Shown here: positions 1 to 64,000 of the stretch, one piece after another | Numbering within the stretch: the stretch's first letter is position 1 | Layout of the letters: every line of letters begins with the position of its first letter | Source: a virus | Direction: 5' to 3' (one strand) | Length of the DNA stretch: 64,000 nt | Virus record (IMG/VR): IMGVR_UViG_2509601026_000001 | Program-made: the position numbers and the translations under genes | The notes under the pieces: generated by a model | What the model was told of the DNA's origin: nothing | The model's input: the letters and a program-made list of their open reading frames with translations, nothing else | Database searches by the model: none

Positions 1-124
1 CAGAGCCAAGGTATGAAAGAAGCTCTTTACCATCCATGGGTTTATTTTCTTGTGCTCTTATGAAATGCTCGTTTGTGTCGTTATTGATAGTAGTGACAAC
101 AATGTGATCGTATTTCTGAATCAT
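1..124 (-). CDS. hypothetical protein, runs off window edge
   Basis: ATG at 124; frame open to position 1 (MIQKYDHIVVTT...); preceded by hairpin at 130-153. Confidence 0.5.
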   Translation of the reverse strand, partial: MIQKYDHIVVTTINNDTNEHFIRAQENKPMDGKELLSYLGS

Positions 125-214
125 GATGGTGCAAGCCCCCCTGTGGGGGCACGATACTACAGTGAAAGTTAATCTAGGCTGCGCTTACGCCATACCTGGA
201 AAACTCCAGATACC

Positions 215-829
215 TCAGTTGTCATGAGAGCGGCTTTTGGGTGGCTCAGTAAGGGCACGTTCTACAGGCCAGCCAGACCGATAGATCCGATTGTGAATCG
301 TCCTCTCGTTTATTTTTGTGATACTGGCCCACTCTGCAATACATTTTGTTTGGCCTTGGTAGGTAATCATTCGGTTGCGTCGGGTATTCCTGCCCTGTTC
401 AATGGGTGTAGCCCATCTACAGTTTCCTTTGGAATAGCCAAGATCGTTATTCTTCCTATCTAAGGTGTGCTTGTCAGTTGGAGGATCACCCATGTCCTGG
501 TAGAATCCCTCAAAGGTTTTCCACTTATTACAGACGGTAATGCCTCGACCTCCATAGTTTGAGTATTTTTTGGCTTTAGGATTGGTGCATCGCTGGATCA
601 TGGTGTACCAGATGCAGTAAACCCTGGTGTAACACTTTCCATGTGTAGTGTGAGCGCAATCACTACATTGGCTGGTTTCCCCAGAAAGAAGGCGCGACTC
701 TCGAACTGGTTTTATAATTTCACATTTGCACTTACAAAGTCGATACCAATGCTTGCCTTTCTTAAATCTAGGGCCAACAACTTCCCAGCGTCCAAATTCG
801 TCGCCAAGATTAATTTCAGTTTGTGCCAT
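215..829 (-). CDS. HNH homing endonuclease
   Basis: YGGRGITVC..W..FEGFYQDMG...TLDRKNND.GY..GNCRWAT..EQ.RN, typical phage HNH signature. Confidence 0.85.
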   Translation of the reverse strand: MAQTEINLGDEFGRWEVVGPRFKKGKHWYRLCKCKCEIIKPVRESRLLSGETSQCSDCAHTTHGKCYTRVYCIWYTMIQRCTNPKAKKYSNYGGRGITVCNKWKTFEGFYQDMGDPPTDKHTLDRKNNDLGYSKGNCRWATPIEQGRNTRRNRMITYQGQTKCIAEWASITKINERTIHNRIYRSGWPVERALTEPPKSRSHDN

Positions 830-841
830 AAAGTCTTCCTC

Positions 842-3046
842 CTAGGCGTTAACTGATTTTTGGAATACTTGGAAAATGCCACTAACAGAGGTTCCCTCGG
901 CCCAACCGTGCTCTACCTCCTCATGGGTGCAAAGCTCCATGTCCATCGTGAGCAGGCTTACTCCCTTGAGAGAGAAGATCGCCAGCTGCCCACCGGGGAC
1001 CAGAAATTGAACTGACTTCTCAGCGTGAACTTGGGCCTGGTTGTTGTTCTTCCCGAATGGCGGGTTGCTCACGATCAGGTCATAGGTGCCCAGGTCGTCG
1101 GGGGTGAGGTAGAGAAAGTTAGCCTTCATTACCTCAAAGCCCTTGAGCCGTAGAATCTCGGCCTGGGTGTCGGCAACCTCAACGCACATCAGGTAAGCTG
1201 GATCGCCATCCTGAATCACCTCGGCCAGCCGCCCGGTTCCGGCCTGGGGTTCGAGCACACGCTTACCCTCGAAGCTCAAGCCCTCAAGGTATTCTTGGGC
1301 AATGTGCTCTTTGGTTGGGTAAAAGTCGGTCCACTTGCGATTAGCGCCGACCAGGCTCAGCTCTAACCGGGTGGCCGGGTCAAGCTCGGGCTTGGCGGCA
1401 AGTACCTCCAGAAACTCACGGCAGGCCTGCTTGAGTTCGTAGACGGTGCCAATCTCCATGCGCTCAAGGCGCTTGATCGGCAGCATGGCATCATGGATCG
1501 ACTCCCAGGCCCACCGGGCAGAATGGTTGCGCCGCTTCCACTCGGGGCAGGCCGCAAACTTCTCCAGGGCATCCCAGTCCTTACCCTTGTTCTGGAAGAT
1601 CAGATAGGGAGACTTGGTGTAGTTGTACTGCTTGTGCAGCCGTTCGTAGGCGCGATGGAAACCGGCCTGTCTGGTCAGGTTGTTGTAGAGGTTGTTCAGC
1701 CAGTCCCGGCTGATAGACGGGTAGGGAAACTGGACGTACTCTACATCAGCCTCGCAAAAAGGCTGGGCCACTGCGTCGGCATGGGACCGACTCTCGGCCT
1801 GTGCCCGCCGCCACCGGGCATCACGGAACAGGGCAAAGAGTTGGTGAACCTCAGAGCCAAACCGTACCCGGTCAAGCCACTGTAGGCCACCCTGGGCTAG
1901 TCGGTCGCAGATGGCCTCCAGCGTGTCGGCAATCTGGATCTGATAGTGGCGATCGCTCAGGCACGATTCATAGATGCGGGCGCGGCGGGCCGTGTTAACC
2001 AGGTGGTCCTGGTCGATCCAGTCCTGGGCACCAGAACGGATCGACTCGGCCAGGGCTTGTAGGTGGTGGATGGCATTGAGCTGGCGTTTCTCGGCAAACT
2101 GCTCGGCAGTCTCCTCCCCGTTGCCTTGGTCAATCTCAATGAACTCCTTGGCCTTGGCCTCGTCGTAAAAGACAAAGCCTTTGCTCCACCGGGAGTAATA
2201 CCCGTCGTGAGCCTTGGCACGGGCCTTGAGCTGCTTGAAAGCATCTGGCTCAACCCGATCGTCCAATCGAGCAACCCAAATATCTCGCAGCTCTTTGGTG
2301 TGCCACTCCTTATCGATCGTCCACTGTTTGCCTTCTAAGGCATCAGTGCCAATCTCCAGGCGCGAGGCACGTTCACTGATCCGCTGGGATCGGGTGCGCT
2401 CAGCTACCAGTCTCTCAAGAGTTTCTTGCTGGTCAGCAGACAAGCCTTTGACCCGACGAAGCTCTAAGTAGTCGTCAATGGTCTGAGGGTCGTTGAGACG
2501 GGCAGTATAGGCCTTCAGCTCGGCTATGTGGTCAGCCTTGCGTTGCTCATAGGCAGCGGCTAGGCCGGTCAGGTGGTCCTGGGTCCACCTATAGGCCTGT
2601 CTCTGCTCAGCCACAATTTCATGACGGGGGCCAACCCCTGAAAATGTGATGAACTGATTAGAACCATCAGATGGAATAAACTTTATGGCCAGGTTGCCAA
2701 GGGCAGTTTTGACAAAGTAGACTTTCTTTTCCCCAGACCTAGGGAAAAGGTGAAAGGTTTTGCAAATCTTCTTGACGGTCCAGGCGCGACCCATAAGCTC
2801 AGCTTTAAGGGTTTCATAGTTCTCGTAGAACCATTCCCACCATTCAGGAATTTCAGATAGCTCTACATTCCCACGACGAAGCTGAGTGACAAATTCGATC
2901 AGAGAAGACAGATCTTTTTGCTCAATAGTAGAATCCAATTTAAGTTGCTGCATGGTATTATCAATAGAGATAAAGCGTGTTGGCATGTATGTGTCAAACG
3001 GGGCTGGCAACGTAACGATTGCCAGCCTTTTTTTTGGTCTATTCAC
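842..3046 (-). CDS. large protein with C-terminal N6-adenine DNA methyltransferase domain
   Basis: motif I VLEPQAGTG and motif IV NPPF in the last ~170 aa; ~560 aa helical N-terminal region unassigned. Confidence 0.75.
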   Translation of the reverse strand: MNRPKKRLAIVTLPAPFDTYMPTRFISIDNTMQQLKLDSTIEQKDLSSLIEFVTQLRRGNVELSEIPEWWEWFYENYETLKAELMGRAWTVKKICKTFHLFPRSGEKKVYFVKTALGNLAIKFIPSDGSNQFITFSGVGPRHEIVAEQRQAYRWTQDHLTGLAAAYEQRKADHIAELKAYTARLNDPQTIDDYLELRRVKGLSADQQETLERLVAERTRSQRISERASRLEIGTDALEGKQWTIDKEWHTKELRDIWVARLDDRVEPDAFKQLKARAKAHDGYYSRWSKGFVFYDEAKAKEFIEIDQGNGEETAEQFAEKRQLNAIHHLQALAESIRSGAQDWIDQDHLVNTARRARIYESCLSDRHYQIQIADTLEAICDRLAQGGLQWLDRVRFGSEVHQLFALFRDARWRRAQAESRSHADAVAQPFCEADVEYVQFPYPSISRDWLNNLYNNLTRQAGFHRAYERLHKQYNYTKSPYLIFQNKGKDWDALEKFAACPEWKRRNHSARWAWESIHDAMLPIKRLERMEIGTVYELKQACREFLEVLAAKPELDPATRLELSLVGANRKWTDFYPTKEHIAQEYLEGLSFEGKRVLEPQAGTGRLAEVIQDGDPAYLMCVEVADTQAEILRLKGFEVMKANFLYLTPDDLGTYDLIVSNPPFGKNNNQAQVHAEKSVQFLVPGGQLAIFSLKGVSLLTMDMELCTHEEVEHGWAEGTSVSGIFQVFQKSVNA

Positions 3047-4211
3047 GAATCTGTATCGGCATGACCAGATAGAGAAAGTTCTGTTCAGTCAAAAACTGAA
3101 AGATGACAGGAGATGTCGCCACATTGAGCTTGATAGTCACCTTTGGCGAGTTTGAAACTTTGAGCGGTTCAATGAGATAGTTCACATTGAAGCCCATTTT
3201 CTCTATGCCAATGTGGGAGCATGGCAGCCCGGTATCGGTAGATGCGCTGGCTACTTCAGCAGCTTCAGCTTTGATGATCAAAGTTTCGCCGGAGAAGTTG
3301 AACTCAACCACATCGTTTTTATGTGCGGCAATGAGCTTGGCATACTCAAGAGCTTCCAAAAGTTTTTGTCGATCAAACTCAAGTTCATAGGCAAACTTCT
3401 TTGGAACAAGTTGGGGATAGTTAGGGTACTGCCCTTCTAGCACCCGAGACGTTAGCGTAGTTTTTAGATCTGGAAGTTTGAATGTGACGTAGGAAGAGTG
3501 CTCGGCCCATTCAATCTGGGTTGTCTCAGAACCTTGAGCAACCTGCTTGAAAGTGGTCAGGAACTTATACGGAATAGTCATCGGCCAGGTTAAATGTTCC
3601 CTGACTTCCTCATCAAAAGTGACTACAGAAAGACGATGCCCATCGGTTGCAGCCATCTCCTTGTTTAGATGAACTCCAGTCAAGACTTGTTTGGATTCAT
3701 CCCTGCTAGAAAACGGATTGACCCGATCAAGAATCGCAATAAAATCCTTGGTCGGCAAGGCGATAAATTGATCGGATTCAATAGCTGGAATATAGGGATA
3801 ATCCTCGGGGTCCAGGCCTCGGGTAGAGCCTTGCTGATTTGTACCCTTAATTGTTACCTCATGGTTTTCAACTTTGAGGGTCACAACTGAGTCCTTGAGC
3901 TGATTAAGGATATCAATCGCCAGAACAGGAATGGTAAATTTGCAAGGAGCCGTGGAGCTAATGACAGTGGTTTCGATCGCAATTGACGATATTTCGTTGC
4001 TTGCAAAAATGGAGCAACATGTATCCTCAATCGTTATGACAATTTCGTGCATTACCGGGCGGGAAGACTTCTTATCAATGAAGTGCTTGGCCCTGGTAAG
4101 AACGTCGAGAAAGTCAGCGCGAACAATTTCAATGTAGATCCCTGGATCAAGATCCAGGGATTCTGATGGAGACTCTAGAACAGCGGTCGTGGCTTTTTTA
4201 GGCATTACCAA
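3039..4211 (-). CDS. dnaN: DNA polymerase III beta sliding clamp
   Basis: 390 aa; SRDESKQVLTGVH, AATDGHRL, LEGQYPNY, GFNVNYL, YLVMPIQIR, cyanobacterial-type DnaN motifs. Confidence 0.93.
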   Translation of the reverse strand: MVMPKKATTAVLESPSESLDLDPGIYIEIVRADFLDVLTRAKHFIDKKSSRPVMHEIVITIEDTCCSIFASNEISSIAIETTVISSTAPCKFTIPVLAIDILNQLKDSVVTLKVENHEVTIKGTNQQGSTRGLDPEDYPYIPAIESDQFIALPTKDFIAILDRVNPFSSRDESKQVLTGVHLNKEMAATDGHRLSVVTFDEEVREHLTWPMTIPYKFLTTFKQVAQGSETTQIEWAEHSSYVTFKLPDLKTTLTSRVLEGQYPNYPQLVPKKFAYELEFDRQKLLEALEYAKLIAAHKNDVVEFNFSGETLIIKAEAAEVASASTDTGLPCSHIGIEKMGFNVNYLIEPLKVSNSPKVTIKLNVATSPVIFQFLTEQNFLYLVMPIQIRE

Positions 4212-4569
4212 ATAATCCTTTAGCTGATTGCAAAAATTCGATAATCGCTTTTGCTTGGGCAGGTTTAATAGAAAGTGTTTCAGAGAAAGCCTTGATTCTC
4301 TCCTTGCGTAGATCCTTTTCTACAACAGGAGTAAGTTGTAGGGTTAGCTCACTCCTGATTTGATCCTTCTTATTTTTGATGTATATTTCATGAAGCTTTT
4401 CAAGCTCAGGCAAGGATTCGGATTCCAGAAGTATATCCGTCAGGAGTAAAGGCTTTTGGTCGCAAAGTGTCAAGAATGCGTTGCGAAATGATTGTTGCTG
4501 AGAAAGTTCTTTGAGCTGGTCTAAAACTTCCCATTCACTTAAGGCAAAGCGATCGAGTTGAGTAGTCAT
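4198..4569 (-). CDS. hypothetical protein
   Basis: ORF overlapping dnaN start, operon-like packing. Confidence 0.65.
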   Translation of the reverse strand: MTTQLDRFALSEWEVLDQLKELSQQQSFRNAFLTLCDQKPLLLTDILLESESLPELEKLHEIYIKNKKDQIRSELTLQLTPVVEKDLRKERIKAFSETLSIKPAQAKAIIEFLQSAKGLFGNA

Positions 4570-4745
4570 GGCGCTAAAGTTCGAGTCACAAGAAACGCAT
4601 TGATACGATGATCTTTAGGAAAGGCTGGAAGAAAACCTTGCTTTTGATTCCATTCTTTAATGGCATCAAGATGCTCGTCAACGGCCTCTCTATCATTGCG
4701 GGCCATTGCTTCTAGCAAGTCATGAATGGTAACAAGTGGGTCCAT
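4566..4745 (-). CDS. hypothetical protein (59 aa, below ORF-track cutoff)
   Basis: MDPLVTIHDLLEAMARND...; fills the gap, its TGA overlaps the next ATG. Confidence 0.6.
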   Translation of the reverse strand: MDPLVTIHDLLEAMARNDREAVDEHLDAIKEWNQKQGFLPAFPKDHRINAFLVTRTLAP

Positions 4746-4747
4746 AG

Positions 4748-4969
4748 TTAAACTTGAAGTAATTGAATTTGGCTGAGTCGATCATTGAGCTTTGCAGAAA
4801 TGCGAGGGGCCATGTGCAGAAGATCGGGGGGCACAGGCTCACCCGAGCAGTGCAGCTCAATGGCCCGAGTAAGGGCCGCAGAGTAAGCCAACTGAAGTTG
4901 GTACATTTCGTAGTAACGCCTTGCTTCAGGATTGGCAGATAGATCGTTCAATTGGCTCAAGGCATCCAT
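4748..4969 (-). CDS. hypothetical protein
   Basis: ORF starting 30 bp after a C-GGA-G hairpin. Confidence 0.65.
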   Translation of the reverse strand: MDALSQLNDLSANPEARRYYEMYQLQLAYSAALTRAIELHCSGEPVPPDLLHMAPRISAKLNDRLSQIQLLQV

Positions 4970-4998
4970 AGATAAACTCCGTGGTAGAAGATGACAAA

Positions 4999-5017
4999 CC
5001 TGCCCCGGAGGGGCAGG
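4999..5017. repeat. C-GGA-G hairpin element (outlying copy)
   Basis: cctgcccc-gga-ggggcagg, perfect 8-bp stem. Confidence 0.85.
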
Positions 5018-5023
5018 GATGAA

Positions 5024-5641
5024 CTAATCAATTAATGCAAGCTGGCCGGGGGCTGTGGGGATGATCGACGGATTTTGCCGTTCGGGCAGGGGCGGCAACC
5101 AAGCAAGACAGACCGGCCCCTTGGGAGTCATTCGCCAGTAGTTCATGCTTTGTTCAAGGTATTCACCACCGGAGAGATGGTGCATAAGAATTGGGCAAGA
5201 ATCCCCGGTTTCGTGAAAGCTATCTCTGGCGCATTTAGCGCACCAATGCCCCTGGAAAATTTCGCCTTCAGTACCATTGGAAGGGCAATAGTCTTCGTCT
5301 TTGGAGGGGATATAGGCAAGATAGTTGATAGCTCTGGTCCTGGCTGCCGCCTCTTGTTCTTCGGTCGGCTTGATTCTGATCTGCCTACCAATGACAGTAT
5401 TAATAATTATCTGATCGGCCTCTCCAATGTACTCACCTTTGAGGTAGACAGAATTACCGATCTTTTCATAGGGCAATCCATAATCTCGCTGGTTTAATTC
5501 TCGGCATTTCTCAGAGGCGCGATCGCCATAGTTGATGCCTTTGAGTCGAACAGGGCCAATCCGCCTAGGGTTTCCCCGTTTCGTTTGCTGCTTCAAATCA
5601 CGAATATGCCAAATGTTATTGACGGTGTAAGTTTCCCACAT
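5024..5641 (-). CDS. hypothetical protein, Cys-rich C-terminus
   Basis: 205 aa; PSNGTEGEIF...WCAKC...CPIL. Confidence 0.7.
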   Translation of the reverse strand: MWETYTVNNIWHIRDLKQQTKRGNPRRIGPVRLKGINYGDRASEKCRELNQRDYGLPYEKIGNSVYLKGEYIGEADQIIINTVIGRQIRIKPTEEQEAAARTRAINYLAYIPSKDEDYCPSNGTEGEIFQGHWCAKCARDSFHETGDSCPILMHHLSGGEYLEQSMNYWRMTPKGPVCLAWLPPLPERQNPSIIPTAPGQLALID

Positions 5642-5644
5642 GGC

Positions 5645-5986
5645 TTAAATAGAAGAAGGATTTTCGGTTGTAAAAACGCAAGTTGCATTGATCTTGTGAA
5701 TTAAGTCGGCAGCTTTTTCTAGATATTGCTGTCGATCTTGAGCATCCTTAGATGCGTAGGCAGCCATAGTTAGAGCGCTTAAATATCCAAACGCTGCTGT
5801 GTAGTCAGGTTGAATAACAGAAAAGCTGGATGAATCAGGTACGACCTGGCCAGTAATGGCGGCATTCTTTCTAACTGACTGAGCACCTTGGTAATAGGAA
5901 TAGCGATCGGCTTCATTCATGGTTATCACCGGGGGTAGAGTTGTCGGGGTGGTTAAGTCGATAAGACTCTTCAGCCTCATCGACAA
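5645..5986 (-). CDS. hypothetical protein
   Basis: co-oriented ORF in tight operon. Confidence 0.6.
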   Translation of the reverse strand: MSMRLKSLIDLTTPTTLPPVITMNEADRYSYYQGAQSVRKNAAITGQVVPDSSSFSVIQPDYTAAFGYLSALTMAAYASKDAQDRQQYLEKAADLIHKINATCVFTTENPSSI

Positions 5987-6203
5987 TTTGATTGAGCAGC
6001 TGTTGGCTCAGCTCGGGCATGATGTCCTGCATCTGAACGGCATAGGCATTGAGGGCCAGCCGACTTTGGTGGCCATGCTCTGCATGTGCGTCATAGCGAA
6101 GAACAAAATATCTGGCCCGTGGGTCCAGGGGAGTTCCATCAGCTTTGCTCAGCAGGTATTTGCCGTAGAGTCCAACAAGGCTTGGTGCTTCTTCAGGCGA
6201 CAT
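5913..6203 (-). CDS. hypothetical phage protein
   Basis: YFVLRYD motif; tight packing. Confidence 0.65.
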   Translation of the reverse strand: MSPEEAPSLVGLYGKYLLSKADGTPLDPRARYFVLRYDAHAEHGHQSRLALNAYAVQMQDIMPELSQQLLNQIVDEAEESYRLNHPDNSTPGDNHE

Positions 6204-6205
6204 AG

Positions 6206-6571
6206 CTAGTCCTGCGCGTTAAAGGATTCGTTCATGGAGTAGTTGAGTTCGGATGCAATCTGGTCAGTTTGCTGGGTCAGGTCACGGGTGACAAACCCAG
6301 GCATGTTGAAAGCGGCCAGTGACGCATAGCGGGCATCCCGGTGATTAGCTGCGCGGATCATCTCATCGAGCCAGGGAGTGCCACTGGCCGGAACCCGGAG
6401 ATGAATGGCCGCATACTCCTGGGCCGTTAGGCCAGGGGCGTAATCACGCTGACCGTCGGGAACAACAAAAGCAGGATCGTGAGGCAGAGATTTAGTCATG
6501 GGTCTAGTTCTATAGAGTTGGCAAAGGTAGGCAAGGTAGGCGCGAGGTAGCGTAGCAGGGCACAGAGCCAT
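6206..6571 (-). CDS. hypothetical phage protein
   Basis: GLTAQEYAAIHLRVPASGTPWLDEMI. Confidence 0.65.
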   Translation of the reverse strand: MALCPATLPRAYLAYLCQLYRTRPMTKSLPHDPAFVVPDGQRDYAPGLTAQEYAAIHLRVPASGTPWLDEMIRAANHRDARYASLAAFNMPGFVTRDLTQQTDQIASELNYSMNESFNAQD

Positions 6572-6574
6572 GGC

Positions 6575-7084
6575 TTACGCAGTCGATAGCCGGGGAGGGA
6601 GCACCCTGGCCCAGGCCAAAACATTGACAGGCCCAGGCCGCATCTGAAAGCCCCTCTGAGGGCAGTACGTTCCCTCGACTAGGGATTCATCATGATCGGG
6701 CCAATCAACCCATAGGATGAGCCTGTCGTTTGTCCTGGGCAGCTTCTCGCTGGGGTATTCCCAGATAGCTGCAATCTGGGCCACAGGGTTCCGGGGCATG
6801 GCCGCATGGATACTGGCCCAGGCCAAAACTTCAAAGCCCCTGTAGGGGCCAAAGGAATGGGCTGGGGCAACGGGCTTATAGATCTCCCACTGGTTAATTT
6901 CGTGGTCGTAGCTAGAAACGTAAAAGCCTTTGCTGCCGTCGTCCCATCTGAGCCAGATCAGAACGTCATGGGAGTACATCGCCTGCCCCCCATAAAATGC
7001 CCTCGGCAACGGGAGGCAGTCGCTCGACTGCCAGTAGCCAGCTATCCGGCCCAAATTGTTTCTTCGAGCTTCAGCAAGTTCCAT
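6575..7084 (-). CDS. hypothetical protein with two short W...LP...VLAWA units (DUF551-like)
   Basis: VLAWA occurs twice, each after a W-x-x-x-LP segment. Confidence 0.6.
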   Translation of the reverse strand: MELAEARRNNLGRIAGYWQSSDCLPLPRAFYGGQAMYSHDVLIWLRWDDGSKGFYVSSYDHEINQWEIYKPVAPAHSFGPYRGFEVLAWASIHAAMPRNPVAQIAAIWEYPSEKLPRTNDRLILWVDWPDHDESLVEGTYCPQRGFQMRPGPVNVLAWARVLPPRLSTA

Positions 7085-7126
7085 ATTCCTAGTCTACATC
7101 TTTAGTTGTAACTGGGCTAGAGGCTG

Positions 7127-7546
7127 GTGCAACCGTTTGGGTTGCACGGCTGGGTTGCACCTAAAAGCCTTGGCCTACAAGCACTTTAGGGATTTAGCGC
7201 GAGATTTCTTGAGATTGGTGCAACCCGTGCATCTGAGCAGGGTAACACCTGAAAGGCTTGCGCTGTCTGCCTTTCAGCCATGGTGCAACCGTGCAACCAC
7301 AATTCTCTCGTTTTTAACTATTAGGGGAAACGTTAGATCTACCCGTACACCCGTACACGTACGGTGTACGGTATGTCATTGAAAAGTCCCTATATATAAT
7401 TTTGTTTTTTGGTTGCACTATATATATAGAGGGTTCAAACCTTTGCCGTACAAGGGTTTCCGGTGCAACCGATTGAAAGTTGCACAGGGTTGCACGGGTT
7501 GCACCGTTTCTGAAAGCCAGTGATATCAAGGGTTTCAGGTGCAACC
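7127..7546. promoter_or_regulatory. putative iteron replication origin
   Basis: 11 perfect GTGCAACC/GGTTGCAC octamers in both orientations plus an AT-rich core (~7380-7430), just downstream of the primase-helicase gene. Confidence 0.75.
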
Positions 7547-7563
7547 AAAGGGATTTCCGGGCC

Positions 7564-7592
7564 AAAAAAAACCGGGCTGAGTTGCCCGGTTT
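7564..7592 (-). terminator. intrinsic terminator after primase-helicase
   Basis: minus strand aaaccgggc-aactca-gcccggttt followed by T run. Confidence 0.7.
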
Positions 7593-7612
7593 GTGCAAGG
7601 GGAAGGTTGGCT

Positions 7613-10447
7613 TCAATCGCTTGTATCCCTTATGGATAAAGCGTTTTGGATAGATTCAAAGGCGAGGGGCAGAACTTCTTTGGGCAGTACATAGGACTTA
7701 GTTGTACGGCTATGCTTCCGGCCCAGCAGCGTACTGATGGACGGTTCTGGCGAGTCAGATTGGACGTACTTACGCCATACATCTTGACTCATCACGTACC
7801 GTACAGACACGTTTGTACGCCCCCCTTGTACGGCTTTGACGATCTGTTTGAACTGAGCACGGTCGAACAGGTGCCCGTTCGCTGCAACAATTTCGTCAAA
7901 GACCGTGCTGGGGATGGCCACAGAATCGGGCTGTGTCCTGGGGGTGATCATCAGATTCCAGGGGCCAGCCTTGCCCTGCCCGATTGCATGGGTAAGCCAG
8001 TCATCGAGCAGGTTGAGTGGGTCTAGATCAAGATGGCCCTCTACCTGGGTCGGTACTACCTCGTCAAAGAGATAGGCTTCCAGGGGGGCCATCTCTTCGG
8101 TTCCGAGGATATGCCTCATAACCTGTTCGGTGGCATAGGCGACGATCGCTATGCCCTTAACCGTGCGACGGTCTACGTTCATCTCTTGGATGACTTCTCG
8201 CCAGCGGGTGATACCGGCCAGGTCAAATGGAATGTTTACGAACTCGAAGAAACTGGCCGATAGGTCATCGACCAGGGGGGCCAGATCAGACAGGTCGATC
8301 AGCTGGTCAGGCCGATCCTCTAGCCTAAAGTTAAGGTTGAGGAATCTGGCGTTGGTTGCATCGTCATCAGTGCCCAGCTTGGGGTTAGTGCAGATAGAGA
8401 TAGACCGGGTAATCCGGCGATTCGTGTTCTTGGCGTTGCCTCCTTTGGCACCACCAAATGCCCTGCGGCTCAGGTCGTGAAAGTCAAACCTGAGCATCTT
8501 CTTCTCGGTCCGGTTGGAAACTGGGTCGTCAAAGAATAGGGGCAGGTTGGTGGCAATGTCCAGCAGGTCAAGCAGCTGGGCCTCTGTCTCCGGTGACTTT
8601 GGCTCATGGCCGAGCAACCGAGAGCAGATCATGGCCGCATAGCTTTTGCCGCTGCCGATGCCGCCGAACGGGTTGAGCAGCGGAAAGCTGCCGTGGACCG
8701 ATAGTATTTCGTCCCGGTGTGTGGCAGCTAGGGTGAAGCCGAGCATAAAGATCAGCTGCATGAAGTAGCGATCGCTCACGGCTGGGGCCAGGGCGTCTAG
8801 AAAGTGCTTGAGTGCACCGGGCTTTTGTGCCCTGAAGCCCAGGTAGTTATCAGGCTTAACGCCCTGATAGAACCAATTGGGTGAGCAAAATTCAGGAGCC
8901 GGAGCCGGGAAGATCCAGCCTCCGTCTACCTGCTTGCCGTACCGTTTGGCAATGTTCTTGGCAGGCTGCGTCGTGAAATCTACCCCGTCGGCTTGCTCAG
9001 CAATATGGGTGAGCAGGTCCACCCGTTCCCCGGTAAATGAGATGGGTGGTCTTGCGTCAGGGAACCGATGGATTGCAGCAATCAGATCTTTAATGGTCGC
9101 CATGTCAGCCGGAGTAAGCATACCTTCAAAGGGCTTGCCCTTTTCAAGATGTACCCTGACCCAGTAAGGACAGCCTAAATCCTGCCTGTCTTCTGGGCCA
9201 GGAATTGCCGCCCCAACTACCTCGATCCGAAAGTTGGAAATTTTGGTTTTTCGTCGGTAGAGACAATTTCCAATCACGATCGGAGCATTCCAATTGTCAG
9301 CAGTCCAGTCTGATTCTATAGACTTAGAATCAGATGCGACGTTTTTACCTGACGATTTGGCAGATTTTTTGGTAGCTGGGGCCAGCTCTTTTTTTGAGCC
9401 GTGGCCAGGGCTGGGAAATGTAAAGCCATACTGCTTTGCAATCCATACCACTGTCCCAAAATTACAGGGCCTAGCTGGTGGATTTTTTGCTAGGCTCTCA
9501 GCTCTTTTTTGAAGATGCCAATCTTCGGCTGGTTGAGCCAGGGGAGAACCCTGGGCAATATCAATGGCCTTCTGCACACCAAAGGTGTGGACCAGGCCAG
9601 CTAGCAGGCGTTGGCAATCCGGGTAGGTGCCACTACCCGGTTTACCCCTGGCGGGAAAGTAGGGGGCCATAAGCCTAGCCAGTTCTTCAGGACTTAGGTT
9701 TCCCTTGCCTTCAAACCGTTTTGCGGCTTCCCTTGCCCTGTTCTCTACAGCCCTGATTCGGTTGAACTCCTTTTTCTGAAAGGCTCTAAAGCCCTCAAAG
9801 AACGATTCGTCCAACCTTGAATAGGGATTGATGTAATAAGGAGTTCTACCCTCAGCACCGTAAAATACACGGTCTGAGTTTTTACAACTCGGGTCAGGGC
9901 CAGGGAATAGAGTATGGAGATATTGATAGGCAAGAGATATATTCTCAAAGCCTTCAATGGGCCGAGGCAGTACAAAGACAATCCTAAATTTGTTATAGTC
10001 AGGCTTGCTGCTGGCACTCTCTTGAATGAGTGCCGCATGTCTTCTTATAAAGGGGTGGGCGATCGCATTCTCTAGGGTTAACTCCCCAGAGTATTCGGTG
10101 AGATATTTGTCATTCTCATCTTTTATGCGCTTACCTTCGGAATCAAGGATGTATCGAGTGTTGTCAACATCAATGGCAAGACAATCAAGATGATTGCAAT
10201 ATTCCCTTGCCTTACGCTTAGCTCCGCCGTCGAGCAACCCTGGCATCCAGGTGTAGCCCGCCTGGTGGTGTTCGGCCAGGGTGAAAATGTCGGTATACTC
10301 GGTAGACCAATTTGCAGGCTCGGCCAGTTCCTCGGGGAACTTCAAGGGCTTGCCCTTGATGACTCTCGTGGAGGACCAGCGGAAGTGAACAGTCTGGGGT
10401 GGGTCCGGTGGCATCGGGACCGGAGAGGAAACCGTACCTTCACGCAT
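7613..10447 (-). CDS. primase-helicase (AEP primase, PriCT-like domain, C-terminal P-loop)
   Basis: LAIDVD, S..KFRIVF, DPSCKNSDRVFY in the N-terminal part; Walker A GGIGSGKS and Walker B LFFDD. Confidence 0.8.
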   Translation of the reverse strand: MREGTVSSPVPMPPDPPQTVHFRWSSTRVIKGKPLKFPEELAEPANWSTEYTDIFTLAEHHQAGYTWMPGLLDGGAKRKAREYCNHLDCLAIDVDNTRYILDSEGKRIKDENDKYLTEYSGELTLENAIAHPFIRRHAALIQESASSKPDYNKFRIVFVLPRPIEGFENISLAYQYLHTLFPGPDPSCKNSDRVFYGAEGRTPYYINPYSRLDESFFEGFRAFQKKEFNRIRAVENRAREAAKRFEGKGNLSPEELARLMAPYFPARGKPGSGTYPDCQRLLAGLVHTFGVQKAIDIAQGSPLAQPAEDWHLQKRAESLAKNPPARPCNFGTVVWIAKQYGFTFPSPGHGSKKELAPATKKSAKSSGKNVASDSKSIESDWTADNWNAPIVIGNCLYRRKTKISNFRIEVVGAAIPGPEDRQDLGCPYWVRVHLEKGKPFEGMLTPADMATIKDLIAAIHRFPDARPPISFTGERVDLLTHIAEQADGVDFTTQPAKNIAKRYGKQVDGGWIFPAPAPEFCSPNWFYQGVKPDNYLGFRAQKPGALKHFLDALAPAVSDRYFMQLIFMLGFTLAATHRDEILSVHGSFPLLNPFGGIGSGKSYAAMICSRLLGHEPKSPETEAQLLDLLDIATNLPLFFDDPVSNRTEKKMLRFDFHDLSRRAFGGAKGGNAKNTNRRITRSISICTNPKLGTDDDATNARFLNLNFRLEDRPDQLIDLSDLAPLVDDLSASFFEFVNIPFDLAGITRWREVIQEMNVDRRTVKGIAIVAYATEQVMRHILGTEEMAPLEAYLFDEVVPTQVEGHLDLDPLNLLDDWLTHAIGQGKAGPWNLMITPRTQPDSVAIPSTVFDEIVAANGHLFDRAQFKQIVKAVQGGRTNVSVRYVMSQDVWRKYVQSDSPEPSISTLLGRKHSRTTKSYVLPKEVLPLAFESIQNALSIRDTSD

Positions 10448-10725
10448 ATTGCGCCCCCGAGCTTACCTGTTGTAATGTGATTCTCAAAAGTACATTTCCC
10501 GGTTCCCGGATTGTCGCCAAACATAGGCCGGGAGCCGGGTGCCTTTGTTGTTTCATGGTGGCACCGTTGTCAATTACAACTGTCTTAACATCATAGGACA
10601 GATGGCTCTACGATCATAGTCTCACGCTATAGACCTAGAACCCATTAAGCCAAAATTACGATATCTGTCTATAGAAATAGTCCATAGGGGTTCATTCTGC
10701 TATTCTTTAGTTTTAACTGAGGTAG

Positions 10726-11430
10726 ATGGTAAGTGTGGGTAGTTCCGAGATTGCGGCATTGGCTGCCAGGTTCAGGGCTGTCTCAACGTCGAAAGACGGC
10801 ATCAAGACATTCGTAATCGCTTTGAAGCGGGCCATGCCCGACCCGCAAGAAATGACCCAGGAAGAATTGGCAGTAGCCATTGGCATGAGCCGGTCAACGC
10901 TTGCAGCTCTACTCGATCCAAGCCGGACCCCTAAGAAAGAATCGATCCCACTGGCCGCTTACGAAAACCTAAGACGGGCACTGGAACCGATTATGCCGGG
11001 GGAGTCAGAACCCCTCTCCAGAGAGGGGTTGATCGATCTCATCCTAAAGGAGGATGGTGCAACCGTTGCCGCCGGGAAGCGATCGCTGCTCGGAGTCGAG
11101 ATAGAGAAGCAGCTGCACCGGAACATGGCCAGAGAAGGCGGCAGAACCTACGAGGAGGTAGAGGCCGAGCTAGTCAAGATGCTGCAAATTCTCCCCAAAG
11201 ATGGGGAGAGCATGGCAAAGGGCATGTTATCCGAAGAAGAGGCCAAGGAACGTTTGCAGGAGATGCGGTGTGGTCGATACACGCCAGAGCTTGAACTAGA
11301 AACTGCCCTCCTCGCAGCATGGTTGGAGTGCGACGAAGAGGGCAATCATGATCAGCGCTGGGTCAAATGGATATGCGGCCTAATGCCGCAAAATTATGAA
11401 TGGAAGGGGGCTGGATCTAGGGGGTCATAG
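10726..11430 (+). CDS. XRE-type HTH transcriptional regulator
   Basis: MTQEELAVAIGMSRSTLAAL; divergent from the primase gene. Confidence 0.75.
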   Translation: MVSVGSSEIAALAARFRAVSTSKDGIKTFVIALKRAMPDPQEMTQEELAVAIGMSRSTLAALLDPSRTPKKESIPLAAYENLRRALEPIMPGESEPLSREGLIDLILKEDGATVAAGKRSLLGVEIEKQLHRNMAREGGRTYEEVEAELVKMLQILPKDGESMAKGMLSEEEAKERLQEMRCGRYTPELELETALLAAWLECDEEGNHDQRWVKWICGLMPQNYEWKGAGSRGS

Positions 11431-11636
11431 GTCAATAAAAATTTACGATTGTTAGCAATAACCGTCAGGTTTGAATAATAACCCACCTGTCTTTGCATCA
11501 ATCTGAAGTAAGCCAGATGGGACGCAAGAGACTTTAACCCGTCGACATACCCAATATCGATCGAAAGTAAATCACCGGAATAAAGTAAGTTAATATTTGT
11601 CATCGAGTAGTGTGAAAAATGCTCTCATAATGATGA

Positions 11637-11675
11637 CAAAAAAAGGGGATCTTGAATAAACAAGATCCCCTTTGT
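11637..11675 (-). terminator. intrinsic terminator
   Basis: aaaggggatcttg...caagatcccctttg stem with flanking A run (T run on minus strand). Confidence 0.65.
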
Positions 11676-11695
11676 TCTGCAAAGAATCTGTAAGG

Positions 11696-11941
11696 CTAGG
11701 CTGCCTGTCCGTGATCCTGCGGAGCCACGTTCAGGCTTACAGACTCTCTCAACCTTTCCGACATAGTGGCAAGGACAGAGGCCATAACCAGCCTGCGCTG
11801 AGGGCTTAGCTCATCGAACTCTATCCGCAGTAGGGTGCGATCGGCGTCGGCCAGTGAGATAACCAGGGCGTTGACGGACAGATGGGCCATGTCCGAATCT
11901 TCAAGAACGATAGTCTGTAGTCGTCTTTGGGAAATATCCAT
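11696..11941 (-). CDS. hypothetical protein
   Basis: ORF between a hairpin element and a terminator. Confidence 0.65.
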   Translation of the reverse strand: MDISQRRLQTIVLEDSDMAHLSVNALVISLADADRTLLRIEFDELSPQRRLVMASVLATMSERLRESVSLNVAPQDHGQAA

Positions 11942-11993
11942 AGTTTCACGAGTGATCTAGGGTTTACAAATTGAAAACTCTGGGTGGAAATAA

Positions 11994-12020
11994 CTACCCT
12001 GCCCCGGAGGGGCAAGGTAG
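11994..12020. repeat. C-GGA-G hairpin element (outlying copy)
   Basis: ctaccctgcccc-gga-ggggcaaggtag. Confidence 0.85.
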
Positions 12021-12047
12021 AAAATACTGTTGCTGTAAAAAGGAAAA

Positions 12048-12893
12048 TCAAGCAGCAGCAGGATAAAGCTGCGGGTGGTGCTGTCGAAATAGATGAACCT
12101 GCTCGACTGCCCTGACCCTGAACTTATCCATCTGAATAGGGTTGTGAGTCAGAAAGATTTGGGGGCTTTCCTGCCTCTCGCTGAGGACGATAATGCCCCA
12201 CTGCTGAATGTTCAGGCTGGGGGTGCGCTCAGCAAAACCCATGTCATACAGGGCCAGCTGCTTCATGGTCTTGACGTATTTGTAGTAGCCGCTGGGGTTC
12301 TTGCCTCCAGAGCTGGGTGAACGACTAGAGTACAGACCCTCGCAAGTCTTCAGGTCAAACAGCGTCAGCCGCTTGAACATCGTGCCGAACGTGCAGATGT
12401 TGTCCGGGGTGCCTACGTACCCGTGCTCCTCATTCCAGATGTGATAGTGTTTCTCACTGGTCCCGTCGGCCAGCTCACGGTGAAATGAGAAATCCACATC
12501 GGCAGGCCAGTCAAAGCCTGCGCCGTCGATCGGCCCCTCTGACCAGATGGGCGATCGCAAGTCGGGGACGATCGTTTCGAGCCTGCGCCAGAACGGAGCA
12601 ATCCAGTCATGACTGGCAATGTCGGCAACCTCGCCCTTCATGGCCGCTTCCAGGCAGGAGTGAACCTGGGTGCCCCGCCATGCGTGGAACTTGTCGGGGT
12701 CGATTCCCTCAGCTTCGCACCGGGCAACGATGTCGGGGTTCTTTTCCCGCCACTCCTTGCGCCATTTCATGAGGCCATCGTTATTGCCTTTCGGGTTAAA
12801 GCCCAGGATTGATGTAACCCTGGGCAACCTCCGCCCGATGGCAGGCACTAGCCTTAAGTCTTCTTGGTCCAATCCGTCCTGAACAACTGCCAT
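12048..12893 (-). CDS. PD-(D/E)XK exonuclease (phage exonuclease / MGME1-like)
   Basis: LPRVTSIL, RGTQVH..LE, SE, YVGTPD, LFDLKT, QLALY. Confidence 0.85.
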   Translation of the reverse strand: MAVVQDGLDQEDLRLVPAIGRRLPRVTSILGFNPKGNNDGLMKWRKEWREKNPDIVARCEAEGIDPDKFHAWRGTQVHSCLEAAMKGEVADIASHDWIAPFWRRLETIVPDLRSPIWSEGPIDGAGFDWPADVDFSFHRELADGTSEKHYHIWNEEHGYVGTPDNICTFGTMFKRLTLFDLKTCEGLYSSRSPSSGGKNPSGYYKYVKTMKQLALYDMGFAERTPSLNIQQWGIIVLSERQESPQIFLTHNPIQMDKFRVRAVEQVHLFRQHHPQLYPAAA

Positions 12894-12947
12894 TTCTATA
12901 ATCTCGGTCTACTTCCAAGATTATAGCAGCCAGTTACAACTAGAGAA

Positions 12948-13409
12948 CTATAGGTAGTCAGGGACAGTCAGGCCGTGATGCGCAGCAATTTCCTTGAGGG
13001 CTTGAATCATCTCATCTAATTTGAGAGAGCCGGTAAAAAGAGAACAGCTTTCATCAAAAGACAGATCCCATACAGTCCTGGCATAGTTCCATTCAATTTC
13101 ACTGCCAAGTGCAGAGGAACCATCTCTCAGAAATACATAAAATTCATCGTCTATATCAAGCACATCTTCGATACTTCCGACACAAGTATCTTCGTCGTCT
13201 GAAGTATCAGGCATAAAATAAGGCAGATATTCTGCATGAAAATCTTCAAGGGTAATTCCCTTATGCTCACAAAAATCATCCACGCATTTATCACCGGCTA
13301 GGCAATGAGATGTGCCACAGTGAAAAGATGACTGGATGTGTGGACGCTCACCAGTCTTAAAGCGATGAAGTCTCATCGCAATTTCATCTATAGATTGCTG
13401 AGTAACCAC
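12948..13409 (-). CDS. hypothetical phage protein
   Basis: HCGTSHCLAG motif. Confidence 0.65.
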   Translation of the reverse strand: MVTQQSIDEIAMRLHRFKTGERPHIQSSFHCGTSHCLAGDKCVDDFCEHKGITLEDFHAEYLPYFMPDTSDDEDTCVGSIEDVLDIDDEFYVFLRDGSSALGSEIEWNYARTVWDLSFDESCSLFTGSLKLDEMIQALKEIAAHHGLTVPDYL

Positions 13410-13411
13410 GT

Positions 13412-13672
13412 TCAGTACCTCCGTTGTATAGGTAAACGAATTGGACTAAAGTTTGATAATGGAGACTGTAAAATGTCTCGGCAGAACCTTTCAAAATAGG
13501 TTGCAGAATCAATGCCTTTTGATACACGACATTCGTAAATTGTGGGCAATTCTCCTTCTTTTTCAATTAGCTTTTCCATCGCGTCATTGCAGGATGCAGC
13601 ACTGACCACCAAGAATGATGGTCTTGTTTTTCCAGTGTGTAATTTTGCTGCGTAGATAAGAAGATACTTCAC
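13412..13672 (-). CDS. hypothetical protein
   Basis: tight operon packing. Confidence 0.55.
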   Translation of the reverse strand: MKYLLIYAAKLHTGKTRPSFLVVSAASCNDAMEKLIEKEGELPTIYECRVSKGIDSATYFERFCRDILQSPLSNFSPIRLPIQRRY

Positions 13673-14238
13673 GGTTTACTGTAACCTAATGCCTCTCTAA
13701 CGTTTGCCAGTCGGGCATTAGCTTTCTGCACAGGATTAATGCCCATCAGCTTTCCGGTGGCATAGCCTTCGAGCATGACTAACTGCTGAATGGCATTGGC
13801 CAGATGGCCTTGAATTTGATGAAGGTCCGTCTTGTTGTAGACAGCAAAACCGGGCGAAAACTGGTGGGCAGGGATTCGAGAATTGGCAAGATGAGGGGCC
13901 AACAAAAGTAGGTCGGCCAGGTTTATCGGTTCTCCAGCAGAGATCTTTGCAAACAACTCTTGCAGCTCTGCATTAATGCCGGACAGAGCCATGTCATCGG
14001 AATAAATAAAGAAAATGTCTGCGGCCTGCTGCACCTTGATTCGGTAAGGGCCAGATGTAAATCCAGCTTCCTTTGCAATGTTGGAATTCTTGACGTATTT
14101 CCAGGCCCACTCTGCATCTGAAATGTCCTTGATGGTGGAAAAGTCCCCCCAGCGATCGGACAAATAAATTTGCAGAACAGAATCATAAAACGGCAAGGCT
14201 TGATAACCTTCCCGCAAGATAGTTTCTTTGGTAATCAT
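13669..14238 (-). CDS. hypothetical protein
   Basis: ATGA overlaps on both sides. Confidence 0.7.
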   Translation of the reverse strand: MITKETILREGYQALPFYDSVLQIYLSDRWGDFSTIKDISDAEWAWKYVKNSNIAKEAGFTSGPYRIKVQQAADIFFIYSDDMALSGINAELQELFAKISAGEPINLADLLLLAPHLANSRIPAHQFSPGFAVYNKTDLHQIQGHLANAIQQLVMLEGYATGKLMGINPVQKANARLANVREALGYSKP

Positions 14239-14642
14239 GCTGCTTTGACTCCTTCAAACATGGTCAAGATTTCATTTACAAATTGACCGATGACCTGGGT
14301 GGTAATCGGTTCATCTTCTTTGGTTTTGCAACCGTCAATGATGGCGATCAGATCATCGGCAGATAGAGCCAGTTCCTTGACCGCAGATAGAAACCGATCC
14401 TTTGGCCCCATGACGTAGGGGCCAATGTCGGCAAAATAGGTCAGGTCGTTTTTGTCGTTGAAGCCGTAGTAGCGATCGCTATCGGCCTGGTCATAGAAAA
14501 ACCTATTGCACTCAAGCAATAGGTTGTAGGCCTGACAATGGACGGCAAAGGCCTCACGGCAGGTTGGGTCTATTTCCCCCCTGGTGCCAGGAAGGTGCCG
14601 CAGGGGGGGAGCCTCCAGCACCTCACTGATAGTTAGGGTCAT
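14235..14642 (-). CDS. hypothetical protein
   Basis: ATGA overlaps. Confidence 0.7.
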   Translation of the reverse strand: MTLTISEVLEAPPLRHLPGTRGEIDPTCREAFAVHCQAYNLLLECNRFFYDQADSDRYYGFNDKNDLTYFADIGPYVMGPKDRFLSAVKELALSADDLIAIIDGCKTKEDEPITTQVIGQFVNEILTMFEGVKAA

Positions 14643-15349
14643 GCTTCTACGGGAACCTTCGGTTTGGCCTTGCCTTCTCGTATCAACTTGCGCTGACGCA
14701 TTGGCAGTGCAGTTGAATTGAGCGGGTTGCCTCGGTTGTCGAGCAGGTCAGTTGGGTCGTAGTCGTAGTCGTCTACGTTGACCTCGGTAGCCGAGGGAAC
14801 ATCAATGGCATCATTGATTTCACCTGGGCCGACTACCTTTAGGTGCCGCACAGAACCAGCCCCTAGTACTTTGAGCTTGAGCTGTGTTGCCTCTTGCTCA
14901 ACAGGTTTCTTGAGACTGTTGATCGCTTCATCGATCAAGTCTTCGAGTGCTCGAACAAGGGGGTCGTTGGCCTCGGCCACTTCCCAGGGAATCTCTACGG
15001 TGCTCGACACCGACGGGTAGCCCTTCTTGACTGGGGTGTGGATCTTGCACTCGATAGATGCAAGCTCAGCCTCAGCAGACGGGTCGTTGGCGATCAGTTC
15101 CTTGCCGTACTTGGACAGGTTGGGAACGATTGAAGAAATGCGGAAATCCTTCAAGTCCCAAAAGCCCAGGTCAAATCCGGCCATCGTGACGATCGCCTCT
15201 TTGACTCGGGCAAAGGCTCCCACCATCTGAGCTGTCGGCTCAATGGCGTGTCGAGTCACTGGCCCATCTTGGCCCAGGTACTTGATCGTGAGCTTGTTGG
15301 CCTCAGCGGCTTTAATGGCCAGGATGAAAAATTCAGGTTTCTTGCTCAT
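14639..15349 (-). CDS. hypothetical protein
   Basis: 236 aa ORF in operon. Confidence 0.7.
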   Translation of the reverse strand: MSKKPEFFILAIKAAEANKLTIKYLGQDGPVTRHAIEPTAQMVGAFARVKEAIVTMAGFDLGFWDLKDFRISSIVPNLSKYGKELIANDPSAEAELASIECKIHTPVKKGYPSVSSTVEIPWEVAEANDPLVRALEDLIDEAINSLKKPVEQEATQLKLKVLGAGSVRHLKVVGPGEINDAIDVPSATEVNVDDYDYDPTDLLDNRGNPLNSTALPMRQRKLIREGKAKPKVPVEA

Positions 15350-15375
15350 AGTGGAATGCAGATAAACAGCAGAAA

Positions 15376-15900
15376 TTAACCAAGCCGAAGCTCAAGAAAT
15401 GAAAGGCAGCAAATCAGGCCAGAGTAACGAGCATTGCGTTTGGCATCACCAAATGACACCCACTCGTTAGAGGCAAGAGACTCGTAATGTGTACCGTCAC
15501 CTGGAGCTGTGTACTGCTCTGAGTTTGTCAAATTGACCGCAAAGCAATAACAGACTTCATCAGTTTGAGTGCCGACAATGTAGGAACCAATTGAGATCAT
15601 CGTTGAGCGATCAGCCTTATATCCAGCCTCTTCCCATAGCTCAACAATGGCAATGTCTTGCTTATTAAGATCGGGATTATCAAGGCTTCCAGTAATAGGA
15701 GAAAGCTGAAGGGGAGAGCCAGGAAACTGAGGCATTGCTTGCTTGCGAACCAATACTTCGACCGCACCGCCACGGCTGCGGTTGTAGCGATAGGGAAGGA
15801 CAGCAATGCTGTCTCGGCCAAGCCGCTGAGCAAAATGATAGGGATGGACTTCATCAGCATTGATAATTGAAATTCGAGGAGTCGAAAATAATATTTTCAT
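15376..15900 (-). CDS. NUDIX hydrolase
   Basis: Nudix-box variant GSLDNPDLNKQDIAIVELWEEAGY. Confidence 0.8.
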   Translation of the reverse strand: MKILFSTPRISIINADEVHPYHFAQRLGRDSIAVLPYRYNRSRGGAVEVLVRKQAMPQFPGSPLQLSPITGSLDNPDLNKQDIAIVELWEEAGYKADRSTMISIGSYIVGTQTDEVCYCFAVNLTNSEQYTAPGDGTHYESLASNEWVSFGDAKRNARYSGLICCLSFLELRLG

Positions 15901-15978
15901 GGTTCAGAGATGAAGGGTGAAGGGTAAGAACAAAGAAAGGGTGCCACTGGGGCACCCTCATATGCGGCAGGTAAATCG

Positions 15979-16953
15979 TTAGGCGGCGGTGGCCTGGACC
16001 TCTATCGTGCCGTCATCGTCTACGGGGATGACCGGAGCAATGGGGGCAACGTCGATAGGGCCAATAAGCTGCTGAGCCATGGCCTCAATGTCAGAGGCAG
16101 GCAAAGCGCTAAACTCGCTGGCCGCAGAGAACTGTAGTTGACGGATATCTACAGCCTCTTCCCATTCGGTGCCTGCAATGAGCTGGTGGACCAGCATGGT
16201 GCCCATGAACCGAGGCATTTCCTCTCGGGAAACAAGGAACTGTTCCACGGACTCGTAGGCAATGCAGCTTGCCAGGGTGCGAGGCCGGGGAATGTCTGCA
16301 TCCCCATGGGCCTCGATCGTGTCTGCCACCCGCTTGAGAAAGTCTTTCTCAGCTTTGGTTTCGGGCAGTCGGTAGTCAAAGAAGACACCCGCTAGTTCAT
16401 CGCCGCCAGGGCCTTTGTGGCTTGCGTCGATACCAATCCGGGTAATCACTTCCCACGGAGCAAGGCCTGCCGTTTGCAAGTCAATCAAGAACTTGGCAAA
16501 GCCACCGTTGGCACGGGTCAGAGAGACGTTGTGAAAATTGGTCGTGGTCAACATGCTGGGGCTGATCGCCGCCTTGCCCTCTTCGGTCAAAGCCTCATAG
16601 GTCCAGGGGGTAACAAACCCGTAGATGATTCCACGGTTCTTGTAAGCGGTGTCCACCAGGACTTGAATGAACTGTTGCTCACTGGCCTTGGCCTCGATCT
16701 GCTTCTGGATGAAGGCATACTTCAATGGCCCCTGCGGGTCGCGTAGCTTATCCAGGGAGATTGGAGGAATAGGCCCGTGAACCAGCTCATTGGCAACCAT
16801 GACCATTTCAATAGGCTCACGGGTCAAGGAAATAGCCCCGGTGGGACCGTCTGCAAAGAATCGATCCTTGCAGTTGATTCTGAAACTTTGCTCATAGCCG
16901 ACCATCGTTAGGCCGGTCTTGGAAGGCTGAGGCTTTGCAGAAAGTTTAACCAT
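15979..16953 (-). CDS. hypothetical protein, possibly ssDNA-binding/annealing
   Basis: 324 aa; function suggested only by context (exonuclease, Gp157, SSB). Confidence 0.5.
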   Translation of the reverse strand: MVKLSAKPQPSKTGLTMVGYEQSFRINCKDRFFADGPTGAISLTREPIEMVMVANELVHGPIPPISLDKLRDPQGPLKYAFIQKQIEAKASEQQFIQVLVDTAYKNRGIIYGFVTPWTYEALTEEGKAAISPSMLTTTNFHNVSLTRANGGFAKFLIDLQTAGLAPWEVITRIGIDASHKGPGGDELAGVFFDYRLPETKAEKDFLKRVADTIEAHGDADIPRPRTLASCIAYESVEQFLVSREEMPRFMGTMLVHQLIAGTEWEEAVDIRQLQFSAASEFSALPASDIEAMAQQLIGPIDVAPIAPVIPVDDDGTIEVQATAA

Positions 16954-17082
16954 GATTAACTTCTCGATTGCAGATTACGGATTACAGACTTGGCTCTAGG
17001 TAGAGGGGTTGTCTAGCTCTATATCACTAGAACAAATCCCCTCTAGTTCTATAATTCTAGCAGAGGTAGGCTATAGTTACAA

Positions 17083-17754
17083 CTATTTAGCCTTTGTTTT
17101 TCGGGGCTTAGACAGGGATAGGGTAGTGCTTTTCTTAATAGCAAAGCCTCTGTATTCGCCATCTTTGAGTATCTTTTTCAGGGATACCTTGTCGGGTTTT
17201 ACAGACACCTTGATGCAAGAAATACCATAGGCAGAAATGTCTTTGAACTCATCCAGAAAAGCTTCGGGATCTACAGGGACAGCTGAATAAACGCAGTTCT
17301 CAAGAAGGTCTTGAAGTCTTCTTTGAAAGACTCCGATACGGTCTTGAGTCTCGGGCAGAACCTCGACCGATTCAGATGACTTCAGAAAAAATTTCCCTTC
17401 GTCAGTCTGAACACCTTTCGGAAAGTGGGTTGAGACAAACCAGTGCATCAGCCCATTGATCCATGCGGCCTTAGCCTTTCGGGCCTCGGCCTGGGCCTTG
17501 ATACGTTCAGCTTTCTCAAGTAGTACAGCAGCCTGAGCATCGAGTGCTTCAGCCGTATCGTTGGCCTGGATCAAAAAGTCTTCAGCGCTATCGGCCAAAA
17601 TGGCAAGATGGGTTTGGATTCCTGCCAGTTCATCTTCATAAAGAGTGGGGTCTTCGGCAGTTTCTAGCGCCTCTTGAATTTCAAGATAGCGGTTGTAAGC
17701 ATTGTCTAAGCTTGTGCTGAGAGAGATAGCTTGAGGGAATGGGTTTGGATTCAT
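17083..17754 (-). CDS. siphovirus Gp157-like (Gam-like) protein
   Basis: N-terminal coiled coil, LKSSESVEV, KPDKVSLKKILKDG. Confidence 0.7.
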   Translation of the reverse strand: MNPNPFPQAISLSTSLDNAYNRYLEIQEALETAEDPTLYEDELAGIQTHLAILADSAEDFLIQANDTAEALDAQAAVLLEKAERIKAQAEARKAKAAWINGLMHWFVSTHFPKGVQTDEGKFFLKSSESVEVLPETQDRIGVFQRRLQDLLENCVYSAVPVDPEAFLDEFKDISAYGISCIKVSVKPDKVSLKKILKDGEYRGFAIKKSTTLSLSKPRKTKAK

Positions 17755-17786
17755 GAGTTACAATTTTAGAGTCTTTAGGTGGAACA

Positions 17787-18074
17787 ATGAGACGGAAACA
17801 CACAATCACTGTGAAAGGGCAGACTGTTTCGATTAAGCGAAGTAGTCAATCTGTCCTGTCAATTTCAATGCCAGAAGATCCGTTCAAAGCGATTCAAGAA
17901 AAATACGGCTCCCCCCAGGTTCGGGAATGGGCAAGAGCCGTATTGATCCGCGAGGCAATCAAGGTCGGCCTAATCGACAGACCGACCGGCAGGGCGCTTA
18001 TCCGACTGGGCATGACTGAAATCATCCCGGCTGACCCGGTAGAAAGTATGGGCAGCCCCGATGAGGTTGCCTAA
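17787..18074 (+). CDS. small putative DNA-binding protein
   Basis: basic 95 aa; SPQVREWARAVLIRE; divergent from the Gp157-like gene. Confidence 0.5.
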   Translation: MRRKHTITVKGQTVSIKRSSQSVLSISMPEDPFKAIQEKYGSPQVREWARAVLIREAIKVGLIDRPTGRALIRLGMTEIIPADPVESMGSPDEVA

Positions 18075-18191
18075 TTCCTCCTTGGTCGGCTTTGTGACAT
18101 TGTGGTAAATCCGGCTGTTACTGGATTCCAGATAAGCGGTAGCAGCGGCATAGCCAGCGGATAGAGCAGCGCCAATAAGGGGTAGGAACAT
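17970..18191 (-). CDS. hypothetical protein
   Basis: follows ssb; overlaps the plus-strand ORF, so only one may be real in the overlap. Confidence 0.4.
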   Translation of the reverse strand: MFLPLIGAALSAGYAAATAYLESSNSRIYHNVTKPTKEELGNLIGAAHTFYRVSRDDFSHAQSDKRPAGRSVD

Positions 18192-18239
18192 AGTTTCAAC
18201 TTAGATAGATGGACTTGAAATCAACCTGGAGACTAGGCC

Positions 18240-19034
18240 CTAAAAGGGAATGTCGTTCAGGTTAGGCTGAGAGTTGGGGTCAGGGCTAATAGCAGCAGTA
18301 GGACTGGCACCACCAGAGGCCGGTGGGGCCGGTGGGGCCGGTGGGGCAACAGGAGCCGGGACATACTTGGCACCGGAATCTGAAGATTGATCGTCACGCT
18401 TCGATCCCAGAAGTTCCAAGTTCTGCACGGTAATGGTCGGCTCAATGCGAAGCTGTTGGTTTTTGGTCGTGTAGGCGTTGAACTTGAGAGTCCCAGTAAC
18501 ACCAAACTTGGTGCCCTTGGGCAGGTAGCGATCGGCTACGTCGGCCAACTTGTCCCAAAAATCAGCCTTGAACCAACTGGTATGATTGCGATCTCGATTC
18601 CCAGCAACCGCCATGCTGCGGTTACAGACAGGCTTTCCGTTTGGTGCAGTCCGTACGTGGTCACGATCGCTCACGCTGCCGACGTTGCCTACGGCAGTCG
18701 AGTAAGCAATAGGAGACAGGGTGATGGCGTTGGCCATCGGGTGATTCTCCCAGTTGGGCAGCTGTGGAATGTGCTGAATCACACTGGCCTGCATCTCCAA
18801 ACGGTCGTGTCCTTCTGCGGAACGAACAACCTGGAGTTCCCCAATAACAAAGATCAGGCCCAGCTGGGTCTGGGCCAGGTTAAGCGGGGGCATACCCGTG
18901 TAGCTGGTGACCAGAACATCAAGGCTCTGATCCTCATCGTAGGTAAAAATTCGGCAGGCGATCTCCACCATGTTTCGAGTCGGGTCGGGAGCATTATAGG
19001 AGAGGATTTGCAGGGTTAAAGCAGTATTGTTCAT
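18240..19034 (-). CDS. ssb: single-stranded DNA-binding protein, two OB folds
   Basis: TSWFKADFWDKLADVADRYLPKGTKFGVTGTL; Pro-rich linker; C-terminal LNDIPF. Confidence 0.9.
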   Translation of the reverse strand: MNNTALTLQILSYNAPDPTRNMVEIACRIFTYDEDQSLDVLVTSYTGMPPLNLAQTQLGLIFVIGELQVVRSAEGHDRLEMQASVIQHIPQLPNWENHPMANAITLSPIAYSTAVGNVGSVSDRDHVRTAPNGKPVCNRSMAVAGNRDRNHTSWFKADFWDKLADVADRYLPKGTKFGVTGTLKFNAYTTKNQQLRIEPTITVQNLELLGSKRDDQSSDSGAKYVPAPVAPPAPPAPPASGGASPTAAISPDPNSQPNLNDIPF

Positions 19035-19110
19035 AGGTTTGCTCGGGTAGGGTTCAGTTGTAATTTTACAGGATTCTAGCTCTAGGGTCTTAGACTATAG
19101 AACTAGAGAC

Positions 19111-19152
19111 TGATCGCAAAAAAAACCCCAAGCCCCGGAGGGGCAAGGGGTT
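19111..19152. repeat. C-GGA-G hairpin element with partial HIP1
   Basis: tgatcgc-aaaaaaaa-ccccaagcccc-gga-ggggcaagggg. Confidence 0.85.
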
Positions 19153-19180
19153 CGAGGTTTTAGGCAACGATGCGTGGATT

Positions 19181-19987
19181 CTAGGATCTAGACCCACTCC
19201 GAGATTCTAGTATGGATTCTTTGAAATAAGTGACCGCAACCTCAACGGGCCGGTCAGGCAGTCTGCCATCTTCTTGCAACATGAAGGTGGAACCGTAGGT
19301 TGCATCAGGTTCACCAAAGGAGAATCGACCATTGGGCACTGGCCGGGACTCAGGCAGCTCGATGTTTGCACGGTAAACTACCTGGGTCCACCAGGCTCTA
19401 GGCCTGTGCCAGGTGTCCCGTGTAATGCTCACGTTGGCATCATACGGTCCCTCTGGCATCTGAATCTGCACATCTTCATTAATCAGCTCAACAGAACCGT
19501 AGGTTGGATAGCCAAGGATGAAGTCAGGGAGGCAAAAGTGTCCCTTCATCCACCACGGATCAGTGGAACTCCACTCGTGCTCTTTGGCCCAAACGGACCA
19601 ATAAAACGACCAATCGTGAAATGAAAGGCTAAACTCCCTGCCCCGTGGCATCCAGAATGGCTGAGACGGGTCACGAGCAAATTCGCTGGTCGTTAGGTAG
19701 TGGGTCCAGCTTTGGGGAATTGGCAGCCGATTGAATGCGATCGCAAGGTAGAAGAATCCAAGACCTAGGTGAAAAGATAGGTCATCTTCTCCGCAGCCAA
19801 TGCCAAAACGGGCCACACAAAGGCCAGGATATAGGGACAATTCAAGTTTGAACTTTGAATTGCCATAATTTTTGTGATCAAGGTAAATCCGACGGTTCCA
19901 ATAACTAGCGCTCTTGTCGGTAAAAGACATCCAACGCCAGGTTGGTTCAGCTTCGAGCTGACGTTTTTTGTAATCGTCAAGGGTCAT
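19181..19987 (-). CDS. hypothetical phage protein, Trp-rich
   Basis: 268 aa ORF. Confidence 0.7.
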   Translation of the reverse strand: MTLDDYKKRQLEAEPTWRWMSFTDKSASYWNRRIYLDHKNYGNSKFKLELSLYPGLCVARFGIGCGEDDLSFHLGLGFFYLAIAFNRLPIPQSWTHYLTTSEFARDPSQPFWMPRGREFSLSFHDWSFYWSVWAKEHEWSSTDPWWMKGHFCLPDFILGYPTYGSVELINEDVQIQMPEGPYDANVSITRDTWHRPRAWWTQVVYRANIELPESRPVPNGRFSFGEPDATYGSTFMLQEDGRLPDRPVEVAVTYFKESILESRSGSRS

Positions 19988-20213
19988 TTGTCAAAGACCA
20001 AGTGTAGTTGCAGGACGGGCAATAGCCCAGGGATAGACCGGGCACCCTGGGCCTTGGGGCAGAGCCGTAATAACTGTCGGCATTGAGTCGGACAAACTTG
20101 GTCTGCGGGTGACGCTTTCCAATAATGTCCTCTTCGAGACTGCGTTGGTTCACCATGAGTTGGTAAACCGCAACGCTGTTGCAATTTTCTTGTGGGCAGG
20201 TAATTGGGTCCAT
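19977..20213 (-). CDS. small zinc-ribbon protein
   Basis: CPQENC...CPSC; start reassigned to MDPIT. Confidence 0.55.
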   Translation of the reverse strand: MDPITCPQENCNSVAVYQLMVNQRSLEEDIIGKRHPQTKFVRLNADSYYGSAPRPRVPGLSLGYCPSCNYTWSLTNDP

Positions 20214-20230
20214 GCCCACAATGATAATTG

Positions 20231-21157
20231 CTAAGGCCAGCCTCCGTCCTGCCAAGGGGCATCATGGAAAAAGGCACTTCGAAAGTCAGGATCATTAAAC
20301 AAGTCGTCGTCCGGGTCAGGGGGCAGATTGTATTGAGTGCCAAAACAATTTGCCCAGTCTTCCCAGGATGGGTCATCAAGGGGTTTTAGGTAATCATAGG
20401 GATTGGTCCTGATAATCTGCTGGGTTCTAGATAAATGGAAGGACAAATGTGAAATGTTTGAAACAGTTCGGCCTTGGACAGGAGAGTTTGTTAGGGCCTC
20501 TTCTGGATAGAGATAGTCCAGCAGAAAGTAGGCTAACTGCTGATTGACCTTCTCAGCGGCTAGTGGATGACGGCGAAGTGTGGTGATCGTGCTCAGCAAC
20601 TCGCCGTCGATAAGGGCTTGTGCGTCAGCACCGCCCACGAGATGTGACTTATTGAATGTCACATTGAGATTGACGGATTTACCAGGCTGATGAATAGCAC
20701 CAAAGGATTGAGCTATCAGGGCCAGGTCATCATAAAGAGCCTTGTGCTGAAAGCTGCCGGTCAGAGACTTGATGCCGGTCAAATAACCAGCTGTGGTGAT
20801 TTTCCCACGACGGGCGGTTGCTTCGGCCATTGCAAATGCGATCGCCAGCAGGTAGGGATCGTCTTTGCATAGCTTCAGAATGCGGGCCAAAATTCCTTCT
20901 CTTTGAAGGAAACGGCCAGCAATAGAATCACGAGTACAGGCCTCGGGGTAAAACGTGTAATAGAAGGAGTAAATCACTGATTTACCCAAGGTCTTAAAAT
21001 CAAAATCATTTGACCTGGCATTAATACCAAGTCGGCGTTGATAGAAAGCCATTCGATTGACCTGAGAGACAAAGCTTTCAACTTTGCTCTGGTCAATAAC
21101 TCTGGTTAATGCCTGCCATAGGTCAGTGTTATTTTTTTGGTGATAGGTTAAAGACAT
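20231..21157 (-). CDS. hypothetical protein
   Basis: 308 aa ORF in operon. Confidence 0.7.
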   Translation of the reverse strand: MSLTYHQKNNTDLWQALTRVIDQSKVESFVSQVNRMAFYQRRLGINARSNDFDFKTLGKSVIYSFYYTFYPEACTRDSIAGRFLQREGILARILKLCKDDPYLLAIAFAMAEATARRGKITTAGYLTGIKSLTGSFQHKALYDDLALIAQSFGAIHQPGKSVNLNVTFNKSHLVGGADAQALIDGELLSTITTLRRHPLAAEKVNQQLAYFLLDYLYPEEALTNSPVQGRTVSNISHLSFHLSRTQQIIRTNPYDYLKPLDDPSWEDWANCFGTQYNLPPDPDDDLFNDPDFRSAFFHDAPWQDGGWP

Positions 21158-21163
21158 GATGGG

Positions 21164-21619
21164 TTAGGAGATAGGAAATACTTCTAGAGATTGGGCTTGT
21201 TTGCAAATGTTTTGTAGTTGACCTCTGTTGAGATACAGGGCATCCCAGCGGCCAGGTGTGCCAGCGCAGGCACAAGCATCGGATGTCTTTTCATAGACAC
21301 CACCCTCTATAAGAGTGTGAAGATACCAGCCTTCTGAGCCAGTTGATCCGCCTTTAGTAATGCGGATAACCCAATCGGTTTCAGACCAAAATATCTCCCA
21401 TTCACAAACAACTGTTTGTTTGGGGAAACGGTCAACAGAAAAGTTGTAGTGAAGATCTGAACTCTTGATTTTGAAGCCTTTGATTGTTCCGGTCAGGACA
21501 GGTGGGAGTTTGGCTGGGCAATAGCCTTGTTCATCCCAACGCTTTTCGTTTTCTTCCCTTGTTTTCTGGATAAGACGTTGCCAGAAAGTATTCCAATCGT
21601 CAGAAGTTAGGAGAGGCAT
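21164..21619 (-). CDS. hypothetical protein
   Basis: ORF in operon. Confidence 0.65.
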   Translation of the reverse strand: MPLLTSDDWNTFWQRLIQKTREENEKRWDEQGYCPAKLPPVLTGTIKGFKIKSSDLHYNFSVDRFPKQTVVCEWEIFWSETDWVIRITKGGSTGSEGWYLHTLIEGGVYEKTSDACACAGTPGRWDALYLNRGQLQNICKQAQSLEVFPIS

Positions 21620-21625
21620 AGTGTG

Positions 21626-21853
21626 TTAGGTAGAGTAGTCTTGAGAATAGGTTTTGAGAATTACAAGTTGAAGGCCATGCCAAGAATATTTGTCCTTAGT
21701 AGCAAAGAACTTTTCTATCTCGGCCTGGGCTTCTTCTTCAGAGTCAAACCCAGATGGAAAGGGCCTAACTCTGGTGTAATAGGGATTGTCTTCAGGGACT
21801 TCGATAAGTCGCCCTTCATCGGTCAGATGCCTGACCAAAAATTGAATCTTCAT
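21626..21853 (-). CDS. hypothetical protein
   Basis: ORF in operon. Confidence 0.65.
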   Translation of the reverse strand: MKIQFLVRHLTDEGRLIEVPEDNPYYTRVRPFPSGFDSEEEAQAEIEKFFATKDKYSWHGLQLVILKTYSQDYST

Positions 21854-21858
21854 GATTG

Positions 21859-22584
21859 CTATCGGTAACGTCGTTCTCGTGCAGCATCAGCAGCAAGATC
21901 AGATAGATAATAGAAAGCGTCGGTTAATTCGCCGCTTTCATCCATCCATCCTCTTTGCTTGAAGTCTTTAGCTTGCTGAGCCTCAGCAGCTTTTTGATAC
22001 TCTTCAGACTGAAGGTATTCTTGATAGGCTTTTTCGGCTTCAACCTCGATGGCATAGGCCAATGCCTCTTGCTCGGCCTGGGCCTTGAAGTAGGCTTTCC
22101 AGTCGAAAAACTGGTAGCTTGGGCATCGCCAAGCATCATAAAATTCGCCTTCGTTGTTCATGTCTGACTGAGGATGTTCAGCCTGCATGTTTGGCCAGGC
22201 TGCTTTGCAGAAAATGTCTGCATCTGGGCCAGTTTCGTAATCGTAGGTAGTCTCAACAACATAGTTTTTGCAGTTTTCGCAGGACCGTTGGCCAACGGAA
22301 CGAAATGCAAAAGCAACTTTGCCAAGCCTGACAAAGGTTGTCCAGCTCTGTGCTGATAGACCAATTCTATAATCTGAGAATATTGCAATAGCAAAAAGAC
22401 CAAAAATAATCTTGAACTCAAGTAGTTGAATGCCAAGATATTTCATGTCTTGCCAGACCACGGGACCGTGATCAATGGGCTTTGTATAGATGCCGTATTT
22501 TGTCACCCAGTCCATGTGTTCAGGCCTGGGCCATGGAGTGTAAAGGTTGTCAATTCGGGGAAGTTTTTGGAATAGTTTAATCAT
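21859..22584 (-). CDS. hypothetical protein
   Basis: 241 aa; CENC...C...C cluster. Confidence 0.65.
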   Translation of the reverse strand: MIKLFQKLPRIDNLYTPWPRPEHMDWVTKYGIYTKPIDHGPVVWQDMKYLGIQLLEFKIIFGLFAIAIFSDYRIGLSAQSWTTFVRLGKVAFAFRSVGQRSCENCKNYVVETTYDYETGPDADIFCKAAWPNMQAEHPQSDMNNEGEFYDAWRCPSYQFFDWKAYFKAQAEQEALAYAIEVEAEKAYQEYLQSEEYQKAAEAQQAKDFKQRGWMDESGELTDAFYYLSDLAADAARERRYR

Positions 22585-22934
22585 TGATAAACCAGAAAAA
22601 CAGTGGATTTGTCGGTAGTTGGCTGGGTAATCATTAGAACCTGATCTTGGCCAGCACTATTGGTCAAAGTGCAGTTGGCAAGTAGGTAAAACTCGCCTGG
22701 GTCAGGAATTGGAACATAGTCTTGTTCGGACACAAAACCCACCCCATTAATAATGGGGTAGCCTTTGGTGCCGTCTCGTACCGTATGAGGCGTGTAGTCG
22801 GCCTTGTAGCAAGTCACATGGCCGCCGTCATAGGTCCGGTCAAGGACCAGTTCGGGGGCAGGCGCAGGCGCAGGGGCCGACGCACAAGCCCCCAGAGAAA
22901 GGGCCAAGAATGCAGTGGGGACAGAACGTTTCAT
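22581..22934 (-). CDS. putative lipoprotein
   Basis: signal peptide with lipobox LSLGA-C. Confidence 0.6.
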   Translation of the reverse strand: MKRSVPTAFLALSLGACASAPAPAPAPELVLDRTYDGGHVTCYKADYTPHTVRDGTKGYPIINGVGFVSEQDYVPIPDPGEFYLLANCTLTNSAGQDQVLMITQPTTDKSTVFLVYQ

Positions 22935-22980
22935 GGTCTGAAAATGTATAGTTGTAACTATTCTACCCCCAGGGACAGGT

Positions 22981-23256
22981 TTATAACTCCGTCGGAATTT
23001 TGGCCTGGTCCCATTGCTCAGCTGCCTGAATCATCTGGAATTGGCAGGCAGTCTTAGCGAGTTGGAGCACATCGGCCTTGAGCTGGGCCGGGGCAGCCTC
23101 AGCCAAAAGCATGAGGGTTGCGCCCATGCCCCAGCGATCGACCATGCGCCGGAGAGCCGCAGCATCAAAAGCTTTCTCTTCAAGCTCTTGATCGACTTTG
23201 CGATCGTAGGCTTCATCGACGGATTCCCAGTAGTGGTCAGAATTAAGGAGAGCCAT
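22981..23256 (-). CDS. hypothetical protein
   Basis: follows variant hairpin at 23289-23313. Confidence 0.6.
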   Translation of the reverse strand: MALLNSDHYWESVDEAYDRKVDQELEEKAFDAAALRRMVDRWGMGATLMLLAEAAPAQLKADVLQLAKTACQFQMIQAAEQWDQAKIPTEL

Positions 23257-23338
23257 AGGTCAAGTAGGTTGGTGAAGGACAATAAGAAAAAGCCCCCGGC
23301 AGATGCCAGGGGCGAGAGGGAGAGGAGAGGAGGAGGGC

Positions 23339-24070
23339 TTAGGCCGCTACAGCCTCGGCGGGAACATCAATGGCCTCATAGGACTCAGGAGCCTCGGAGG
23401 TAGCAGGGGCATAGGTGGCCAGCAAGTCAGCGATCGCTGCCTCCATGTCGGCCTTTCTACCCTTGGCAGCCTTGGCCAGGGCCTCGGCCTGCTCGGTAGT
23501 GAGGCCAACGGTCGCCGGGGTGTACTCATTCATCTGGGCCTGAAGGTCGCCAGCTAGTTTGGTCAGCTGGTCGATCTCGGCCTGCTTTTCAGCAATGATG
23601 GCACTGTAGCTGTCTGCGCCAAGGATGAGCTTGTCGGCTTGAATCCAGATACGGTCAACCACTTCAGACCAGACCTGATAGGTGGTCTTGTTGTCCTCGC
23701 GGACGGAGACAATCCCAGCCTCACGATGATTGGTGCGAGCATCGTCCCGGAACGAACGGGCCAGTTCGAGATCGTCAAACTCGCCAAGGCAGCCGAGCTG
23801 CACAGAAGCACGAGTAGGCCCCTGGTAACGGCCAATGCTGCCGACCAAGGTAACGTGTTTGCCGTCGGTGAGATAAGGCACCAGGTTTCGGCTGGTCCAG
23901 TGGTGGCATTCCATCAGGAAGGGCTTAGGCTCTTTAGAGCGCTCGAAGGGGTCAAAGACCAGTACGGTAAAGCTGATTTTGACACGGCCATTCTCAGCGG
24001 TTTGAAGCAAAAGAGCATCGCCAACGAGTTGAGCACCGGACACGTTAGAAGTGATAGTTCCAATAGCCAT
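23339..24070 (-). CDS. SSB-like OB-fold protein with C-terminal coiled coil
   Basis: VKISFTV...MECHHW.SRNLVPYLTDGKHVTLVGSI resembles the SSB OB fold. Confidence 0.55.
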   Translation of the reverse strand: MAIGTITSNVSGAQLVGDALLLQTAENGRVKISFTVLVFDPFERSKEPKPFLMECHHWTSRNLVPYLTDGKHVTLVGSIGRYQGPTRASVQLGCLGEFDDLELARSFRDDARTNHREAGIVSVREDNKTTYQVWSEVVDRIWIQADKLILGADSYSAIIAEKQAEIDQLTKLAGDLQAQMNEYTPATVGLTTEQAEALAKAAKGRKADMEAAIADLLATYAPATSEAPESYEAIDVPAEAVAA

Positions 24071-24178
24071 AGTGATTAGCCTCTAGGTAAATGAGTAAGT
24101 TGACAGTTGGTTAAAAACCCCCTGGTCCCCGGAGGGGCCAGAGGGATACAATTGAGGTTGGCAGGAGTAAAATCTGGC

Positions 24179-24439
24179 CTAGGTAGATGCACCTTCAGCC
24201 GGGGTTTCAACAATCTCAAGATCAAAGTCGTGAGAGTAGTTGAAGCCTCGGTTTTCTAAGTTTTGAGCAAAGACGGCGCAGAAAAAGGCATCTTCAAAAT
24301 ATGAAGATGTCCAGCTACCAGAGCCAGCTGCCGTTTCGTGGTAAACCACGTAGGGTAGATCTGCGGTGGGTTCGGTATAGGCCTGGTAATCTTCTTCGGC
24401 AGTTAATAGATAGTCGGCAATTTGGCAAGAAGCAGGCAT
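24179..24439 (-). CDS. hypothetical protein
   Basis: single ORF between two hairpin elements. Confidence 0.6.
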   Translation of the reverse strand: MPASCQIADYLLTAEEDYQAYTEPTADLPYVVYHETAAGSGSWTSSYFEDAFFCAVFAQNLENRGFNYSHDFDLEIVETPAEGAST

Positions 24440-24557
24440 GGGTCATACTCCTTCAGAGAAAGTGGACTCAGCAGTTTTTTTGCTGGACTTACTTAGGTCC
24501 AGGTACTAAAAAACCCCCTGGTCCCCGGAGGGGCCAGAGGGTCTGTCGATGCGATCG

Positions 24558-25010
24558 CTAAGCAACCTGCTGGGCAGATTGCTCGTAGTGTTGTTCAAGG
24601 GTGGTGGCCCACCATTCTTCAACGGCTTGCACTACCTCTTGGTCGTACCCCTCGGGGAGGGTGTAGCCGAGGTGGCGCAGCAGGGACGGGATGTACTCAG
24701 GCATGATGCGACGGTTGCGCTCAGCCGGGTCATAGCCCAGCCGCAGGTCACGGACAGAGAACCGGACGATGCCATTCTTGTCGGCGCTAGCCTGGGCGGT
24801 GATGATCACTTGTCGGCCTACGGTCAGGTAGGGAACTAGACCTACCGGATAGTTCCAATAGCTGAAATTGAAATACTCGGTTTTGGCCTCGCCTGCCTGG
24901 TTGATGCGATCGCAAGCGACTCGCAGGACCAGCAGCGGAATGATAGAACCACGGACGACACGAGAGGTTTGAGTAGGTTCAACTACAACGTTTCCAACGA
25001 AAGTATCCAT
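24558..25010 (-). CDS. SSB-like OB-fold protein
   Basis: TFVGNVVVEP...LRVACDR...KTEYFNFSYWN...LVPYLTVGRQVII. Confidence 0.65.
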   Translation of the reverse strand: MDTFVGNVVVEPTQTSRVVRGSIIPLLVLRVACDRINQAGEAKTEYFNFSYWNYPVGLVPYLTVGRQVIITAQASADKNGIVRFSVRDLRLGYDPAERNRRIMPEYIPSLLRHLGYTLPEGYDQEVVQAVEEWWATTLEQHYEQSAQQVA

Positions 25011-25094
25011 AGGAATGCCTCAGAAGGTTCGATCGCCAAAAAACCCCCCTGTCCCCGGAGGGGCAGAGGGGCAAGGTTTGCGGTGGAGAGATGG

Positions 25095-25676
25095 TTACTT
25101 AGGTTGCCAAATTCCTATCATCCAGCGATCGTTAGCAACAGCTATTGATCGGTGAAGATGTTTGCAATCAAACTGAATAAGTTCGCCACCAGTCAGTATG
25201 AGTTGATCATAAAGAGCTGGCGGTGAATCTGAGTTTCGTTTGACAGCAATCTGGAATGTAGCAGAGCCTAAGTTGAGGATATGAGCTGTTTTGTGGGCGT
25301 AACTAGCGTCACGATGCCAGTTAATTCCTGTGCCTTTAGCGACAAGAGCGCATGAAGCACTAGGAACTAGCTGCTTAATGAAAGGCCAGAGTCGTTCATC
25401 ATGGATAGCTGGCCGGTATTGGACAGGTGAACCGTTGCGTCCACTTCTTAGGTCAGGTTCTTGATGAAGCCAATAGCGCAGTCTGCCTGGGGCGTAGTTG
25501 GAAATGTCTTCTTTAAGATGATCAGATTGGGTTTCAAGATGATGAATGATTTCAAGAATCTTTGGAGTTGGGAATGTGTAAAGTATTTCAGCGATCATGG
25601 AATATTCCATATCAATAAAGATTGCAAGCAATTCCGTAGAGAGGGTCTGTCTTCCATTTTTGAAGGAGACGATCAA
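25095..25676 (-). CDS. 2OG-Fe(II) dioxygenase, AlkB-like
   Basis: WHRD (HxD), LNLGSATF, distal HLHRS and DRW. Confidence 0.75.
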   Translation of the reverse strand: MIVSFKNGRQTLSTELLAIFIDMEYSMIAEILYTFPTPKILEIIHHLETQSDHLKEDISNYAPGRLRYWLHQEPDLRSGRNGSPVQYRPAIHDERLWPFIKQLVPSASCALVAKGTGINWHRDASYAHKTAHILNLGSATFQIAVKRNSDSPPALYDQLILTGGELIQFDCKHLHRSIAVANDRWMIGIWQPK

Positions 25677-25857
25677 AGTTTTCGGAGCTGACTATACGAC
25701 AGTCAACACCACCGGATTTGAAATGCCAAAAGAGAGAATAACGGGGTGGCACATCAAACCCGATGCAGGCAAATACATTTGAGTCGTCAATACTTCGCAT
25801 GGATAACAACCCTCTCGACCGGAGGGAGAAAAGAGGGTAAAACTGTGCGATCGAAAG

Positions 25858-26067
25858 TTAGTCTTCTTCTTCTTCAATAGGATTGTAGTCTTCGCAGTCA
25901 GAAGTTTGAGCATCACAAAGAACTCGGTAAAGAACTAAGTCCATAGGCCTTGTTTTGGGAGCACCAAAGATGCCCCAGTCTTTTGCGCATTGAGCAACTT
26001 CGTCAAAGGTGATGCCACCACCTGTTGAATCAGATTCCCAGCGGCTCTTAAACTCTTCTTTGGTCAT
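25858..26067 (-). CDS. hypothetical protein
   Basis: GITFDEVAQCAKDWG. Confidence 0.6.
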   Translation of the reverse strand: MTKEEFKSRWESDSTGGGITFDEVAQCAKDWGIFGAPKTRPMDLVLYRVLCDAQTSDCEDYNPIEEEED

Positions 26068-26069
26068 AG

Positions 26070-26297
26070 TTAGCCTACAAGTTTTGGTTGTTCGATGTAT
26101 TCTTTCTCGCCAGCGGGAAAGTATTGAGAGCTAAATTGTGCCTGAGAATAGACCATTGAATAATCATTAGGCCAATTTTGCTCAGCCCATTTCTGGGCAA
26201 AGTCTACATCATCGGTATTCAATCGAATCCAATGATTTCGCCATTCGCTACGCTGGCGAAAAGTAATGTAAGTTCCGGGTAAAACGGGGCTAGACAT
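26070..26297 (-). CDS. hypothetical protein
   Basis: YITFRQ...YSMVY. Confidence 0.6.
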   Translation of the reverse strand: MSSPVLPGTYITFRQRSEWRNHWIRLNTDDVDFAQKWAEQNWPNDYSMVYSQAQFSSQYFPAGEKEYIEQPKLVG

Positions 26298-26368
26298 CAG
26301 TGAATCTTTCCTTTTGGGGTAAGTTGGATGGGTTGAATTTCGCCGCTATAACCAATTATCCCATAGAG

Positions 26369-26755
26369 TTAATGTGTAGCCAAGTCGGCAAACTTGACGG
26401 AGTGAAAAGGGTATTTCTCGCCTGGGCGATCGTCAAAGTTCCAGCATTCACAGTAGGTATCAGCGTGGGCCGATAGGTAGCCCTCAATGAATGGCTGCTT
26501 GAAAACGTGCTCACTTATAGAAATGGCTGGGCCAGTCAAAAAATGTTGATAGCCTAACCGCCAACCAATACACTCAGAGGTTCCTTGAGTGTAAGGATTT
26601 CTGGTCTGTTCGCAGTCAAGGTAGATGTGAGTGCAAGCATGATGCCATGCCTCGCCCCAGGTGGCTTCTGCACCATAGGCACACAGAAGCTCGCCACGTT
26701 CTGAATGCCACTTGTAAGAGCCATCAGAGAGTTTTTCGATAGAGATTTCTAGCAT
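26369..26755 (-). CDS. hypothetical protein
   Basis: ORF after hairpin at 26800. Confidence 0.6.
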   Translation of the reverse strand: MLEISIEKLSDGSYKWHSERGELLCAYGAEATWGEAWHHACTHIYLDCEQTRNPYTQGTSECIGWRLGYQHFLTGPAISISEHVFKQPFIEGYLSAHADTYCECWNFDDRPGEKYPFHSVKFADLATH

Positions 26756-26818
26756 GAGTAATAAAGGTAAACATGGTTATCAGAAAATCTCCTGCCCCCG
26801 GAGGGGCAGGGAGGAGTA

Positions 26819-27235
26819 TTAACGAGCAGCAGCTAGTTCACGCTCAAGCTGGTCCCAGTTGACAGGGCCTAGCTCGAAATCAGATTCATCGGCAAAAGCT
26901 GGGGGTAGCTCGGCGGGGATATACTGCTTGCGCTTTGTGTAGTTATCCCAGGCTATGTAGGCACCGAGGCCAAAGGCTCCGACCAAGCAGACACCCAGGG
27001 TGATCGGATTGGTGACAACTTCCATGATGGTTGCTCCAGTCTCAGCTAAGAGCGAACCAGCCTCAGCCGTAAGCGAAGTGCCTTCAGCAATATCGGCAGT
27101 CGTAGAAACAGCATCGACGGTAGTAGAAACAGCGTCGGCAGCAGTAGCAGTAGCCTCCATTGCATCGGCGGCGATCGCAGTAGCTTCAGCGGCCTCAGCA
27201 GCAGTCATTACGTCAGCATAGTGAGATGCAATCAT
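26819..27235 (-). CDS. Ala/Thr-rich membrane protein
   Basis: start reassigned to attgccATG at 27235; one TM helix (ITLGVCLVGAFGLGAYIAW). Confidence 0.6.
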   Translation of the reverse strand: MIASHYADVMTAAEAAEATAIAADAMEATATAADAVSTTVDAVSTTADIAEGTSLTAEAGSLLAETGATIMEVVTNPITLGVCLVGAFGLGAYIAWDNYTKRKQYIPAELPPAFADESDFELGPVNWDQLERELAAAR

Positions 27236-27331
27236 GGCAATAAATAGGTAGAAGAACAGGCACAAAAAACCCCCTCCCTACGGAGTAGGGAAGGGGCGTT
27301 TAGCATTGAATTGGTGATATGGCCCATCTTA

Positions 27332-27631
27332 TCAGATAGGCATTTCACCTAGCCATTGATACACCTGGGCATCACAAAAGCCGCAGGGTATCCAGATGGG
27401 AGGATCAAGAGGTTTGATAAGACCGTCTTCGAGCAAAGCCCGGTCGAGGGCCTGGTTTTCGGACCAGTTCTTGATTAGAACGCAGCCACTTGGAAGTAGC
27501 TGCTTGGTATTGACCGTGGCGACGGCATAAGGCTCAAAGCCTAACAGAAGATGGATGCAAATATTTCGAGGATTTGCATACCACAGTGGTTTGATAGCCA
27601 ATTGTTTGCCGTGCCAAAGGATAGTTGTCAT
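27332..27631 (-). CDS. hypothetical protein, DUF4313-like
   Basis: EPYAVATVN...IKNWSEN...GFC. Confidence 0.5.
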   Translation of the reverse strand: MTTILWHGKQLAIKPLWYANPRNICIHLLLGFEPYAVATVNTKQLLPSGCVLIKNWSENQALDRALLEDGLIKPLDPPIWIPCGFCDAQVYQWLGEMPI

Positions 27632-27724
27632 AAGCGTTCACAGATAATAGGTCAGTCTTAAACCGGGAAAAAGAGTATCCAATCCCCGGCTTTTCGCTAG
27701 GGATTGGGTGAGTAGTGGTCTATG

Positions 27725-28246
27725 TCAATTTGAGGGAGTTGCGAGATTGGATAGAGCTTCGTATAGCTCGGCCTTGGACATGCGGCTATAGCGGGGTAGC
27801 TCGATGCGCTTTGCGATCGCCCGCAGTTGGTTGCGGGACATTTGAGCAGTGACCATAGGAACAGGCTCAGCCTCGGCCTCGGCCCGGTCAGGTTCGGCCT
27901 CTACCACGGCGGTTGAAGCAACCTCGATGGTGGTAACAGAAGCCTCAGCAGGGGCCTCGGTAGCAGGCATGAGCAGAGCAATAGGACTAGCAGCAGGCAT
28001 GAGCTGGGCCGGGGGCTTGGCGACGGCAGGCAGTGCAGAGACAACCTGCAAGTCAATCCAGAGCTTGACCAGGATAAAGACGGTCGCCACGATGGCGTAA
28101 ACCACGGCGAAGGAGAACCGGGCCAGCCATGCAATCAACTGGGCGGCGGCGATCGCCTTCGGAGAGGCCCAGCGATATGCAGCGTAGAGAGTCGAAGCGA
28201 TTTGAAGGGTGTTGTCGGTAGAGTTGATCAGGGTAGCGTAAGTCAT
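27725..28246 (-). CDS. membrane protein with C-terminal Rho-N (HeH-like) domain
   Basis: TM segment, then MSRNQLRAIAKRIELPRYSRMSKAELYEAL; start reassigned to MTYAT. Confidence 0.65.
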   Translation of the reverse strand: MTYATLINSTDNTLQIASTLYAAYRWASPKAIAAAQLIAWLARFSFAVVYAIVATVFILVKLWIDLQVVSALPAVAKPPAQLMPAASPIALLMPATEAPAEASVTTIEVASTAVVEAEPDRAEAEAEPVPMVTAQMSRNQLRAIAKRIELPRYSRMSKAELYEALSNLATPSN

Positions 28247-28383
28247 TTGAAGTTTCCTTTGCCCGTGTAGAGAGTGGGCACTAATGGTGAATAGATGCCG
28301 TGAAGAGATTGGCATCTTGATCCACAGAATAACCCCCAAGCCTCGGAGAGGCAAGGGGGTCAATTTTGGATTTTAGAAATAGC

Positions 28384-28830
28384 CTATGGATAGTTGAGCA
28401 GGTTGTTTGCAGTAGCGTAATACCACGAACTGGCAACAACCTCACCATGGCAATTGAACGGATAGTCAGCTTCGTCAAGAATACCGTGGACGCAGAAATT
28501 TTCCTTGTAGCAAAAACAGCCTAATTGGCTGTCTGTGTCCAGCGATCGAAGCTCATCAAGCACAGCTTGACGAGTCGGAAAGTGAAAGTTTGCAACGGTA
28601 GAAGCGTTGAGTTCAGCCTTCAGGTATTCGGCGGCAGCTTGGGGCTGCATCCGGTCCTTCAAAACAAGTTTTATGTAGGCCCTGAACAGCTTCACGCATT
28701 GTTTGCGGTCGGCAACAGTTCTGCCAACCGGGAATGGATTGGCCAGGGCTGATTGGGCCTTGCCCTTGCCGCCGCGCCCAATGTAATGGGCCAGTGGAGT
28801 TGAGCCAATGGTAGTAATAATCATGGGCAT
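28384..28830 (-). CDS. DUF4326 domain protein
   Basis: YIGRG...ALANPF...LGCFC...HGEV. Confidence 0.75.
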   Translation of the reverse strand: MPMIITTIGSTPLAHYIGRGGKGKAQSALANPFPVGRTVADRKQCVKLFRAYIKLVLKDRMQPQAAAEYLKAELNASTVANFHFPTRQAVLDELRSLDTDSQLGCFCYKENFCVHGILDEADYPFNCHGEVVASSWYYATANNLLNYP

Positions 28831-28900
28831 TAGAGATGAATTGCGATCGCAGATAGAACCCTCATCCCCTCGGAGAGGGGAGAGGGTAGTTAGTCAAAGT

Positions 28901-29095
28901 TTAGAACCAGATGGTGCTAAATTCTCCTGCGTAATAAGTGCCAAGATAACGACGGCGGGGACCAGTCAAGATGTTGATAAGATCGTCTTTGTCAGGCTCA
29001 AGCCAGATGTCTCGATAGCCACGCTGAAGCAGTTGATCGATCACCTGGGAGATTGAGCCTTGTATGTCAAAGTCATGGGTAAAGTCAGGTTTCAT
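28901..29095 (-). CDS. hypothetical protein
   Basis: single ORF between hairpins. Confidence 0.65.
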   Translation of the reverse strand: MKPDFTHDFDIQGSISQVIDQLLQRGYRDIWLEPDKDDLINILTGPRRRYLGTYYAGEFSTIWF

Positions 29096-29166
29096 AGGTG
29101 ATAGAAATGAGATGAGCGATCGCTAAAAAACCCCCTGGACCCCGGAGGGGCCAGAGGGTAAATGGA

Positions 29167-29595
29167 TTAAGCGGCGTTGCGAATGATGGCGGACAGTTGA
29201 GATCTGATGTCTTTTTCAGGGGTGATATGAATAACGCCCCAGAGGTCCAGGCCAAGCCGTTTATAGGCAGTCGCAAGCTGAGCTTGCTTCCTGGCCTTGG
29301 CGGCTAAAGCTCGGTCGTTAAGAGTAATGTCAAGGCCGATTACATGGCCTAGATAGAGGATCACTGCATCTAGCCCAAAGACTAGATCCAAATATTCTGT
29401 TGGCGGAATTTCTAGCTCACCAAAGATTTGATTGAGGTGAAATTCAGCCGCTTCAATGCGGGCAGAAGGAATGCAGTCGGCAGCGACATTTTGTAAGATG
29501 GCCAGGTCAAAGTAGATTGGCTTAGCTCTAAGAGCCTTGAGTTCAGACATAGTGTTTTGCTCTGCGGTCAGAGCAGCAAGAGAGCCGTAGGTCAT
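29167..29595 (-). CDS. hypothetical protein
   Basis: single ORF between hairpins. Confidence 0.65.
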   Translation of the reverse strand: MTYGSLAALTAEQNTMSELKALRAKPIYFDLAILQNVAADCIPSARIEAAEFHLNQIFGELEIPPTEYLDLVFGLDAVILYLGHVIGLDITLNDRALAAKARKQAQLATAYKRLGLDLWGVIHITPEKDIRSQLSAIIRNAA

Positions 29596-29682
29596 AGTAG
29601 GTTATGGCGATTGCTTGAAATGAGCGATCGCCAAAAGAACCCCCCTAGCCCCGGAGGGGTAGGAGGGTCATTGGTTTAGGGA

Positions 29683-30183
29683 TTAGACAATTTGCCCACG
29701 GATACCAGCGGCCTTAGCGGCCTGGACCCGACCGGCAGCAATAGAAACGCTAGCCTTCAGGTCAAACTGGGCAGGAGCAACTGAGATAGTTGCAGAAAGT
29801 TCGTGGTCAAAGATAACTTGCAAAAGACGAACAGCCGCACCCTCTACATCAGTAGTAGGGCAGACCACAACAATCTCGTCGCCGGAATACCAGCGAAACA
29901 AGGAGTTTGAGCCACGAGAAGAACGAAAGCAGGCAAGGGCAGAACGAATGCGATCGTCTACAGCTTCGTAGCCCAACTCGTCGTTGAGCTGGTGGATGTG
30001 GTCAAGGTCAAAAAAGATGACGGAGTAGCGACCGTGACGCAACCTGGCCCAGAGTAATTCAAGCCTCTGGCGAGTGCCGACCCCATAGGCCGGGCAGGTG
30101 GTCAGGACATCTACTACCTTACGGTGGTAGATGTAGAAGGAGATAAAGCCAGCAATATAAGCAATGATGGCAACAAGAATCAT
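29683..30183 (-). CDS. membrane-anchored GGDEF-domain protein
   Basis: N-terminal TM helix; IFFDLDHIHQLNDELGYEAVD; RWYSGDEIVV. Confidence 0.8.
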   Translation of the reverse strand: MILVAIIAYIAGFISFYIYHRKVVDVLTTCPAYGVGTRQRLELLWARLRHGRYSVIFFDLDHIHQLNDELGYEAVDDRIRSALACFRSSRGSNSLFRWYSGDEIVVVCPTTDVEGAAVRLLQVIFDHELSATISVAPAQFDLKASVSIAAGRVQAAKAAGIRGQIV

Positions 30184-30264
30184 GGCAATTAAGTAGGCAG
30201 TGCGATCGCCAAAAAGCCCCCACCCCATAGGGGCAGGGGCAGACTCAAGGAGAGGGATTAGGCG

Positions 30265-30585
30265 TTAGTTGTCCAATGCACACTTGGACTGTTCAGCCCA
30301 GTTCTTAGCTTTGGCAATGCATGTTTCGTAGTCAGTGGCCTTGAGGTAGCTGTGGTCGATGGTCGTATCAGCGCCAGGGTCAACGGGGTTGACAATAGGC
30401 TGGTCAACCGCATTGTTGTCCAATGCACACTTGGACTGTTCAGCCCAGGTCTTGGCATTGGCGATGCAGGTTTCGTAGGGAGTAGCAGCAACAACGGGAT
30501 GGACGGGAGCCGCAACAGCCACGACAGCAGCAACGATAGGAGCGGCAGCAGTGATGATTTGAACAGCGATGGAGATGGATTTCAT
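30265..30585 (-). CDS. secreted protein with duplicated Cys motif
   Basis: signal peptide; YETCIA.AK.WAEQSKCALDN occurs twice. Confidence 0.7.
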   Translation of the reverse strand: MKSISIAVQIITAAAPIVAAVVAVAAPVHPVVAATPYETCIANAKTWAEQSKCALDNNAVDQPIVNPVDPGADTTIDHSYLKATDYETCIAKAKNWAEQSKCALDN

Positions 30586-30701
30586 AGTTGATAAGTCCTT
30601 GTAGGTTAGGTGTGTTATTCGCAACAAGTGAAGGTTGCGATCGCCAAAAGAACCCCCTGGTCCCCGGAGGGGCCAGAGGGTAAAGGTCTAGTCGGAGTCA
30701 G

Positions 30702-30920
30702 TTAGTTCGAGTAGGCGGCGCAAACCTCGGCAGCCAGCGCTAATAGCTCGGCTACCTCGGGGTCAGCCTCATGGCCAGGGTTGATGACCGTGGCTTCTCC
30801 GCAGAGAACAACCGCTTCGCTATAACCAGGCAGGGCAACGATGCCCTTGCCGGAAGCATGAGAGGCAGCGGCGCACAGGAAGATAAACAGAGGGACAATA
30901 AAGGCGATAATGAGTTTCAT
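30702..30920 (-). CDS. small secreted protein
   Basis: signal peptide MKLIIAFIVPLFIFLCAAASHA. Confidence 0.65.
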   Translation of the reverse strand: MKLIIAFIVPLFIFLCAAASHASGKGIVALPGYSEAVVLCGEATVINPGHEADPEVAELLALAAEVCAAYSN

Positions 30921-30994
30921 GGCAATTGCAAGTAGAGATTGCGATCGCCAAAAGAACCCTCACCGTCCCCGGAGGGGCGGGAGGGTCATAGGGC

Positions 30995-31084
30995 TTAGTC
31001 GGTAGTGAATCGGTAAACGATGCCGAGCATGGCACCGCCGACAGTCAGGGAATAGAGAACAGCCAGTAGGCACTGAGTAATCAT
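30995..31084 (-). CDS. 29-aa hydrophobic peptide (not in ORF track)
   Basis: MITQCLLAVLYSLTVGGAMLGIVYRFTTD; attgccATG start; exactly fills the space between two hairpins. Confidence 0.6.
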   Translation of the reverse strand: MITQCLLAVLYSLTVGGAMLGIVYRFTTD

Positions 31085-31160
31085 GGCAATGAGAGATATA
31101 GATTGCGATCGCCAAAAGAACCCTCATCCCCTCGGAGAGGGGAGAGGGTAAGGCGAGTCG

Positions 31161-31334
31161 CTAGAAGGCGATAAGGTCATAGTCGGATGGAACAGGCCGA
31201 ACGATAGGCTGGCGCATAGAGACTTGAACCTCGGCACCATCGGCCATAGCGGCCAGTGCAACCTGACGGTTGGTGGTGCAGTAGGTTTCAAAGCAACCAG
31301 TCGATTCGGCGTGGATAACGTGATAGTCGAACAT
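31161..31334 (-). CDS. hypothetical protein, first gene of early array
   Basis: start reassigned to MFDYHVIH, ~30 bp after hairpin at 31382. Confidence 0.6.
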   Translation of the reverse strand: MFDYHVIHAESTGCFETYCTTNRQVALAAMADGAEVQVSMRQPIVRPVPSDYDLIAF

Positions 31335-31477
31335 GATAGATAGAGGATGACAACACCCAGTGAAGAACCCTCGTCGTCCCCGGAGGGGCGAGAGGGATAG
31401 GGATAGTGCGATCGGCAGTGGGCCAGCGTAGCCAGCCATGCGATCGTATAGCGTCCCCAGAGGGGAATCGCTAGGGG

Positions 31478-31672
31478 TCAGCCCCGGCCCCCAGTCTTGG
31501 GGTCAGGTCAACCCCCAGCCCCTACCAGGGGAGAGACTACCCCCACCCCTAGCAAGGGGCCTCGCACCCTAGCCCTGGTCCCAGGGAACTGGTCAGCCCC
31601 AGCCCCACTCATGGGACTCCACCCCCCCGGCCCCCTCAAGGGGAGCCACTACCCCTAGCCCCTAGCAAGGGG
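31478..31672. repeat. seven degenerate tandem units, 27-29 bp period
   Basis: units end at 31502, 31531, 31559, 31586, 31615, 31643, 31672; each C-run, 1-3 nt, CCCC-loop-GGG(G). Confidence 0.85.
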
Positions 31673-31847
31673 AACGGTACTCTGCTGTGGGTCTACCATG
31701 CGATCGGAACGCTCACACCGCAGCCCGGTCGGCCTGCGTCAGACAGAGGTTAGCGGCCTGGTCCATGCGGCGATCGCCACCTGGCCAGCGATGACCCGTC
31801 GCAGTCTCCCTATGCTCGACATGCGATCGCTAACCCGTGGGCATCGG

Positions 31848-31925
31848 GGATCATAAAAAAATACCCCTTTTTGCCCACGGCAAGAGATATCGAGATCCCT
31901 TCTCTCCTCTCACCCCCAAATTGCC
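31848..31925. repeat. 78-bp perfect inverted repeat, left copy
   Basis: exact reverse complement of 36424-36501 on base-by-base comparison. Confidence 0.95.
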
Positions 31926-32183
31926 ATTTCGTTTTGACAGTTTTAACTAGAAAACCGAAAAGAGGGAATAGGTGAAGAGGAGAATGGGAAAAGATTGTAA
32001 TCTACTGAAAAAATTAGATTAACAAACAGAAATGCCGCCGACCTACAGGGAGAAAGATCGACGGCATTCTGTGAGTTGAGGGCCGGAGTTGCCTTTCCAA
32101 AGGCATTGTCTCTCCGGTTGAGACGATTATAACTTCAAGATGGGAAAAGCATCAACAGGTTTCAGGAATTTTTCAGGACATTG

Positions 32184-35100
32184 TTAGGAGTAAAACTGAA
32201 TTTCCTCGTTGACTTTCTTTCCACGCCTTGCAATTTCTTGAAGTGCAGCATTGTCTCCAACAGCTTGCGCCTGACGATAAGCATTTCTGAGGCCTTCGAG
32301 CTGGCCTTGGAGTCGGCCAACATGTTCAGAACGAAACTGTGGATTATGGTTTAGCTCTCGGCTTTTAAGAGTTGTGCCCTGATTGAGCATGATGGCTCGT
32401 TGTCTAGGGTCTTGAGGCAGCTGTTTAACTCCGGGCGGCAAGTAGGAGACGGAATAGACACCGTTACCAGTGGCTTCAGGGAACGGATTAGCAGGCTGGG
32501 CCTGGGTACGCTGAACGACCGGGCCGGACGGACCACCCTGCGGGATGATCATAGAGCCAACCTGCCGTCTGGCCTGGGCCACTTCATCAGCGATCGCCTG
32601 GTTTCGGACGATCTGAGCATTAGAGTCCTGCGCCCATTGCCGCTGAGCGGGGCTGAGGGCCGACCCAGAGGCCGGAGTAACGACCCTGGGGACCGGAATA
32701 TTAGCCGTAGGCACCCCGGCCATGTTGGTCGCCTGAGCATTGAGGTTTGCAATCAGGCTTTGCCCGCCCATTCCGCGGACTCCCCCTACAATTTCCTCTC
32801 TAGGAACTGGAGCTTGCCGAAAAACGGTAGGTGACTGGAGCACCTGAGAGGCGAGGGCCTGGATTTGGCCAGCCTGGGCAGAGCTTGCAGGGGCAACCTG
32901 GCGAGATGCCGCCATGTCACGGGCCATCTGGGCACGAACCTCTTGCAGTGTGATGCTGGGCTGCCCCAGCCAGTCGGCTTCTGCCTGAGATAAAGAGTCG
33001 AGCTGCCCGGTTTGGCGGTTAAACTGACGTCGAGCAGTGGGCAGACCACCCATCGCGTTTACTTCGGTCAGGTTCAGGGCATGTAGACCCCGCTGCCGCC
33101 GCTGAGCATTGAGCTGACCCAGCTCATCAAGAGGAACTTGGACAGCTGCATAGTCAGGAGAGGTGTTGACGTTCCAACCTTCGGCCCTGGCCTGCTCGAT
33201 TTCGGCACGGGCTGCGGCAAGTTTGTCTTCTGCGTTGGTGTGACGCAGTTCTCTGTACCGAGACGGGGCAGAGCCAGAGCCGACGCTGACAAAATCGTAG
33301 GGCTGGGCAGTCATGGCACCGCCACCAGCACCCTGCACAACCGTACCGGGGTTGATGATCTGCACATTGCCTCGGCTATCGGTCAGGTATTGAACCCCGG
33401 TCCTGACCTGATTGTGCTTAACGGTGGGGTCGACCTGGTGCAATGCCCTGAAGACTGGCTCAGTGCTGCGCCAAGCTGGACTATCGGGGGGGGCAGACAG
33501 TACGCCAGCATCTTCATCCATGTGCTTTGTGATGATGCTGGAGCTATCAGGAGAGCCATAGAGGCGATAGCCTTGCTTCTGCAACGCTTCGATCGGTACA
33601 TCCTGGCCATTAACCCGGACGGACCGGGCCGACGGGGCAGACTGGGGCAGGGACAATACCTGACGTACAGGATTCTGTTGGTTCCGTCGTAAGACCTCTT
33701 CGAGCGGCAGATCCTCGGTGACGACATTGGACCCCTGACGAGTCTTGGTCGTTAGGAAGTCGGGCATCTCACCCATTTCGTCAAAGGCTCTTTGAATGTT
33801 GCCCTGCAATGCCTGCTGGCTATTCATGAGCGAAATGACCCGCTCTTGGCCAACACGGGCCTGAATCTTCTTGGACATCAAATCGTCCAACTGGCCTTGC
33901 AGGTAGTCAACAGGTAGACCTTGCTGCTGCCGTTGCAGTGCAAGATTGCTGATCGCCTCATAGGCCGCATCGCCACCAGCTGCATCATATTGATCCAGTG
34001 CTCGGGTAACGTTGCCTTCTTCAAAGGCTAGTTTTTTGCGAATCAGGGCCGGGGCATCATAGAGGGCATCGCCGGGGAAGGTTGGATCGTCTGCGAAGTA
34101 GCGGGGGTTCTCCGAGCTGAACGGAGTCGGCAGCCGAGTAGGCTGGTCAGGCGAAGGCGCATCGATCGACATCCAAGCGGGCTTAGGCTCTAGCGAAGTA
34201 AATGGGCTGTAAATGTCTGAGCGAGTCGCAACATAAGCGTTCTGGTTCAGACCGTACTGGCCGGGACCACGAACGGCAGGCCTAACGCTGCCTCCGCTAC
34301 GCTGACCGTTGTCGAGAAAGCCAAGGCCGGGGATGACTCGGTTGCTTTCGTCAGTGGCAGTAAGGCTGTAGTTAGGTTGCCTTGAGCCGGAGATAAACCC
34401 ATACTCGGCCTCTCGGGCCTCGGGCACCACATAGGTCGTGTTCAGATTTAGGTCAGTGGTCACAGGCTGAGAGCTGGCAGCAATCCGAGCACGGGCAGCA
34501 GCGTCATTGCTGGCCAGCGCATCATCCCTGATGCTCCGTTGTAGGTGCATGTTGGCCAGGGATTCGGCCTGGGCCTGCTGGCCTCGGGCGGCGAGGAATG
34601 GGGTAGTCTCTGCCCCTCGGGTAAATGCAGCGTCGTAAGCGTTCCCGGTCAAAGAAAGGACCGGATTGCCGCTGGTCGGAGCCGGATAGCTGCGGCTGTC
34701 TAGATCGTCGCTGGTCTTGCCTGGTTGCCAGCCTGATACCCTATCTCGGGTATCGATCGCTTCTGAGTAGGTGCGAGGGACCAAGGTACGAGTCGCGGCG
34801 GAATGAATACCCTCATCCATGCCGACCAAGCGAGGAACTTCAGACGCATCTACGAGAGTTGACCCACCGGCACCCGTAAACACGTTGCCGTCCGGGTCGG
34901 TCCCCTGGTACATAAATCGGTTCGGCACATCCTGCACGGTTCCCGGATTTGTCCAGGCATAGGGGGAAGATGTGGGAAAGACCGGGTATTGTCTGCCGCT
35001 GGCAATGTTGCCGTAGACATCAGTAAGCGTTTGACTAACATCGACACCGGGGCTATAGCCGCCAGCGATCGCCTGCGGCCCGCCCATCTTGTCGATGAGG

Positions 35101-35678
35101 CCGGGGGCACCGGAGGCACCACCTAGATAGTCAGCAGCAGCACGACCAGCCAAACCTCCCTGGGTAAAGTCAACATTGGTCCGTGCCCCAGTTACCGAGT
35201 CAACGCCCAGGTTATAGGGCATGTTGTATTTGGCAGAGGTTGCAGCGCCTGGGTTGGCCCCAACAATGCGATCGTAGAGGCCTGGAAACTCTTTCTGAAA
35301 GCCGCCCGCTACAGGAGAACCATCGGGTGCAGTACTGCCCAGCGACCCCCAGGGCATCTCTGGACGGTAGACCGTTTCATCCGAGCCGGGAACGCTTAGC
35401 CGAGATGGATAAAGCTCTGTGGCATAGGAACCTTGACTCGGGTAGCTGGCCCTTGCCGCAGGGGCGGGGGAGCCGGTCGGCCCGTCATAGTCAGCCTGCA
35501 AGGAATTTAGAAAAGCATTCTCCTGGCTGGTGCGCTGCCTATAGGGCTTTGCTTCGATTCGCTGGACCCGTCCAACTCGGGCATCGCCAGCAGCAGCCAG
35601 TTTTTGAGCCAGTGACCCCGATTGACCGTCTAGAAAAGCGGTCAGGTTAGTAATTTTTTGAAGCGCCATGTTACCCAA
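32184..35678 (-). CDS. large low-complexity protein (1164 aa), possibly virion/ejection
   Basis: G/A/P/Q-rich, no recognisable enzymatic motif. Confidence 0.75.
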   Translation of the reverse strand: MGNMALQKITNLTAFLDGQSGSLAQKLAAAGDARVGRVQRIEAKPYRQRTSQENAFLNSLQADYDGPTGSPAPAARASYPSQGSYATELYPSRLSVPGSDETVYRPEMPWGSLGSTAPDGSPVAGGFQKEFPGLYDRIVGANPGAATSAKYNMPYNLGVDSVTGARTNVDFTQGGLAGRAAADYLGGASGAPGLIDKMGGPQAIAGGYSPGVDVSQTLTDVYGNIASGRQYPVFPTSSPYAWTNPGTVQDVPNRFMYQGTDPDGNVFTGAGGSTLVDASEVPRLVGMDEGIHSAATRTLVPRTYSEAIDTRDRVSGWQPGKTSDDLDSRSYPAPTSGNPVLSLTGNAYDAAFTRGAETTPFLAARGQQAQAESLANMHLQRSIRDDALASNDAAARARIAASSQPVTTDLNLNTTYVVPEAREAEYGFISGSRQPNYSLTATDESNRVIPGLGFLDNGQRSGGSVRPAVRGPGQYGLNQNAYVATRSDIYSPFTSLEPKPAWMSIDAPSPDQPTRLPTPFSSENPRYFADDPTFPGDALYDAPALIRKKLAFEEGNVTRALDQYDAAGGDAAYEAISNLALQRQQQGLPVDYLQGQLDDLMSKKIQARVGQERVISLMNSQQALQGNIQRAFDEMGEMPDFLTTKTRQGSNVVTEDLPLEEVLRRNQQNPVRQVLSLPQSAPSARSVRVNGQDVPIEALQKQGYRLYGSPDSSSIITKHMDEDAGVLSAPPDSPAWRSTEPVFRALHQVDPTVKHNQVRTGVQYLTDSRGNVQIINPGTVVQGAGGGAMTAQPYDFVSVGSGSAPSRYRELRHTNAEDKLAAARAEIEQARAEGWNVNTSPDYAAVQVPLDELGQLNAQRRQRGLHALNLTEVNAMGGLPTARRQFNRQTGQLDSLSQAEADWLGQPSITLQEVRAQMARDMAASRQVAPASSAQAGQIQALASQVLQSPTVFRQAPVPREEIVGGVRGMGGQSLIANLNAQATNMAGVPTANIPVPRVVTPASGSALSPAQRQWAQDSNAQIVRNQAIADEVAQARRQVGSMIIPQGGPSGPVVQRTQAQPANPFPEATGNGVYSVSYLPPGVKQLPQDPRQRAIMLNQGTTLKSRELNHNPQFRSEHVGRLQGQLEGLRNAYRQAQAVGDNAALQEIARRGKKVNEEIQFYS

Positions 35679-35736
35679 GAAGTAGAGTTCGGGGAGCCTC
35701 CACTAGGCATATTGTACGGCAGACTTAGAGGAAAGC

Positions 35737-36378
35737 CTAAGTCTTAAAAAGAATGACCAGGGCAAAGGCCGCTAGGAGAAAGAGAAGGAATATCAGCAAC
35801 CTTACAATGGTCGTGTCTTGAAAAAAGTCAACCAAAACATGGATGAGATGGACATACCAAATCTCTGAGGTTGCAGCGGGTGCAGGGGCCGAAGCTACCT
35901 GGACAACAGCTTGCTGTTCTTCCTGCGACTCTTTTGGCCGTGAAGGTTCGATCAATGGAACCGTGTCTAACTGATCGTCTTCAGAAGGGTGAAGGGTTAT
36001 GTCAATTTGATAGGTAAAGATGATTTGAGTTTTTTCGTCTCTTCTACCGAAATAAGCGATCGAGTCTTCAATGATGGGATACCAAGAGCCAGGCTTCAAT
36101 ATTTTTTTGTTGAAGGCTGTTTTTGATTGTCGTCCCATGTGTTTGATTTCCCAAACTAAATCCTCTTCGTTGTAACGAAGGAGGGCGTGTAGCTTGGAGA
36201 CGTAGGGATCTCGAATCTGGATGTGAGTCTGTCGTTTGTCCAAATCAGTAGGCAGCGCCCTGCCTATGGTCCAGACGCGATCAACAGGATAATTGCGTGA
36301 GTCCAAAATTCGTTCTGCGTAAGCAGCACCGATACGGATCAAAATCCGTTCGTTATATTCGTTAGATTGGTTTTCCAC
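35737..36378 (-). CDS. FHA-domain protein with C-terminal TM helix
   Basis: TIGRA...IRDPYVSKLHA...SKT FHA motifs; hydrophobic C-terminus. Confidence 0.8.
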   Translation of the reverse strand: MENQSNEYNERILIRIGAAYAERILDSRNYPVDRVWTIGRALPTDLDKRQTHIQIRDPYVSKLHALLRYNEEDLVWEIKHMGRQSKTAFNKKILKPGSWYPIIEDSIAYFGRRDEKTQIIFTYQIDITLHPSEDDQLDTVPLIEPSRPKESQEEQQAVVQVASAPAPAATSEIWYVHLIHVLVDFFQDTTIVRLLIFLLFLLAAFALVILFKT

Positions 36379-36423
36379 TGGGACAACAAATAAAAGAATT
36401 TTACCTATAGATTCGAGGGTTGA

Positions 36424-36501
36424 GGCAATTTGGGGGTGAGAGGAGAGAAGGGATCTCGATATCTCTTGCCGTGGGCAAAAAGGGGTATTTTTTTATGATC
36501 C
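36424..36501. repeat. 78-bp perfect inverted repeat, right copy
   Basis: reverse complement of 31848-31925; contains TATGAT at 36494-36499. Confidence 0.95.
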
Positions 36502-36616
36502 GTTGGATAAACTAGGTTGTAGAAGTTTTGTAGGGTATCAGCATGGAGAAACGCTACGCTGGAATGAAGCTTCTAGAGCTGATGAAGCGCCTAGAGCTAG
36601 CAAAAATTCTTAACCT

Positions 36617-38017
36617 ATGATCAACGGTTTAGGGGGTGGGGCATCCGATCTTTGGGGTAAAGCTCAGAAGGTAGGGGCCGATGTATGGAACGTAGCGCAA
36701 CAGAACTTTGGTAGGTCTGTTGTGCAAGAAGCTCTTGACCAATCAAGGCGACCAGTTATAACAGATCCGCTCAAAATTAAGCGTGAGGAAGCGGCAAAGT
36801 TACAACGGTATGCAGATGGGTTAAAGGGGACTCCGGGACATGCAGAGGCCTTAGAGAGAGCCAGCAGAGCAAGCCAGGAATTTCAGGCGGAACGGGCCAA
36901 AAACATTGCTGGCAAAACACTGGCTGATTACCTGTCAGATGCAAGTCGGTCCAAGTGGTGGTTGCTGAATGCGGCCCAGGCTGTCTCCGGCCTGGCTGGC
37001 CAGAAGATTATGAAGTCGGAAGGGTACGGCATGGGTGGGGCTTTGCTCGGCGGTGCTGCGCTGACCGGCCTCATGGAGGTGGCCACCGGGAACATTGACT
37101 TTACCAACTTGGATGAAGCGGGCAGACCCAAGGGGTACTCAACGCTATTTCCAAAGGAAATCGAGCAGGTTAACCCTGCCACCGGAGAAACGGAAATTTA
37201 CGTTGACCGGACCAAAAGCGCTAACCCAGTTGCAGAGCTGGCGGCTCGATACTTCCTGAACCGAACCGGGAACGTGCTGCCAGAGGATCAGTTCCTCCAG
37301 GAACGACCGGACGTAACCCCGGAGGAATATGCTCGATTCAAGGCCGCAAAGCGAGACAGACAATTTTTTGGGGTTGAGGATTTACCGATCAGCGTCAGTG
37401 CTCCCATCGGTGCAATTGCGGGTGGGCTGATCGATGGCAAGCTGACCAAGCCTAGCCTGCGGGGGATGGTGGCAGGGGCGGTGCTCGGGCCGATTGCAAA
37501 ACAAATAGCGATTGACGTTCCAACCGAGCTGGGGGTAATCCACGGGACCACAGAGACTCCTAACGACCCAATAGGCGAGGTTGAGTTTTTGGGGTATCGG
37601 GTTCCACTTAAAGCTGTTGTCGCTACTGCTGTTGGGGCAGCTGGCCTGAAGTATGGCGGGCGATACCTGAAAAACCAGGGAGCCAAGGTAGGTCAGATCA
37701 ACCTGAATCTTGATGATGCTGTAGGGGGAGTAAAGCCGGGGCATAGATACTCTGTCGATGAAGTGATCGCCCAGGGTGGAGGAACTTACCGGGAACCGCC
37801 GCCCAGCTCTGGCTATCAAAATCAGGTCGATAATTCAGCAGTTCAGTACGGCTTAGACCTAGATGGCACAGGCCGAACACCTGAAGAATTTGTCCGGTTT
37901 GCTTCTGGCATTCCTCCAGAAAAAAGCGGTGCACTAAACTATGAAAACTTCCGCATTGAACAAGAGCGCAAAGAAATAGAGCGGATAAATTCAGTAATCG
38001 AAAGACTTTACGGATGA
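36617..38017 (+). CDS. putative virion/internal protein
   Basis: 466 aa with glycine-zipper segments; first gene of plus-strand arm. Confidence 0.65.
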   Translation: MINGLGGGASDLWGKAQKVGADVWNVAQQNFGRSVVQEALDQSRRPVITDPLKIKREEAAKLQRYADGLKGTPGHAEALERASRASQEFQAERAKNIAGKTLADYLSDASRSKWWLLNAAQAVSGLAGQKIMKSEGYGMGGALLGGAALTGLMEVATGNIDFTNLDEAGRPKGYSTLFPKEIEQVNPATGETEIYVDRTKSANPVAELAARYFLNRTGNVLPEDQFLQERPDVTPEEYARFKAAKRDRQFFGVEDLPISVSAPIGAIAGGLIDGKLTKPSLRGMVAGAVLGPIAKQIAIDVPTELGVIHGTTETPNDPIGEVEFLGYRVPLKAVVATAVGAAGLKYGGRYLKNQGAKVGQINLNLDDAVGGVKPGHRYSVDEVIAQGGGTYREPPPSSGYQNQVDNSAVQYGLDLDGTGRTPEEFVRFASGIPPEKSGALNYENFRIEQERKEIERINSVIERLYG

Positions 38018-38024
38018 GGGCAAA

Positions 38025-38936
38025 ATGCAGCTAATTGATCCTATAACCGGAGAGGTTAGGCCTGCCGGAAGTTTTTCTAGTTCAGAATGGCAAAACCTGG
38101 TCAGGGAAAATCCAGATGCCGCTACCTTGATTCTTCAGCTTAGGAGAAAGGAAAAAGATGCGGAAGAGGCTAGGCGGGAAAGCCTCAGAGCTAATGCAAC
38201 CAGCGTCGGAGCATTGGCCGCTGGGGCGTCCTTCCCTGCCATTAATGCCGCCATGCCAAACCTAGGTAATGCGTTTGCCAAGGAGTGGATTGTTAGGGGC
38301 CATGCTGTCCCAGGCAGTGTGATTTACGAGGGGCCTAGGGTTGGCATCTCCGTGAGCGATCGCCCAGAAAACTACGGGCAAACTGTTTTTACGGTCGATG
38401 GTTCTACCGAACGACCATATAATCCCAGATTTTCGGAAGATGCGTTTATTGGTGCCGACGGAAAGCCGTTGACCGGGGGGGCCGTTGATGCCAGAAGAAA
38501 TAAGTTAATTCGAGATGGAAACTTTGACAAAGACTATCTTCCACCAGAGAGGCCAAGGGAAATTGTTGATGATATAGGAGCTGCTAGAACTAACTGGACC
38601 GGCTACCAGATGTCTCCAGAGGGGGCACGATTGTATATGGCAACGCCGGAAGCGGCAGGCGTTTTTGGTGGCAGCAAGGGGGTCGAAAGGTTGGCCGAGC
38701 TTGGATTTAGTCCAAGCACTTTAGCAGGCAACTCAATCTATACGATGGATGCTCGACCAGGCGCTAGGTTTCTGGGGAGCGGCTATCATTTGGTAGATGA
38801 TCTGGTCATGAAAGCGGCTCAGGGTCAATCCTTAAAACCTGTCAGGTTTGCGGGTGCTTTGATCGGTGCTTTAGGCCTGGGCGGGGCAATTGCTCAAGGA
38901 ATCAACATTTTAGGAGACAGGACAAATGCTGCCTAA
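38025..38936 (+). CDS. putative virion protein
   Basis: 303 aa; C-terminal GALIGALGLGG. Confidence 0.6.
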   Translation: MQLIDPITGEVRPAGSFSSSEWQNLVRENPDAATLILQLRRKEKDAEEARRESLRANATSVGALAAGASFPAINAAMPNLGNAFAKEWIVRGHAVPGSVIYEGPRVGISVSDRPENYGQTVFTVDGSTERPYNPRFSEDAFIGADGKPLTGGAVDARRNKLIRDGNFDKDYLPPERPREIVDDIGAARTNWTGYQMSPEGARLYMATPEAAGVFGGSKGVERLAELGFSPSTLAGNSIYTMDARPGARFLGSGYHLVDDLVMKAAQGQSLKPVRFAGALIGALGLGGAIAQGINILGDRTNAA

Positions 38937-39648
38937 CTATCAGGATTACAGCAACTCGGTAAGAGAAAATTTTCACCCAATGTCGCTGATGAATCCTTTC
39001 TCTGCTGCGAACAATTTGTGGCAGATTCAGGCTGGTGCCAACCAGAATCATCAAGACCGGATGAATAATGCCTATAACTCTCAGAACGCAACTAAAGGGA
39101 TGCAAAGTCAACTTGACAGCATCCTAAAAGGTGTGTCCGAGGGAACGGCTAACTTATCCCAGGCCGAGCAGCTGTTGAATAATGCGGACCAGCTGGGGGT
39201 GAGCTTAGATACCCGTGGGGCAAAAATCGGCGGCAATAGTCGGCAGGCCCAGGCCAATCAATTGCTCAATGCCCATGCCGGTCTGGACACCAACGACTAT
39301 ATGGGGAACGTTAACAGCCTGGTAAATCAACAGGCTGGTCAATCCTCAGCTCTGAGTGATTCTGCACTGCAAGACATGGGCCTACGAAACGAAGGAATGG
39401 ACCCAGGCCTAGCACGGCAGATGGGCCTAACGGCTCAATTGTCGATGCAGAACTCTAAGTTTGAATCTGACCTGGCCTATCAAAATGCTATCCGTAGCAG
39501 GCCGATTAGTCGGGACATTGCTCATCAACAAAACGATGCGCAACTGGCCATGACCCGAGAAAATAATCGGGCAAGCATGGCCAACACCTTGCTTAACTCA
39601 ATGGCTCAGCAAGGTGCAAACTGGGCGAATTTCTACAAGATGGGGTAG
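38926..39648 (+). CDS. Q/N-rich putative ejection/pilot protein
   Basis: composition (Q, N, M, A rich, no Cys) and context. Confidence 0.55.
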   Translation: MLPNYQDYSNSVRENFHPMSLMNPFSAANNLWQIQAGANQNHQDRMNNAYNSQNATKGMQSQLDSILKGVSEGTANLSQAEQLLNNADQLGVSLDTRGAKIGGNSRQAQANQLLNAHAGLDTNDYMGNVNSLVNQQAGQSSALSDSALQDMGLRNEGMDPGLARQMGLTAQLSMQNSKFESDLAYQNAIRSRPISRDIAHQQNDAQLAMTRENNRASMANTLLNSMAQQGANWANFYKMG

Positions 39649-39652
39649 GTAA

Positions 39653-40270
39653 ATGGCTACGTCGACTAGAAGCGTATTTCAGGGTGGGGTAGAGGTAAGC
39701 CGTACCGTCAATGGTGGGCGATCGGCTAATGCTGGCATCTATGGCCAGCGATCAAGCTCTGGCATAGACAATGAGTACAACCTGCGAAACGAGGTTGACC
39801 ATTGGGCTGACCAGCGTATGAACCAAGCCCGGTTAGACAACCGGGCCGACCAGGCCACCATGCGCCGAGACGCCATGAACAATCAGGCGATGGACCGCAA
39901 CGATGCGCGTAGGGCTGCCTATAACGACTACACCATGGGTGTGCAAAGCTTCAACGAAGGAGTACGGCAGAGCCGTGCACAAGAGCGGCAGACGGACTAT
40001 CAAAACCAAACCCAGAGGTTTGCCAATCAGCTCGACTACAACGCCCGAATGAATACTGCTGGAATGCAAAGCTTTGACAATATGCGTGGGCTGATGGCTC
40101 AGCTTGCGATCGCCAAGGGAGAGCAGGGCAATCAAGAGCGGTCTATCTTCGCTGACCTGACCAAGGCCAAGTGGAGCAATGACACTCAGCGTCGAGGCGA
40201 TTTGCTAGGTGCCTACAGTAACCTTTCGTCTAGCTACACCAACCCTACGCAGTACAAATACTGGAGCTAA
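39653..40270 (+). CDS. Q/N/R-rich putative ejection protein
   Basis: composition and context. Confidence 0.55.
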   Translation: MATSTRSVFQGGVEVSRTVNGGRSANAGIYGQRSSSGIDNEYNLRNEVDHWADQRMNQARLDNRADQATMRRDAMNNQAMDRNDARRAAYNDYTMGVQSFNEGVRQSRAQERQTDYQNQTQRFANQLDYNARMNTAGMQSFDNMRGLMAQLAIAKGEQGNQERSIFADLTKAKWSNDTQRRGDLLGAYSNLSSSYTNPTQYKYWS

Positions 40271-40276
40271 CCTGAC

Positions 40277-40747
40277 ATGAGCAGCAGCTTGATTCAAACT
40301 TTCACCCCCAATACCGGGGGTATGGAAGATCTTTACAAAAAGATGCTTGAGCAGTTTGGCTCGGGTGGCACCTCAAGTTACGAGTCGATGATCAAGGCAA
40401 CGAATGAAGGCAACCTGGCCATGCAGCAGGCTGCTAATGCAGGCGACATGGACTACATGAACCAGCAGTTTGCCAACATGCGGCAGATGGCTAAAGAGCA
40501 GGCCGCAGACTGGCTGAACATCAACAGTGATTTGATGGGCAAATCGTCCATGTATCGTTCGCAAGAGTCAGCCCAACAATTTGGCCAGGATCGCCAGCTT
40601 CAGGGCGACCAAATTGCTAAAGAAAAGGAGATGCAGCAAGAGCAATTCGGCCAAGAAAAAAGAATGTTTTTAGAGGATGAACGGGCTAAGATAGACGAAC
40701 AAAACCGCAACTCAAGCCGAGCAGTTAACGCCTACAAAAACTTCTAA
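40277..40747 (+). CDS. Q/M-rich putative ejection protein
   Basis: composition and context. Confidence 0.55.
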   Translation: MSSSLIQTFTPNTGGMEDLYKKMLEQFGSGGTSSYESMIKATNEGNLAMQQAANAGDMDYMNQQFANMRQMAKEQAADWLNINSDLMGKSSMYRSQESAQQFGQDRQLQGDQIAKEKEMQQEQFGQEKRMFLEDERAKIDEQNRNSSRAVNAYKNF

Positions 40748-41403
40748 TGGCAGGAACGCACAAAAGAACTAACGACAACAGGAAGCGTACCGAAAGGTTG
40801 CGCAAGCTTGACGTTGACAAGATTCTTGAGTTACTGCCAGAAGATGTTGAGGCCGAGTTCAAAAGGTATGCTCGATTTAATCAGCATTCCAGGGATTTAC
40901 AGGGCTGGCTGAAGGAAGCACAAGACCAATACGCCAGCCATTTCCCTGAAACATGGAAGCCGTTTGTACCTTCAATTGCAAGTGTCACAAACTGGGTAAG
41001 AAAAAACTATCCAACAGGTGAACAAGCCGTAGTGCTCAATGAGCTTACGTCGGCCTACGTTGGTCTTGATTATGACCAGGTAATTGAATCTTCTCTGGCC
41101 CAATCGGTTACACTTTGCATGACCCTGGTTGAACGACTTCGGCTTGAAGGGGTCAACGAAATTGACCCAGCTGTTGTTTTACAGCAAGTCGCTTCTTTCC
41201 AGAAAACTATCTCAATTCTCTACAAAGACTTGAATAAAGCAAAGCGCATGTCGTCTATGCGTGATGCAGAAATGTCTGGAGCGCAACGGGTCATCGATCT
41301 TCTCCTAAATCAGTTCAAAGATCAGGCTGGAGAATCTGCTATTAAAGAGGCCTGCATTGGGGCCTTGGAGCAAATTGAATCCGAAATATATGGGGCCGTT
41401 TAA
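40747..41403 (+). CDS. putative terminase small subunit (DUF3486 / Mu gp27-like)
   Basis: KILELLPEDV...LQGWL...SIASVTNW; upstream of terL. Confidence 0.55.
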   Translation: MAGTHKRTNDNRKRTERLRKLDVDKILELLPEDVEAEFKRYARFNQHSRDLQGWLKEAQDQYASHFPETWKPFVPSIASVTNWVRKNYPTGEQAVVLNELTSAYVGLDYDQVIESSLAQSVTLCMTLVERLRLEGVNEIDPAVVLQQVASFQKTISILYKDLNKAKRMSSMRDAEMSGAQRVIDLLLNQFKDQAGESAIKEACIGALEQIESEIYGAV

Positions 41404-41710
41404 GTGGCCCTACAAGAGGAAAATTATCTTGAACGACAGAATTAGAGCACTCATAAATGCCGGGAATTGGTACTTTGCAATAGTCTTCGAAAGAGCCGTT
41501 ATTGGCGCAGTTCAGCTAGAAAATGGATGGATCTTTTGCTCTGTAAGGTATTGCGCTGACCCAAAAATGTTTGACTTGGAAACAGGAAAAATGTTGGTTC
41601 GTGACGATATAATTGACCAAATTATTAGTTACGAAGCTTACAAAAGTGGGGATGTATCCGCACCCAAGGAAGCTTGGTATAAACTACCTGTTGTTGAAAT
41701 GAAAGACTAA
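41357..41710 (+). CDS. hypothetical protein
   Basis: between terS-like gene and terL; true start probably downstream of 41357. Confidence 0.55.
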   Translation: MGPWSKLNPKYMGPFKWPYKRKIILNDRIRALINAGNWYFAIVFERAVIGAVQLENGWIFCSVRYCADPKMFDLETGKMLVRDDIIDQIISYEAYKSGDVSAPKEAWYKLPVVEMKD

Positions 41711-43299
41711 TGCCCGTTCGCAGTTGGCGAGTTCATAATTTCAAGGCTCGTCACTATGCTGAACGATCGAAAGGGCTATTTACAAGTCAAGAAGCGCTCG
41801 ACGCAAGAGAAGATCTAGACAAATTCATTGAGTATGTGAGCGGGCACAAGGTCGCTCATTGCCACATGAAACGGTGGTCAGAGGCCTGGGCCACTGGCCG
41901 AGATAATGTGTTGCTCAAGAAAATTGCTGGGCCAAATGAATCGATCCTTGCTCCGCGAGGATCGGCCAAGTCTACTCGGGTAGCGTACTTTTTGGCCTGG
42001 ACCATTGGACACAATCCGGCAATTCCGATCATCTACTTGTCCTACAAGTCAGACATTGCCTGTTCCCGCTCAAGGGTTATTCAGCGAATCATTGAAAGCC
42101 CCAAGTATCAAGAGGTTTTCCCGTGGATACGACCCAACAAAAAGCGATGGAATCAGTCAGAGTGGGAAATTGATAAAGCCTTTGCTGGGGTATCAAATCT
42201 TGAACAAGACTATACCCTGTATGCGGTTGGGATCGACGGGGGTATTGTCTCCAAACGATCGTGGCTCATCGTCGTAGATGATCCGATCAAAAACCGTGAG
42301 TCAATCGAAAATCCAGACATTCGGGAGAAAATTTCTAATAACTGGCGAGATGCAGCCAAACCTACCTTGGTCCCTGGTGGTCGAATGCTGTCAATCGGAA
42401 CCAGATTCAGGCCGGATGATATTCATGCCACCGACTTTAACAAGGAAAACGGTTGGAATATCATCGAGCAGCAGGCCATTATTACCGACGAAGACGGGCA
42501 GGAGTCAAGCTACTGGGAAGAACGGTTTCCCTATCGGTCCCAGATCGTTAATGAATTCGGAGACGAAATCGAGGGTCTTTACGAGATGCGGGAGAAGGAC
42601 CCGGTTTCGTTCTCCTTCCAGTATCAGAACGTGGTCGTTCACTTGTCGAACATTGCCATCAATCCAGATTGGATCGTCTACACCTCGGTCATTCCCAAAG
42701 ACCCGTTCAAGTATGGCCTTGGCCTGGACCTGTCCGGTGCAGCCCGTGAGCGAAACGACTTCACCGCCATGGTCCTCGGCAGCCTAGAGCGCACCATGGA
42801 AGAACGCAGGCGGAAAGTGAGGGATAGGCTAACCATCCTCGAAGCGGTGCGCGGCAGATGGCCAGGAAACCTCGACAAGATCGATAAAATTCTTGAGCTG
42901 TGCGTTGAATGGGGAATCATCTTCGAGACAGATAGCGAAGAGTATCCCTATCAGCCAAATGAAAACAAAGGCCTAACTGTCTTTGCTGAAGCTGTTCAGT
43001 ACCAGGTCAGCTTTCAATATGACTGGAAGCGAATCATTGAAGGAAAGTACAAGTTGTGGAATTTGAGTTGTAAGGGAGTCAAGGTAAAGGGTGACAAAGA
43101 TCTACGATTGAAATCAGTTACGGGTGTTTTTCAGGATGGTCTTATAAAATTTAATGAGTATCGAGACATGAGCCGGTTGGTCACTGAACTAACAAATCAC
43201 GGTGCTACCGACAACGATGATTTAGAAGATGCCTTTGTGCATCTGGTCAGAGGAATGGTTAAGTACAGGCCTATCACTACTGGAGAACAAGAGGAATGA
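41710..43299 (+). CDS. terL: terminase large subunit
   Basis: APRGSAKS, IVVDDPIK, IGTRF..DD, nuclease GLDLS..NDFTA, DDLEDA. Confidence 0.92.
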   Translation: MPVRSWRVHNFKARHYAERSKGLFTSQEALDAREDLDKFIEYVSGHKVAHCHMKRWSEAWATGRDNVLLKKIAGPNESILAPRGSAKSTRVAYFLAWTIGHNPAIPIIYLSYKSDIACSRSRVIQRIIESPKYQEVFPWIRPNKKRWNQSEWEIDKAFAGVSNLEQDYTLYAVGIDGGIVSKRSWLIVVDDPIKNRESIENPDIREKISNNWRDAAKPTLVPGGRMLSIGTRFRPDDIHATDFNKENGWNIIEQQAIITDEDGQESSYWEERFPYRSQIVNEFGDEIEGLYEMREKDPVSFSFQYQNVVVHLSNIAINPDWIVYTSVIPKDPFKYGLGLDLSGAARERNDFTAMVLGSLERTMEERRRKVRDRLTILEAVRGRWPGNLDKIDKILELCVEWGIIFETDSEEYPYQPNENKGLTVFAEAVQYQVSFQYDWKRIIEGKYKLWNLSCKGVKVKGDKDLRLKSVTGVFQDGLIKFNEYRDMSRLVTELTNHGATDNDDLEDAFVHLVRGMVKYRPITTGEQEE

Positions 43300-43661
43300 T
43301 CGGCGGAAAAAGAATGCTCGATGGTTTGTATTCGATCGCTAGCAAGGCCCCACCAGAAGGCATGAGAGGGTTAGGAGGGACAGCACTTGCTGATAAAACA
43401 CTGCTGGCCATGATGGCAGAAGGGCATGTCAAACCAGCCTTTGCTGGCCCAGCACTTGGCAGTGCAGCAAACTTTGCAGGCAGTGCGCTGATGTCTACTC
43501 CTGGCGGGATGGCCATGGGCATAGGGGCCACCCTGGGCGCACAGTCGATTTTGGACGAACTTGCAAAATCTAAGGCTCGTCAGCAAATGGAGGCTACGGC
43601 TCAGCTGAACCCGGCCAACATGGGAGCCACTGGAATGCCCCCTGAGATGATGTTCATGTGA
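43296..43661 (+). CDS. hypothetical protein with glycine zipper
   Basis: overlaps with both neighbouring genes. Confidence 0.6.
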   Translation: MIGGKRMLDGLYSIASKAPPEGMRGLGGTALADKTLLAMMAEGHVKPAFAGPALGSAANFAGSALMSTPGGMAMGIGATLGAQSILDELAKSKARQQMEATAQLNPANMGATGMPPEMMFM

Positions 43662-44167
43662 TGGTCTACGACATTGCGGATTGCCTGAGACAGGTTTTTG
43701 CTGATCTGTGGAAGATGGAATTTTTGGCCTACTCGATTCACTGGAATCTGAAAGATTGCCCGTTCCTGGCCGTTCACCAGTGGACTCAGGGCATCTACGA
43801 ATCCCTTGCCGAATTGAAAGATGAAACGGCTGAAAGGATTCGGCAGCTCGACAGCTATCCACTGGGTAGCTTGAGCGAAATTGCTCAGTGGTCATCGGTC
43901 ATCGACATTCCTCTTCCGTGCGAGAAGGACATAGCGATTCCATTGTTCATCAATAACCTGGAAAAGGTGATTGATATCTGCAATACCTGCGCAAAAATCT
44001 GCCAGGACCAAAACGATTTTGTGTCGTTGGACCTGTTGACCAGGTTGCTCAAGGTCTATCAGAAAAATCGGTGGATGGCAAAAAGTCAAATGAGTCAGGA
44101 GGCTCCGATCAGTGGAACAGCAGGCAGAGATTATCGCCTACAAAGTGACGGACCCGCTACGGTATAA
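43658..44167 (+). CDS. dps: Dps / ferritin-like protein
   Basis: HWNL..CPFLAVHQW..IY.....DETAERIRQL. Confidence 0.85.
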   Translation: MMVYDIADCLRQVFADLWKMEFLAYSIHWNLKDCPFLAVHQWTQGIYESLAELKDETAERIRQLDSYPLGSLSEIAQWSSVIDIPLPCEKDIAIPLFINNLEKVIDICNTCAKICQDQNDFVSLDLLTRLLKVYQKNRWMAKSQMSQEAPISGTAGRDYRLQSDGPATV

Positions 44168-44510
44168 CGAGGCCTGGTATCAGTTCGAGTGGAAGGGGCC
44201 AATAACAAAGCCAGCTATCATGGATCGCATGTTCTATGAGGCTGTTCAGCATCAACTACCTTGGCCTGTTGAGGCGATCCCAATTGGTGAATATCCTTTG
44301 GACCTGCGAGTTAAAATCATTCGGCTCGACACGGGCCTTAATGGTTATGCCTGGAATCGGCTTTTGAACGACGCAGAAAGGCTTAGGCTATTTTCAGAAC
44401 GACTCATAGCAAGGTTCGTGCTGATGGCTCAGGTGTGGGGCCTCGCCTATGTACCTCCATACGAGATGCCAAGAATCTTTCATCTAGGGAAAAAGCGAAA
44501 TGAATCCTGA
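44112..44510 (+). CDS. hypothetical protein
   Basis: ORF in operon. Confidence 0.6.
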   Translation: MEQQAEIIAYKVTDPLRYNEAWYQFEWKGPITKPAIMDRMFYEAVQHQLPWPVEAIPIGEYPLDLRVKIIRLDTGLNGYAWNRLLNDAERLRLFSERLIARFVLMAQVWGLAYVPPYEMPRIFHLGKKRNES

Positions 44511-44877
44511 TTTTCTGAAACGTACCGCAATCGGTTCCCTGATCGCTGGGACAGACTCAGGCTATGACATTTTGATGTATGGCAGAGATGCCGATCCTGA
44601 GACACAGGCCCAGATCAAAAATACAGCCATCCTTGGCGGCATTGGCGGCCTGGGCGGCAACTTTGCTGGGCAAGGCCTGTCCAGCGTTTTTGGCCTTACA
44701 GGTAGTGGGAAGGCCGGGGCAGTTGGCGATATTTTGTCGGCTGGGATGGGCCTCGGCGGATCTATTTTGGGTGGCTTGGTTGGAGGGAAGGTAACTAAAA
44801 AGCAGGCACAAGATCTGGAAAGCCAATTACAATTGATTCCATATCAGCCTGAATTTGACTATGCCCAAATCAATTAA
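44500..44877 (+). CDS. glycine-zipper membrane-like protein
   Basis: GGIGGLGGNFAGQG...GLGGSILGGLVGG. Confidence 0.6.
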   Translation: MNPDFLKRTAIGSLIAGTDSGYDILMYGRDADPETQAQIKNTAILGGIGGLGGNFAGQGLSSVFGLTGSGKAGAVGDILSAGMGLGGSILGGLVGGKVTKKQAQDLESQLQLIPYQPEFDYAQIN

Positions 44878-47200
44878 AGAAATCGTTGAAGCCGCCTTAA
44901 CAAAAGACGGTGGTAATACCTCTGAAACGATGATCGTCTCAAACCATCTGGCCCAGATGGTCCTTTTTGGTATTAGAAAAGGGGTTGAGTTTTACCCTCA
45001 AATCGACGTAGACGATGAACGGCAGAACTTTATCAATGGCCTGATCAAGCGGAATCGGATCGATCTATACCTGCAATCAATCTGGGAATTGTTTGTAGGG
45101 ACAGGGGCGATCCTCTTTTATTTAAGGCCCCAGGGCAATACCTACGATATTCACTGGTATAAAAAAGATCAGTTCTTTCCGTACTACAAAGAAGGTGGCC
45201 GAGAATTAGAAAAAGTTGTAATTACTTATTCCTACAAGGTTCAGTCAAATCTGACCAACCTTGAGCAAGAGAAGTGGGTCAGGCTGACTATAACAACCGA
45301 TGAAATTAGGCAAAGCGAGTTTGAAAATAATCCCGGTCTACTTGATATTCACGGTGTTGTAGGGAATGAAAACGTTTGCAAAAATACGCTGGGCATCATT
45401 CCGTGCGTGATCATAGACAATAACCCAACGGCCCTAGGCCAGCGTGGGACAAATGACTTTGACTGGCTGGGGGGCCAGATTGAGGCCCATGACAAAATGG
45501 CAGGGGCCATCAACAAGAACATTGAGTTTTTCGGTAATCCAAGCCTGGTGACAACCCGTAGCCACCAAGAGGTAACCGAGTCGGTCATGGACAATAGAGT
45601 GCCACGCACTGTATCAAGTGGCGCTGCTTTCACAAACCAGCACGTTGCCTCAACCTACAAATATGATCCCAGTTCCTTAGAGGCCTCTGGCAGCAAGATC
45701 CGTAAGGTAATAGGCAACGTCGAGGCTGATGAACGGTTTGGCTTTATTCAGCCAAATGCCATTTCTGGGGACCAGAACCGCTGGGCCATGCAGTTCTCGG
45801 AAATGATCCGTACTGCAATGGGCGGGGTGGATGAGCTGGGCATCAGCTCGGGGGCAACGGCCTTTGAGATCAAGAGTCTCTATGGACGGGCCGCATCTAC
45901 AGCCGACCGAAAAAGCATTGCGCTTTACGACTATGGCCTGTGTGAGCTATTCAAGCTAGCGATCGCCGCCGAGGAGTTTTTGTATGAACGCAGTTTTGAG
46001 GCAGCGATTGGCTGGGATGTTGAAAAGAATGGGCCAATAAGTGGTCAGTTCATCAACTTCTATCTGGACGGAGGGCAAGACCCGAAGGGCAAAGAAATAA
46101 AGCCAAACCCTGAACCACCAGGCCTGGTCGGTTTGCGGCCTCGCGGAGACAGGGCCGTGCTCTGGAGGTATAAGGGGCCAGTCTTTGAAGATGGCCCAAT
46201 CGACCTTCAGCAAAAATCGATCCTGGCCAGAAATCTGGCTGAGGAAGGTTTTGATACCATCTCGCAAATGCAAATCCTTTTCCCGGATAAAACCGAAAAA
46301 GAGATTGACAAAATGTTGGGTGGTGTGCCTTTCCGGCGCATATCTAATACACTTGGAATAGTTCAAAGTTCGATTGGTTTAATTGGACAGTTATCACAAA
46401 CACCGGACCCACTAAATCCAGCAATGCCACTGGTCGCCAGATACGGGCAATTCGTGGATCAGATGGTTTTTATTCTCTTTCAGAAAATGTTGACGGAACT
46501 AAGTAGAGGCCAGACTAATGACCGAATCGTATACGATCCCGAGCCAAGTCCCTTCGGCGCAACCAGTGGCATCCCCTCCGATTCAGGCGCAGGGACAGGG
46601 GCCGGTTGGCTATCCCCAGGGCCAGCAGGGCAATTACCCTATGCAGTACCCTACGCAGGGTGGGGCAGCATTAATGCCCCAGCCCTCCCTCCAGGGGCAC
46701 CAATGGCAGGCCCAGCCGACCAGCAACGTAGTCCAAATGTTCCCACAGGGGCCGCAGGCGTCGCCCCAGGTTCCCCAGGCTATGCCTCCGGGTTACTCGA
46801 CCCAACCCTCTATGGGCCAGCCGGGTTCCCCAATGCCGTTCCAGCAAATGGGCAACTACAATCAGCAGCCCCAGGTGCAGCCCCAGGGCCAGGGCAACGA
46901 TGGGAACTTTTTGGCGCAGGCTCTCAACAAAACGTTGGACCTGCTGGCCAGCCCGGTACGGCTCCCCTTCCAGAGTTCGTCCGGCCAATCCCAAGCCCAG
47001 GGGCAACCGTACAGTCAGAGTCAGCAAGGCTTGCCGCAATTCAGCAGCAGCAGCCTTGGAGTGCCAATCAGCAGCCCGTCTATGGGGAATCAGACCTGGC
47101 AAGGCAGCCAGGGTTACTCGCCCAACTCTTCCCAACCTTCGCAGCAGCAGCCGGGGCAATCAAGCCTGCCTCTAAGCGGGGTGCAAAGAACAAGCGCTGA
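44855..47200 (+). CDS. portal protein with long low-complexity C-terminal extension
   Basis: position between terL and scaffold/MCP; NIEFFGNPSL, MGGVDELGIS; P/G/A/Q-rich tail after ~aa 555. Confidence 0.75.
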   Translation: MTMPKSIKEIVEAALTKDGGNTSETMIVSNHLAQMVLFGIRKGVEFYPQIDVDDERQNFINGLIKRNRIDLYLQSIWELFVGTGAILFYLRPQGNTYDIHWYKKDQFFPYYKEGGRELEKVVITYSYKVQSNLTNLEQEKWVRLTITTDEIRQSEFENNPGLLDIHGVVGNENVCKNTLGIIPCVIIDNNPTALGQRGTNDFDWLGGQIEAHDKMAGAINKNIEFFGNPSLVTTRSHQEVTESVMDNRVPRTVSSGAAFTNQHVASTYKYDPSSLEASGSKIRKVIGNVEADERFGFIQPNAISGDQNRWAMQFSEMIRTAMGGVDELGISSGATAFEIKSLYGRAASTADRKSIALYDYGLCELFKLAIAAEEFLYERSFEAAIGWDVEKNGPISGQFINFYLDGGQDPKGKEIKPNPEPPGLVGLRPRGDRAVLWRYKGPVFEDGPIDLQQKSILARNLAEEGFDTISQMQILFPDKTEKEIDKMLGGVPFRRISNTLGIVQSSIGLIGQLSQTPDPLNPAMPLVARYGQFVDQMVFILFQKMLTELSRGQTNDRIVYDPEPSPFGATSGIPSDSGAGTGAGWLSPGPAGQLPYAVPYAGWGSINAPALPPGAPMAGPADQQRSPNVPTGAAGVAPGSPGYASGLLDPTLYGPAGFPNAVPANGQLQSAAPGAAPGPGQRWELFGAGSQQNVGPAGQPGTAPLPEFVRPIPSPGATVQSESARLAAIQQQQPWSANQQPVYGESDLARQPGLLAQLFPTFAAAAGAIKPASKRGAKNKR

Positions 47201-47762
47201 TTACCCCTCGGCAGCCGAGCTACAGGCAGCTGGCTACACCATTGATGGAGTAAACCAGTTTGCCGTTGAAGTGGAACACGCCCTAGTCAAAACAGCTGTT
47301 GCCCTCGACCAGGCCAACAATGAAATCACGGCTATTCGAGGCCTGATGACAAACCCTGACCGACTCTCTCAGTACACGCTAGAGTTCTTCGGTCCTAATG
47401 GCCCCTATCCGATCGAAGAGGCACGAGCAGCACGGGCACAACGGGACCAGATGGCTCAGCAGGCCCAGTACCAGCAGCAGATGCAGATGCAACAGCAGCA
47501 GCCGCAGATGCCTGGGTTTATGGACCCCCGAGTTCGGCCCGACGGTTCCGGCCTCGATAGCTCCTATGCTCGGCAGGTAGATCCGATCGGTGTTGCAAGG
47601 CCAAACTTCCCGGCTCCCCCGGTGGGCCAAACTGCGACCCCCCGAGACCTGCAAGTCCTGGGCCAGGTGTTTAGCCAGAACCCTCAAAACGCCTATGAGA
47701 TCATCGACCAATTGGAACGGTCGGGAGCATTTCGCGGAGCCGTTTTGGCAGTAGACAGCTAG
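46518..47762 (+). CDS. putative scaffolding protein
   Basis: Q/P-rich N-terminus, helical C-terminal part, followed by terminator; overlaps portal by 683 nt. Confidence 0.65.
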   Translation: MTESYTIPSQVPSAQPVASPPIQAQGQGPVGYPQGQQGNYPMQYPTQGGAALMPQPSLQGHQWQAQPTSNVVQMFPQGPQASPQVPQAMPPGYSTQPSMGQPGSPMPFQQMGNYNQQPQVQPQGQGNDGNFLAQALNKTLDLLASPVRLPFQSSSGQSQAQGQPYSQSQQGLPQFSSSSLGVPISSPSMGNQTWQGSQGYSPNSSQPSQQQPGQSSLPLSGVQRTSADYPSAAELQAAGYTIDGVNQFAVEVEHALVKTAVALDQANNEITAIRGLMTNPDRLSQYTLEFFGPNGPYPIEEARAARAQRDQMAQQAQYQQQMQMQQQQPQMPGFMDPRVRPDGSGLDSSYARQVDPIGVARPNFPAPPVGQTATPRDLQVLGQVFSQNPQNAYEIIDQLERSGAFRGAVLAVDS

Positions 47763-47786
47763 TACAATATAATTAGTGAGAAGGAA

Positions 47787-47815
47787 ATCCAGGGCCTTTT
47801 ATAGGCCCTTTTTTG
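47787..47815 (+). terminator. intrinsic terminator after scaffold gene
   Basis: agggcc-ttttata-ggccct followed by T run. Confidence 0.7.
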
Positions 47816-47816
47816 T

Positions 47817-48116
47817 ATGCATATATCAGTTGATGTTGATGAACTATTGCTTACATTTTCGGCAGCTCATGCCACTGAGACTAATTACGGTGGCATATAC
47901 CCAAAAGCAACAGGTCAAGTGATAGACGGAAAAGATTGTGTTTGCTACATGATTGAGCACGGAGAAAACTTGCTTTGGACAATAGACAAAGCAGAAGAAG
48001 TGGAAAGACGGACCAAAAGCTATCAGGAAATGACAGGCCTGAAACCGTCTGAGGCGGCTTTAATAGTGTCAAAAGATGGCTTTGATTTTATGCCAAAAGC
48101 TGACCTGCAAATTTGA
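47817..48116 (-). CDS. hypothetical protein
   Basis: part of reverse-strand insert. Confidence 0.55.
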
Positions 48117-49152
48117 CAGTATTCCTGATTTGATTTTGCAAATCAGGTGAATTAAAGTACTCAATGACATTGCCAGTTGGTCCGTAGCTTCCACTGTAAC
48201 TATTGGGGACATTGCCCCCTAGGAAGTTCAAAGACCTGAGATAGTGAACCTTTTTGGCCATTTCAGAATCAGGCAAAACCTGGCGAAGCAAACCGTAGCC
48301 AATTGGCTCTGCATGGATTTCAGCGATTCGATCTGAGGTTGAATTGACGATACCTTGCTTGCCAAACGTTCCTGCAACGGTGTGAGCTGGCATACTAAGT
48401 GCATGGCCAAGTTCATGAGCCAGAGTGCCAGCAAATTTCAGCGTGGGAGTATCTGGCTTATTCTGAATATAGATGCCACGGGTTCGACCGCTGGGGGCAG
48501 TTATAGATGCAAATCCGTTGACATACTTTGCCCTTTCTAGGTCAATTTGCTTTGCTGATTCTCGATTGTAAGCATTTAGAAATTCTTCAGGATCTAAGCG
48601 CTTAACTGGAATGCCTTGTTGTTCAGCAAAGTTTTGAAGCCGAGAGAATGCGTAATTTCCCTGAGCATTATACTCTGGTGAGTTGATCGAAGAGTCGTAG
48701 GCAAGTCGTTCCCATTCGCCATTAAACGGATCTTCTAAGTGCTGGGGTAGACGTAACCCTAATTTGGTTAGATAGTCAGGAGGGGCCGCATCAAATTTAA
48801 GCTGATTGAGAGTGTCATAGGCAACTGGGGAAAGCTCAGTCGCATCTTTTCCTCGATAACGATAAAGGACTTCTTCGACGTTCGGCCTCCCCAGAAGATG
48901 ATCTATGAGGCCTGTATTTGTTGAATTATCCTGAAACGTGATCGCCTGGACGGGGGTTCGTTGTTCAACCCTGTCATTTATCGCAGGGTCAAACCTCATC
49001 CGGCTTTCGATGGTCGGCTTGGATTGTAAAACTTGAGCGTTCTGCGACTGAATCCACTCTTCCGCCTGGGCTGCTTTGTCGATGGGAACTCTAACCGTTG
49101 CCAGGTCAGACAAAGCTGGGTAGGCGTATCTACTAAGAGTGAAATTATCCAT
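48088..49152 (-). CDS. putative zinc metallopeptidase (HExxH)
   Basis: LAHELGHAL plus downstream EIHAE. Confidence 0.6.
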   Translation of the reverse strand: MDNFTLSRYAYPALSDLATVRVPIDKAAQAEEWIQSQNAQVLQSKPTIESRMRFDPAINDRVEQRTPVQAITFQDNSTNTGLIDHLLGRPNVEEVLYRYRGKDATELSPVAYDTLNQLKFDAAPPDYLTKLGLRLPQHLEDPFNGEWERLAYDSSINSPEYNAQGNYAFSRLQNFAEQQGIPVKRLDPEEFLNAYNRESAKQIDLERAKYVNGFASITAPSGRTRGIYIQNKPDTPTLKFAGTLAHELGHALSMPAHTVAGTFGKQGIVNSTSDRIAEIHAEPIGYGLLRQVLPDSEMAKKVHYLRSLNFLGGNVPNSYSGSYGPTGNVIEYFNSPDLQNQIRNTVKFAGQLLA

Positions 49153-49233
49153 AGCCCCAAAAATTAGAGTCCCCCTTTTCCGCCGAAGCTTCCAAGGGGG
49201 TAGTAGGCTCCCATCCAGAATTATAGAGACATT

Positions 49234-49593
49234 CTAGGATTTTGGAACAACAGAGCAAGCAGATATTCTCCTGACCTTTGCAGCTGGAACCCGCGAGGCA
49301 AGAATACGGCTGTTCGAAGAAATGGTTCCAGCAGAGTTGGGCTTTTTGATGGTATAAAAAACGTCGCCATTTGGCTGTAGGTGGACATTACCTATCAGGC
49401 CTTCTACGTAGACCTGTGCTCCGGCCTTCATTACGGTAGCCTCGACCGGATCTTGATATGCAAGAAAATCGGCCAAATAGCTTTGCTTGAGATCCGCGAT
49501 TTGCTCATTGATTCGAGAAATGGCGGCATTTAGCCTTGCAAGCTCAGCAGCAAACACACTGGACTTTGATTTTTCCAAAATTGATTCTGGCAT
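49234..49593 (-). CDS. hypothetical protein
   Basis: part of reverse-strand insert. Confidence 0.55.
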   Translation of the reverse strand: MPESILEKSKSSVFAAELARLNAAISRINEQIADLKQSYLADFLAYQDPVEATVMKAGAQVYVEGLIGNVHLQPNGDVFYTIKKPNSAGTISSNSRILASRVPAAKVRRISACSVVPKS

Positions 49594-49738
49594 TGGGTTG
49601 AAGCAAATAATTACAATTTTATCAAACCAATAGATTTGATAGCAATTAATAGTTTTTGGCTATACTTTGGCCAGTAGGTTCATATCTCCCAATAGTAGCG
49701 ACTCCCAATCGTTTTAACTTTTGGAGACATGACAAGGT

Positions 49739-50815
49739 ATGTTTATTGATGCAGCCTTTCCTCAGCTCTTGGGGGCAGAGCTTTATCGGCCACATCCAAG
49801 TTACATCGCAGAGATGTGCTTTTCACCCTTAGTGGTGTGGGACTTTAGTAAAGCACCTGGCGAAACAATTCAGCTCGATCGCTACGCTTTTTGGGGTGAG
49901 CCGGGAACAAAAGAACAACGTGAGCGTGAAGCTGCCGAAACGATTGGTACGGCAAATGCTCGGGCAATTACAAAGAAAATTGTCCAGGTCACTCTGAAGG
50001 AATATTCAGGTCCAGCAGACCCGAATGATCCGAGTGCTCCCAGTACGTTCAAAATTCCCAAACTCACCATCCTCCGTGCCCAACGTATGTTGTGGGACAT
50101 GGGGGTAGCAGGCTTCCACCAGTCCATCGGTTCGCTCAACTTGCTTGATGACTATCGGCGTTGGAGGGACCGGGTTTGGATCAATGAAGCTCTGAAAAGC
50201 ACCAACACCTATAACCCCGGTGGGCAGGCTGACAGCACCGGCTACGGTAGCAATACCACCGCTGAAGTGCAAGGCAAGTTCGACATCAAGCGGGACTTGC
50301 TAACCCTGGTTGAGCGTCTGCGCACCCGAAACGTGCCGACCTTTGAAGACGGTAACTATCGGTGCCTAGCCGATCCTCGGTTTATGAAACACCTGCGGCA
50401 AGATCCTGATTTCCGCGAGGTGGCCCGGTATCCTGGCTTCCCTGGGATGCAGCCCAACCTGGCAATTTACGGGGGTGGTCAGTACCAGCAGTACAACACT
50501 CCCCAGGGCCAGCCGGTCATGCCGTCCGGTTTCGTGTTTGAGGGTGTTCGGTTCTTCGAAAGCACCAATATGCCTACTGCGATCGTGCCAATCAACTTTG
50601 GCAGCGGTTATGCAGCTCAGACCAATGAAGCTCACCTTGGTATCTTCTTCGGTCCCCAGGCCCTAGGCATGGGGGTAGGTGGCCCCAACGCTCAGGTACT
50701 ACTCAATAACAATGACGACTTTAGCCGTTTTGTTATTGCCATTTGGCAGCTATACGCTGGTTTCGAGCCGCTAAACCTCGACTTTGTTGAAGTAGCACGA
50801 ACCTTCGCAAGCTAG
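49739..50815 (+). CDS. major capsid protein
   Basis: 358 aa; FPQLLGAELYRPHP, IQLDRY.FWG, GFVFEGVRFFESTN, IFFGPQALG, IWQLYAGF. Confidence 0.85.
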   Translation: MFIDAAFPQLLGAELYRPHPSYIAEMCFSPLVVWDFSKAPGETIQLDRYAFWGEPGTKEQREREAAETIGTANARAITKKIVQVTLKEYSGPADPNDPSAPSTFKIPKLTILRAQRMLWDMGVAGFHQSIGSLNLLDDYRRWRDRVWINEALKSTNTYNPGGQADSTGYGSNTTAEVQGKFDIKRDLLTLVERLRTRNVPTFEDGNYRCLADPRFMKHLRQDPDFREVARYPGFPGMQPNLAIYGGGQYQQYNTPQGQPVMPSGFVFEGVRFFESTNMPTAIVPINFGSGYAAQTNEAHLGIFFGPQALGMGVGGPNAQVLLNNNDDFSRFVIAIWQLYAGFEPLNLDFVEVARTFAS

Positions 50816-50865
50816 ATTAGTAGGCTCCCCAAAATCTTAAACACCACAGAAGGATCGATCGATTC

Positions 50866-51441
50866 ATGGCTAGAAAAATTTTCCCCGGCAACTACGTCAA
50901 CAACCAGGATTCTTATGATCCTGTTGCCCTTGCAATTCCACCTTTCCTCCGGTATCGGATTTGCGGGTATTTTGAAATCAAAAACGGCAATACTGATACC
51001 ACGTTCTCGCTCATCATTCCGAGTGTGAATAACACGGACCCGAACAAAACGTTTCCTTCGGGCTGGACAATTCCTGTCGGCTCCTATGTGATGCGCTATG
51101 CGTACCGGCTCCCCTCGACTAACACGGACGGAGAGGCCGTTACGGTCGGTGGGACTAACTCTCACGAGTTGATTTTAGGCCCTGACCTGGACGACACCAA
51201 GGGTGGAACGATCGTAGCGGCCAGCTCTACGTTTGCAGCGGGCACCGCTAAGCTCGACGTATTCAGCCCAACCAAAACGACTGGTGCACTGGCCATTAAA
51301 CTGCGGGTTGCTGATGGGTCAGGGGCCGCTGGTGCGGCTCCATCTGTCTCGAAGGGAACTGTCCGCATTCCCGCCGAAATTGTCTATGCAGTTTCGGATG
51401 ATGTCATCACGCTAGAAGAAATCCCGAACGGCTATAAGTAG
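50866..51441 (+). CDS. putative capsid decoration/minor structural protein
   Basis: directly after MCP; KIFPGNYV start; beta-rich. Confidence 0.55.
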   Translation: MARKIFPGNYVNNQDSYDPVALAIPPFLRYRICGYFEIKNGNTDTTFSLIIPSVNNTDPNKTFPSGWTIPVGSYVMRYAYRLPSTNTDGEAVTVGGTNSHELILGPDLDDTKGGTIVAASSTFAAGTAKLDVFSPTKTTGALAIKLRVADGSGAAGAAPSVSKGTVRIPAEIVYAVSDDVITLEEIPNGYK

Positions 51442-51452
51442 GTAGGTAGTTT

Positions 51453-51914
51453 ATGGCAACTTGTACCCATCTTCCTACCCAAGCGAAATGTGAAATCATT
51501 GGTGGATTTTCTGATGGTAAGAGAAGATATTACACCCTGAAAGAAATTGTTCAGGGTGATGGTTACGCCAGAACGTTTACAGCTGATGAGGAGGAAATCA
51601 AAAAAGATGAGCTGGCCCAGGTTTTGCCGTTTGCAAAGCCGGTCAGGGAGGAAGTCCAGGCCCAGCCTGAACCCGTCAACGAACCTGTAGTAGTTGAGGA
51701 AAAGAAAGACCCAGCCAAGGTCTATATCAACGACAAAAGCTTGACCAAAGAAGCCCTGGCCAATTCGGTCATTCAGGGAATTGGGCCTATAACAGCAGGC
51801 CGAATTCTTACTTTGCGAGACAGCTTGCCAGATGGCAAGTTTACTGCTCTCGATCAAATTAAGACGATCAAAGGCATTAACTGGGATGCCTATGCTGAGT
51901 CGATCGTGTTTTAG
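51453..51914 (+). CDS. helix-hairpin-helix domain protein
   Basis: IQGIGPITAGRI...FTALDQIKTIKGINW. Confidence 0.7.
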   Translation: MATCTHLPTQAKCEIIGGFSDGKRRYYTLKEIVQGDGYARTFTADEEEIKKDELAQVLPFAKPVREEVQAQPEPVNEPVVVEEKKDPAKVYINDKSLTKEALANSVIQGIGPITAGRILTLRDSLPDGKFTALDQIKTIKGINWDAYAESIVF

Positions 51915-51919
51915 GAATA

Positions 51920-52162
51920 GTGGCGATGGATAAGACAGTTTCCGGCAATTTCAATTTGAACTCGATGCCGAAAAGTATGTTGCTCTATCGCCACTACTAC
52001 CAAGGCAATCCGATTCCGACCGTCTCCAATTACTTCAGATACGCTGGTGCATTTTCTGACTACGTGAAGTCTATTCCCTATGCTCAGACAAAACGATTCT
52101 TCATCAAGGGAATGAAGGGGCCAAACTTACTAACCGCAGAAGAAGGAAAAATCCCGCTATGA
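51920..52162 (+). CDS. hypothetical protein
   Basis: ORF in operon. Confidence 0.55.
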   Translation: MAMDKTVSGNFNLNSMPKSMLLYRHYYQGNPIPTVSNYFRYAGAFSDYVKSIPYAQTKRFFIKGMKGPNLLTAEEGKIPL

Positions 52163-52833
52163 TGCAGGCCGAACCAAAATACTCTGGAATGCAGTATGCG
52201 GCCTGGAGGATGCTAACCCCGGCAGGTTTTGCCGATGCTGGCCAGGAGATGATCGACGGAGCCAAAGCCTATGCGGCCCGTGCAGGCAGCCAGCAGCTAC
52301 CAGAGAGCTTCTACGAGGGAGCCAGGGCAGGAATTAACCTGCCGGGTTCCCAGCGGTTTCTAGGGGAGGCCAAGACCATCCCCGGAACACAGTTCGCCGG
52401 GTCAAAACTGGCCGATGCAGCTGAAGCCTCTACAGCCCTTCGTAGGGCAATCAATGTTATTCCCGGCCTAAACCTGCTCGGTGATGTTGCCGATGTTGGG
52501 GCAGCGATCGTCGGGGTGGCCAGGAAAGATAAGGTCAGGCAGGGGCAGGCCCGTGAGCTGGCCCAGGAAATGGCCCAGTCGGGGGTCAGCCTTGACCAGG
52601 CCATGCAGTACATCAATAGTGGACAAGGTGGCAGCCAACTGCAAAACCTGGCCGGGGACCAAACAGCAGGCGACTTTGGCAAGACGTTGGCCTACGGTGC
52701 ATTCACCGGCTTGCCGTCGCTCAACCCGATCGCTGCCGTGGCTGGCCTGGTCGAGGCTGGTGATCTCCAGTGGGAGAAGCATCGTCGGAATCAGATCTTC
52801 AAAGACGAGTTCATGAAAGCGCAGGGCCTATGA
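52159..52833 (+). CDS. putative virion protein
   Basis: A/G-rich 224 aa. Confidence 0.6.
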   Translation: MMQAEPKYSGMQYAAWRMLTPAGFADAGQEMIDGAKAYAARAGSQQLPESFYEGARAGINLPGSQRFLGEAKTIPGTQFAGSKLADAAEASTALRRAINVIPGLNLLGDVADVGAAIVGVARKDKVRQGQARELAQEMAQSGVSLDQAMQYINSGQGGSQLQNLAGDQTAGDFGKTLAYGAFTGLPSLNPIAAVAGLVEAGDLQWEKHRRNQIFKDEFMKAQGL

Positions 52834-53201
52834 GTAAGATTGTGCAGGTTGGGACCAATCTACTTGTTGCAGGGGCAATTCTGGGGATGCTTCGAGGCCA
52901 GCGCAAAGAACTGGCAGAAGCGAAACGGCAGGGCTTGCAACTGGCCAAGAGTGGGTATTTCTCCACCCTGGACGATGCTCTTGCCTACTCTGAAGCAAAT
53001 GGCGGCGATCTTCATCGTAAGTATGCCGGTCAGAGCTTGCTTGATTCTCTACAAAGTGGGGTTGGGGTTGGTGGTGTCGCACTAACCAAAAACCCTATCG
53101 CTACGATTGCGATCGCAGGCCATCTAATCGACAGAGGCCGAGAAAAGAATGAACGGGCCGAAACATTCCGGCAGGCATTTGAAAGTAATTTACCGGGGTA
53201 G
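52770..53201 (+). CDS. putative virion protein (likely start 52830)
   Basis: resembles the second half of the preceding protein; ATGA overlap at 52830. Confidence 0.55.
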   Translation: MGEASSESDLQRRVHESAGPMSKIVQVGTNLLVAGAILGMLRGQRKELAEAKRQGLQLAKSGYFSTLDDALAYSEANGGDLHRKYAGQSLLDSLQSGVGVGGVALTKNPIATIAIAGHLIDRGREKNERAETFRQAFESNLPG

Positions 53202-53349
53202 ATCATGCTGAGATTCGCAGGCCAAGCCATCAAAAACAATCCGCTTAACATGATTGAACCTCAAGGCTCCTATCGTTATTTGTACGATGGCTCTGGCCTT
53301 GTACAAGGGTCGCCCTGGGCAAATGGTTATTCAACCTACGGGTATTAAG

Positions 53350-53832
53350 ATGGTCGCTCTTTCTCAACACGATACAGACAGAGCCAAGTTCCATACTGGC
53401 ATCGTCAATATTGTGACTATTTCGGCCCAGGATGTTTCTCGGCTGCTTGAGGCCTGCGCAAATATCGAAGGTAACTACGCTAAAGATCGAGTCATTGATC
53501 AGCTCGATCGATGCGATGCAATCTGGAAAAATACGGACATGACTCAGGAGCCAGCCAATGAAAAACGGCTGTACTCTGGGGACGTAAACCGGACCGAAGT
53601 TTACTTTGCCCTGGGTGAGGCAATGCGTCTATGGAATGACGCCTATCTGAGAGAAACTGATCGTCTTTGTAAGCTGCTTGCCGTCCCGAACTATCACCGG
53701 GTTGACTTTGATCGATACCAATTTGAACGGTCTGGAGCGTCGTTCATCGAGGCTATTCCAGGCCCTAAAGATACGGCTGTCTACTCCTCAATCGGAGAGA
53801 CAGCCTATCTTGGTGGGGCCTTTGGATTTTAG
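53350..53832 (+). CDS. putative head-completion/neck protein, paralog A (160 aa)
   Basis: aligns end to end with 56588-57070; start reassigned to MVALSQ. Confidence 0.6.
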   Translation: MVALSQHDTDRAKFHTGIVNIVTISAQDVSRLLEACANIEGNYAKDRVIDQLDRCDAIWKNTDMTQEPANEKRLYSGDVNRTEVYFALGEAMRLWNDAYLRETDRLCKLLAVPNYHRVDFDRYQFERSGASFIEAIPGPKDTAVYSSIGETAYLGGAFGF

Positions 53833-54047
53833 GCCTCTTCAGTAAATGACTGGTGAGGTTCTTGAAGATGAGTCCCACCACCCTGACGGCGATTAGGAAA
53901 TGTGTCGCGTTTACTTGCAACTTCTTCGATTGCATTTGAAAGGCGATTTGCCGTCATGATCATAAAAATGGTCATCAGTCCCATCGGGACGGAAAAAATC
54001 AGTAAGACCAGGATAAGAGGGATAGCTTGCTGCATAATTAAAACCAA
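53829..54047 (-). CDS. small membrane protein, holin-like
   Basis: single long hydrophobic helix. Confidence 0.4.
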   Translation of the reverse strand: MVLIMQQAIPLILVLLIFSVPMGLMTIFMIMTANRLSNAIEEVASKRDTFPNRRQGGGTHLQEPHQSFTEEA

Positions 54048-54694
54048 GGTTGCTCGGGGTTTGTGCGACTCACCCCCTCAGCAAGTCCTTGACTGTTTTC
54101 GATTCGCCAGTGGGGTTCGTAGACACAGAATAACCCTTCGTTCACTTCCGTTGATAGCTTCACTCGAAGGTGTTGATTATTCTCTACAAACCACTGAAAT
54201 TTTTCTACCCAAAGAACGGTTCCTTTTGGGATTGGGACAAAAAGACCGTCAACTGGTTTAGTCTTCAATTTTGTTGTTTCTAGGGCAACAAAGCGATAGT
54301 TTCCCTTGAATTGAGCTATGTCTAAATCCAATTGCCCATTGGCATATTCAGCGCTAGGCAAGGCTTTAATCTGTTCAATGGATGGCTCAGAAGATGCACT
54401 TGCTGTTGGCACTGATGCAGGGGCAACAGGAAATGTAGCAAGGGCAAGGTGGGGCATGTCTGGTGGGTCAGGAGGTAAGCCGGAAGTAGGTAGCTTTCCG
54501 ATTGGCTCAATGTTGGGATTAAGCCGCCCCTTGTAGGCCGCAAACAGGCCTACTACCAGGCCGAACCATGATGCACCCTGGGCCTGTTGTGCAACACTTG
54601 CAGGCAAATATGGTGCCGAAGATTGAAGCAAGGCTGCGGCAGCGGTTGTAATAATTCCTTGAATGGTGGTAGAGCGAAGCTGAGATTTAGCCAT
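54038..54694 (-). CDS. membrane protein, possible holin-like N-terminus
   Basis: SQLRSTTIQGII...WFGLVVGLFAAYKGR; two hydrophobic segments. Confidence 0.45.
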   Translation of the reverse strand: MAKSQLRSTTIQGIITTAAAALLQSSAPYLPASVAQQAQGASWFGLVVGLFAAYKGRLNPNIEPIGKLPTSGLPPDPPDMPHLALATFPVAPASVPTASASSEPSIEQIKALPSAEYANGQLDLDIAQFKGNYRFVALETTKLKTKPVDGLFVPIPKGTVLWVEKFQWFVENNQHLRVKLSTEVNEGLFCVYEPHWRIENSQGLAEGVSRTNPEQPWF

Positions 54695-55074
54695 TAAAGT
54701 TCCTCGGGCGAAGGGAAGTCAGTAGATGGTTTTAAGGTAATAGGAAGAAACACCAGGATAGAGGCAATTGCATAGTAGTTGTCGGTACTTTCCATGCAAT
54801 CTGTCAACAAGTCAGCACTTAGCCACAGCTCTCCATTGATATCTGTGATAGGAGCAATATTCATTGGTCCTGATAGCAATGCTCTCATTTGTGCTACTTG
54901 ATCTTCGGACACTGGCAGCCAGTGATTGCGTAGCAGCTCTTGCTGCTCAGATGTGAACGGGCCATCAGGCCGAAGGGTTTCGCGCAATAGCGATTGCTGG
55001 TCGGCAGTCAGACTGACCCAGGCAATCGGATTGGCATCAAGTAGTTGCTTTAGCTCTAGCTGTTCAGGGGTCAT
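54694..55074 (-). CDS. hypothetical phage protein
   Basis: ORF in operon. Confidence 0.6.
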   Translation of the reverse strand: MTPEQLELKQLLDANPIAWVSLTADQQSLLRETLRPDGPFTSEQQELLRNHWLPVSEDQVAQMRALLSGPMNIAPITDINGELWLSADLLTDCMESTDNYYAIASILVFLPITLKPSTDFPSPEEL

Positions 55075-55919
55075 AGCGTAGCCAGGTCTGCGGCGAGAGT
55101 ATTGAGGGACGATCGCATGTTGGCAAGATTAACGGCTTCACCAACCGAATAAAAGAGAATGCGATTGGTTCCAAATAAAACTGGATCACCATCGCCAGCA
55201 TCAGCGTTATTGCGGCCTAGCAAAAACGTCCGACGACTTGCAGCAGTAGTGGAATTTAAGGCAGCCGTAACAACAGAACCCGTTGCTTCCAGGTAATCAA
55301 GCTGAGTCCCATTACTTCGGCTATGTCCATAAAAACCAACCCCAGGGCCGGTGCCTCCTACTGTTGAACCCGTGCTACGACTTCTGAATTGAGATACACC
55401 GGAAAAAACTAAGTTATGGCTGGTAGGGTTGGCCCATCCTGCACAAATTACACTTCTTTCGCCACCTGTTCCAGTTGCAGCAAGCTGCGATATGTACGCA
55501 ACTTGATGGTAGCTATTTTGAGGGTCAGCGTCACTTTGACGATTTAGTTCAACGTATTTACTGATGCCATTTCCCTTTAAGCCACCTGAGCGACTGCGAT
55601 CACCTGAAACAAATCCAAAGTTTGTAGGTGACGGCATAGCAACTGTCATTGGCACTAGGGAACCTGCCAATGTTCGCGCACCAGCTAAAATGCAGGCTGA
55701 CTTCAGAGCTAAAAAATTACTGTATGCCTTCAGGGAAATGAAGAACTTATCATAAGCCTGCCTAACTATGTTCTCAAGATTTTGTCCGTCAGCAGCTTCA
55801 ACACGAGCAATATAGCTAGCGGCATCAACATCTATTGGAATATAAAGAGTCGGCTTCTGTGATATTACAGAAATTGGTATATGTCCTAGGCTTAGTCCGA
55901 CCACACTTAAATGCTCCAT
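55071..55919 (-). CDS. tail-associated protein (lectin/ConA-like)
   Basis: DAASYIARVEAADGQNLE...KSACILAGARTLAG...GLKGNG.SKY, a recurrent freshwater-phage tail module. Confidence 0.55.
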   Translation of the reverse strand: MEHLSVVGLSLGHIPISVISQKPTLYIPIDVDAASYIARVEAADGQNLENIVRQAYDKFFISLKAYSNFLALKSACILAGARTLAGSLVPMTVAMPSPTNFGFVSGDRSRSGGLKGNGISKYVELNRQSDADPQNSYHQVAYISQLAATGTGGERSVICAGWANPTSHNLVFSGVSQFRSRSTGSTVGGTGPGVGFYGHSRSNGTQLDYLEATGSVVTAALNSTTAASRRTFLLGRNNADAGDGDPVLFGTNRILFYSVGEAVNLANMRSSLNTLAADLATL

Positions 55920-56422
55920 TCAATAGCAGTGCCATTGACCGTAAAACTGTCACTGGTACTAATATTTGCGGGATCACGAAATCTGATAATTTGCCCAGCC
56001 TTTAGAAATAAAGGTGGTAGCGGGACCAGAAGATAATCGCTGTTAACGCCACCAAAAGCAGACTCATAGGGAGCACCAGCTGCAAAGGCATACTCACGGG
56101 TCTGAGAAGCCGCTTGACTAACGCCTGAGCGTTGACTGCAAAGAACGACACCGCTACTGGTTTCGTAAGTAAGTCTCAGCCCACGATTCCCAGCAGTGGC
56201 ACTACTTACATAGCTCAGGCGAAAAGCTTGCACTTGCCAGATCTTGTTGGCAGGGACCGTAAAGGTGCGGTTATTGTTTGCCCCTCCAGTGTTGGCATTA
56301 AGCAGCTCAACAGGAGTGCCAATAAAAGGAGTTGAGCTACTGGGTTGCTGAAAAGCACCATTAGCATCAACTCTTACGCCAGTCCAAGTCCCATCAGGCA
56401 GTTGCCCGTAAAGTCTGCCCAT
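55907..56422 (-). CDS. putative structural/tail protein
   Basis: beta-rich; FTVPANKIW. Confidence 0.5.
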   Translation of the reverse strand: MGRLYGQLPDGTWTGVRVDANGAFQQPSSSTPFIGTPVELLNANTGGANNNRTFTVPANKIWQVQAFRLSYVSSATAGNRGLRLTYETSSGVVLCSQRSGVSQAASQTREYAFAAGAPYESAFGGVNSDYLLVPLPPLFLKAGQIIRFRDPANISTSDSFTVNGTAIEWSI

Positions 56423-56587
56423 ATTGAGCCTCGCAGTTTATTCGATTCTACCGATCTTCTCAGTTAGAACTACAATTAATCAATTCAATGTGTCGGATCA
56501 TGAAAAAACGACCTAGTATTATTCGTAAGCGAAAGCCTCTGCCGCTAAAGGCTAAAATTGCAATTGCAATAATTAAAGAGTTGCAGG

Positions 56588-57070
56588 GTGACTCAACTAA
56601 GCGAAATCGAGAAAAGCAAAATTAGGTTTCACCTGGGCTATGCCTCCTATTCCGGCATTCCGGCCCAGGATGTTGGTCAGCTCGAAGAGGCTCTTAATGA
56701 GGTTTGGAGCAAGACCATCTACGGGTATATCCTGCAACAGATTGAAATTTGTGAGTCGGCCTGGGCCAAAACAAATCAGACCGAAGAACCAGCCGGTGAA
56801 AAGACGTTGTTTGTTGGTGATATCAACCGCTCTAACCTCAAGTGGGACTTAGCCAAAGGTACTCGGCAGTGGAACCAATACTATCTGGATAAGTGCGATG
56901 ACCTGGCCCTGACACTCCACGTTTTCAACTACCGGAACCAAGAGGTTAGAAGTCAGCGGTTTGAACGCTGGGGGGCAGTCTATTTGCAATCAATTCCCGG
57001 CCCTGCCGATACGTCGATCGCTGATCATGTTGTGATCGGCAATCTATTGTCTTCATCATTTGGATGGTAA
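56588..57070 (+). CDS. putative head-completion/neck protein, paralog B (160 aa)
   Basis: IRFHLGY, GDINR, FERWGA..L..IPGPADT. Confidence 0.6.
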   Translation: MTQLSEIEKSKIRFHLGYASYSGIPAQDVGQLEEALNEVWSKTIYGYILQQIEICESAWAKTNQTEEPAGEKTLFVGDINRSNLKWDLAKGTRQWNQYYLDKCDDLALTLHVFNYRNQEVRSQRFERWGAVYLQSIPGPADTSIADHVVIGNLLSSSFGW

Positions 57071-57543
57071 TCATGAGCCAAAATACGCAGCCGATCTATA
57101 CCAAGACTCCACTGACAGGGATGGTTCTGCTGACAAACCAGACAGCTGGCCGAGATCCTGGGTCCGCAAACCTGCCCCTCTTGGTAGAGGGCAGTGCGTC
57201 AGGTGCCCTTATTGAGTGCATTCGGGTTGTCTTCTTGGGCAACGAAGCAGACCCCTTCGAGGTTCGGTTGTATCGGAAGAAGGCTGATCAAACCTCGGCC
57301 CAGTTATTTGCGGTGCTGCCGATCAACACGGTCGTTGACCTGGGCGACAAAACCAGTGGAGAAGTGACCTGGGCAAACCTGGCCACCGCAAAATTCAGCG
57401 CTGATTTTGAACTGCCGCCGATCTTAATGGGAACCGACAAAACAGCTCTGCGGCTCGAACCCTACGAGAATCTGTATCTGGGCGTCAGCTCAGCGCTGAC
57501 CAATGGGGTGAACGTCTTTGCCATAGGTGGGCAGTACGAATAA
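57064..57543 (+). CDS. putative structural protein
   Basis: NTQPIY...LRLEPYENLYLGV. Confidence 0.55.
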   Translation: MVIMSQNTQPIYTKTPLTGMVLLTNQTAGRDPGSANLPLLVEGSASGALIECIRVVFLGNEADPFEVRLYRKKADQTSAQLFAVLPINTVVDLGDKTSGEVTWANLATAKFSADFELPPILMGTDKTALRLEPYENLYLGVSSALTNGVNVFAIGGQYE

Positions 57544-59171
57544 TGGTCCGGCGCAAAAGTCGAAAGGGTGGTTTTGGCTGGAAAGAGGAAAAGTCGTGGA
57601 ACCAGTCAAAGCCGCATTCCGACAAAACAGAATCATCGGCCTACTCCCCAAAGGTGCCGGGGGCGAGGCCTCGATCGCCTAAAGTTTGGTGCTCACCAGA
57701 TGGTGTAGACGACCTGAAGCCTGGGCGCAGGCGGGGCAGGCCCTATGGGTCTAAACCCATCTACGACGAGACGGACACCTACAACTATCAGTCAGAGTAT
57801 GCACGGTACGAGAAGGCCTTGCAGCTCAAGCCAGAGCTAAAGATTGGTGGCCTGTTTTTCTACAAGGCCAGTCGGGATTGCAACTTCCATGTGGTCATCT
57901 CACCAGATGTCACCTACGAGGAATTGCGGGATAACTGGAACCAGATCCCGCCCGAGTTTTCGATCATCGCACCACCGGAGTTCTGGGCCAATTTTCCAAG
58001 GCCCCAGTCTCCAACGCCTGGTGAGCCACTGTTCCCGAGCAGGCCAGTCTTCACAAATTCAGGTGACGATGAGCCAATGCCGGTCTACGGCTGCACGGAC
58101 CCAGAGGCAGAGAACTACAATCCGGAGGCAGAAATAGACGACGGCAGCTGCATCCTGCCCAATGCCGGTTGCACCGATCCCACCGCTGAAAATTACGACC
58201 CTACAGCAACCTATGACGATGGCTCCTGTGTCTATCCCGAGGATGATGAGGACCAACCGGAAGATCCAACAGAGCCAGCAAATTGCTACCTTGCGCCAAA
58301 GTACGATAGCCGCTGGGTGTCGGTCAGCCGAGAGCAGGCCGAATCTGGCCAGGGTTGCCCAATCGGCTACACCAACAATGGGTATGCTCAGATCGGCAAT
58401 AACTTTCAGGTGCTCTGCACGTTCGAGCAGACAGAAGCAGAAAGCTTTCAGCGGTTCTGGTATAAACCTGCCGGTGGGGACTGGGTGGCTGTAGATGGCA
58501 ACAATACAGCCTGCTGGCACGAAGATAGCGAGGAGCTACGAATTACCGGGGACGTTACCCTAACGGTGCCTGGGCCTCGGCCTGATGTGGCATCAGCCTG
58601 CGGCAAGCCTGACGCTGGCCAGCCTGCCCCGCTTTGCCCTGCTGCTACGCCTGGGTGGTTTTGCTCGGATGGGGTTTGTGAATACTCCGAGACAGATGGC
58701 GTCTACGCCACACAGGAGGAATGTGAGGCGGCCAGGGTGCCGGTCTATGGTCCCCCTCCATTTACCGGGGGCCAGTGCCCACCCCCGGCTCAATATGCAG
58801 TGAGCTATGAGATCAGGTCCAGAACGTCATTTTCAATCAACTGTGGAGGTTGGGGAGACTGGCGGCCTCAATCGGGAGTTATCCCTTCCCAGATTTTGTA
58901 TGGTCCGATCGGCTATCCGGTTCAACAAACATTCCCGTTCCCTGGAAGTTTTAGCGATATGGGTGTTCAGTATGTGTTGTCTGCCCATGATTCGGCTGGC
59001 AACCCAATTTCGGTTGCCTTGAATTTAGATGGGGCCGGGGGACGAACTTACTGGTCAGGCTGTGGAGTGTCCTATGAGTTCAGGAACTTCCAGGTGACTA
59101 GAATTGATGGTATGGGGCCAGATGACTGCGGTGATCCACAAGGCCCACTCGAAGGTTATGAATGCCCATGA
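57543..59171 (+). CDS. Cys-rich putative tail/adhesin protein
   Basis: two GCTDPxAENYxPxAxxDDGSC repeats; PPFTGGQCP domain. Confidence 0.6.
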   Translation: MVRRKSRKGGFGWKEEKSWNQSKPHSDKTESSAYSPKVPGARPRSPKVWCSPDGVDDLKPGRRRGRPYGSKPIYDETDTYNYQSEYARYEKALQLKPELKIGGLFFYKASRDCNFHVVISPDVTYEELRDNWNQIPPEFSIIAPPEFWANFPRPQSPTPGEPLFPSRPVFTNSGDDEPMPVYGCTDPEAENYNPEAEIDDGSCILPNAGCTDPTAENYDPTATYDDGSCVYPEDDEDQPEDPTEPANCYLAPKYDSRWVSVSREQAESGQGCPIGYTNNGYAQIGNNFQVLCTFEQTEAESFQRFWYKPAGGDWVAVDGNNTACWHEDSEELRITGDVTLTVPGPRPDVASACGKPDAGQPAPLCPAATPGWFCSDGVCEYSETDGVYATQEECEAARVPVYGPPPFTGGQCPPPAQYAVSYEIRSRTSFSINCGGWGDWRPQSGVIPSQILYGPIGYPVQQTFPFPGSFSDMGVQYVLSAHDSAGNPISVALNLDGAGGRTYWSGCGVSYEFRNFQVTRIDGMGPDDCGDPQGPLEGYECP

Positions 59172-59464
59172 GCACTCCTAGACGCTGGCTATGTTCCTGC
59201 CCAGACCATTCAGAACGGTTGCATAAGTTGAGCAACCTAAGCAAGACATGGGCTAATCCTGTGCGCGATTGGTCGGCCTCGAAGGCCGGAGCAAAGAACG
59301 ACTGCAAGCACATCATGAGCTCAAAGATATCGACTGGAATAACGCTGCCGTCGTTTTCGGATCAGCCGGTCGATCGTAAAAAAGTCTTGGCCCCTGGGGA
59401 GGCTAGAGCCAGGAGCCAAGGCCAGTCTTTTACGTTCAAGTCATTCCGTGGGTTTAGCAAATAG
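59162..59464 (+). CDS. small Cys-containing hypothetical protein
   Basis: WLCSCPD...CKH, SWIM-like. Confidence 0.45.
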   Translation: MPMSTPRRWLCSCPDHSERLHKLSNLSKTWANPVRDWSASKAGAKNDCKHIMSSKISTGITLPSFSDQPVDRKKVLAPGEARARSQGQSFTFKSFRGFSK

Positions 59465-60497
59465 CCTGGGCAACGGTGGCCGATTGCCAGGGGACACGTT
59501 CTGTAGATGCGCTGAGGTAGAGCGGGTGTTTGGGGTGTCCGGCCTTGGTTGTGCCCAGGCAATAAACGTTAGGCTTCAGCAGTTCATAGACTTCAGCTTC
59601 TCGATTAAAACTGCAATGAGCACCCCAGGCGGCGATCACCATTTCCGATCGCTCAGCAAAGTAGGCCAGCCACTTGTCATTGTCTGGCCCTACCGGGTCC
59701 GCCGCTGCCTTCATATCCTTCGGCAGGGTGGCCCTGAACCCGTAGGCATTGAGCATGAACATTCCGCCAAAGCCCCAAGATTTAGCAAAATTGATGCAAC
59801 GTCGAACCGTCGGATCATTATTCTCCTCATCGGCTGTCGATGGGTTAAGGCCACAAAAAGCAACCATCGGCAGCGACTCATCCCAGATGCGCCATAGGCC
59901 ATAACGCCAGGTTCGGCACTCAGAAAATAAAGCACCGCTAGGGGGCTGAATTAGATCAGAGCTATGAGAGCCTGACGAAACCCTTGAAAAGACAGCCCCT
60001 ACCTTTTCATCCATGACCTTAGCCCAATAGTCACGGTTAGGGCCTTTGTAAAAAACAATGCAGGTAAAATCGGGTGCGTCGTCGCACCCGTCAAACGAAA
60101 TGCGTTTGCGAGGATGGCAGGCCAGATCAAAATAGTCTAAAGCCATTCTCGCCCACCTGGTAGACAAGTCGCACCGAGCTAGAACAGTGATCTGTTCAAT
60201 GTCAGCGTCAAAGTCGATAATTCTTTGCATCCATGGGCGAGGGTTTGAAAATGGCCAGTTGCAGTACATATTGCCGTAGAACGGTTGTTCAAGGCCATCA
60301 TCCTGAATTGTATAAATCTTGTCGGCCCTGACGTTTTGATTGCCAATTACGTCGGAGCACGGGTCAAGATCAAAGCGATCGCACTGGTGGGCCTCGCGTA
60401 CTGCATCCATAAACCAAAGAGGAGAATATCGCTTGTCGGTATCTTCAAAGACGCCAACAATTTCAACCTCTCCGGTAATTGTTAGCTGATAGATCAT
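59454..60497 (-). CDS. phage Dam-family N6-adenine MTase fused to DUF1643
   Basis: FDLDPC..YTIQDDGL...CNWPFS; C-terminal half GLNPSTAD..DPTVRRC..AAWG..GHPKHPLY. Confidence 0.8.
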   Translation of the reverse strand: MIYQLTITGEVEIVGVFEDTDKRYSPLWFMDAVREAHQCDRFDLDPCSDVIGNQNVRADKIYTIQDDGLEQPFYGNMYCNWPFSNPRPWMQRIIDFDADIEQITVLARCDLSTRWARMALDYFDLACHPRKRISFDGCDDAPDFTCIVFYKGPNRDYWAKVMDEKVGAVFSRVSSGSHSSDLIQPPSGALFSECRTWRYGLWRIWDESLPMVAFCGLNPSTADEENNDPTVRRCINFAKSWGFGGMFMLNAYGFRATLPKDMKAAADPVGPDNDKWLAYFAERSEMVIAAWGAHCSFNREAEVYELLKPNVYCLGTTKAGHPKHPLYLSASTERVPWQSATVAQAIC

Positions 60498-60883
60498 AGC
60501 GGCAGCCTTGAGCGAATTTCCAACGGATCAGGTACGGCATCAAGGCCAAGAAAAACAGGGATTCCTTTTAGATCGGCATAGGCTTGTTCTCGATCGGCTC
60601 CTGAGCTTGAATACTCGGAGTCTAGCCGCACCAGAGCATCGCAACGGTCTAGCCAAGCTAAACACCAACTCATCCATTCTTCGTAAGGTCTCCCTCTGAT
60701 TTCATCGGAAAAATGAGAAAGTAGTGGGACAAAGGGAATATACCCCATGTCCATTAAATGATGCTGGGCCTTAATTTGAAGGATGACATTTTGAAGTGAA
60801 TCGCCTTGAGTGTAGGGTGAGCTAACAAATATTGTTTTCTGTCGGCTTAGGTAGGGAGAACTAACAAGGGGCATATTTTTCAT
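60494..60883 (-). CDS. DUF4406/DUF1937-like (nucleoside deoxyribosyltransferase-like) protein
   Basis: IFVSSPY...LSH...WLDRCDAL...SSGADRE. Confidence 0.7.
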   Translation of the reverse strand: MKNMPLVSSPYLSRQKTIFVSSPYTQGDSLQNVILQIKAQHHLMDMGYIPFVPLLSHFSDEIRGRPYEEWMSWCLAWLDRCDALVRLDSEYSSSGADREQAYADLKGIPVFLGLDAVPDPLEIRSRLPL

Positions 60884-60924
60884 GATGGCAAGAAAGCAAT
60901 AATAAAAATCTAGAGTGCAGTTTG

Positions 60925-61284
60925 TTATTCGGTTTTTTCGTCTATTTTTTGAGAGGTTAAAATAGAAGAGACGCGAGGAGCAAAATAATGTGGTTGCAGA
61001 ACCCTACCATTTTTGCCTGTCCTCTCGACTCGGATAATAAGCCGAGGGTTGCTAGATCCTCCAGTTTTTCCGTACCCGAAAAAACATTGAGATGCTTTTG
61101 CATCTAGTACCTCTTGACACTGAGTTGGTTTAATAAACGGTCTGAGGTAATAAATAGCAATGCCTTCTCGAATGCTGGTAAAACTACCGTCAGCTATTCG
61201 CCTAGATAATGGAGTTTTCCAGGTCACTTTTTCACCGATATAGCTTTGCGGTGTTCGGTGAGATTTTGGCAATTGTTTTTTCAT
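60925..61284 (-). CDS. hypothetical protein
   Basis: basic ORF in operon. Confidence 0.6.
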   Translation of the reverse strand: MKKQLPKSHRTPQSYIGEKVTWKTPLSRRIADGSFTSIREGIAIYYLRPFIKPTQCQEVLDAKASQCFFGYGKTGGSSNPRLIIRVERTGKNGRVLQPHYFAPRVSSILTSQKIDEKTE

Positions 61285-61634
61285 TTGATGTTTCGATCGG
61301 ATAAACGACTGTTCTGGTGAGCGTTGAATCTGTTGATAGTCGTCTGTCGAGCTTTACGCTTGCCGTCGGCTTTTCTTCGTAAGGCTTTTGCAAAGCTCAG
61401 GGTAGATGCAATGGCATCATTTCTATCAAGCCGGTCAAACGTTTCTTTGGCATAGCCAAACAGTTTGACCACATCAATCAAACTAGGGGAAGTGGTCAGC
61501 CATTCAAGAAAAGCCAAGAAGTCATCAGAGGCAGAAAGATCAGTTTCTTGGGGCAGGTACTCTACAGGCTGGCTAGAGCTGGACAGGGGCGGCGGTGGCG
61601 GCGGCGGTGGCGGTGGCGGCGGAATAGAAGTCAT
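61281..61634 (-). CDS. hypothetical protein with N-terminal poly-Pro
   Basis: run of about 12 Pro encoded by mixed CCN codons. Confidence 0.6.
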   Translation of the reverse strand: MTSIPPPPPPPPPPPPLSSSSQPVEYLPQETDLSASDDFLAFLEWLTTSPSLIDVVKLFGYAKETFDRLDRNDAIASTLSFAKALRRKADGKRKARQTTINRFNAHQNSRLSDRNIK

Positions 61635-61703
61635 CTGCTAGAACCGTGGACTGGTAACACGATTCTAGCAGAATTACAACTCAAGACCTATTCTATGGAA
61701 TTG

Positions 61704-61928
61704 TCAAACATGCAAACAAACTGTTGTTGGGGTAATGGTTCCGTTGTTCAGGGCTTCTTCTCTTGATCGCTGGCAGTCGTCCAATGTTTCGTAGCGAAAA
61801 GTATAACTTTCGCCAGTTTGATTGAGAACTCCGGTGTAATACCATTTCCGGGTATCTTCTGCATGGCCAGTGCAGGTAGTCAATAAAATGAGAAGCAGCG
61901 AGAAAGTGGCACGAAGAATAAATTTCAT
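61704..61928 (-). CDS. small secreted protein
   Basis: signal peptide MKFILRATFSLLLILL; start reassigned. Confidence 0.55.
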   Translation of the reverse strand: MKFILRATFSLLLILLTTCTGHAEDTRKWYYTGVLNQTGESYTFRYETLDDCQRSREEALNNGTITPTTVCLHV

Positions 61929-62136
61929 GGCAGGAAGGTAAATAGATGGACAGAATAAAAGTTGCAAATCAGTTGGCTGAGAAGCACCTTGCTCAACACG
62001 TTTTGGCTGGAAAGCAATCGCTACACCAGGCATCGAATAACAGAGGAGTGAACCAAACCCGTGAGGTTTATCGCCCTACAGGGATTGGCAAAAATGCGAT
62101 CGATACCGAAATGGTCAAGCAGAGCAGGCCATTTAC

Positions 62137-62745
62137 TCAAGGTGGACGTAAATACGGCTGGGCTGGCCAGGGAACTGTGGAGGCATGGCGATCGCAGACA
62201 GGTCTTGAGCTAGACAATCTGCGTAGGCCTGCCTTCTTTCCGGCAAAGCCAGACCCATCGGCTTGAGGGAATAGCAGTAGGTTCCCCTGCACGGGTGCCG
62301 GTGTGTCGGCCCAGGCGTCTTTTGGATGCAGCAAGGCATCTGAACTGAGGTAGGGCATATTGCCTCTAACCTCAAGCCACCGTGCTCGGTAGATGACCTG
62401 GCCCTGGGCATCGTCTACGTGGAACTCTTTAGACTGAAAGACGTTGTAGTAGAGCCGCAGGGTGCTGGTGGTGCGCTGGCCTGGGACCAAGATGCCTTGC
62501 CCCCAGGCATGGACATTCCGGGTCTGCTGCCGGATGGCCCGGTCGGCTCCTTTTTGGGATACGAAAAAAACCACATCTTTCAATGTGGCCTCGGTCACAT
62601 GGCCAATGACTCGCCAGCCTTTCTTAGTTGAATCGTAGCTCTGAATTGACATTCGCTTATTCAGTAGGTTGCGGTATATCCTCACAGGCTGGTGTTCCCA
62701 GCCCGGTTCGAGCGGTTTGACTCTGGGCATAAGGATCGGGTTCAA
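62137..62745 (-). CDS. conserved hypothetical phage protein
   Basis: VRIYRNL...VIGHV...FFVSQKG..R..RNVHAW. Confidence 0.65.
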   Translation of the reverse strand: MNPILMPRVKPLEPGWEHQPVRIYRNLLNKRMSIQSYDSTKKGWRVIGHVTEATLKDVVFFVSQKGADRAIRQQTRNVHAWGQGILVPGQRTTSTLRLYYNVFQSKEFHVDDAQGQVIYRARWLEVRGNMPYLSSDALLHPKDAWADTPAPVQGNLLLFPQADGSGFAGKKAGLRRLSSSRPVCDRHASTVPWPAQPYLRPP

Positions 62746-62947
62746 ATATAAATTGGTAGCCTCGTTTTTCTTGGGCTTTAATAAAATCGCTAAGCTGGCC
62801 TAGGCTTTGTCCCTGTGAAATTCCATGAGAATGGAAACCAAACTCATCACTGTAAAATTCACCAGAGGAATACTTGACATTGCCAATCACTATTTCATCT
62901 TTTCTGATTTCGTAAATAACAGGGTCATAATCTGGAATTATTGTCAT
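62657..62947 (-). CDS. hypothetical protein
   Basis: start reassigned to MTIIPD; 3' end overlaps next gene. Confidence 0.45.
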   Translation of the reverse strand: MTIIPDYDPVIYEIRKDEIVIGNVKYSSGEFYSDEFGFHSHGISQGQSLGQLSDFIKAQEKRGYQFIFEPDPYAQSQTARTGLGTPACEDIPQPTE

Positions 62948-62949
62948 AA

Positions 62950-63180
62950 CTAGCTCTCCTGCTCTTTCCAGTTTTTGCAAGGGCGAATGCTGACGTAATA
63001 CTCACCTTCGGTGAGATGTTTGTTAGCCTCTCTGGCTTCTTTGACTGCTTTACTGCGCAGAGTACCCGGCTCATATTCATGGGTAGTTTCTCGGGTATTT
63101 CCGTAGCGGTAATTTAGATAAAGAGTCATTGAATTAATCCTTGATAAATAAACGCCATTCCTTGTGATGTGAAATTTCAC
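62950..63180 (-). CDS. hypothetical protein
   Basis: YLNYRY...ET..EY. Confidence 0.55.
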   Translation of the reverse strand: MKFHITRNGVYLSRINSMTLYLNYRYGNTRETTHEYEPGTLRSKAVKEAREANKHLTEGEYYVSIRPCKNWKEQES

Positions 63181-63631
63181 AATTTATGAGCTTCGTGAGC
63201 GATGTTCTGGTCAGCTTGTACTTTTTACAAAACCTGGCTACCTTGCCGTTGTATAGGTTCTTCTTGCCATGTTGAGGATGAATAAGCACAGCAATAAGTC
63301 TGTCTTGCCTAGCCTTCTTGACAAGGTACTCAGGACACCTTTCGTCGGGCCTTGTAATTACCCAATAAAGAGTGTATTGAGTAACATGGTCGGGATAATA
63401 GAAAATCTCGTAGAAGATCAATCCCTTTTGTTTCAGCTCTCTCAATCTGACAGAGTTTCGTTTAACGTTTAGGCCAAGTGTTTCTGATAGGTCGGACATG
63501 GAAAATGTTGTGCCGACAAATTCACGTAAGGCTAGAACCCAGTGGATATGGCCTGACTCAATGCCGCATGGATACTTATTTGCCAGCCATCGCATCAGCT
63601 CATATTCTTGTTCGTCTAGTGCCATAGTCAA
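63134..63631 (-). CDS. putative HTH DNA-binding protein
   Basis: MSDLSETLGLNVKRNSVRLRELKQKGLI. Confidence 0.55.
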   Translation of the reverse strand: MTMALDEQEYELMRWLANKYPCGIESGHIHWVLALREFVGTTFSMSDLSETLGLNVKRNSVRLRELKQKGLIFYEIFYYPDHVTQYTLYWVITRPDERCPEYLVKKARQDRLIAVLIHPQHGKKNLYNGKVARFCKKYKLTRTSLTKLINCEISHHKEWRLFIKD

Positions 63632-63934
63632 TTAGAGAGGCGTTGGTTTTTTGTAGCCGAGAAGACGCTTTTCAGATGGCATCATTGCGCCCAATCTACG
63701 AGGCAGCATAATGCGATAATTGGCCTCTGAATACTGAAAAGAAACATCCTTGTTGAACTCAACATCTCGAAAGTTAACGGTGAAGCCGGAAGATCTGTTG
63801 ACGTAAGTAAAAGGCCTAGACTTCCAACCTTTAGGCTCATCAACCCAATTAACTGGATCGCAGGCGTTGGCTGAAATGCAGGCACCACTTGATTCAACGA
63901 GGTCTAATCGTCGTGTTTCTTGATTGCACTCCAA
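63632..63934 (-). CDS. hypothetical protein
   Basis: ORF in operon. Confidence 0.5.
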   Translation of the reverse strand: MECNQETRRLDLVESSGACISANACDPVNWVDEPKGWKSRPFTYVNRSSGFTVNFRDVEFNKDVSFQYSEANYRIMLPRRLGAMMPSEKRLLGYKKPTPL

Positions 63935-64000
63935 GGCCCGAGTCTTTTTCCCGTTTACTGTTTTGTCTACCCAATTGCAATCGGTATATCTTTCTCGTAA

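Follow-up and report, generated by a model that had tools for sequence, protein, structure and literature searches.

Hairpins repeated between the early genes of an S-EIV1-like cyanobacterial prophage are probably terminator-type RNA elements rather than N4-type DNA promoters

The promoter-early stem-loop (PeSL) cassettes of T4-type phages are repeated composite intergenic motifs, conserved within a genome and concentrated among the orphan small genes of the early region, in which a stem-loop is accompanied by a strong sigma-70-type promoter and a Shine-Dalgarno site; they have been likened to integron cassettes (PMC2839356, PMC4122927). Their stem-loop is built from G/C tracts with G.U (G-T) pairs, serves as a terminator or attenuator, and belongs to a motif that extends to the next start codon. 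Intrinsic terminators, including those capped by UNCG-type tetraloops, combine a G+C-rich stem of 8–13 bp and a loop of 3–4 nt with an adjacent U tract, and lie just past stop codons in the orientation of the genes. A different type of hairpin is found in the promoters P1–P3 of phage N4, which have a three-nucleotide loop with a sheared G:A pair, a stem of 5–7 bp and four As before +1, and for which the N4 mini-vRNAP is available in the PDB (2PO4, 3C3L) (PMC4496689).

The stretch of viral DNA analysed here (64,000 nucleotides, hereafter the window) has the context of a cyanobacterial prophage resembling S-EIV1, with 18 related hairpins located between its early genes (Table 1). Judging from their sequences, it is likely that these are RNA terminator-type hairpins that head a repeated junction module, and not DNA hairpin promoters of the N4 type. 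Direct reading of the sequence confirms the plus-strand C-GGA-G loop at all 17 positions listed in the initial annotation, the ATA loop at 30227 and the single orientation, which is shared by 18/18 copies. The covariance model that it had proposed (R1) was built from the 18 hairpins, which score 31–54 bits, with the best non-family match in the window reaching 13.7 bits. Over the whole 6.89-Mb genome, R1 returns the same 18 matches and none besides, all on the minus strand of C2:699981-726400. These matches span a 26-kb arm of the prophage on a single strand, where 0.3 would be expected by chance. CGGAG-apex hairpins with at least four closing pairs occur elsewhere at ~1.2e-5 per strand-base, and on one strand of the 26.4 kb 16 are seen compared with 0.32 expected (Poisson P ~4e-22). 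Most copies (15/18) fall within 24.1–31.4 kb, among small genes without family matches. No cluster of this hairpin family is present in 52 other species of the genus, and the family is specific to this phage.

Table 1. Hairpins of the family and neighbouring elements, in window coordinates.
Feature	Position	Strand	R1 (bits)	Description
h31382	31357..31401	-	39.2	first in arm, 5' of first small gene; weak U tract UUCUUCAC
h31134	31109..31153	-	46.9	apex CCUC-UCC-GAGG, then UUCUUUU and HIP1
h30971	30946..30990	-	42.5	followed by UUCUUUU and HIP1
h30666	30641..30685	-	53.6	followed by UUCUUUU and HIP1
h30227	30204..30246	-	31.5	sole loop variant (UAU in RNA), with two G.U pairs; followed by U5 and HIP1
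h29653	29628..29672	-	52	followed by UUCUUUU and HIP1
h29144	29120..29163	-	52.3	followed by U6 and HIP1
h28872	28847..28891	-	42.7	same stem as h31134; weak U tract; HIP1; repeat family D4
h28345	28320..28364	-	39.7	CCUC/GAGG apex; UU.UU internal loop; weak U tract
h27282	27257..27301	-	38.7	apex CUAC-UCC-GUAG, two U.G pairs, then U6
h26800	26775..26819	-	35.7	clean c(UCCG)g tetraloop register
h25821	25798..25842	-	31.8	degenerate copy; weak U tract
h25057	25033..25076	-	47.4	followed by U6 and CGATCG
h24527	24502..24546	-	48.4	followed by U6
h24131	24106..24150	-	46.1	followed by U5
h19137	19112..19156	-	41.1	then U8; directly 5' of SSB gene
h12006	11981..12025	-	37.5	3' of exonuclease gene; weak U tract
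h5007	4982..5026	-	33.2	5' of clamp gene cluster; weak U tract
Inverted-repeat arm	31848..31925	-		perfect 78-bp inverted repeat; promoter-like TGGGCA-16-TATGAT aimed into hairpin-bearing arm
Non-family terminator-like hairpin	23292..23313	-		strong; AUCU loop, U5; orthologous junction of L130 also with terminator

The stems are 12–13 bp long with a bulge, and they covary, as previously noted: 25 cells of the alignment are changed on both sides, and the observed score is reached in 0/500 shuffles. The accompanying claim of a fixed loop holds in that variability is among the lowest in the loop columns and highest in the mid-stem, but conservation extends beyond the loop, to the stem base ACCCUC/GGGGGU and the U tract. 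Pairing is maintained on the transcript-sense strand, not on the template. With the triloop constrained, the 18 copies fold in RNA sense with 203 Watson-Crick and 18 G.U pairs; on the template strand, the folds contain 208 Watson-Crick pairs but no G.T pair, and all the non-canonical pairs thus become A.C mismatches there. The RNA-sense energy drops by up to 5.9 kcal/mol when G.U pairs are allowed, and fold energies of the RNA lie between -19 and -26 kcal/mol in 16/18 copies. The homologous (type-A) hairpins of two relatives, the G036 prophage and the metagenomic phage L121, repeat this asymmetry: wobble pairs number 4 versus 0 and 12 versus 1, respectively, on sense versus template, and the RNA sense is more stable by 6–8 kcal/mol.

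Every copy lies between genes and in their orientation, 7–38 nt past a stop codon. The likeness to intrinsic terminators drawn by the initial annotation is borne out, in that a stable G+C-rich stem-loop of the sense RNA lies past a stop codon and runs directly into a U tract. U makes up ~79% of the six bases past the stem, and the tract is canonical (U5-8 or UUCUUUU) in 12/18 copies and weak in 6. The sequencing runs that contain this sequence are all of DNA. The module continues with a HIP1 octamer, located at a fixed offset past the U tract in 8/18 copies, then a leader of ~15–20 nt and a start context, AUUGCCAUGAUU, that is common to five copies; indeed, the repeats run on into the leader and the start codon (repeat families D4-D6). 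The start codons had been placed 15–45 nt away, yet several starts in the longest-ORF list fall inside hairpins; the real starts are likely to differ, lying 20–45 nt, and in some cases 70–130 nt, beyond the U tract. Promoter-like sites are at chance level (12 found versus 11.8 expected), no conserved TANNNT is present between hairpin and start, and the modules contain no consistent -35/-10 or Shine-Dalgarno motif. The promoter-like element within the 78-bp inverted repeat is presumed to be the promoter of the operon. A simple terminator scan of 18000-33000 yields 45 sites compared with 14 +/- 3.5 expected; those that rank strongest, by number of G-C pairs, lie on the minus strand.

The apex CUCCG of the RNA can fold into a C(UCC)G triloop; half of the copies can instead adopt a c(UCCG)g tetraloop of the UNCG type. 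The tetraloop register is open to 9/18 copies (one clean, eight near-isoenergetic) and impossible in the remainder. In h26800, the tetraloop is favoured (-20.3 versus -15.3 kcal/mol for the triloop), and in the eight bulged copies triloop-plus-bulge and c(UCCG)g-plus-mismatch differ by only 0.2–0.7 kcal/mol. This near-equality of registers accounts for the position of the extra base on one arm, in agreement with the reported bias of unpaired bases, which fall on the RNA 3' arm (the 5' arm of the plus strand) in 11/18 copies. The capacity of CUCCGG to form a UNCG-type tetraloop also weakens the earlier argument that a terminator gives no reason for a conserved loop. Thermodynamics alone leaves unexplained both the constancy of the loop beyond that of the mid-stem and the retention of C(UCC)G where the tetraloop register is impossible, namely in four copies with CCUC/GAGG and CUAC/GUAG apices and in the type-B hairpins of G036. 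We suggest that the loop is probably kept by selection for fast and stable folding together with copying between modules.

The resemblance to N4 had led the initial annotation to propose a template-strand or cruciform signal, which is not supported here. In such a scheme, the plus strand would extrude the C-GGA-G hairpin for a phage single-subunit RNA polymerase, the A run would serve as a ruler and each hairpin would start the downstream mRNA. The order of A run, stem and three-base C-GGA-G loop closed by C.G on the plus strand is akin to that of N4 P1–P3 (PMC4496689), the phage carries an SSB gene as in N4, the hairpins lie 20–45 nt 5' of many start codons, and an orphan gene of 1164 aa adjoins the arm. 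However, there are 18 sites rather than 3, pairing is maintained on the opposite strand, with all 18 mismatches on the template and likewise in relatives, and the bulged stems are twice as long as the 5–7 bp of N4 (PMC4496689), as already recognised in the annotation, such that a +1 placed as in N4 would lie within the stem. Moreover, the A run is 4–8 nt and often interrupted, and the GNA-type template loop is not kept in relatives, reading AGG or AGA in L121 and CGAA in G036. A search in and near the prophage detects neither a single-subunit RNA polymerase of the N4 or T7 type nor any ORF >1200 aa; PF00940 has no match in the genome, although control genomes are equally silent. The 1164-aa protein gives no PDB match to a solved polymerase, N4 mini-vRNAP included, when used as a single sequence, and only coiled-coil matches as a five-member profile, the alignment of which contains no invariant Lys or His; in its structure model (pLDDT 38.7), which is too poor for a fold search, most of the chain is disordered or helical. 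Overall, hairpin promoters of the N4 type are extremely improbable. Scarcely more probable are single-stranded DNA sites for recombination or priming, with the small genes moving as cassettes by way of integron sites of the attC type, targets of a HUH nuclease or sites of primosome assembly. This explanation would suit the uniform orientation of small genes that lack promoters of their own, each of them bordered by an imperfect palindrome whose unpaired bases lie on one arm, as well as a homogeneous repeat private to each phage of the lineage, as in sedentary integrons. attC sites are imperfect palindromes of 55–140 nt with R''/R' core sites and an adjacent IntI tyrosine recombinase, whereas the present elements are ~30 nt and lack RYYYAAC/GTTRRRY cores. 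The search for recombinases and HUH nucleases that the annotation had advised finds no tyrosine recombinase (PF00589) on the 793-kb replicon C2, and the nearest Y1/HUH transposases, in IS-like copies, are >17 kb beyond the window. A conserved U tract would serve no purpose at sites of this kind, and to fit the wobble pattern their active strand would have to be the minus strand.

A further possibility, unlikely but less so than these, is that the hairpins are terminator-shaped and that a phage or host protein recognises C(UCC)G on the nascent RNA, either suppressing termination, as a hairpin-targeted antitermination that times early expression, or cutting the polycistronic RNA at each junction. 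In its favour, the loop and its closing pair are invariant in 17/18 copies while both partners of neighbouring stem pairs have changed, and host terminator-like hairpins show no preference for this loop. C(UCC)G also caps unrelated stems in G036 (four type-B copies and a leader hairpin), none with a U tract, as well as a 19th hairpin at C2:765379, again without a U tract; in L121, type-B hairpins at the same position of the module bear C(YCU)G pyrimidine triloops. In addition, ~17 serial terminators without evident internal promoters would silence the distal genes unless read-through were permitted. The earlier view of terminators that require read-through is therefore upheld as regards terminator anatomy and the need for read-through, but not as regards a dedicated system: among ~50 arm proteins searched with Pfam and PHROG, no antiterminator, RNA-binding or nuclease family is found beyond a Rho_N-like motif, and no antitermination signal is identified. 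Nor is the loop identity conserved across the lineage for the homologous element, as the type-A loops are variable in L121 and UUCG in G036.

In the favoured, terminator-type reading, the hairpins would form in the sense transcript of the early/replication arm of the prophage. By its anatomy, each may act as an intrinsic terminator or attenuator, with partial or regulated read-through, and would in addition form a stabilising cap at the 3' end of the cistron that precedes it, with the CUCCG apex providing a compact RNA cap in which the C(UCC)G triloop could switch to the c(UCCG)g tetraloop. Given the six weak U tracts, and the type-A hairpins of relatives, which often lack a good one, the hairpins may have a main or an additional role other than termination. 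The family also departs from ordinary terminators in comprising 18 sequence-related copies arranged serially in one direction of transcription, and in keeping its loop fixed also in copies that cannot adopt the tetraloop register. PeSL cassettes appear to be the closest analogue: the module shares with them the concentration among orphan small early genes, the G/C-tract stem-loop with G.U pairs and the extension to the next start codon, and has probably been amplified between those genes at the head of the arm in much the same way, perhaps mediating cassette shuffling. This module differs in having no evident sigma-70-type promoter and in carrying an invariant loop and the cyanobacterial HIP1 octamer.

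Junction hairpins that are homologous or equivalent to the family are present in related phages, and the repeat, homogeneous within a phage, differs from one phage of the lineage to the next. For a comparison of gene gain or loss at the motifs, no close relative spans the small-gene region: L108 extends 150 nt beyond the large gene, and L121 does not differ from L123. The type-A hairpins of G036 have the outer stem and the UUCUUUUGGC flank in common with the family and are capped by an unambiguous c(UUCG)g, the classic RNA tetraloop. The arm holds ordinary terminators too, as illustrated by the strong hairpin outside the family (Table 1). In the syntenic phage L130, with which 15 genes are shared, the equivalent junctions carry hairpin-plus-U-tract terminators of different sequences, and the junction before SSB bears an unambiguous c(UCCG)g hairpin, the CCCUCCGGGG apex of which is identical to that of h19137.

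The 18 intergenic hairpins of the family (h5007 to h31382, named by loop position) are encoded on the minus strand, such that the plus-strand loop C-GGA-G becomes C(UCC)G in the RNA. As the initial annotation had listed, C-GGA-G is present at each position, with ATA at 30227, and the stem covariation is real: both sides have changed in 25 cells, and the observed score was reached by none of 500 shuffles. A covariance model trained on the 18 copies scores them at 31–54 bits, the next best match in the window reaching 13.7 bits, and recovers the same 18 and nothing further from the whole 6.89-Mb host genome; isolated weak matches are all that it returns from 52 further species of the genus. By a simple count, 16 hairpins with a CGGAG apex lie on a single strand over 26.4 kb, against an expectation of 0.32 (P ~4e-22). 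Conservation is bipartite, in that the apex (four G-C pairs and the loop) and the stem base with its U tract are kept, and the middle three or four stem pairs vary freely with complementarity retained. The prophage holds 11 of the 15 strong UCC-triloop hairpins in the genome, and loops are diverse among the terminator-like hairpins of the host itself. Exact-pattern scans gave one chance match in viral contigs and 24 single chance matches in genome contigs, the latter from GC-rich genomes; in metagenome contigs the only hit was a mitochondrion-like contig with the same 11-mer in unrelated GC clusters. This AT-rich, high-coverage bioreactor contig (ENA UOXB01000163, 72.7 kb, 30% G+C; loci L077, L085, L087 and L105, also L079, L080 and L098) carries dispersed hairpins with a CCCCTCCGGGG core on both strands that resemble fungal mitochondrial GC clusters and are unrelated to the prophage.

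Two readings had been proposed for the family, namely N4-type template-strand or cruciform signals, and terminators read through by dedicated antitermination. The comparison of wobble pairs between the strands is the decisive test between them. When the triloop is held fixed, folding the 18 copies in the transcript sense gives 203 Watson-Crick and 18 G.U pairs, whereas folding the template strand gives 208 Watson-Crick and no G.T pairs. Each non-canonical position is therefore a tolerated U.G pair in the RNA and an A.C mismatch in the plus-strand DNA hairpin; the opposite case, with G.T on the template strand, was never found. Some of these wobbles are common by descent, and several are independent (h12006, h19137, h27282, h30227 and h30971). 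The asymmetry is repeated in two other phages, where the wobble pairs of the hairpins designated type A number 4 in the RNA sense versus 0 in the opposite sense (G036, a prophage of another species) and 12 versus 1 (the metagenomic phage L121). The family offers a worked example of how wobble-pair asymmetry can tell whether a hairpin forms in RNA or in template-strand DNA. Fold energies with DNA parameters, which are approximately -9 to -12 kcal/mol for both strands and favor the minus strand in four of five copies tested, are by themselves not decisive on the strand. A predicted terminator-type RNA reading is supported by the anatomy of the hairpins: all copies sit between a stop codon and the next likely start and have a U-rich tract after the stem in the RNA sense (U at ~79% of the next six positions), with U5-8 or UUCUUUU immediately past the stem in 12. 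Strong terminator-like hairpins outside the family are also present on the minus strand of the same arm (Table), and comparable sites are scarce on the plus-strand virion arm.

The early promoters of coliphage N4 are template-strand hairpins of 5–7 bp with a 3-nt loop, a sheared G:A pair and a central G at -11, which have four As before +1, are activated by gyrase and SSB, and serve a virion-packaged T7-like polymerase (PMC4496689). While the loop and the A run of the family hairpins are similar, their 18 A.C mismatches fall on the template strand, the very strand that folds in N4, their stems are bulged and twice the N4 length, and their A run varies in length. Moreover, the template-strand loops of the relatives are CGAA, AGG or AGA. 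On this good evidence, the N4 or cruciform reading is rejected. A search for a polymerase with PF00940 gave no match in the genome, the control genomes being silent too, and no ORF of >1200 aa is found near the prophage. The 1164-aa orphan protein is unlikely to be a polymerase: an exhaustive sequence search retrieved a single homologue among 1.8 billion representatives, an atlas search gave nothing over noise, and a profile with four homologues from the related loci matched only coiled coils in the PDB. In addition, an invariant Lys or His is absent from its alignment, and its structure model is mostly disordered or helical, with a mean pLDDT of 38.7 that is too poor for a fold search. The hairpins were also rejected as attC-like sites, since they are ~30 nt elements without attC core sites and no tyrosine recombinase was detected on the entire 793-kb replicon (C2) carrying the ~75-kb prophage element, and as HUH sites, with Y1 transposases found solely in distant IS-like copies.

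The window corresponds to C2:695000-758999 of a two-contig genome, which is assigned to a cyanobacterium because it is rich in the HIP1 octamer GCGATCGC (~8,000 copies). The window contains the prophage and has a G+C content of 50.7% versus 56–58% for the genome, with low G+C stretching on to ~C2:769000, past the window end. The portal shares 35% identity with its counterpart in Synechococcus phage S-EIV1, and the two-arm layout is common to both phages. No tRNAs were found in the window, an Rfam scan of the whole window with E up to 1 gave just two chance-level matches, and megablast of 12 kb against phage records gave no match. Apart from those in the Table, the hairpin-flanked small genes are without a family match. 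One gene contains a direct repeat, and therefore encodes a protein with an internal duplication.

Features of the prophage and of related loci
Feature	Position	Strand	Description
Plus-strand arm	from 36.6 kb	+	large terminase, portal, major head protein
Minus-strand arm	36.4 kb down to window start	-	FHA protein, orphan 1164-aa protein, many small orphan genes, SSB, exonuclease, primase-like protein, sliding clamp, DNA methyltransferase
Hairpin-flanked small genes	29683-30228, 27725-28363, 28384-28830	-	include GGDEF-domain, Rho_N-like-motif and DUF4326 proteins
120-aa gene	30265-30627		internal 72-nt direct repeat (30268-30339 and 30415-30486, 89% identical)
Non-family terminator-like hairpins	7559-7581, 11620-11650, 17880-17910, 23292-23313	-	strong
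19th hairpin	G000 (host genome) C2:765355-765405		~6.4 kb past window end
Leader	31478-31672	-	~seven 28-nt units
Promoter-hairpin-terminator unit	~32010-32155	-	~100-130 nt
Same unit, related phages	L108 11620-11760; L113 ~3800-4000; L121 ~5040-5180		
Inverted repeat	31848-31925 and 36424-36501		perfect, 78 bp; brackets FHA gene and large orphan gene
Equivalent repeat, G036	L113 ~3589-3662 and ~9178-9251		74 nt
Equivalent repeat, L121	4796-4863 and 9731-9798		68 nt
Reversed segment, L127	5295-5368		breakpoint within repeat
Junction hairpin families	L113 (G036:C62) 900-3300; L121 100-4500		type A, type B, HIP1-apex

Three informative relatives were obtained by anchoring on conserved neighbors; with the 1164-aa and 466-aa proteins as anchors, locus searches of viral and genome contigs returned nothing. 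The prophage on contig C62 of G036 (portal 61% and terminase 73% identical) has an early arm with seven near-identical type-A hairpins, which share the outer stem ACCCC...GGGGU and the flank UUCUUUUGGC with the window family and are capped by c(UUCG)g. Four type-B hairpins of this arm have an unrelated stem topped by a C(UCC)G triloop and lack a U tract, and the same loop recurs in a leader hairpin. Each junction of the metagenomic phage L121/L123 bears a type-A hairpin with a constant stem and variable loop, a HIP1-apex hairpin, and a type-B hairpin whose triloop is C(YCU)G and which precedes a U-rich tract; a comparison of L121 with L123 for gain or loss of cassettes showed them to be identical. 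The replication arm of the closest relative, L130, is syntenic across 15 genes and has diverse hairpin and U-tract terminators (predicted) at its junctions, with an unambiguous c(UCCG)g hairpin before SSB that shares the apex CCCUCCGGGG, but not the stem, of h19137. As judged from these sequences, the lineage keeps its predicted terminator positions while the sequences turn over, with a hairpin type of its own amplified in each phage; no comparable hairpin family exists in S-EIV1 itself. The related phages L113 and L121 have two or three homogeneous junction hairpin families each, and their junction hairpins are followed by a common box, GUAGUUGUUC, ahead of the SD and AUG. Together, the hairpin families and the GUAGUUGUUC box form a putative lineage-wide modular junction system. 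This shows how early genes are organized in the little-studied S-EIV1-like temperate cyanophages, each phage with its own homogeneous set of junction hairpins. We also note a 19th hairpin with a CCCC-UCC-GGGG apex, which is intergenic and lies among genes of minus sense at the distal end of the prophage. With a single bulged base in its 5' arm and no U tract, it resembles the G036 type-B hairpins.

In the window, 15 of the 18 copies lie among the orphan small genes at the head of the minus-strand arm. HIP1 is found at a fixed offset past the U tract in eight copies, the repeat families are up to 57 nt long and reach into the next start codon, and the context AUUGCCAUGAUU is common to five downstream genes that are not paralogues. 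The module matches in most respects the PeSL (promoter-early stem-loop) cassettes of T4-type phages, where a repeated stem-loop terminator with G-T pairs reaches to the start codon and is associated with orphan genes (PMC2839356, PMC4122927), but lacks their sigma-70-type promoter and SD. The idea of portable junction cassettes is hereby extended from T4-type phages to cyanobacterial prophages, without an evident sigma-70-type promoter.

Good promoter-like sites are found only upstream of the arm, one of them within the 78-bp inverted repeat, and an extended -10 (TGTAAAAT) lies past h19137, ahead of SSB, with ~15 family hairpins in between. Per-gene promoters sought after each hairpin, including UUGGCG/UUGGCA as the -35, showed no consistent spacing to any -10. 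In the simplest view, partial termination at the serial hairpins would result in graded expression. A dedicated device that passes RNA polymerase through the series is possible, but was not found. To our knowledge, cyanobacteria are without Rho, and serial strong terminators with a fixed loop and no known read-through device could lead to a new mechanism of transcription control in these bacteria. CUCCG is fixed in 17 of the 18 copies, 13 of which have CUCCGG, and loops of the c(UCCG)g type are common in terminators. For the eight copies with a 3'-arm 'bulge', an alternative register with a c(UCCG)g tetraloop and one 1x1 mismatch is within 0.2–0.7 kcal/mol of the triloop fold, and h26800 folds cleanly as c(UCCG)g. 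The near-equal energies of the two registers explain why extra bases fall on one arm, as had been noticed initially. In the copies with CCUC/GAGG and CUAC/GUAG apices, and in the G036 type-B hairpins, the triloop is the sole possible fold and UCC is kept. Because such triloop-only copies still retain UCC, we assign a small but real chance to a factor that reads the loop. An undescribed regulator of S-EIV1-like temperate cyanophages might recognize the invariant C(UCC)G apex, binding the terminator hairpins directly and governing RNA polymerase passage or RNA processing at ~17 serial junctions. The apex is common to unrelated stems in a second phage and to the U-less 19th copy, which speaks for such a regulator, although we consider it improbable; if true, it would represent a hairpin-targeted antitermination or punctuation system in cyanobacteria.

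The segment containing the FHA gene and the large orphan gene is bracketed by inverted repeats in the window, G036 and L121 (Table). In the metagenome contig L127, which is ~95% identical to the G036 prophage, this segment is reversed with the breakpoint within the repeat. By sequence, the segment thus occurs in nature in both orientations and is probably invertible. Just past the stop codon of the large gene, four related phages share an arrangement of a promoter-like site, one or two hairpins and then a terminator. This has the appearance of a small-RNA unit conserved where the early arm starts, and it is without a match in Rfam. The leader that separates the promoter in the repeat from the first family hairpin is built from units of CCCC-loop-GGGG and then a second G run, and its many RNA-sense G4 tracts could form G-quadruplexes.

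Follow-up and report, generated by a model that had tools for sequence, protein, structure and literature searches.

Terminator-like hairpin modules between the small genes of an integrated cyanophage: sister phages suggest that they double as gene swap points

The hyperplastic regions of T4-type myoviruses contain promoter-early stem-loop (PeSL) cassettes (Arbiol et al. 2010, PMC2839356; Comeau et al. 2014, PMC4122927). In these phages, the PeSLs were shown to serve as portable homology through which cassettes are exchanged (PMC2839356; PMC4122927). Here we describe a family of hairpin modules between small genes of a cyanobacterial prophage. The stretch of DNA analyzed (the window; 64,000 nucleotides, IMG/VR record IMGVR_UViG_2509601026_000001) is part of a low-GC integrated cyanophage island of about 84 kb. 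A preliminary description had regarded the segment as an integron-like array that gains and loses genes at junctions between a hairpin and the octamer HIP1.

The island lies on a 793-kb replicon of a 6.89-Mb host genome, and the terminase, portal and capsid genes of the phage were found, together with exonuclease, Gam-like and SSB genes, the SSB-like genes being several. The nearest isolate is Synechococcus phage S-EIV1, a distant kin whose terminase is 40% identical. No close relative of the phage of the window was found in any collection searched, and the breakpoint evidence described below therefore comes from sister lineages.

The features of the array are listed in Table 1. Between 31.4 and 27.7 kb, exactly one ORF lies in every interval between modules, nine in all, as had been claimed; the start of the first gene, however, had to be corrected to 31334. 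The 29-aa ORF among the nine is still putative. The same rule had been proposed for most intervals from 24.1 kb onward. We found it to be less strict between 27.7 and 24.1 kb: a single interval contains three genes (26297-25095), and two hairpins (27679-27707 and 25810-25826) are of types other than the module family. In total, about 17 cassette genes stand in tandem between 24.1 and 31.4 kb, and GC3 jumps at the borders of modules in the window, with values from 0.37 to 0.64.

Table 1. Coordinates of the features in and around the hairpin array
Feature	Coordinates	Strand	Remarks
Promoter-like element at head of array	31849..31926	-	arm of perfect 78-bp inverted repeat
Non-coding leader	31470..31848	-	HIP1 at 31823 and 31770
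Module u31376	31350..31405	-	without HIP1; covariance model 44 bits
Cassette gene, 57 aa	31161..31334	-	first gene of array; no family match
Module u31130	31102..31157	-	HIP1 at 31105, then ATTGCC-ATG
Putative cassette ORF, 29 aa	30995..31084	-	hydrophobic; open frame, common start context; no homologue found
Module u30967	30938..30994	-	HIP1 at 30941, then ATTGCC-ATG
Cassette gene, 72 aa	30702..30920	-	N-terminus signal-peptide-like
Module u30666	30634..30689	-	HIP1 at 30637; covariance model 66 bits
Cassette gene, 106 aa	30265..30585	-	N-terminus hydrophobic; internal 72-nt duplication
Module u30228	30199..30250	-	3-nt UAU loop variant; HIP1 at 30202, then ATTGCC-ATG
Cassette gene, 166 aa	29683..30183	-	GGDEF domain, motif SGDEI; PF00990, E 2.9e-10
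Module u29653	29621..29676	-	HIP1 at 29624
Cassette gene, 142 aa	29167..29595	-	no family match
Module u29144	29113..29167	-	HIP1 at 29116
Cassette gene, 64 aa	28901..29095	-	no family match
Module u28868	28840..28895	-	HIP1 at 28843
Cassette gene, 148 aa	28384..28830	-	DUF4326; PF14216, E 2.6e-9
Module u28341	28314..28368	-	without HIP1
Membrane protein, 173 aa	27725..28246	-	C-terminal Rho_N (HeH) domain; PF07498
Terminator-like hairpin	27679..27707	-	different sequence type
Lower array part	24100..27305	-	genes 138, 128, 75, 69, 193, 150, 86 aa
Module u27283	27250-27305	-
Module u26800	26770-26823	-
Module u25057	25026-25080	-	partial HIP1
Module u24527	24496-24550	-
Module u24131	24100-24154	-
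Outlying module u19133	19107..19160	-	partial HIP1; upstream of SSB gene
Outlying module u12007	11974..12029	-	downstream of exonuclease gene

The domain search confirmed the GGDEF and DUF4326 assignments of the cargo. The GGDEF cassette gene is only 27-35% identical to the GGDEF genes of the host, and no further DUF4326 copy was found in the host genome. The AlkB-like assignment of 25095-25676 was not significant: Pfam gave nothing, and BLASTP against the AlkB of a sister phage aligned the HxD motif at an E value of 0.34. At the head of the array, the promoter-like element contains a TGGGCA-16-TATGAT site (31877-31850), and the other arm of its inverted repeat (36424-36501) heads the virion operon; the element is kept on both sides in the sister phages B and C. 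The leader contains about 7-8 tandem CCCC-loop-GGGG units of about 28 nt each (31470-31680), and a HIP1 about 25 nt past the promoter-like element holds the same aligned position in our phage (lineage A) and in lineages B and C.

Each module is about 55 nt long and, read on the minus (coding) strand, consists of a GC stem of 11-13 bp, a UCCG loop and a T-tract. The hairpin begins about 5-30 nt past a stop codon. An nhmmer search located 16 copies between 12 and 31.4 kb of the window, every one of them on the minus strand and 14 within 24.1-31.4 kb, and none in the remainder of the 6.89-Mb genome. The copies have a single orientation relative to the genes, and neither flanking target duplications nor terminal repeats beyond the stem accompany them. 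Of the 21 genomic occurrences of the string CCCCTCCGGGG, 12 lie in the window, all on the minus strand. The copies scored 40-66 bits against a covariance model of which they were themselves the training set. Stem cells were paired at 93% and compensatory changes occurred in 9 of 11 pairs, which none of 500 shuffles matched, the alignment having been fitted to the model. The intergenic regions fold at -20 to -51 kcal/mol, T-tracts follow the hairpins on the coding strand only, and terminator-like sites numbered 46, compared with 16.4 +/- 4.3 in shuffles. Distant positions of the window bear identical hairpins of 28-30 nt. The hairpins of u30666, u24527 and u24131 are identical, and u31130 and u28868 share an identical 30-nt stretch. 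The stems are perfect, with neither extrahelical bases nor GTTRRRY cores, and no sigma-70-like promoter site was found within the modules of the window. The module family is thus real and non-random. In the public genomes and viral contigs scanned, the source strain's own runs aside, no second array was found, and only singleton matches at chance level appeared.

HIP1 (GCGATCGC) occurs in 7 of the 16 modules, each time past the T-tract and toward the next ATG, from which a short leader separates it. The seven positions were exactly those previously given, and the two partial copies are real as well (GCGATCGA in unit 25057 and GCGATCAG in unit 19133). The offset of HIP1 is fixed in the seven modules, and the eight adjoining cargo genes contain no HIP1. 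The start context reported for four cassettes was also recovered: ATTGCCATG occurs five times in the window, always on the minus strand, and four of these are cassette starts. By chance 0.97 copies are expected, and one of 100 shuffles reached five.

We then compared the array with those of sister phages. Phage B (G036:C62), whose terminase is 73% identical, has at least seven near-identical UUCG-loop modules between small genes, and phage C, an 80.8-kb JGI contig, has eight. In the sister phages, the homologous modules lie at the syntenic place, past the FHA gene, the giant gene and the leader. The sister phages, lineage F included, share a grammar in which the hairpin is followed by TTCTTTT-GGC, and the longer tail TTCTTTT-GGC-ATTGTC is conserved in B, C, D and F. 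The small genes, on the other hand, are almost all different: of the cargo that lies between giant gene and Rho_N gene, lineage A shares no homologue with B or C, and B and C share a single one. The Rho_N gene, a conserved backbone gene with homologues in B, C and D, marks the end of the block that varies most in each lineage. Module similarity was 0.71-0.80 within a phage versus 0.57-0.67 between phages; this similarity within a phage could come from shared function rather than from gene conversion. None of the homologous modules of lineage B contains HIP1, although the bin of its host has 0.63 HIP1 per kb, and in lineage C HIP1 lies in a different sub-module, 14-30 nt from the hairpin. HIP1 is therefore not required, contrary to the role of obligatory junction part first given to it; we regard it as a passenger that the module carries in particular lineages, not as a crossover site for a dedicated recombinase.

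Only lineages C and D were close enough for a comparison of breakpoints (82% nucleotide identity in the Rho_N-AlkB region), and two events, one replacement and one insertion, make up this evidence. In the replacement, one module is 93% identical and the genes flanking it on both sides are unrelated; homology sets in with the 5' edge of the hairpin and is lost gradually some 25 nt upstream of the ATG of the cargo gene. In the insertion, a gene of about 535 nt starts exactly past a hairpin T-tract, and an identical 34-nt hairpin lies 694 nt away. In this sister pair, both events thus have their breakpoints at module edges; it was on sister lineages that the breakpoint test of the preliminary description was run. 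Layout, turnover and these breakpoints favor a cassette array that gains and loses genes at the modules, although not at an obligatory hairpin-HIP1 junction.

We think that the modules are probably terminator or attenuator hairpins of a hyperplastic early region and also portable homology for cassette exchange, similar to PeSLs. The region is a hyperplastic segment of small ORFan genes heading the leftward operon of the prophage. Each small gene closes with one module made up of a strong GC hairpin with a UCCG tetraloop, a U-rich tract and, in about half of the copies, HIP1, after which a short leader with no Shine-Dalgarno sequence runs into the next ATG. At the RNA level, the module is most likely an intrinsic terminator or attenuator and a hairpin protecting the 3' end, and we infer that it terminates or attenuates transcription in vivo; for a transcript that begins at the promoter-like element (31.85-31.93 kb), the modules would set apart the expression of successive genes or make it graded. 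A row of fourteen efficient terminators would shut off the distal genes unless the terminators leak, antitermination operates or internal promoters exist. At the DNA level, 16 similar modules with up to 30 identical nt between unrelated genes probably constitute portable homology, at which homologous recombination could delete, insert or swap single-gene cassettes and leave the genes intact. The sister phages suggest that the modules double as gene swap points, much as PeSLs do in T4-type phages, and the position of the breakpoints is presumably due to recombination and not to selection alone.

Purifying selection after random indels would likewise leave breakpoints in intergenic DNA, and the modules might serve regulation only. 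They would then be terminators, attenuators or RNA-stabilizing (processing) hairpins of a polycistronic early transcript, similar to T7 RNase III sites; turnover would result from illegitimate recombination, selection would keep the breakpoints intergenic, and recognition of all modules by a single RNA polymerase or phage factor would explain their likeness. Every structural argument for action on the RNA counts equally here, and the tail conserved in B, C, D and F suggests sequence-specific recognition. In addition, no deletion or circle joints were found in the source-strain DNA contigs, which drop rare variants, and no indels among the population contigs of lineages C and D, which are 99.7-100% identical. 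This explanation does not lead us to expect, however, that a module amid unrelated genes is more conserved than the adjoining core genes, that hairpins at distant positions are identical, or that cargo turnover between lineages is nearly complete in exactly the segment of the hairpin array. Moreover, the stem interior varies freely with compensation and is therefore not read as sequence. We consider regulation alone rather unlikely, though by no means negligible.

The other explanations invoke DNA hairpins or mobility. In an integron-like system, the hairpins would fold as single-stranded DNA like attC, and an unrecognized recombinase would cut at or beside HIP1 and move gene circles. The layout of co-oriented promoterless cassettes that each carry a hairpin on the 3' side and follow a single upstream promoter-like element matches this idea, as do the fixed offset of HIP1 and the Chi-like stimulation of recombination by HIP1 reported in a preprint. 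We nevertheless think it very unlikely: the domain search found no Phage_integrase or Resolvase domain (tyrosine or serine recombinase) on the entire 793-kb replicon, the T-tract and strand bias indicate an RNA role, and the perfect stems, the absence of HIP1 from the modules of lineage B and its different place in lineage C do not fit. N4 promoter hairpins have short stems and 3-nt loops. If the hairpins of the array, which lie upstream of every small gene, were likewise extruded in supercoiled DNA with the aid of phage SSB paralogues, a phage RNA polymerase, encoded perhaps by the giant ORF beside the array, could start at them, and the several SSB-like genes of the island would find a use. 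The modules instead carry the terminator signature of 11-13 bp stems, tetraloops and a 3' T-tract directly past stop codons; the giant protein had no match in Pfam, PHROGs, PDB sequences or the Atlas, and a single-subunit RNA polymerase domain was not found in a search whose control was uninformative. This makes promoter hairpins extremely unlikely. Finally, short palindromic elements with near-identical copies might be MITE- or REP-like miniature repeats that have spread into intergenic regions of the phage, an idea to which we give practically no credence, given their confinement to the island, their uniform orientation, their clean flanks and the homologous modules at syntenic places in sister phages.

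The array also recalls several other known arrangements. Like the early genes of T7, it would yield a polycistronic transcript with one hairpin per gene and stable 3' hairpins left; the RNase III sites of T7 are bulged substrates with no U-tracts, and we know of no link between them and gene turnover. Like morons, its small accessory genes of foreign composition lie between phage genes and end with an intrinsic terminator. The moron of lambdoid phages, a term linked to Juhala and Hendrix, is an isolated unit with its own promoter, whereas here the tandem cassettes share one module family and apparently one promoter. Among the start-associated sequences (SAS/ESAS) of Cluster K mycobacteriophages, reportedly described by Pope et al. 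in 2011, the SAS is a 13-nt motif that recurs at many genes across the genome and comes with no terminator hairpin; the likeness is a short conserved sequence directly upstream of start codons, here ATTGCC-ATG at four cassettes, at times paired with a second conserved intergenic motif.

With integrons, the array shares co-oriented, apparently promoterless single genes, an imperfectly conserved hairpin after each, one upstream promoter-like element and unrelated accessory cargo. It differs in that the island replicon has neither IntI nor any tyrosine recombinase, that R and L boxes, extrahelical bases and attI are absent, and that its hairpins, perfect GC stems closed by UNCG loops, carry T-tracts and are oriented with transcription. 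With PeSLs, it shares repeated intergenic regulatory modules of about 50-100 nt with a G/C-rich terminator stem-loop, crowded beside small ORFan genes of a hypervariable segment. In both, the modules bound replacements and indels between related phages, and homologous recombination between modules has been proposed. The phage here belongs to an unrelated lineage, distantly related to S-EIV1 and residing in a cyanobacterium; its modules combine a terminator with a translation start region and show no recognizable sigma-70 promoter, and about half bear the HIP1 octamer of the host. Mini-circles and terminator activity belong to the PeSL side of the comparison; our modules are predicted terminators. 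Because the replicon lacks a tyrosine or serine recombinase and the hairpins lack attC features, the array is not an integron; the module shuffling of T4-type phages, which the preliminary description had also named, and with it the homologous-recombination model of PeSLs, fits better.

Read along the minus strand from 31.4 to 27.7 kb, the intervals between cassette genes follow one order: a stop codon, about 5-30 nt, a hairpin stem, a T-tract, often GCGATCGC, then 14-60 nt and the ATG of the next gene. The stem of this intergenic module has 11-13 bp of GC and closes on a UCCG loop (3 nt long in one copy), and TTCTTTT or a run of T5-6 comes directly after it. The distance from HIP1, the cyanobacterial octamer, to the ATG is 14-25 nt in most module copies. 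When all HIP1 sites of the window were listed (32 sites, against a chance expectation of 0.8), the seven module positions named in the preliminary description proved exact. Its rule of one ORF per interval held in nine intervals and was looser below 27.7 kb. The ATTGCC-ATG start context common to four cassettes and the GGDEF and DUF4326 cargo genes were borne out, and the match behind its "AlkB-like" cargo was not significant. The observation itself, that is, about one small gene per hairpin unit, is confirmed.

In a hairpin scan of the window, strong hairpins with a T-rich tail numbered 15 on the minus strand and two on the plus strand, and a terminator scan gave 46 sites against 16.4 in shuffles. 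The module profile (nhmmer, E<1) had 16 matches, all on the minus strand and 14 of them inside the array, and none in the remaining 6.8 Mb of the genome; a covariance model recovered the same 16 copies. In the alignment, which is model-fitted, 93% of stem positions pair and nine of 11 pairs have changed on both sides; no shuffle or slid register approaches this pairing and covariation. The interior of the stem varies with compensation, and the loop and flanks are kept, with ACCCTC before and GAGGG-TTCTTTT-GGCGATCGC after. Identical hairpin stretches of 28-30 nt recur within the window at 24.1, 24.5 and 30.65 kb, and also at 28.87 and 31.13 kb (30 nt at 28859-28888 and 31121-31150). The two modules on either side of the 86-aa cassette, at 24100-24154 and 24496-24550, are 90% identical. 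Rfam has no family for the module. Three copies of CCCCTCCGGGGCCATGGGG (L006-L008), with spacings of 129 and 258 nt, lie outside the island, and the module profile does not recognise them.

A role at the RNA level is indicated by the orientation of the modules, by their place behind stop codons, and by their U-tract, UNCG loops and structural covariation; the modules may act there as an intrinsic terminator, attenuator or 3' stabiliser. The sequence features of an intrinsic (Rho-independent) terminator are present: a GC-rich stem-loop downstream of a stop codon with a U-tract directly after it on the transcribed strand. Cyanobacteria are not known to have Rho, so that intrinsic signals would be the expected form of termination.

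The island that encloses the window is a phage. It spans ~84 kb of low GC (~50%) with 0.5 HIP1 per kb, in a cyanobacterial genome of 6.89 Mb in two contigs with 58% GC and 1.19 HIP1 per kb. The scaffold is free of gaps around the island, and the contig depth there is the same as in the flank. Among isolated phages, Synechococcus phage S-EIV1 is the nearest, with a terminase identity of 40%; its small genes form a run with the same layout, but a comparable hairpin family was not found in it. The coordinates of the features are collected in the table.

Table. Location of the array, its surroundings and related features in sister phages (window positions unless a contig or locus is named)
Feature	Position	Strand
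Phage island	about C2:685.5-769 kb	
Window	G000:C2:695000-758999	
Range of the 16 module profile matches	12-31.4 kb (C2:707-726 kb)	minus
Module array	24.1-31.4 kb	minus
SSB, Gam-like, exonuclease, primase-like and methyltransferase genes	below 24 kb	minus
GGDEF cargo gene	29683-30183	
72-nt direct repeat in 106-aa cassette gene	30268-30339 and 30415-30486	
Tandem ~28-nt units in the array leader	31470-31680	minus
Leader HIP1, window	31823-31830	
Leader HIP1, lineage B (L019)	3562-3569	
Leader HIP1, lineage C (L062)	about 5987-5994	
78-bp promoter-like element	31849-31926	
Promoter-like site within it	31877-31850	
Giant gene	32184-35678	minus
Inverted copy of the 78-bp element	36424-36501	
Large terminase, portal and major capsid genes	from 36.6 kb	plus
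Copies of CCCCTCCGGGGCCATGGGG	G000:C2:73840-74237	
Tandem SSB paralogues, lineage C	L062 11511-12454	
Tandem SSB paralogues, lineage F	L073 2109-3059	
74-nt inverted repeats, lineage B	C62 3589-3662 and 9178-9251	
Match of L067 1-5368	C62 8956-3589	
Match of L067 5295-8161	C62 9178-12044	

A close relative of the window's phage was found in none of the collections searched. There was no relative among 50,697 phage records in the nucleotide search, and a DNA search of 60 related genomes returned the self match and chance matches only. The exact module pattern had no match in viral contigs, and a degenerate pattern gave 32 singletons across many phyla in 185,579 species genomes, none of which nhmmer placed in the family. 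Viral and metagenome contigs were also scanned with the terminase and a 466-aa protein, and no relative was confirmed. The sister-type module pattern retrieved only the known lineage C record from viral contigs and nothing from metagenome contigs. Distant relatives were located via conserved genes. Lineage B is a contig (G036:C62) from a genome of the same genus, and its identities to the window are 73% for the terminase, 59% for the portal, 54% for the 466-aa protein and 32-35% for the FHA protein. Lineage C is an 80.8-kb JGI contig with identical copies, and lineage D is 82% identical to it in nucleotides around the AlkB gene. Lineages E and F were likewise recovered, as was L067, a near-twin of B whose contig ends ahead of the array.

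The layout is common to all lineages. A divergent promoter-like element comes first, and after it the FHA gene and a giant ORF of 1164-1479 aa; a G-rich leader and the small genes come next, ahead of a Rho_N-domain gene and the replication genes. Lineage B has at least seven small genes with a near-identical UUCG-loop hairpin behind each, and the tail of this hairpin reads TTCTTTT-GGC-ATTGTCC. Lineage C has eight UUCG-type module hairpins, several of them extended by a HIP1-centred palindrome and a second hairpin with a T-tract; in some, a TATAAT-like hexamer follows the palindrome. Lineage F keeps the same module flanks around yet other stems. Mean similarity of modules within a phage is 0.71, 0.79 and 0.80, against 0.57-0.67 between phages. 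In lineages C and F, two tandem SSB paralogues are each followed by a module-type hairpin.

The giant protein of the window (1164 aa) has counterparts at the same position in all lineages with 25-36% identity, and searches of Pfam, PHROGs, PDB sequences and the Atlas gave no match for the ORF. The Rho_N gene encodes a membrane protein that has a HeH-type domain. Most of the window's cargo is without a family match, and at module borders the GC3 of one cassette shifts abruptly to that of the next, between 0.37 and 0.65. The GGDEF cargo protein has the motif SGDEI and an N-terminal hydrophobic segment, and is 27-35% identical to host GGDEF proteins. The direct repeat in the 106-aa cassette gene is 89% identical, so that a Cys-containing motif occurs twice.

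Of the eight window genes that lie between the giant gene and the Rho_N gene, none has a homologue in lineage B or C, and B and C have only one gene in common there. For breakpoints, the sole informative pair was C versus D, with two events. In the replacement, a module that is 93% identical in the two phages has unrelated genes on either side. Homology sets in ~10 nt ahead of the hairpin, immediately behind the upstream stop codon, and fades ~25 nt short of the cargo ATG; the 5' edge of the next hairpin is exactly where it returns. In the insertion, D has an extra gene of ~535 nt whose start abuts the T-tract of the hairpin behind AlkB, and a 34-nt identical hairpin lies 694 nt downstream. 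Breakpoints at hairpin modules had been predicted in the preliminary description, and both events, from sister lineages, fit. Selection against gene-disrupting indels would also favour intergenic junctions. Within lineages, the population contigs of C (L055-L059, L062-L066) and D (L069-L072) are 99.7-100% identical, and differences in gene content among them were gene-calling artefacts at contig ends. No module-to-module joint of a mini-circle or deletion was seen in three DNA runs of the source strain, whose contigs drop rare variants and break only at 30-nt repeats.

Apart from the modules, unrelated cassettes have no extended homology to one another, and the phage encodes recombination-type functions (SSB, a Gam-like protein and an exonuclease). 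We therefore consider homologous exchange between modules, in the style of the promoter-early stem-loop (PeSL) cassettes of T4-type phages, as the most economical account of what may drive cassette turnover. An integron-type mechanism, which the preliminary description had proposed, would need an IntI-type tyrosine recombinase and attC sites, and fails on both. All six genome matches to PF00589 (Phage_integrase) are on contig C1, so that C2 has none, and PF00239 (Resolvase) has none on C2, the whole 793-kb contig. Unlike attC sites, the window stems are near-perfect GC with a UCCG loop and TTCTTTT after the stem, and have no GTTRRRY. In layout, the window cassettes are all on the minus strand behind what appears to be one upstream promoter-like site, with no sigma-70-like site in the modules. 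The earlier interpretation is supported in part, for cassette turnover at hairpin modules; the integron-like mechanism and the necessity of HIP1 are unsupported. Spread of the MITE/REP kind is unlikely, because module copies are not dispersed through the host genome. Hairpin promoters of the N4 type are likewise unlikely. The giant ORF is without a detectable family, and PF00940 (single-subunit RNA polymerase) was not found, in a search for which control genomes were uninformative.

HIP1 is absent from the eight cargo genes between 31.33 and 28.38 kb and occurs seven times in the modules between them. Since the modules are homologous, these seven do not count as independent events. In the alignment, TTCTTTT-GGC-GATCGC of the window corresponds to TTCTTTT-GGC-ATTGTC of the sisters, and HIP1 in the window modules looks like a local variant spread among copies. 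None of the lineage B modules has HIP1, in a host bin with 0.63 HIP1 per kb to which the assignment of the contig is unproven; HIP1 is thus not required for the architecture. HIP1 is concentrated in the array modules of two lineages (A, the window's phage, and C/D) at different offsets within the module. A further HIP1, ~25 nt past the promoter-like element, aligns at one position across A, B and C, three lineages with only ~55% identity between their core proteins; it is absent at the late-operon copy of the element. A preprint describes a Chi-like, methylation-dependent stimulation of recombination by HIP1, and in a published analysis HIP1 was under selection, but no function was found at the level of genes. 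From this distribution and these two studies, a role of module HIP1 in recombination or methylation is therefore possible. The stronger claim, that HIP1 at cassette joints and in the leader is a methylation-dependent, Chi-like stimulator of homologous recombination that aims exchange at module borders, draws on the concentration in two lineages at different positions, the absence from cargo and the aligned leader site; we consider it improbable. If it were true, the array would be a natural assay for HIP1's long-unknown function. HIP1 in half of the modules and in the leader, with none in cargo, is a concrete setting to test for any effect of it on recombination or methylation-dependent regulation.

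The sole promoter-like element for the array is the 78-bp sequence upstream of it, an exact inverted copy of which heads the virion operon. None of the 13 promoter-like (sigma-70-like) sites between 17 and 33 kb lies inside a module, and promoters inside window modules were rejected for lack of space and of -10-like hexamers. A likeness of the G-run/T-run of the promoter-like element to the 3' half of the module was judged superficial. The two 78-bp copies form a perfect inverted repeat that brackets the FHA gene and the giant gene. The equivalent segment of lineage B lies between 74-nt inverted repeats and is inverted in its 95%-identical relative L067; this segment has therefore been flipped in nature. 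The array leader contains ~7-8 tandem units of ~28 nt, each a CCCC-loop-GGGG and then a second G-run, and related G-rich motifs occur in the leaders of B and C. With no promoters in the modules, the question arises how genes that lie behind 14 terminator-like hairpins come to be expressed. For genes behind a dozen hairpins, leaky attenuation, antitermination or RNA processing would all be possible.

Gene shuffling bounded by modules has so far been documented for T4-type myoviruses (PMC2839356, PMC4122927). The same logic in an unrelated, poorly known group of cyanophages, distant kin of S-EIV1, suggests that there may be a general phage "slot array" for trying small genes safely; the present array stands out for its regularity, with roughly one gene to each module. 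Like PeSL elements, the window modules are stable intergenic stem-loops of the terminator/attenuator type, a likeness of structure only. They are likewise concentrated in a hypervariable region next to ORFans, with cargo not shared with sister phages. The two breakpoint events at modules in the sister lineages C and D would also fit the PeSL pattern. In contrast to PeSL elements, the window modules have no strong sigma-70-like early promoter inside. The array is not a new recombination system, and we classify it as one of the PeSL kind, in a cyanophage lineage where this had not previously been described.

Follow-up and report, generated by a model that had tools for sequence, protein, structure and literature searches.

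The promoter-proximal leader transcribed from PR' of phage lambda (the 6S RNA) ends at the terminator tR', which has to be read through, and the boxB element of this phage is a 5-bp GC-rich hairpin. In the lambdoid phages boxB presents a specific pentaloop that is read by N and is paired with boxA. Tandem inverted repeats are also known from duplex DNA, as in sopC of plasmid F, in which 43-bp units, each with a short inverted repeat of fixed half-site spacing, lie next to sopAB. To our knowledge, cyanobacteria have no Rho, and how phages achieve antitermination in these bacteria has yet to be worked out. In phage HK022 the put element, about 70 nt long and composed of two stems, is located behind both early promoters and acts via the zinc-binding domain of the beta-prime subunit, with putR situated about 270 nt from its start site (PMC9378689). 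In conjugative elements, conAn is a bipartite system of processive antitermination in which polymerase gets past the many terminators of a long operon with the help of a long 5' leader RNA, and which needs a dedicated small protein together with a long structured RNA that is conserved across elements (PMC8191782).

The DNA analyzed here, referred to below as the window, is a stretch of 64,000 nucleotides (G000:C2:695000-758999) within the 793-kb second replicon of a 6.9-Mb cyanobacterium whose genome is rich in HIP1, the octamer occurring about once per kb. The window carries a prophage-like region with two arms. The leftward arm, on the minus strand, encodes a DNA methyltransferase, a polymerase processivity factor, a primase-like protein, an exonuclease and many small genes, and the rightward arm carries the genes for the large terminase and for a portal that is 35% identical to the portal of Synechococcus phage S-EIV1, the one relative that has been isolated. 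A perfect 78-nt inverted repeat (left arm 31848-31925, right arm 36424-36501) bears on both of its arms an identical, outward-pointing promoter-like site, and the identity of the two arms ends at about the predicted start of transcription. The left copy (TGGGCA-16 nt-TATGAT, 31850-31877, minus strand) has an expected transcript start near 31843 and points into a tandem array of G/C tracts at 31478-31672, which is the subject of this work; behind the right-hand copy lie a short leader and a micro-ORF, and no array. This conserved micro-ORF, of 25-28 codons (MEKRYAG..L.EL.KRLELA..LN), was the first frame behind the right-hand promoter box in all three phages in which it was read (window 36543-36620; L019 9829-9912; L032 1431-1517). 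Between the arms of the inverted repeat is encoded a protein of 1164 aa (32184-35678, minus strand) that belongs to no Pfam or PHROG family and has a single homologue, 41% identical over the C-terminal half, among 5.8 billion clustered proteins; in the sister phages described below the same slot is taken by other long proteins of 1240-1479 aa. At the end of the 1164-aa gene, a hairpin followed by UCUGUUUGUU (32031-32068, minus strand), read from the sequence and not called by the terminator scan, is likely a terminator separating this gene from the leader promoter.

The leader itself, bounded by the inverted-repeat arm, which ends at 31848, and by the first start codon, at 31334, is 513 nt long and has no convincing ORF, in keeping with the non-coding stretch of about 510 nt described in the initial annotation. 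That annotation had also put the array at the head of an early operon, a placement that stands, as the array lies on the leftward early arm downstream of the promoter-like box ending at about 31850, and it had listed flanking HIP1 or near-HIP1 sites, all of which were recovered, those at 31770 and 31823 as exact octamers and those at 31408, 31440 and 31700 with one mismatch each. Read on the minus strand, the promoter is followed by about 165 nt in which HIP1 occurs twice exactly and once as a near match, by the array, by a closing hairpin, by two near-HIP1 sites, by a terminator-like hairpin and by the first gene. The closing hairpin (31445-31477, minus strand; stem UAGCG plus CCCC, loop UCU, fold z = -2.71) lies beside a near-HIP1 site and ends the array on the gene side; it is longer than the hairpins of the array units and different from them. 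The terminator-like hairpin (31367-31396, minus strand) belongs to the C-GGA-G family, has a weak U tail (UUCUUCA) and is found 32 nt upstream of the start codon of the first early gene (31161-31334, minus strand), which encodes 57 aa and matches no Pfam family. An 11-nt direct repeat that contains a near-HIP1 site, CCATGCGATCG, brackets the array segment, with one copy on the promoter side (31696-31706) and its partner 260 nt away on the gene side (31436-31446). The leader as a whole is a patchwork of HIP1-linked repeats, some of them common to the chromosomes of the host genus.

Like the lambda PR'-tR' leader, the leader described here ends at a terminator-like hairpin, and the hairpins of the array are similar in size to boxB. 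In contrast to the lambdoid nut sites, the loops of the array are variable and the 57-aa product of the first gene is not an arginine-rich, N-like protein. Ten small early proteins included none recognizable as a candidate RNA-binding or antiterminator protein, and a host-type boxA candidate, derived from the host rrn leaders, had no match within 3 mismatches in the leader. Set against conAn, the prophage yielded neither such a small protein nor such a conserved RNA.

On the minus strand the array is made up of seven units, each 27-29 nt long, that run in the order CCCC, a loop of 3-6 nt, GGGG, 1-3 nt, GGGG(G) and a spacer of 4-10 nt, with the consensus CCCCU-nGnn-GGGG-CU-GGGGG-UnGnnnnU. Parsed on the plus strand, the same segment reads seven times as C3-7, 2-3 nt, C3-5, 4-8 nt and G3-4, the G tracts ending at 31502, 31531, 31559, 31586, 31615, 31643 and 31672. 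This parse returns exactly the unit-end spacing of 29, 28, 27, 29, 28 and 29 nt that had been claimed, and sets the minus-strand units at 31644-31672 (u7), 31616-31643 (u6), 31587-31615 (u5), 31560-31586 (u4), 31532-31559 (u3), 31503-31531 (u2) and 31478-31502 (u1). The mean period of about 28.3 bp corresponds to 2.7 helical turns. Loops and spacers differ from unit to unit, while the tracts and the period of 27-29 nt are kept. Once the tract-adjacent base is counted, every unit contains a 4-5-bp C:G hairpin with a loop of 3-4 nt, and the pair that closes this hairpin is U:A in four units, A:U in two and U:G in one, the last of which can pair on the minus strand only. As the resulting palindromes vary between 12 and 14 nt, a folded single strand fits the units better than does a dimeric protein site on duplex DNA. 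As intrinsic terminators the units are incomplete, since a stem is present but is followed by nn-GGGG and a mixed spacer, and never by a U run. A 53-aa ORF that overlies the array on the plus strand was considered as a coding sequence and rejected, since the period is not a multiple of three, the frame runs opposite to the operon and the sisters hold no counterpart.

The array is real, far beyond chance and one of a kind in the host genome. The unit pattern occurs at about 190 per Mb per strand in the 6.9-Mb genome, in which the array is the sole cluster of more than three units. When the 195 nt were shuffled 5000 times with dinucleotide content preserved, a shuffled copy carried on average 1.28 units and at most 5, compared with the seven observed. 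Self-identity within the array peaks at lags of 28, 56, 84 and 112, the strongest period being 112 nt; Tandem Repeats Finder covers just 31597-31662 (period 28, 2.4 copies), a partial call that reflects the limited likeness of the units (60-80%). The host genome contains the sequence once. In the contigs of the source sample (three runs) one variant-free, single-copy unitig of normal depth spans the array, a check for length variants that is made on contigs, which drop rare variants. A search with the array repeat against 50,697 phage records returned no relative at the DNA level.

Within the window the closest kin of the array are the dispersed C-GGA-G elements, which are minus-strand intrinsic terminators in which a GC stem with a UCC loop is followed by a U run. 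A typical copy reads CCCUCUGGCCCC, UCC, GGGGACCAGGGGG and a U run, and stands a few tens of nt before the next start codon, as in the modules at 24118-24145, 29640-29667 and 30653-30680. Their CCCCGGAGGGG core is present in 12 copies in the window, all in a single orientation, and in 5 copies, in either orientation, in the 6.1-Mb chromosome; between 23 and 37 kb there are 31 terminator-like sites compared with 14.1 +/- 4.5 expected. A covariance model was built from the seven array units and run on the window. Six of the units scored 24-31 bits and u4 scored 17.7 bits, two terminators ranked just above u4 (18.5 and 18.0 bits), and 21 of the 34 remaining weak matches fell on terminator modules, which span about 1% of the sequence. 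The model therefore ranks the terminators directly behind the array, and the earlier proposal that the two have the same skeleton proved true. Units and terminators have in common the CCCC-loop-GGGG-nn-GGGG skeleton, the strand and words of the GCUAGGGG type, and a unit corresponds to the upper CCCC/GGGG stem and the 3' G tract of a terminator, the lower 5' arm and the U tail being absent. They differ in that the array loops are variable and 3-4 nt long whereas the terminator loop is UCC, and in that the units stand in tandem at 28 nt before the first gene whereas the terminators come one per gene. Three more copies of CCCCGGAGGGG occur far from the prophage, at 73840-74250 of the same replicon (G000 C2), within a tandem repeat with a period of 129-258 nt (..ATGGCCCCGGAGGGGTTCACCGATGGGTTC..) that looks coding and unrelated to the terminators.

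Within the array a block of four units, about 113 nt long, has been duplicated (31476-31590 compared with 31591-31700), with 81% identity between the blocks over three units. In the promoter-side block the fourth unit has decayed and persists as a degenerate eighth unit (31673-31700, minus strand) that aligns with u4 and has lost its tracts. Although 24 of 85 aligned columns differ between the blocks, all nine C/G tracts persist as runs of at least 3, and when the same number of changes was placed randomly full survival of the tracts was seen in about 0.1% of trials (P about 0.001). This bears out the claim that tracts are kept while loops vary. A plain Fisher test of tract and non-tract columns between the blocks was not significant (P = 0.15).

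Folding brought out no structure of the array as a whole. The 508-nt leader was no more stable than composition-matched shuffles (z = -1.45), and single units gave z values from +0.07 to -1.46. The folding program swaps freely which G tract pairs with which C tract, so that many alternative pairings are available and no single structure is defined. Rfam gave zero matches at gathering score over the whole window, and chance-level matches only at E up to 5 over 31250-32050.

Two sister phages can be read across the equivalent place, one on a contig of a Leptolyngbya MAG (G036; L004/L018), which belongs to the same GTDB genus as the host and is the one genome with a related element, and the other a phage from a JGI metagenome (L019, L021, L030). 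Both keep the promoter box on both arms, and both have an untranslated leader of about 345-395 nt with a HIP1 site at its start. The plan of one gene and one terminator along the early arm is likewise retained, with 20 terminator-like sites in L019 compared with 5.2 +/- 1.9 expected. The sisters use terminators of other sequence families, members of which are also found within their own leaders. In L019 two copies of its own terminator module lie before the first gene (4437-4465 and about 4545-4575, minus strand), the module reading CCCAGUACGGCC, CCU, GGCCUACUGGG and then a U-rich stretch, which suggests that a terminator-bearing leader is common to the group. The array is absent from both sister leaders. 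The initial annotation had held that a functional array should be conserved in relatives that keep the dispersed hairpins; here two such relatives, with the promoter box, the long leader and the hairpins all in place, have done without it, an absence that agrees in part with the refutation set out there and counts against a role across the group. Pattern matches in the sister leaders (two adjacent in L019 and one in G036) were considered as a conserved two-unit core and discarded, as the covariance model gave them no backing; its best matches in the sisters were intergenic terminators, and the doublet in the L019 leader reached 14.5 bits with E about 1. Nor was any mark found of the genome end or injection signal that had been suggested, since the array lies between phage genes and the sister contigs continue through the equivalent place.

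Wider searches added little to this comparison. In S-EIV1 the early arm opens with a long gap free of genes, and there is no G/C-tract array. The 1164-aa neighbor retrieved no relatives from genome and viral collections. The promoter-box pattern led to G036 alone among genomes, to chance matches among metagenome contigs and to one known phage in IMG/VR, and alignment of the first right-arm gene against 173 genomes of the family or order and 401 of the class returned G036 and one weak partial match only. Five further sister contigs from metagenomes (L020, L022, L023, L024 and L026) end at or beside the promoter box. These breaks are most simply, and probably, explained by collapse of the 78-nt repeat pair in short-read assembly graphs, and with assemblies broken at this repeat few leaders are recovered.

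What the array does can be approached from its anatomy. The survival of the tracts, the maintained closing pairs with their strand-specific U:G, the variable length of the palindromes and the position on the sense strand upstream of a terminator together argue for a folded single strand under some constraint, which would most simply be the nascent leader RNA. We tentatively favor, at rather less than even confidence, the reading that this lineage-specific hairpin array, derived from terminators, affects elongation or termination in the form of nascent leader RNA. The array is a feature of a single genome, and a regulatory role would probably be exerted at the level of RNA. More secure is its origin, in that a short module related to the prophage's own terminators has been amplified in tandem and a four-unit block duplicated. 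If the leader is transcribed as predicted, the nascent RNA would present a row of seven 5-bp hairpins with an exposed G tract after each, and hairpins of this kind, without U tails, might pause RNA polymerase but would be unable to release it. The row could then raise or lower read-through both at the terminator of the leader and at the same-family terminators downstream, of which there are a dozen or more; it might do so on its own, or through a factor specific for the hairpin skeleton that it binds or titrates. That sister leaders also hold terminators of their own families makes regulated read-through at the head of the operon look like a trait of this phage group. Against the RNA reading we count the absence of the array in the sisters, the unremarkable fold energy and the many alternative pairings, as well as the silence of Rfam, the lack of a recognized antiterminator protein and the Fisher result.

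A more specific and more speculative form of this reading, to which we give a low probability, is that the array is a cis-acting antitermination device of a new kind, built from terminator decoys. Seven terminator skeletons without U tails would be transcribed first and would load onto, or re-program, the elongating polymerase, or else the decoys might soak up a termination factor that recognizes hairpins, so that the same-family terminators between the early genes would be ignored. As decoys must match the terminators, leader element and terminator family would co-evolve within each phage, and such co-evolution would explain why the sisters have other leader hairpins, other terminator families and no copy of the array.

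The main rival to a nascent leader RNA is a near-neutral minisatellite, in which a terminator fragment was amplified by slippage or recombination in an empty, HIP1-bounded leader cassette and has been tolerated with no specific function. We regard this as somewhat unlikely, though it accounts for a good deal. The array has not been kept in the sisters, block duplication of a higher order is typical of satellite growth, the 11-nt direct repeat with its near-HIP1 site brackets the segment in a leader that is a HIP1-linked patchwork, the L019 leader likewise has two copies of its own terminator module, and the leader folds no better than shuffles. Less easily reconciled with drift are the nine surviving tracts, the maintained closing pairs and a period that stays at 27-29 nt in spite of variable loops; contigs from the source culture, from which rare variants drop out, contain no length variants, and spare space is scarce in phage leaders. 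Constraint on the tracts would also be expected of an array that binds protein on duplex DNA, whether an operator or roadblock, a partition centromere, a packaging site or replication iterons. The constant period of the tandem units and the CCCC/GGGG inverted repeat in every one of them would suit such a function, as would a place beside a control region in the case of an operator. In these respects the array is like sopC, whose units are also tandem, of equal length and provided with a small inverted repeat, and unlike sopC it varies in half-site spacing (palindromes of 12-14 nt) and has no recognized partition genes. Moreover, at 2.7 turns per period successive sites would face different sides of the helix, a single helix-turn-helix protein was found, 20 kb off, the large terminase gene is 10 kb distant and the sisters have no array. 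Neither initiator nor partition genes were recognized nearby, where most proteins belong to no family. We consider a duplex-DNA site improbable.

The G-rich strand also brings to mind a non-B element, with G-quadruplexes or i-motifs, as initially proposed, or an R-loop initiation zone that stalls polymerase or primes replication. Untranslated leaders favor R-loops, and here the leader is untranslated and the non-template strand of the array is clustered in G (45% G, 14 tracts) just downstream of a promoter-like box, with a G4Hunter-style score that peaks at 1.88 in u6. However, the mean score of the array is 0.78, and no canonical G-quadruplex (tracts of at least 3 G, loops of 1-7 nt, relaxed to 12) was found on the minus strand of the window; in the array four-tract matches appear only once loops reach 16 nt. 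Between the two members of each pair of G tracts stands a C tract that pairs with one of them, and the sisters have nothing comparable. A non-B element appears unlikely. The initial annotation had also likened the array to HK022 put, that is, to a self-sufficient antiterminator RNA in which the folded array would bind RNA polymerase and render it terminator-resistant without a protein. As with putL and putR, the array stands in a leader, here of predicted transcription, with an early phage promoter on one side and many intrinsic terminators on the other, and its distance from the start is similar to that of putR. The likeness goes no further, for put is one element with two long irregular stems and the array is a row of seven mini-hairpins of 13-14 nt with no defined fold and without a two-stem element of 70 nt; put lies behind both early promoters whereas the array is found behind one of two identical promoters, the right-hand one having no comparable element; and put is conserved among its relatives whereas two sisters with the same operon plan lack the array. 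With no Rfam match in addition, we consider a put-like RNA very unlikely. Still further from favor is an RNA anti-CRISPR (Racr), in which a row of CRISPR-repeat mimics without spacers would sequester Cas6 or Cas7. The CRISPR repeats of types I-E and I-F are 28-29 nt long and combine a GC hairpin with a tail, a format that the array unit shares. Racrs are repeat mimics in phage non-coding DNA (PMC10651486). The host carries two CRISPR arrays, on C1 at about 324.4 kb and on C2 at about 365.8 kb, one with a repeat of 37 nt in at least 6 copies and the other, on the replicon of the prophage, with a repeat of about 35 nt in at least 45 copies, and these repeats are unlike the array unit. The CRISPR-DR models of Rfam match no unit, the lone weak match (16.5 bits against a gathering score of 39) falling on the closing hairpin on the opposite strand, and the units differ in loop and tail, which a mimic should keep. 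For this host the Racr reading is close to refuted.

Should the array indeed tune read-through, it would offer a compact and countable RNA device (0 to 7 units) for the control of termination in cyanobacteria, and a case of a regulatory element built by amplifying a piece of the terminator under its control. If it is only a minisatellite, it would indicate that the leaders of the little-known S-EIV1-related group of cyanophages accumulate and reshuffle HIP1-linked hairpin modules, a process relevant to the exchange of early gene cassettes.

Two minor elements of the leaders were also recorded. In the sisters an identical 24-nt word that contains CUCUUUAGCUGUUU followed by HIP1 was found at about 1470-1490 in L004 and about 4775-4795 in L019 (minus strand), starting about 10 nt past the promoter box; at that place the window has GGGUUAGC. 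The CUCUUUA core of this word resembles the enterobacterial boxA and is unlike the rrn leader of the host. The closing hairpin with its HIP1-like site (31440-31471 in the window) forms a module of GCGATCGy, rTAGCGTCCCC, a 3-nt loop and GGGGAATCGC. Three further genomes of the host genus each contain several copies of this module, 88-100% identical (loci L002, L005, L008, L010, L011 and L015), apparently also within coding sequence, and the loop alone varies. In the prophage's own genome this module occurs in the prophage leader only.
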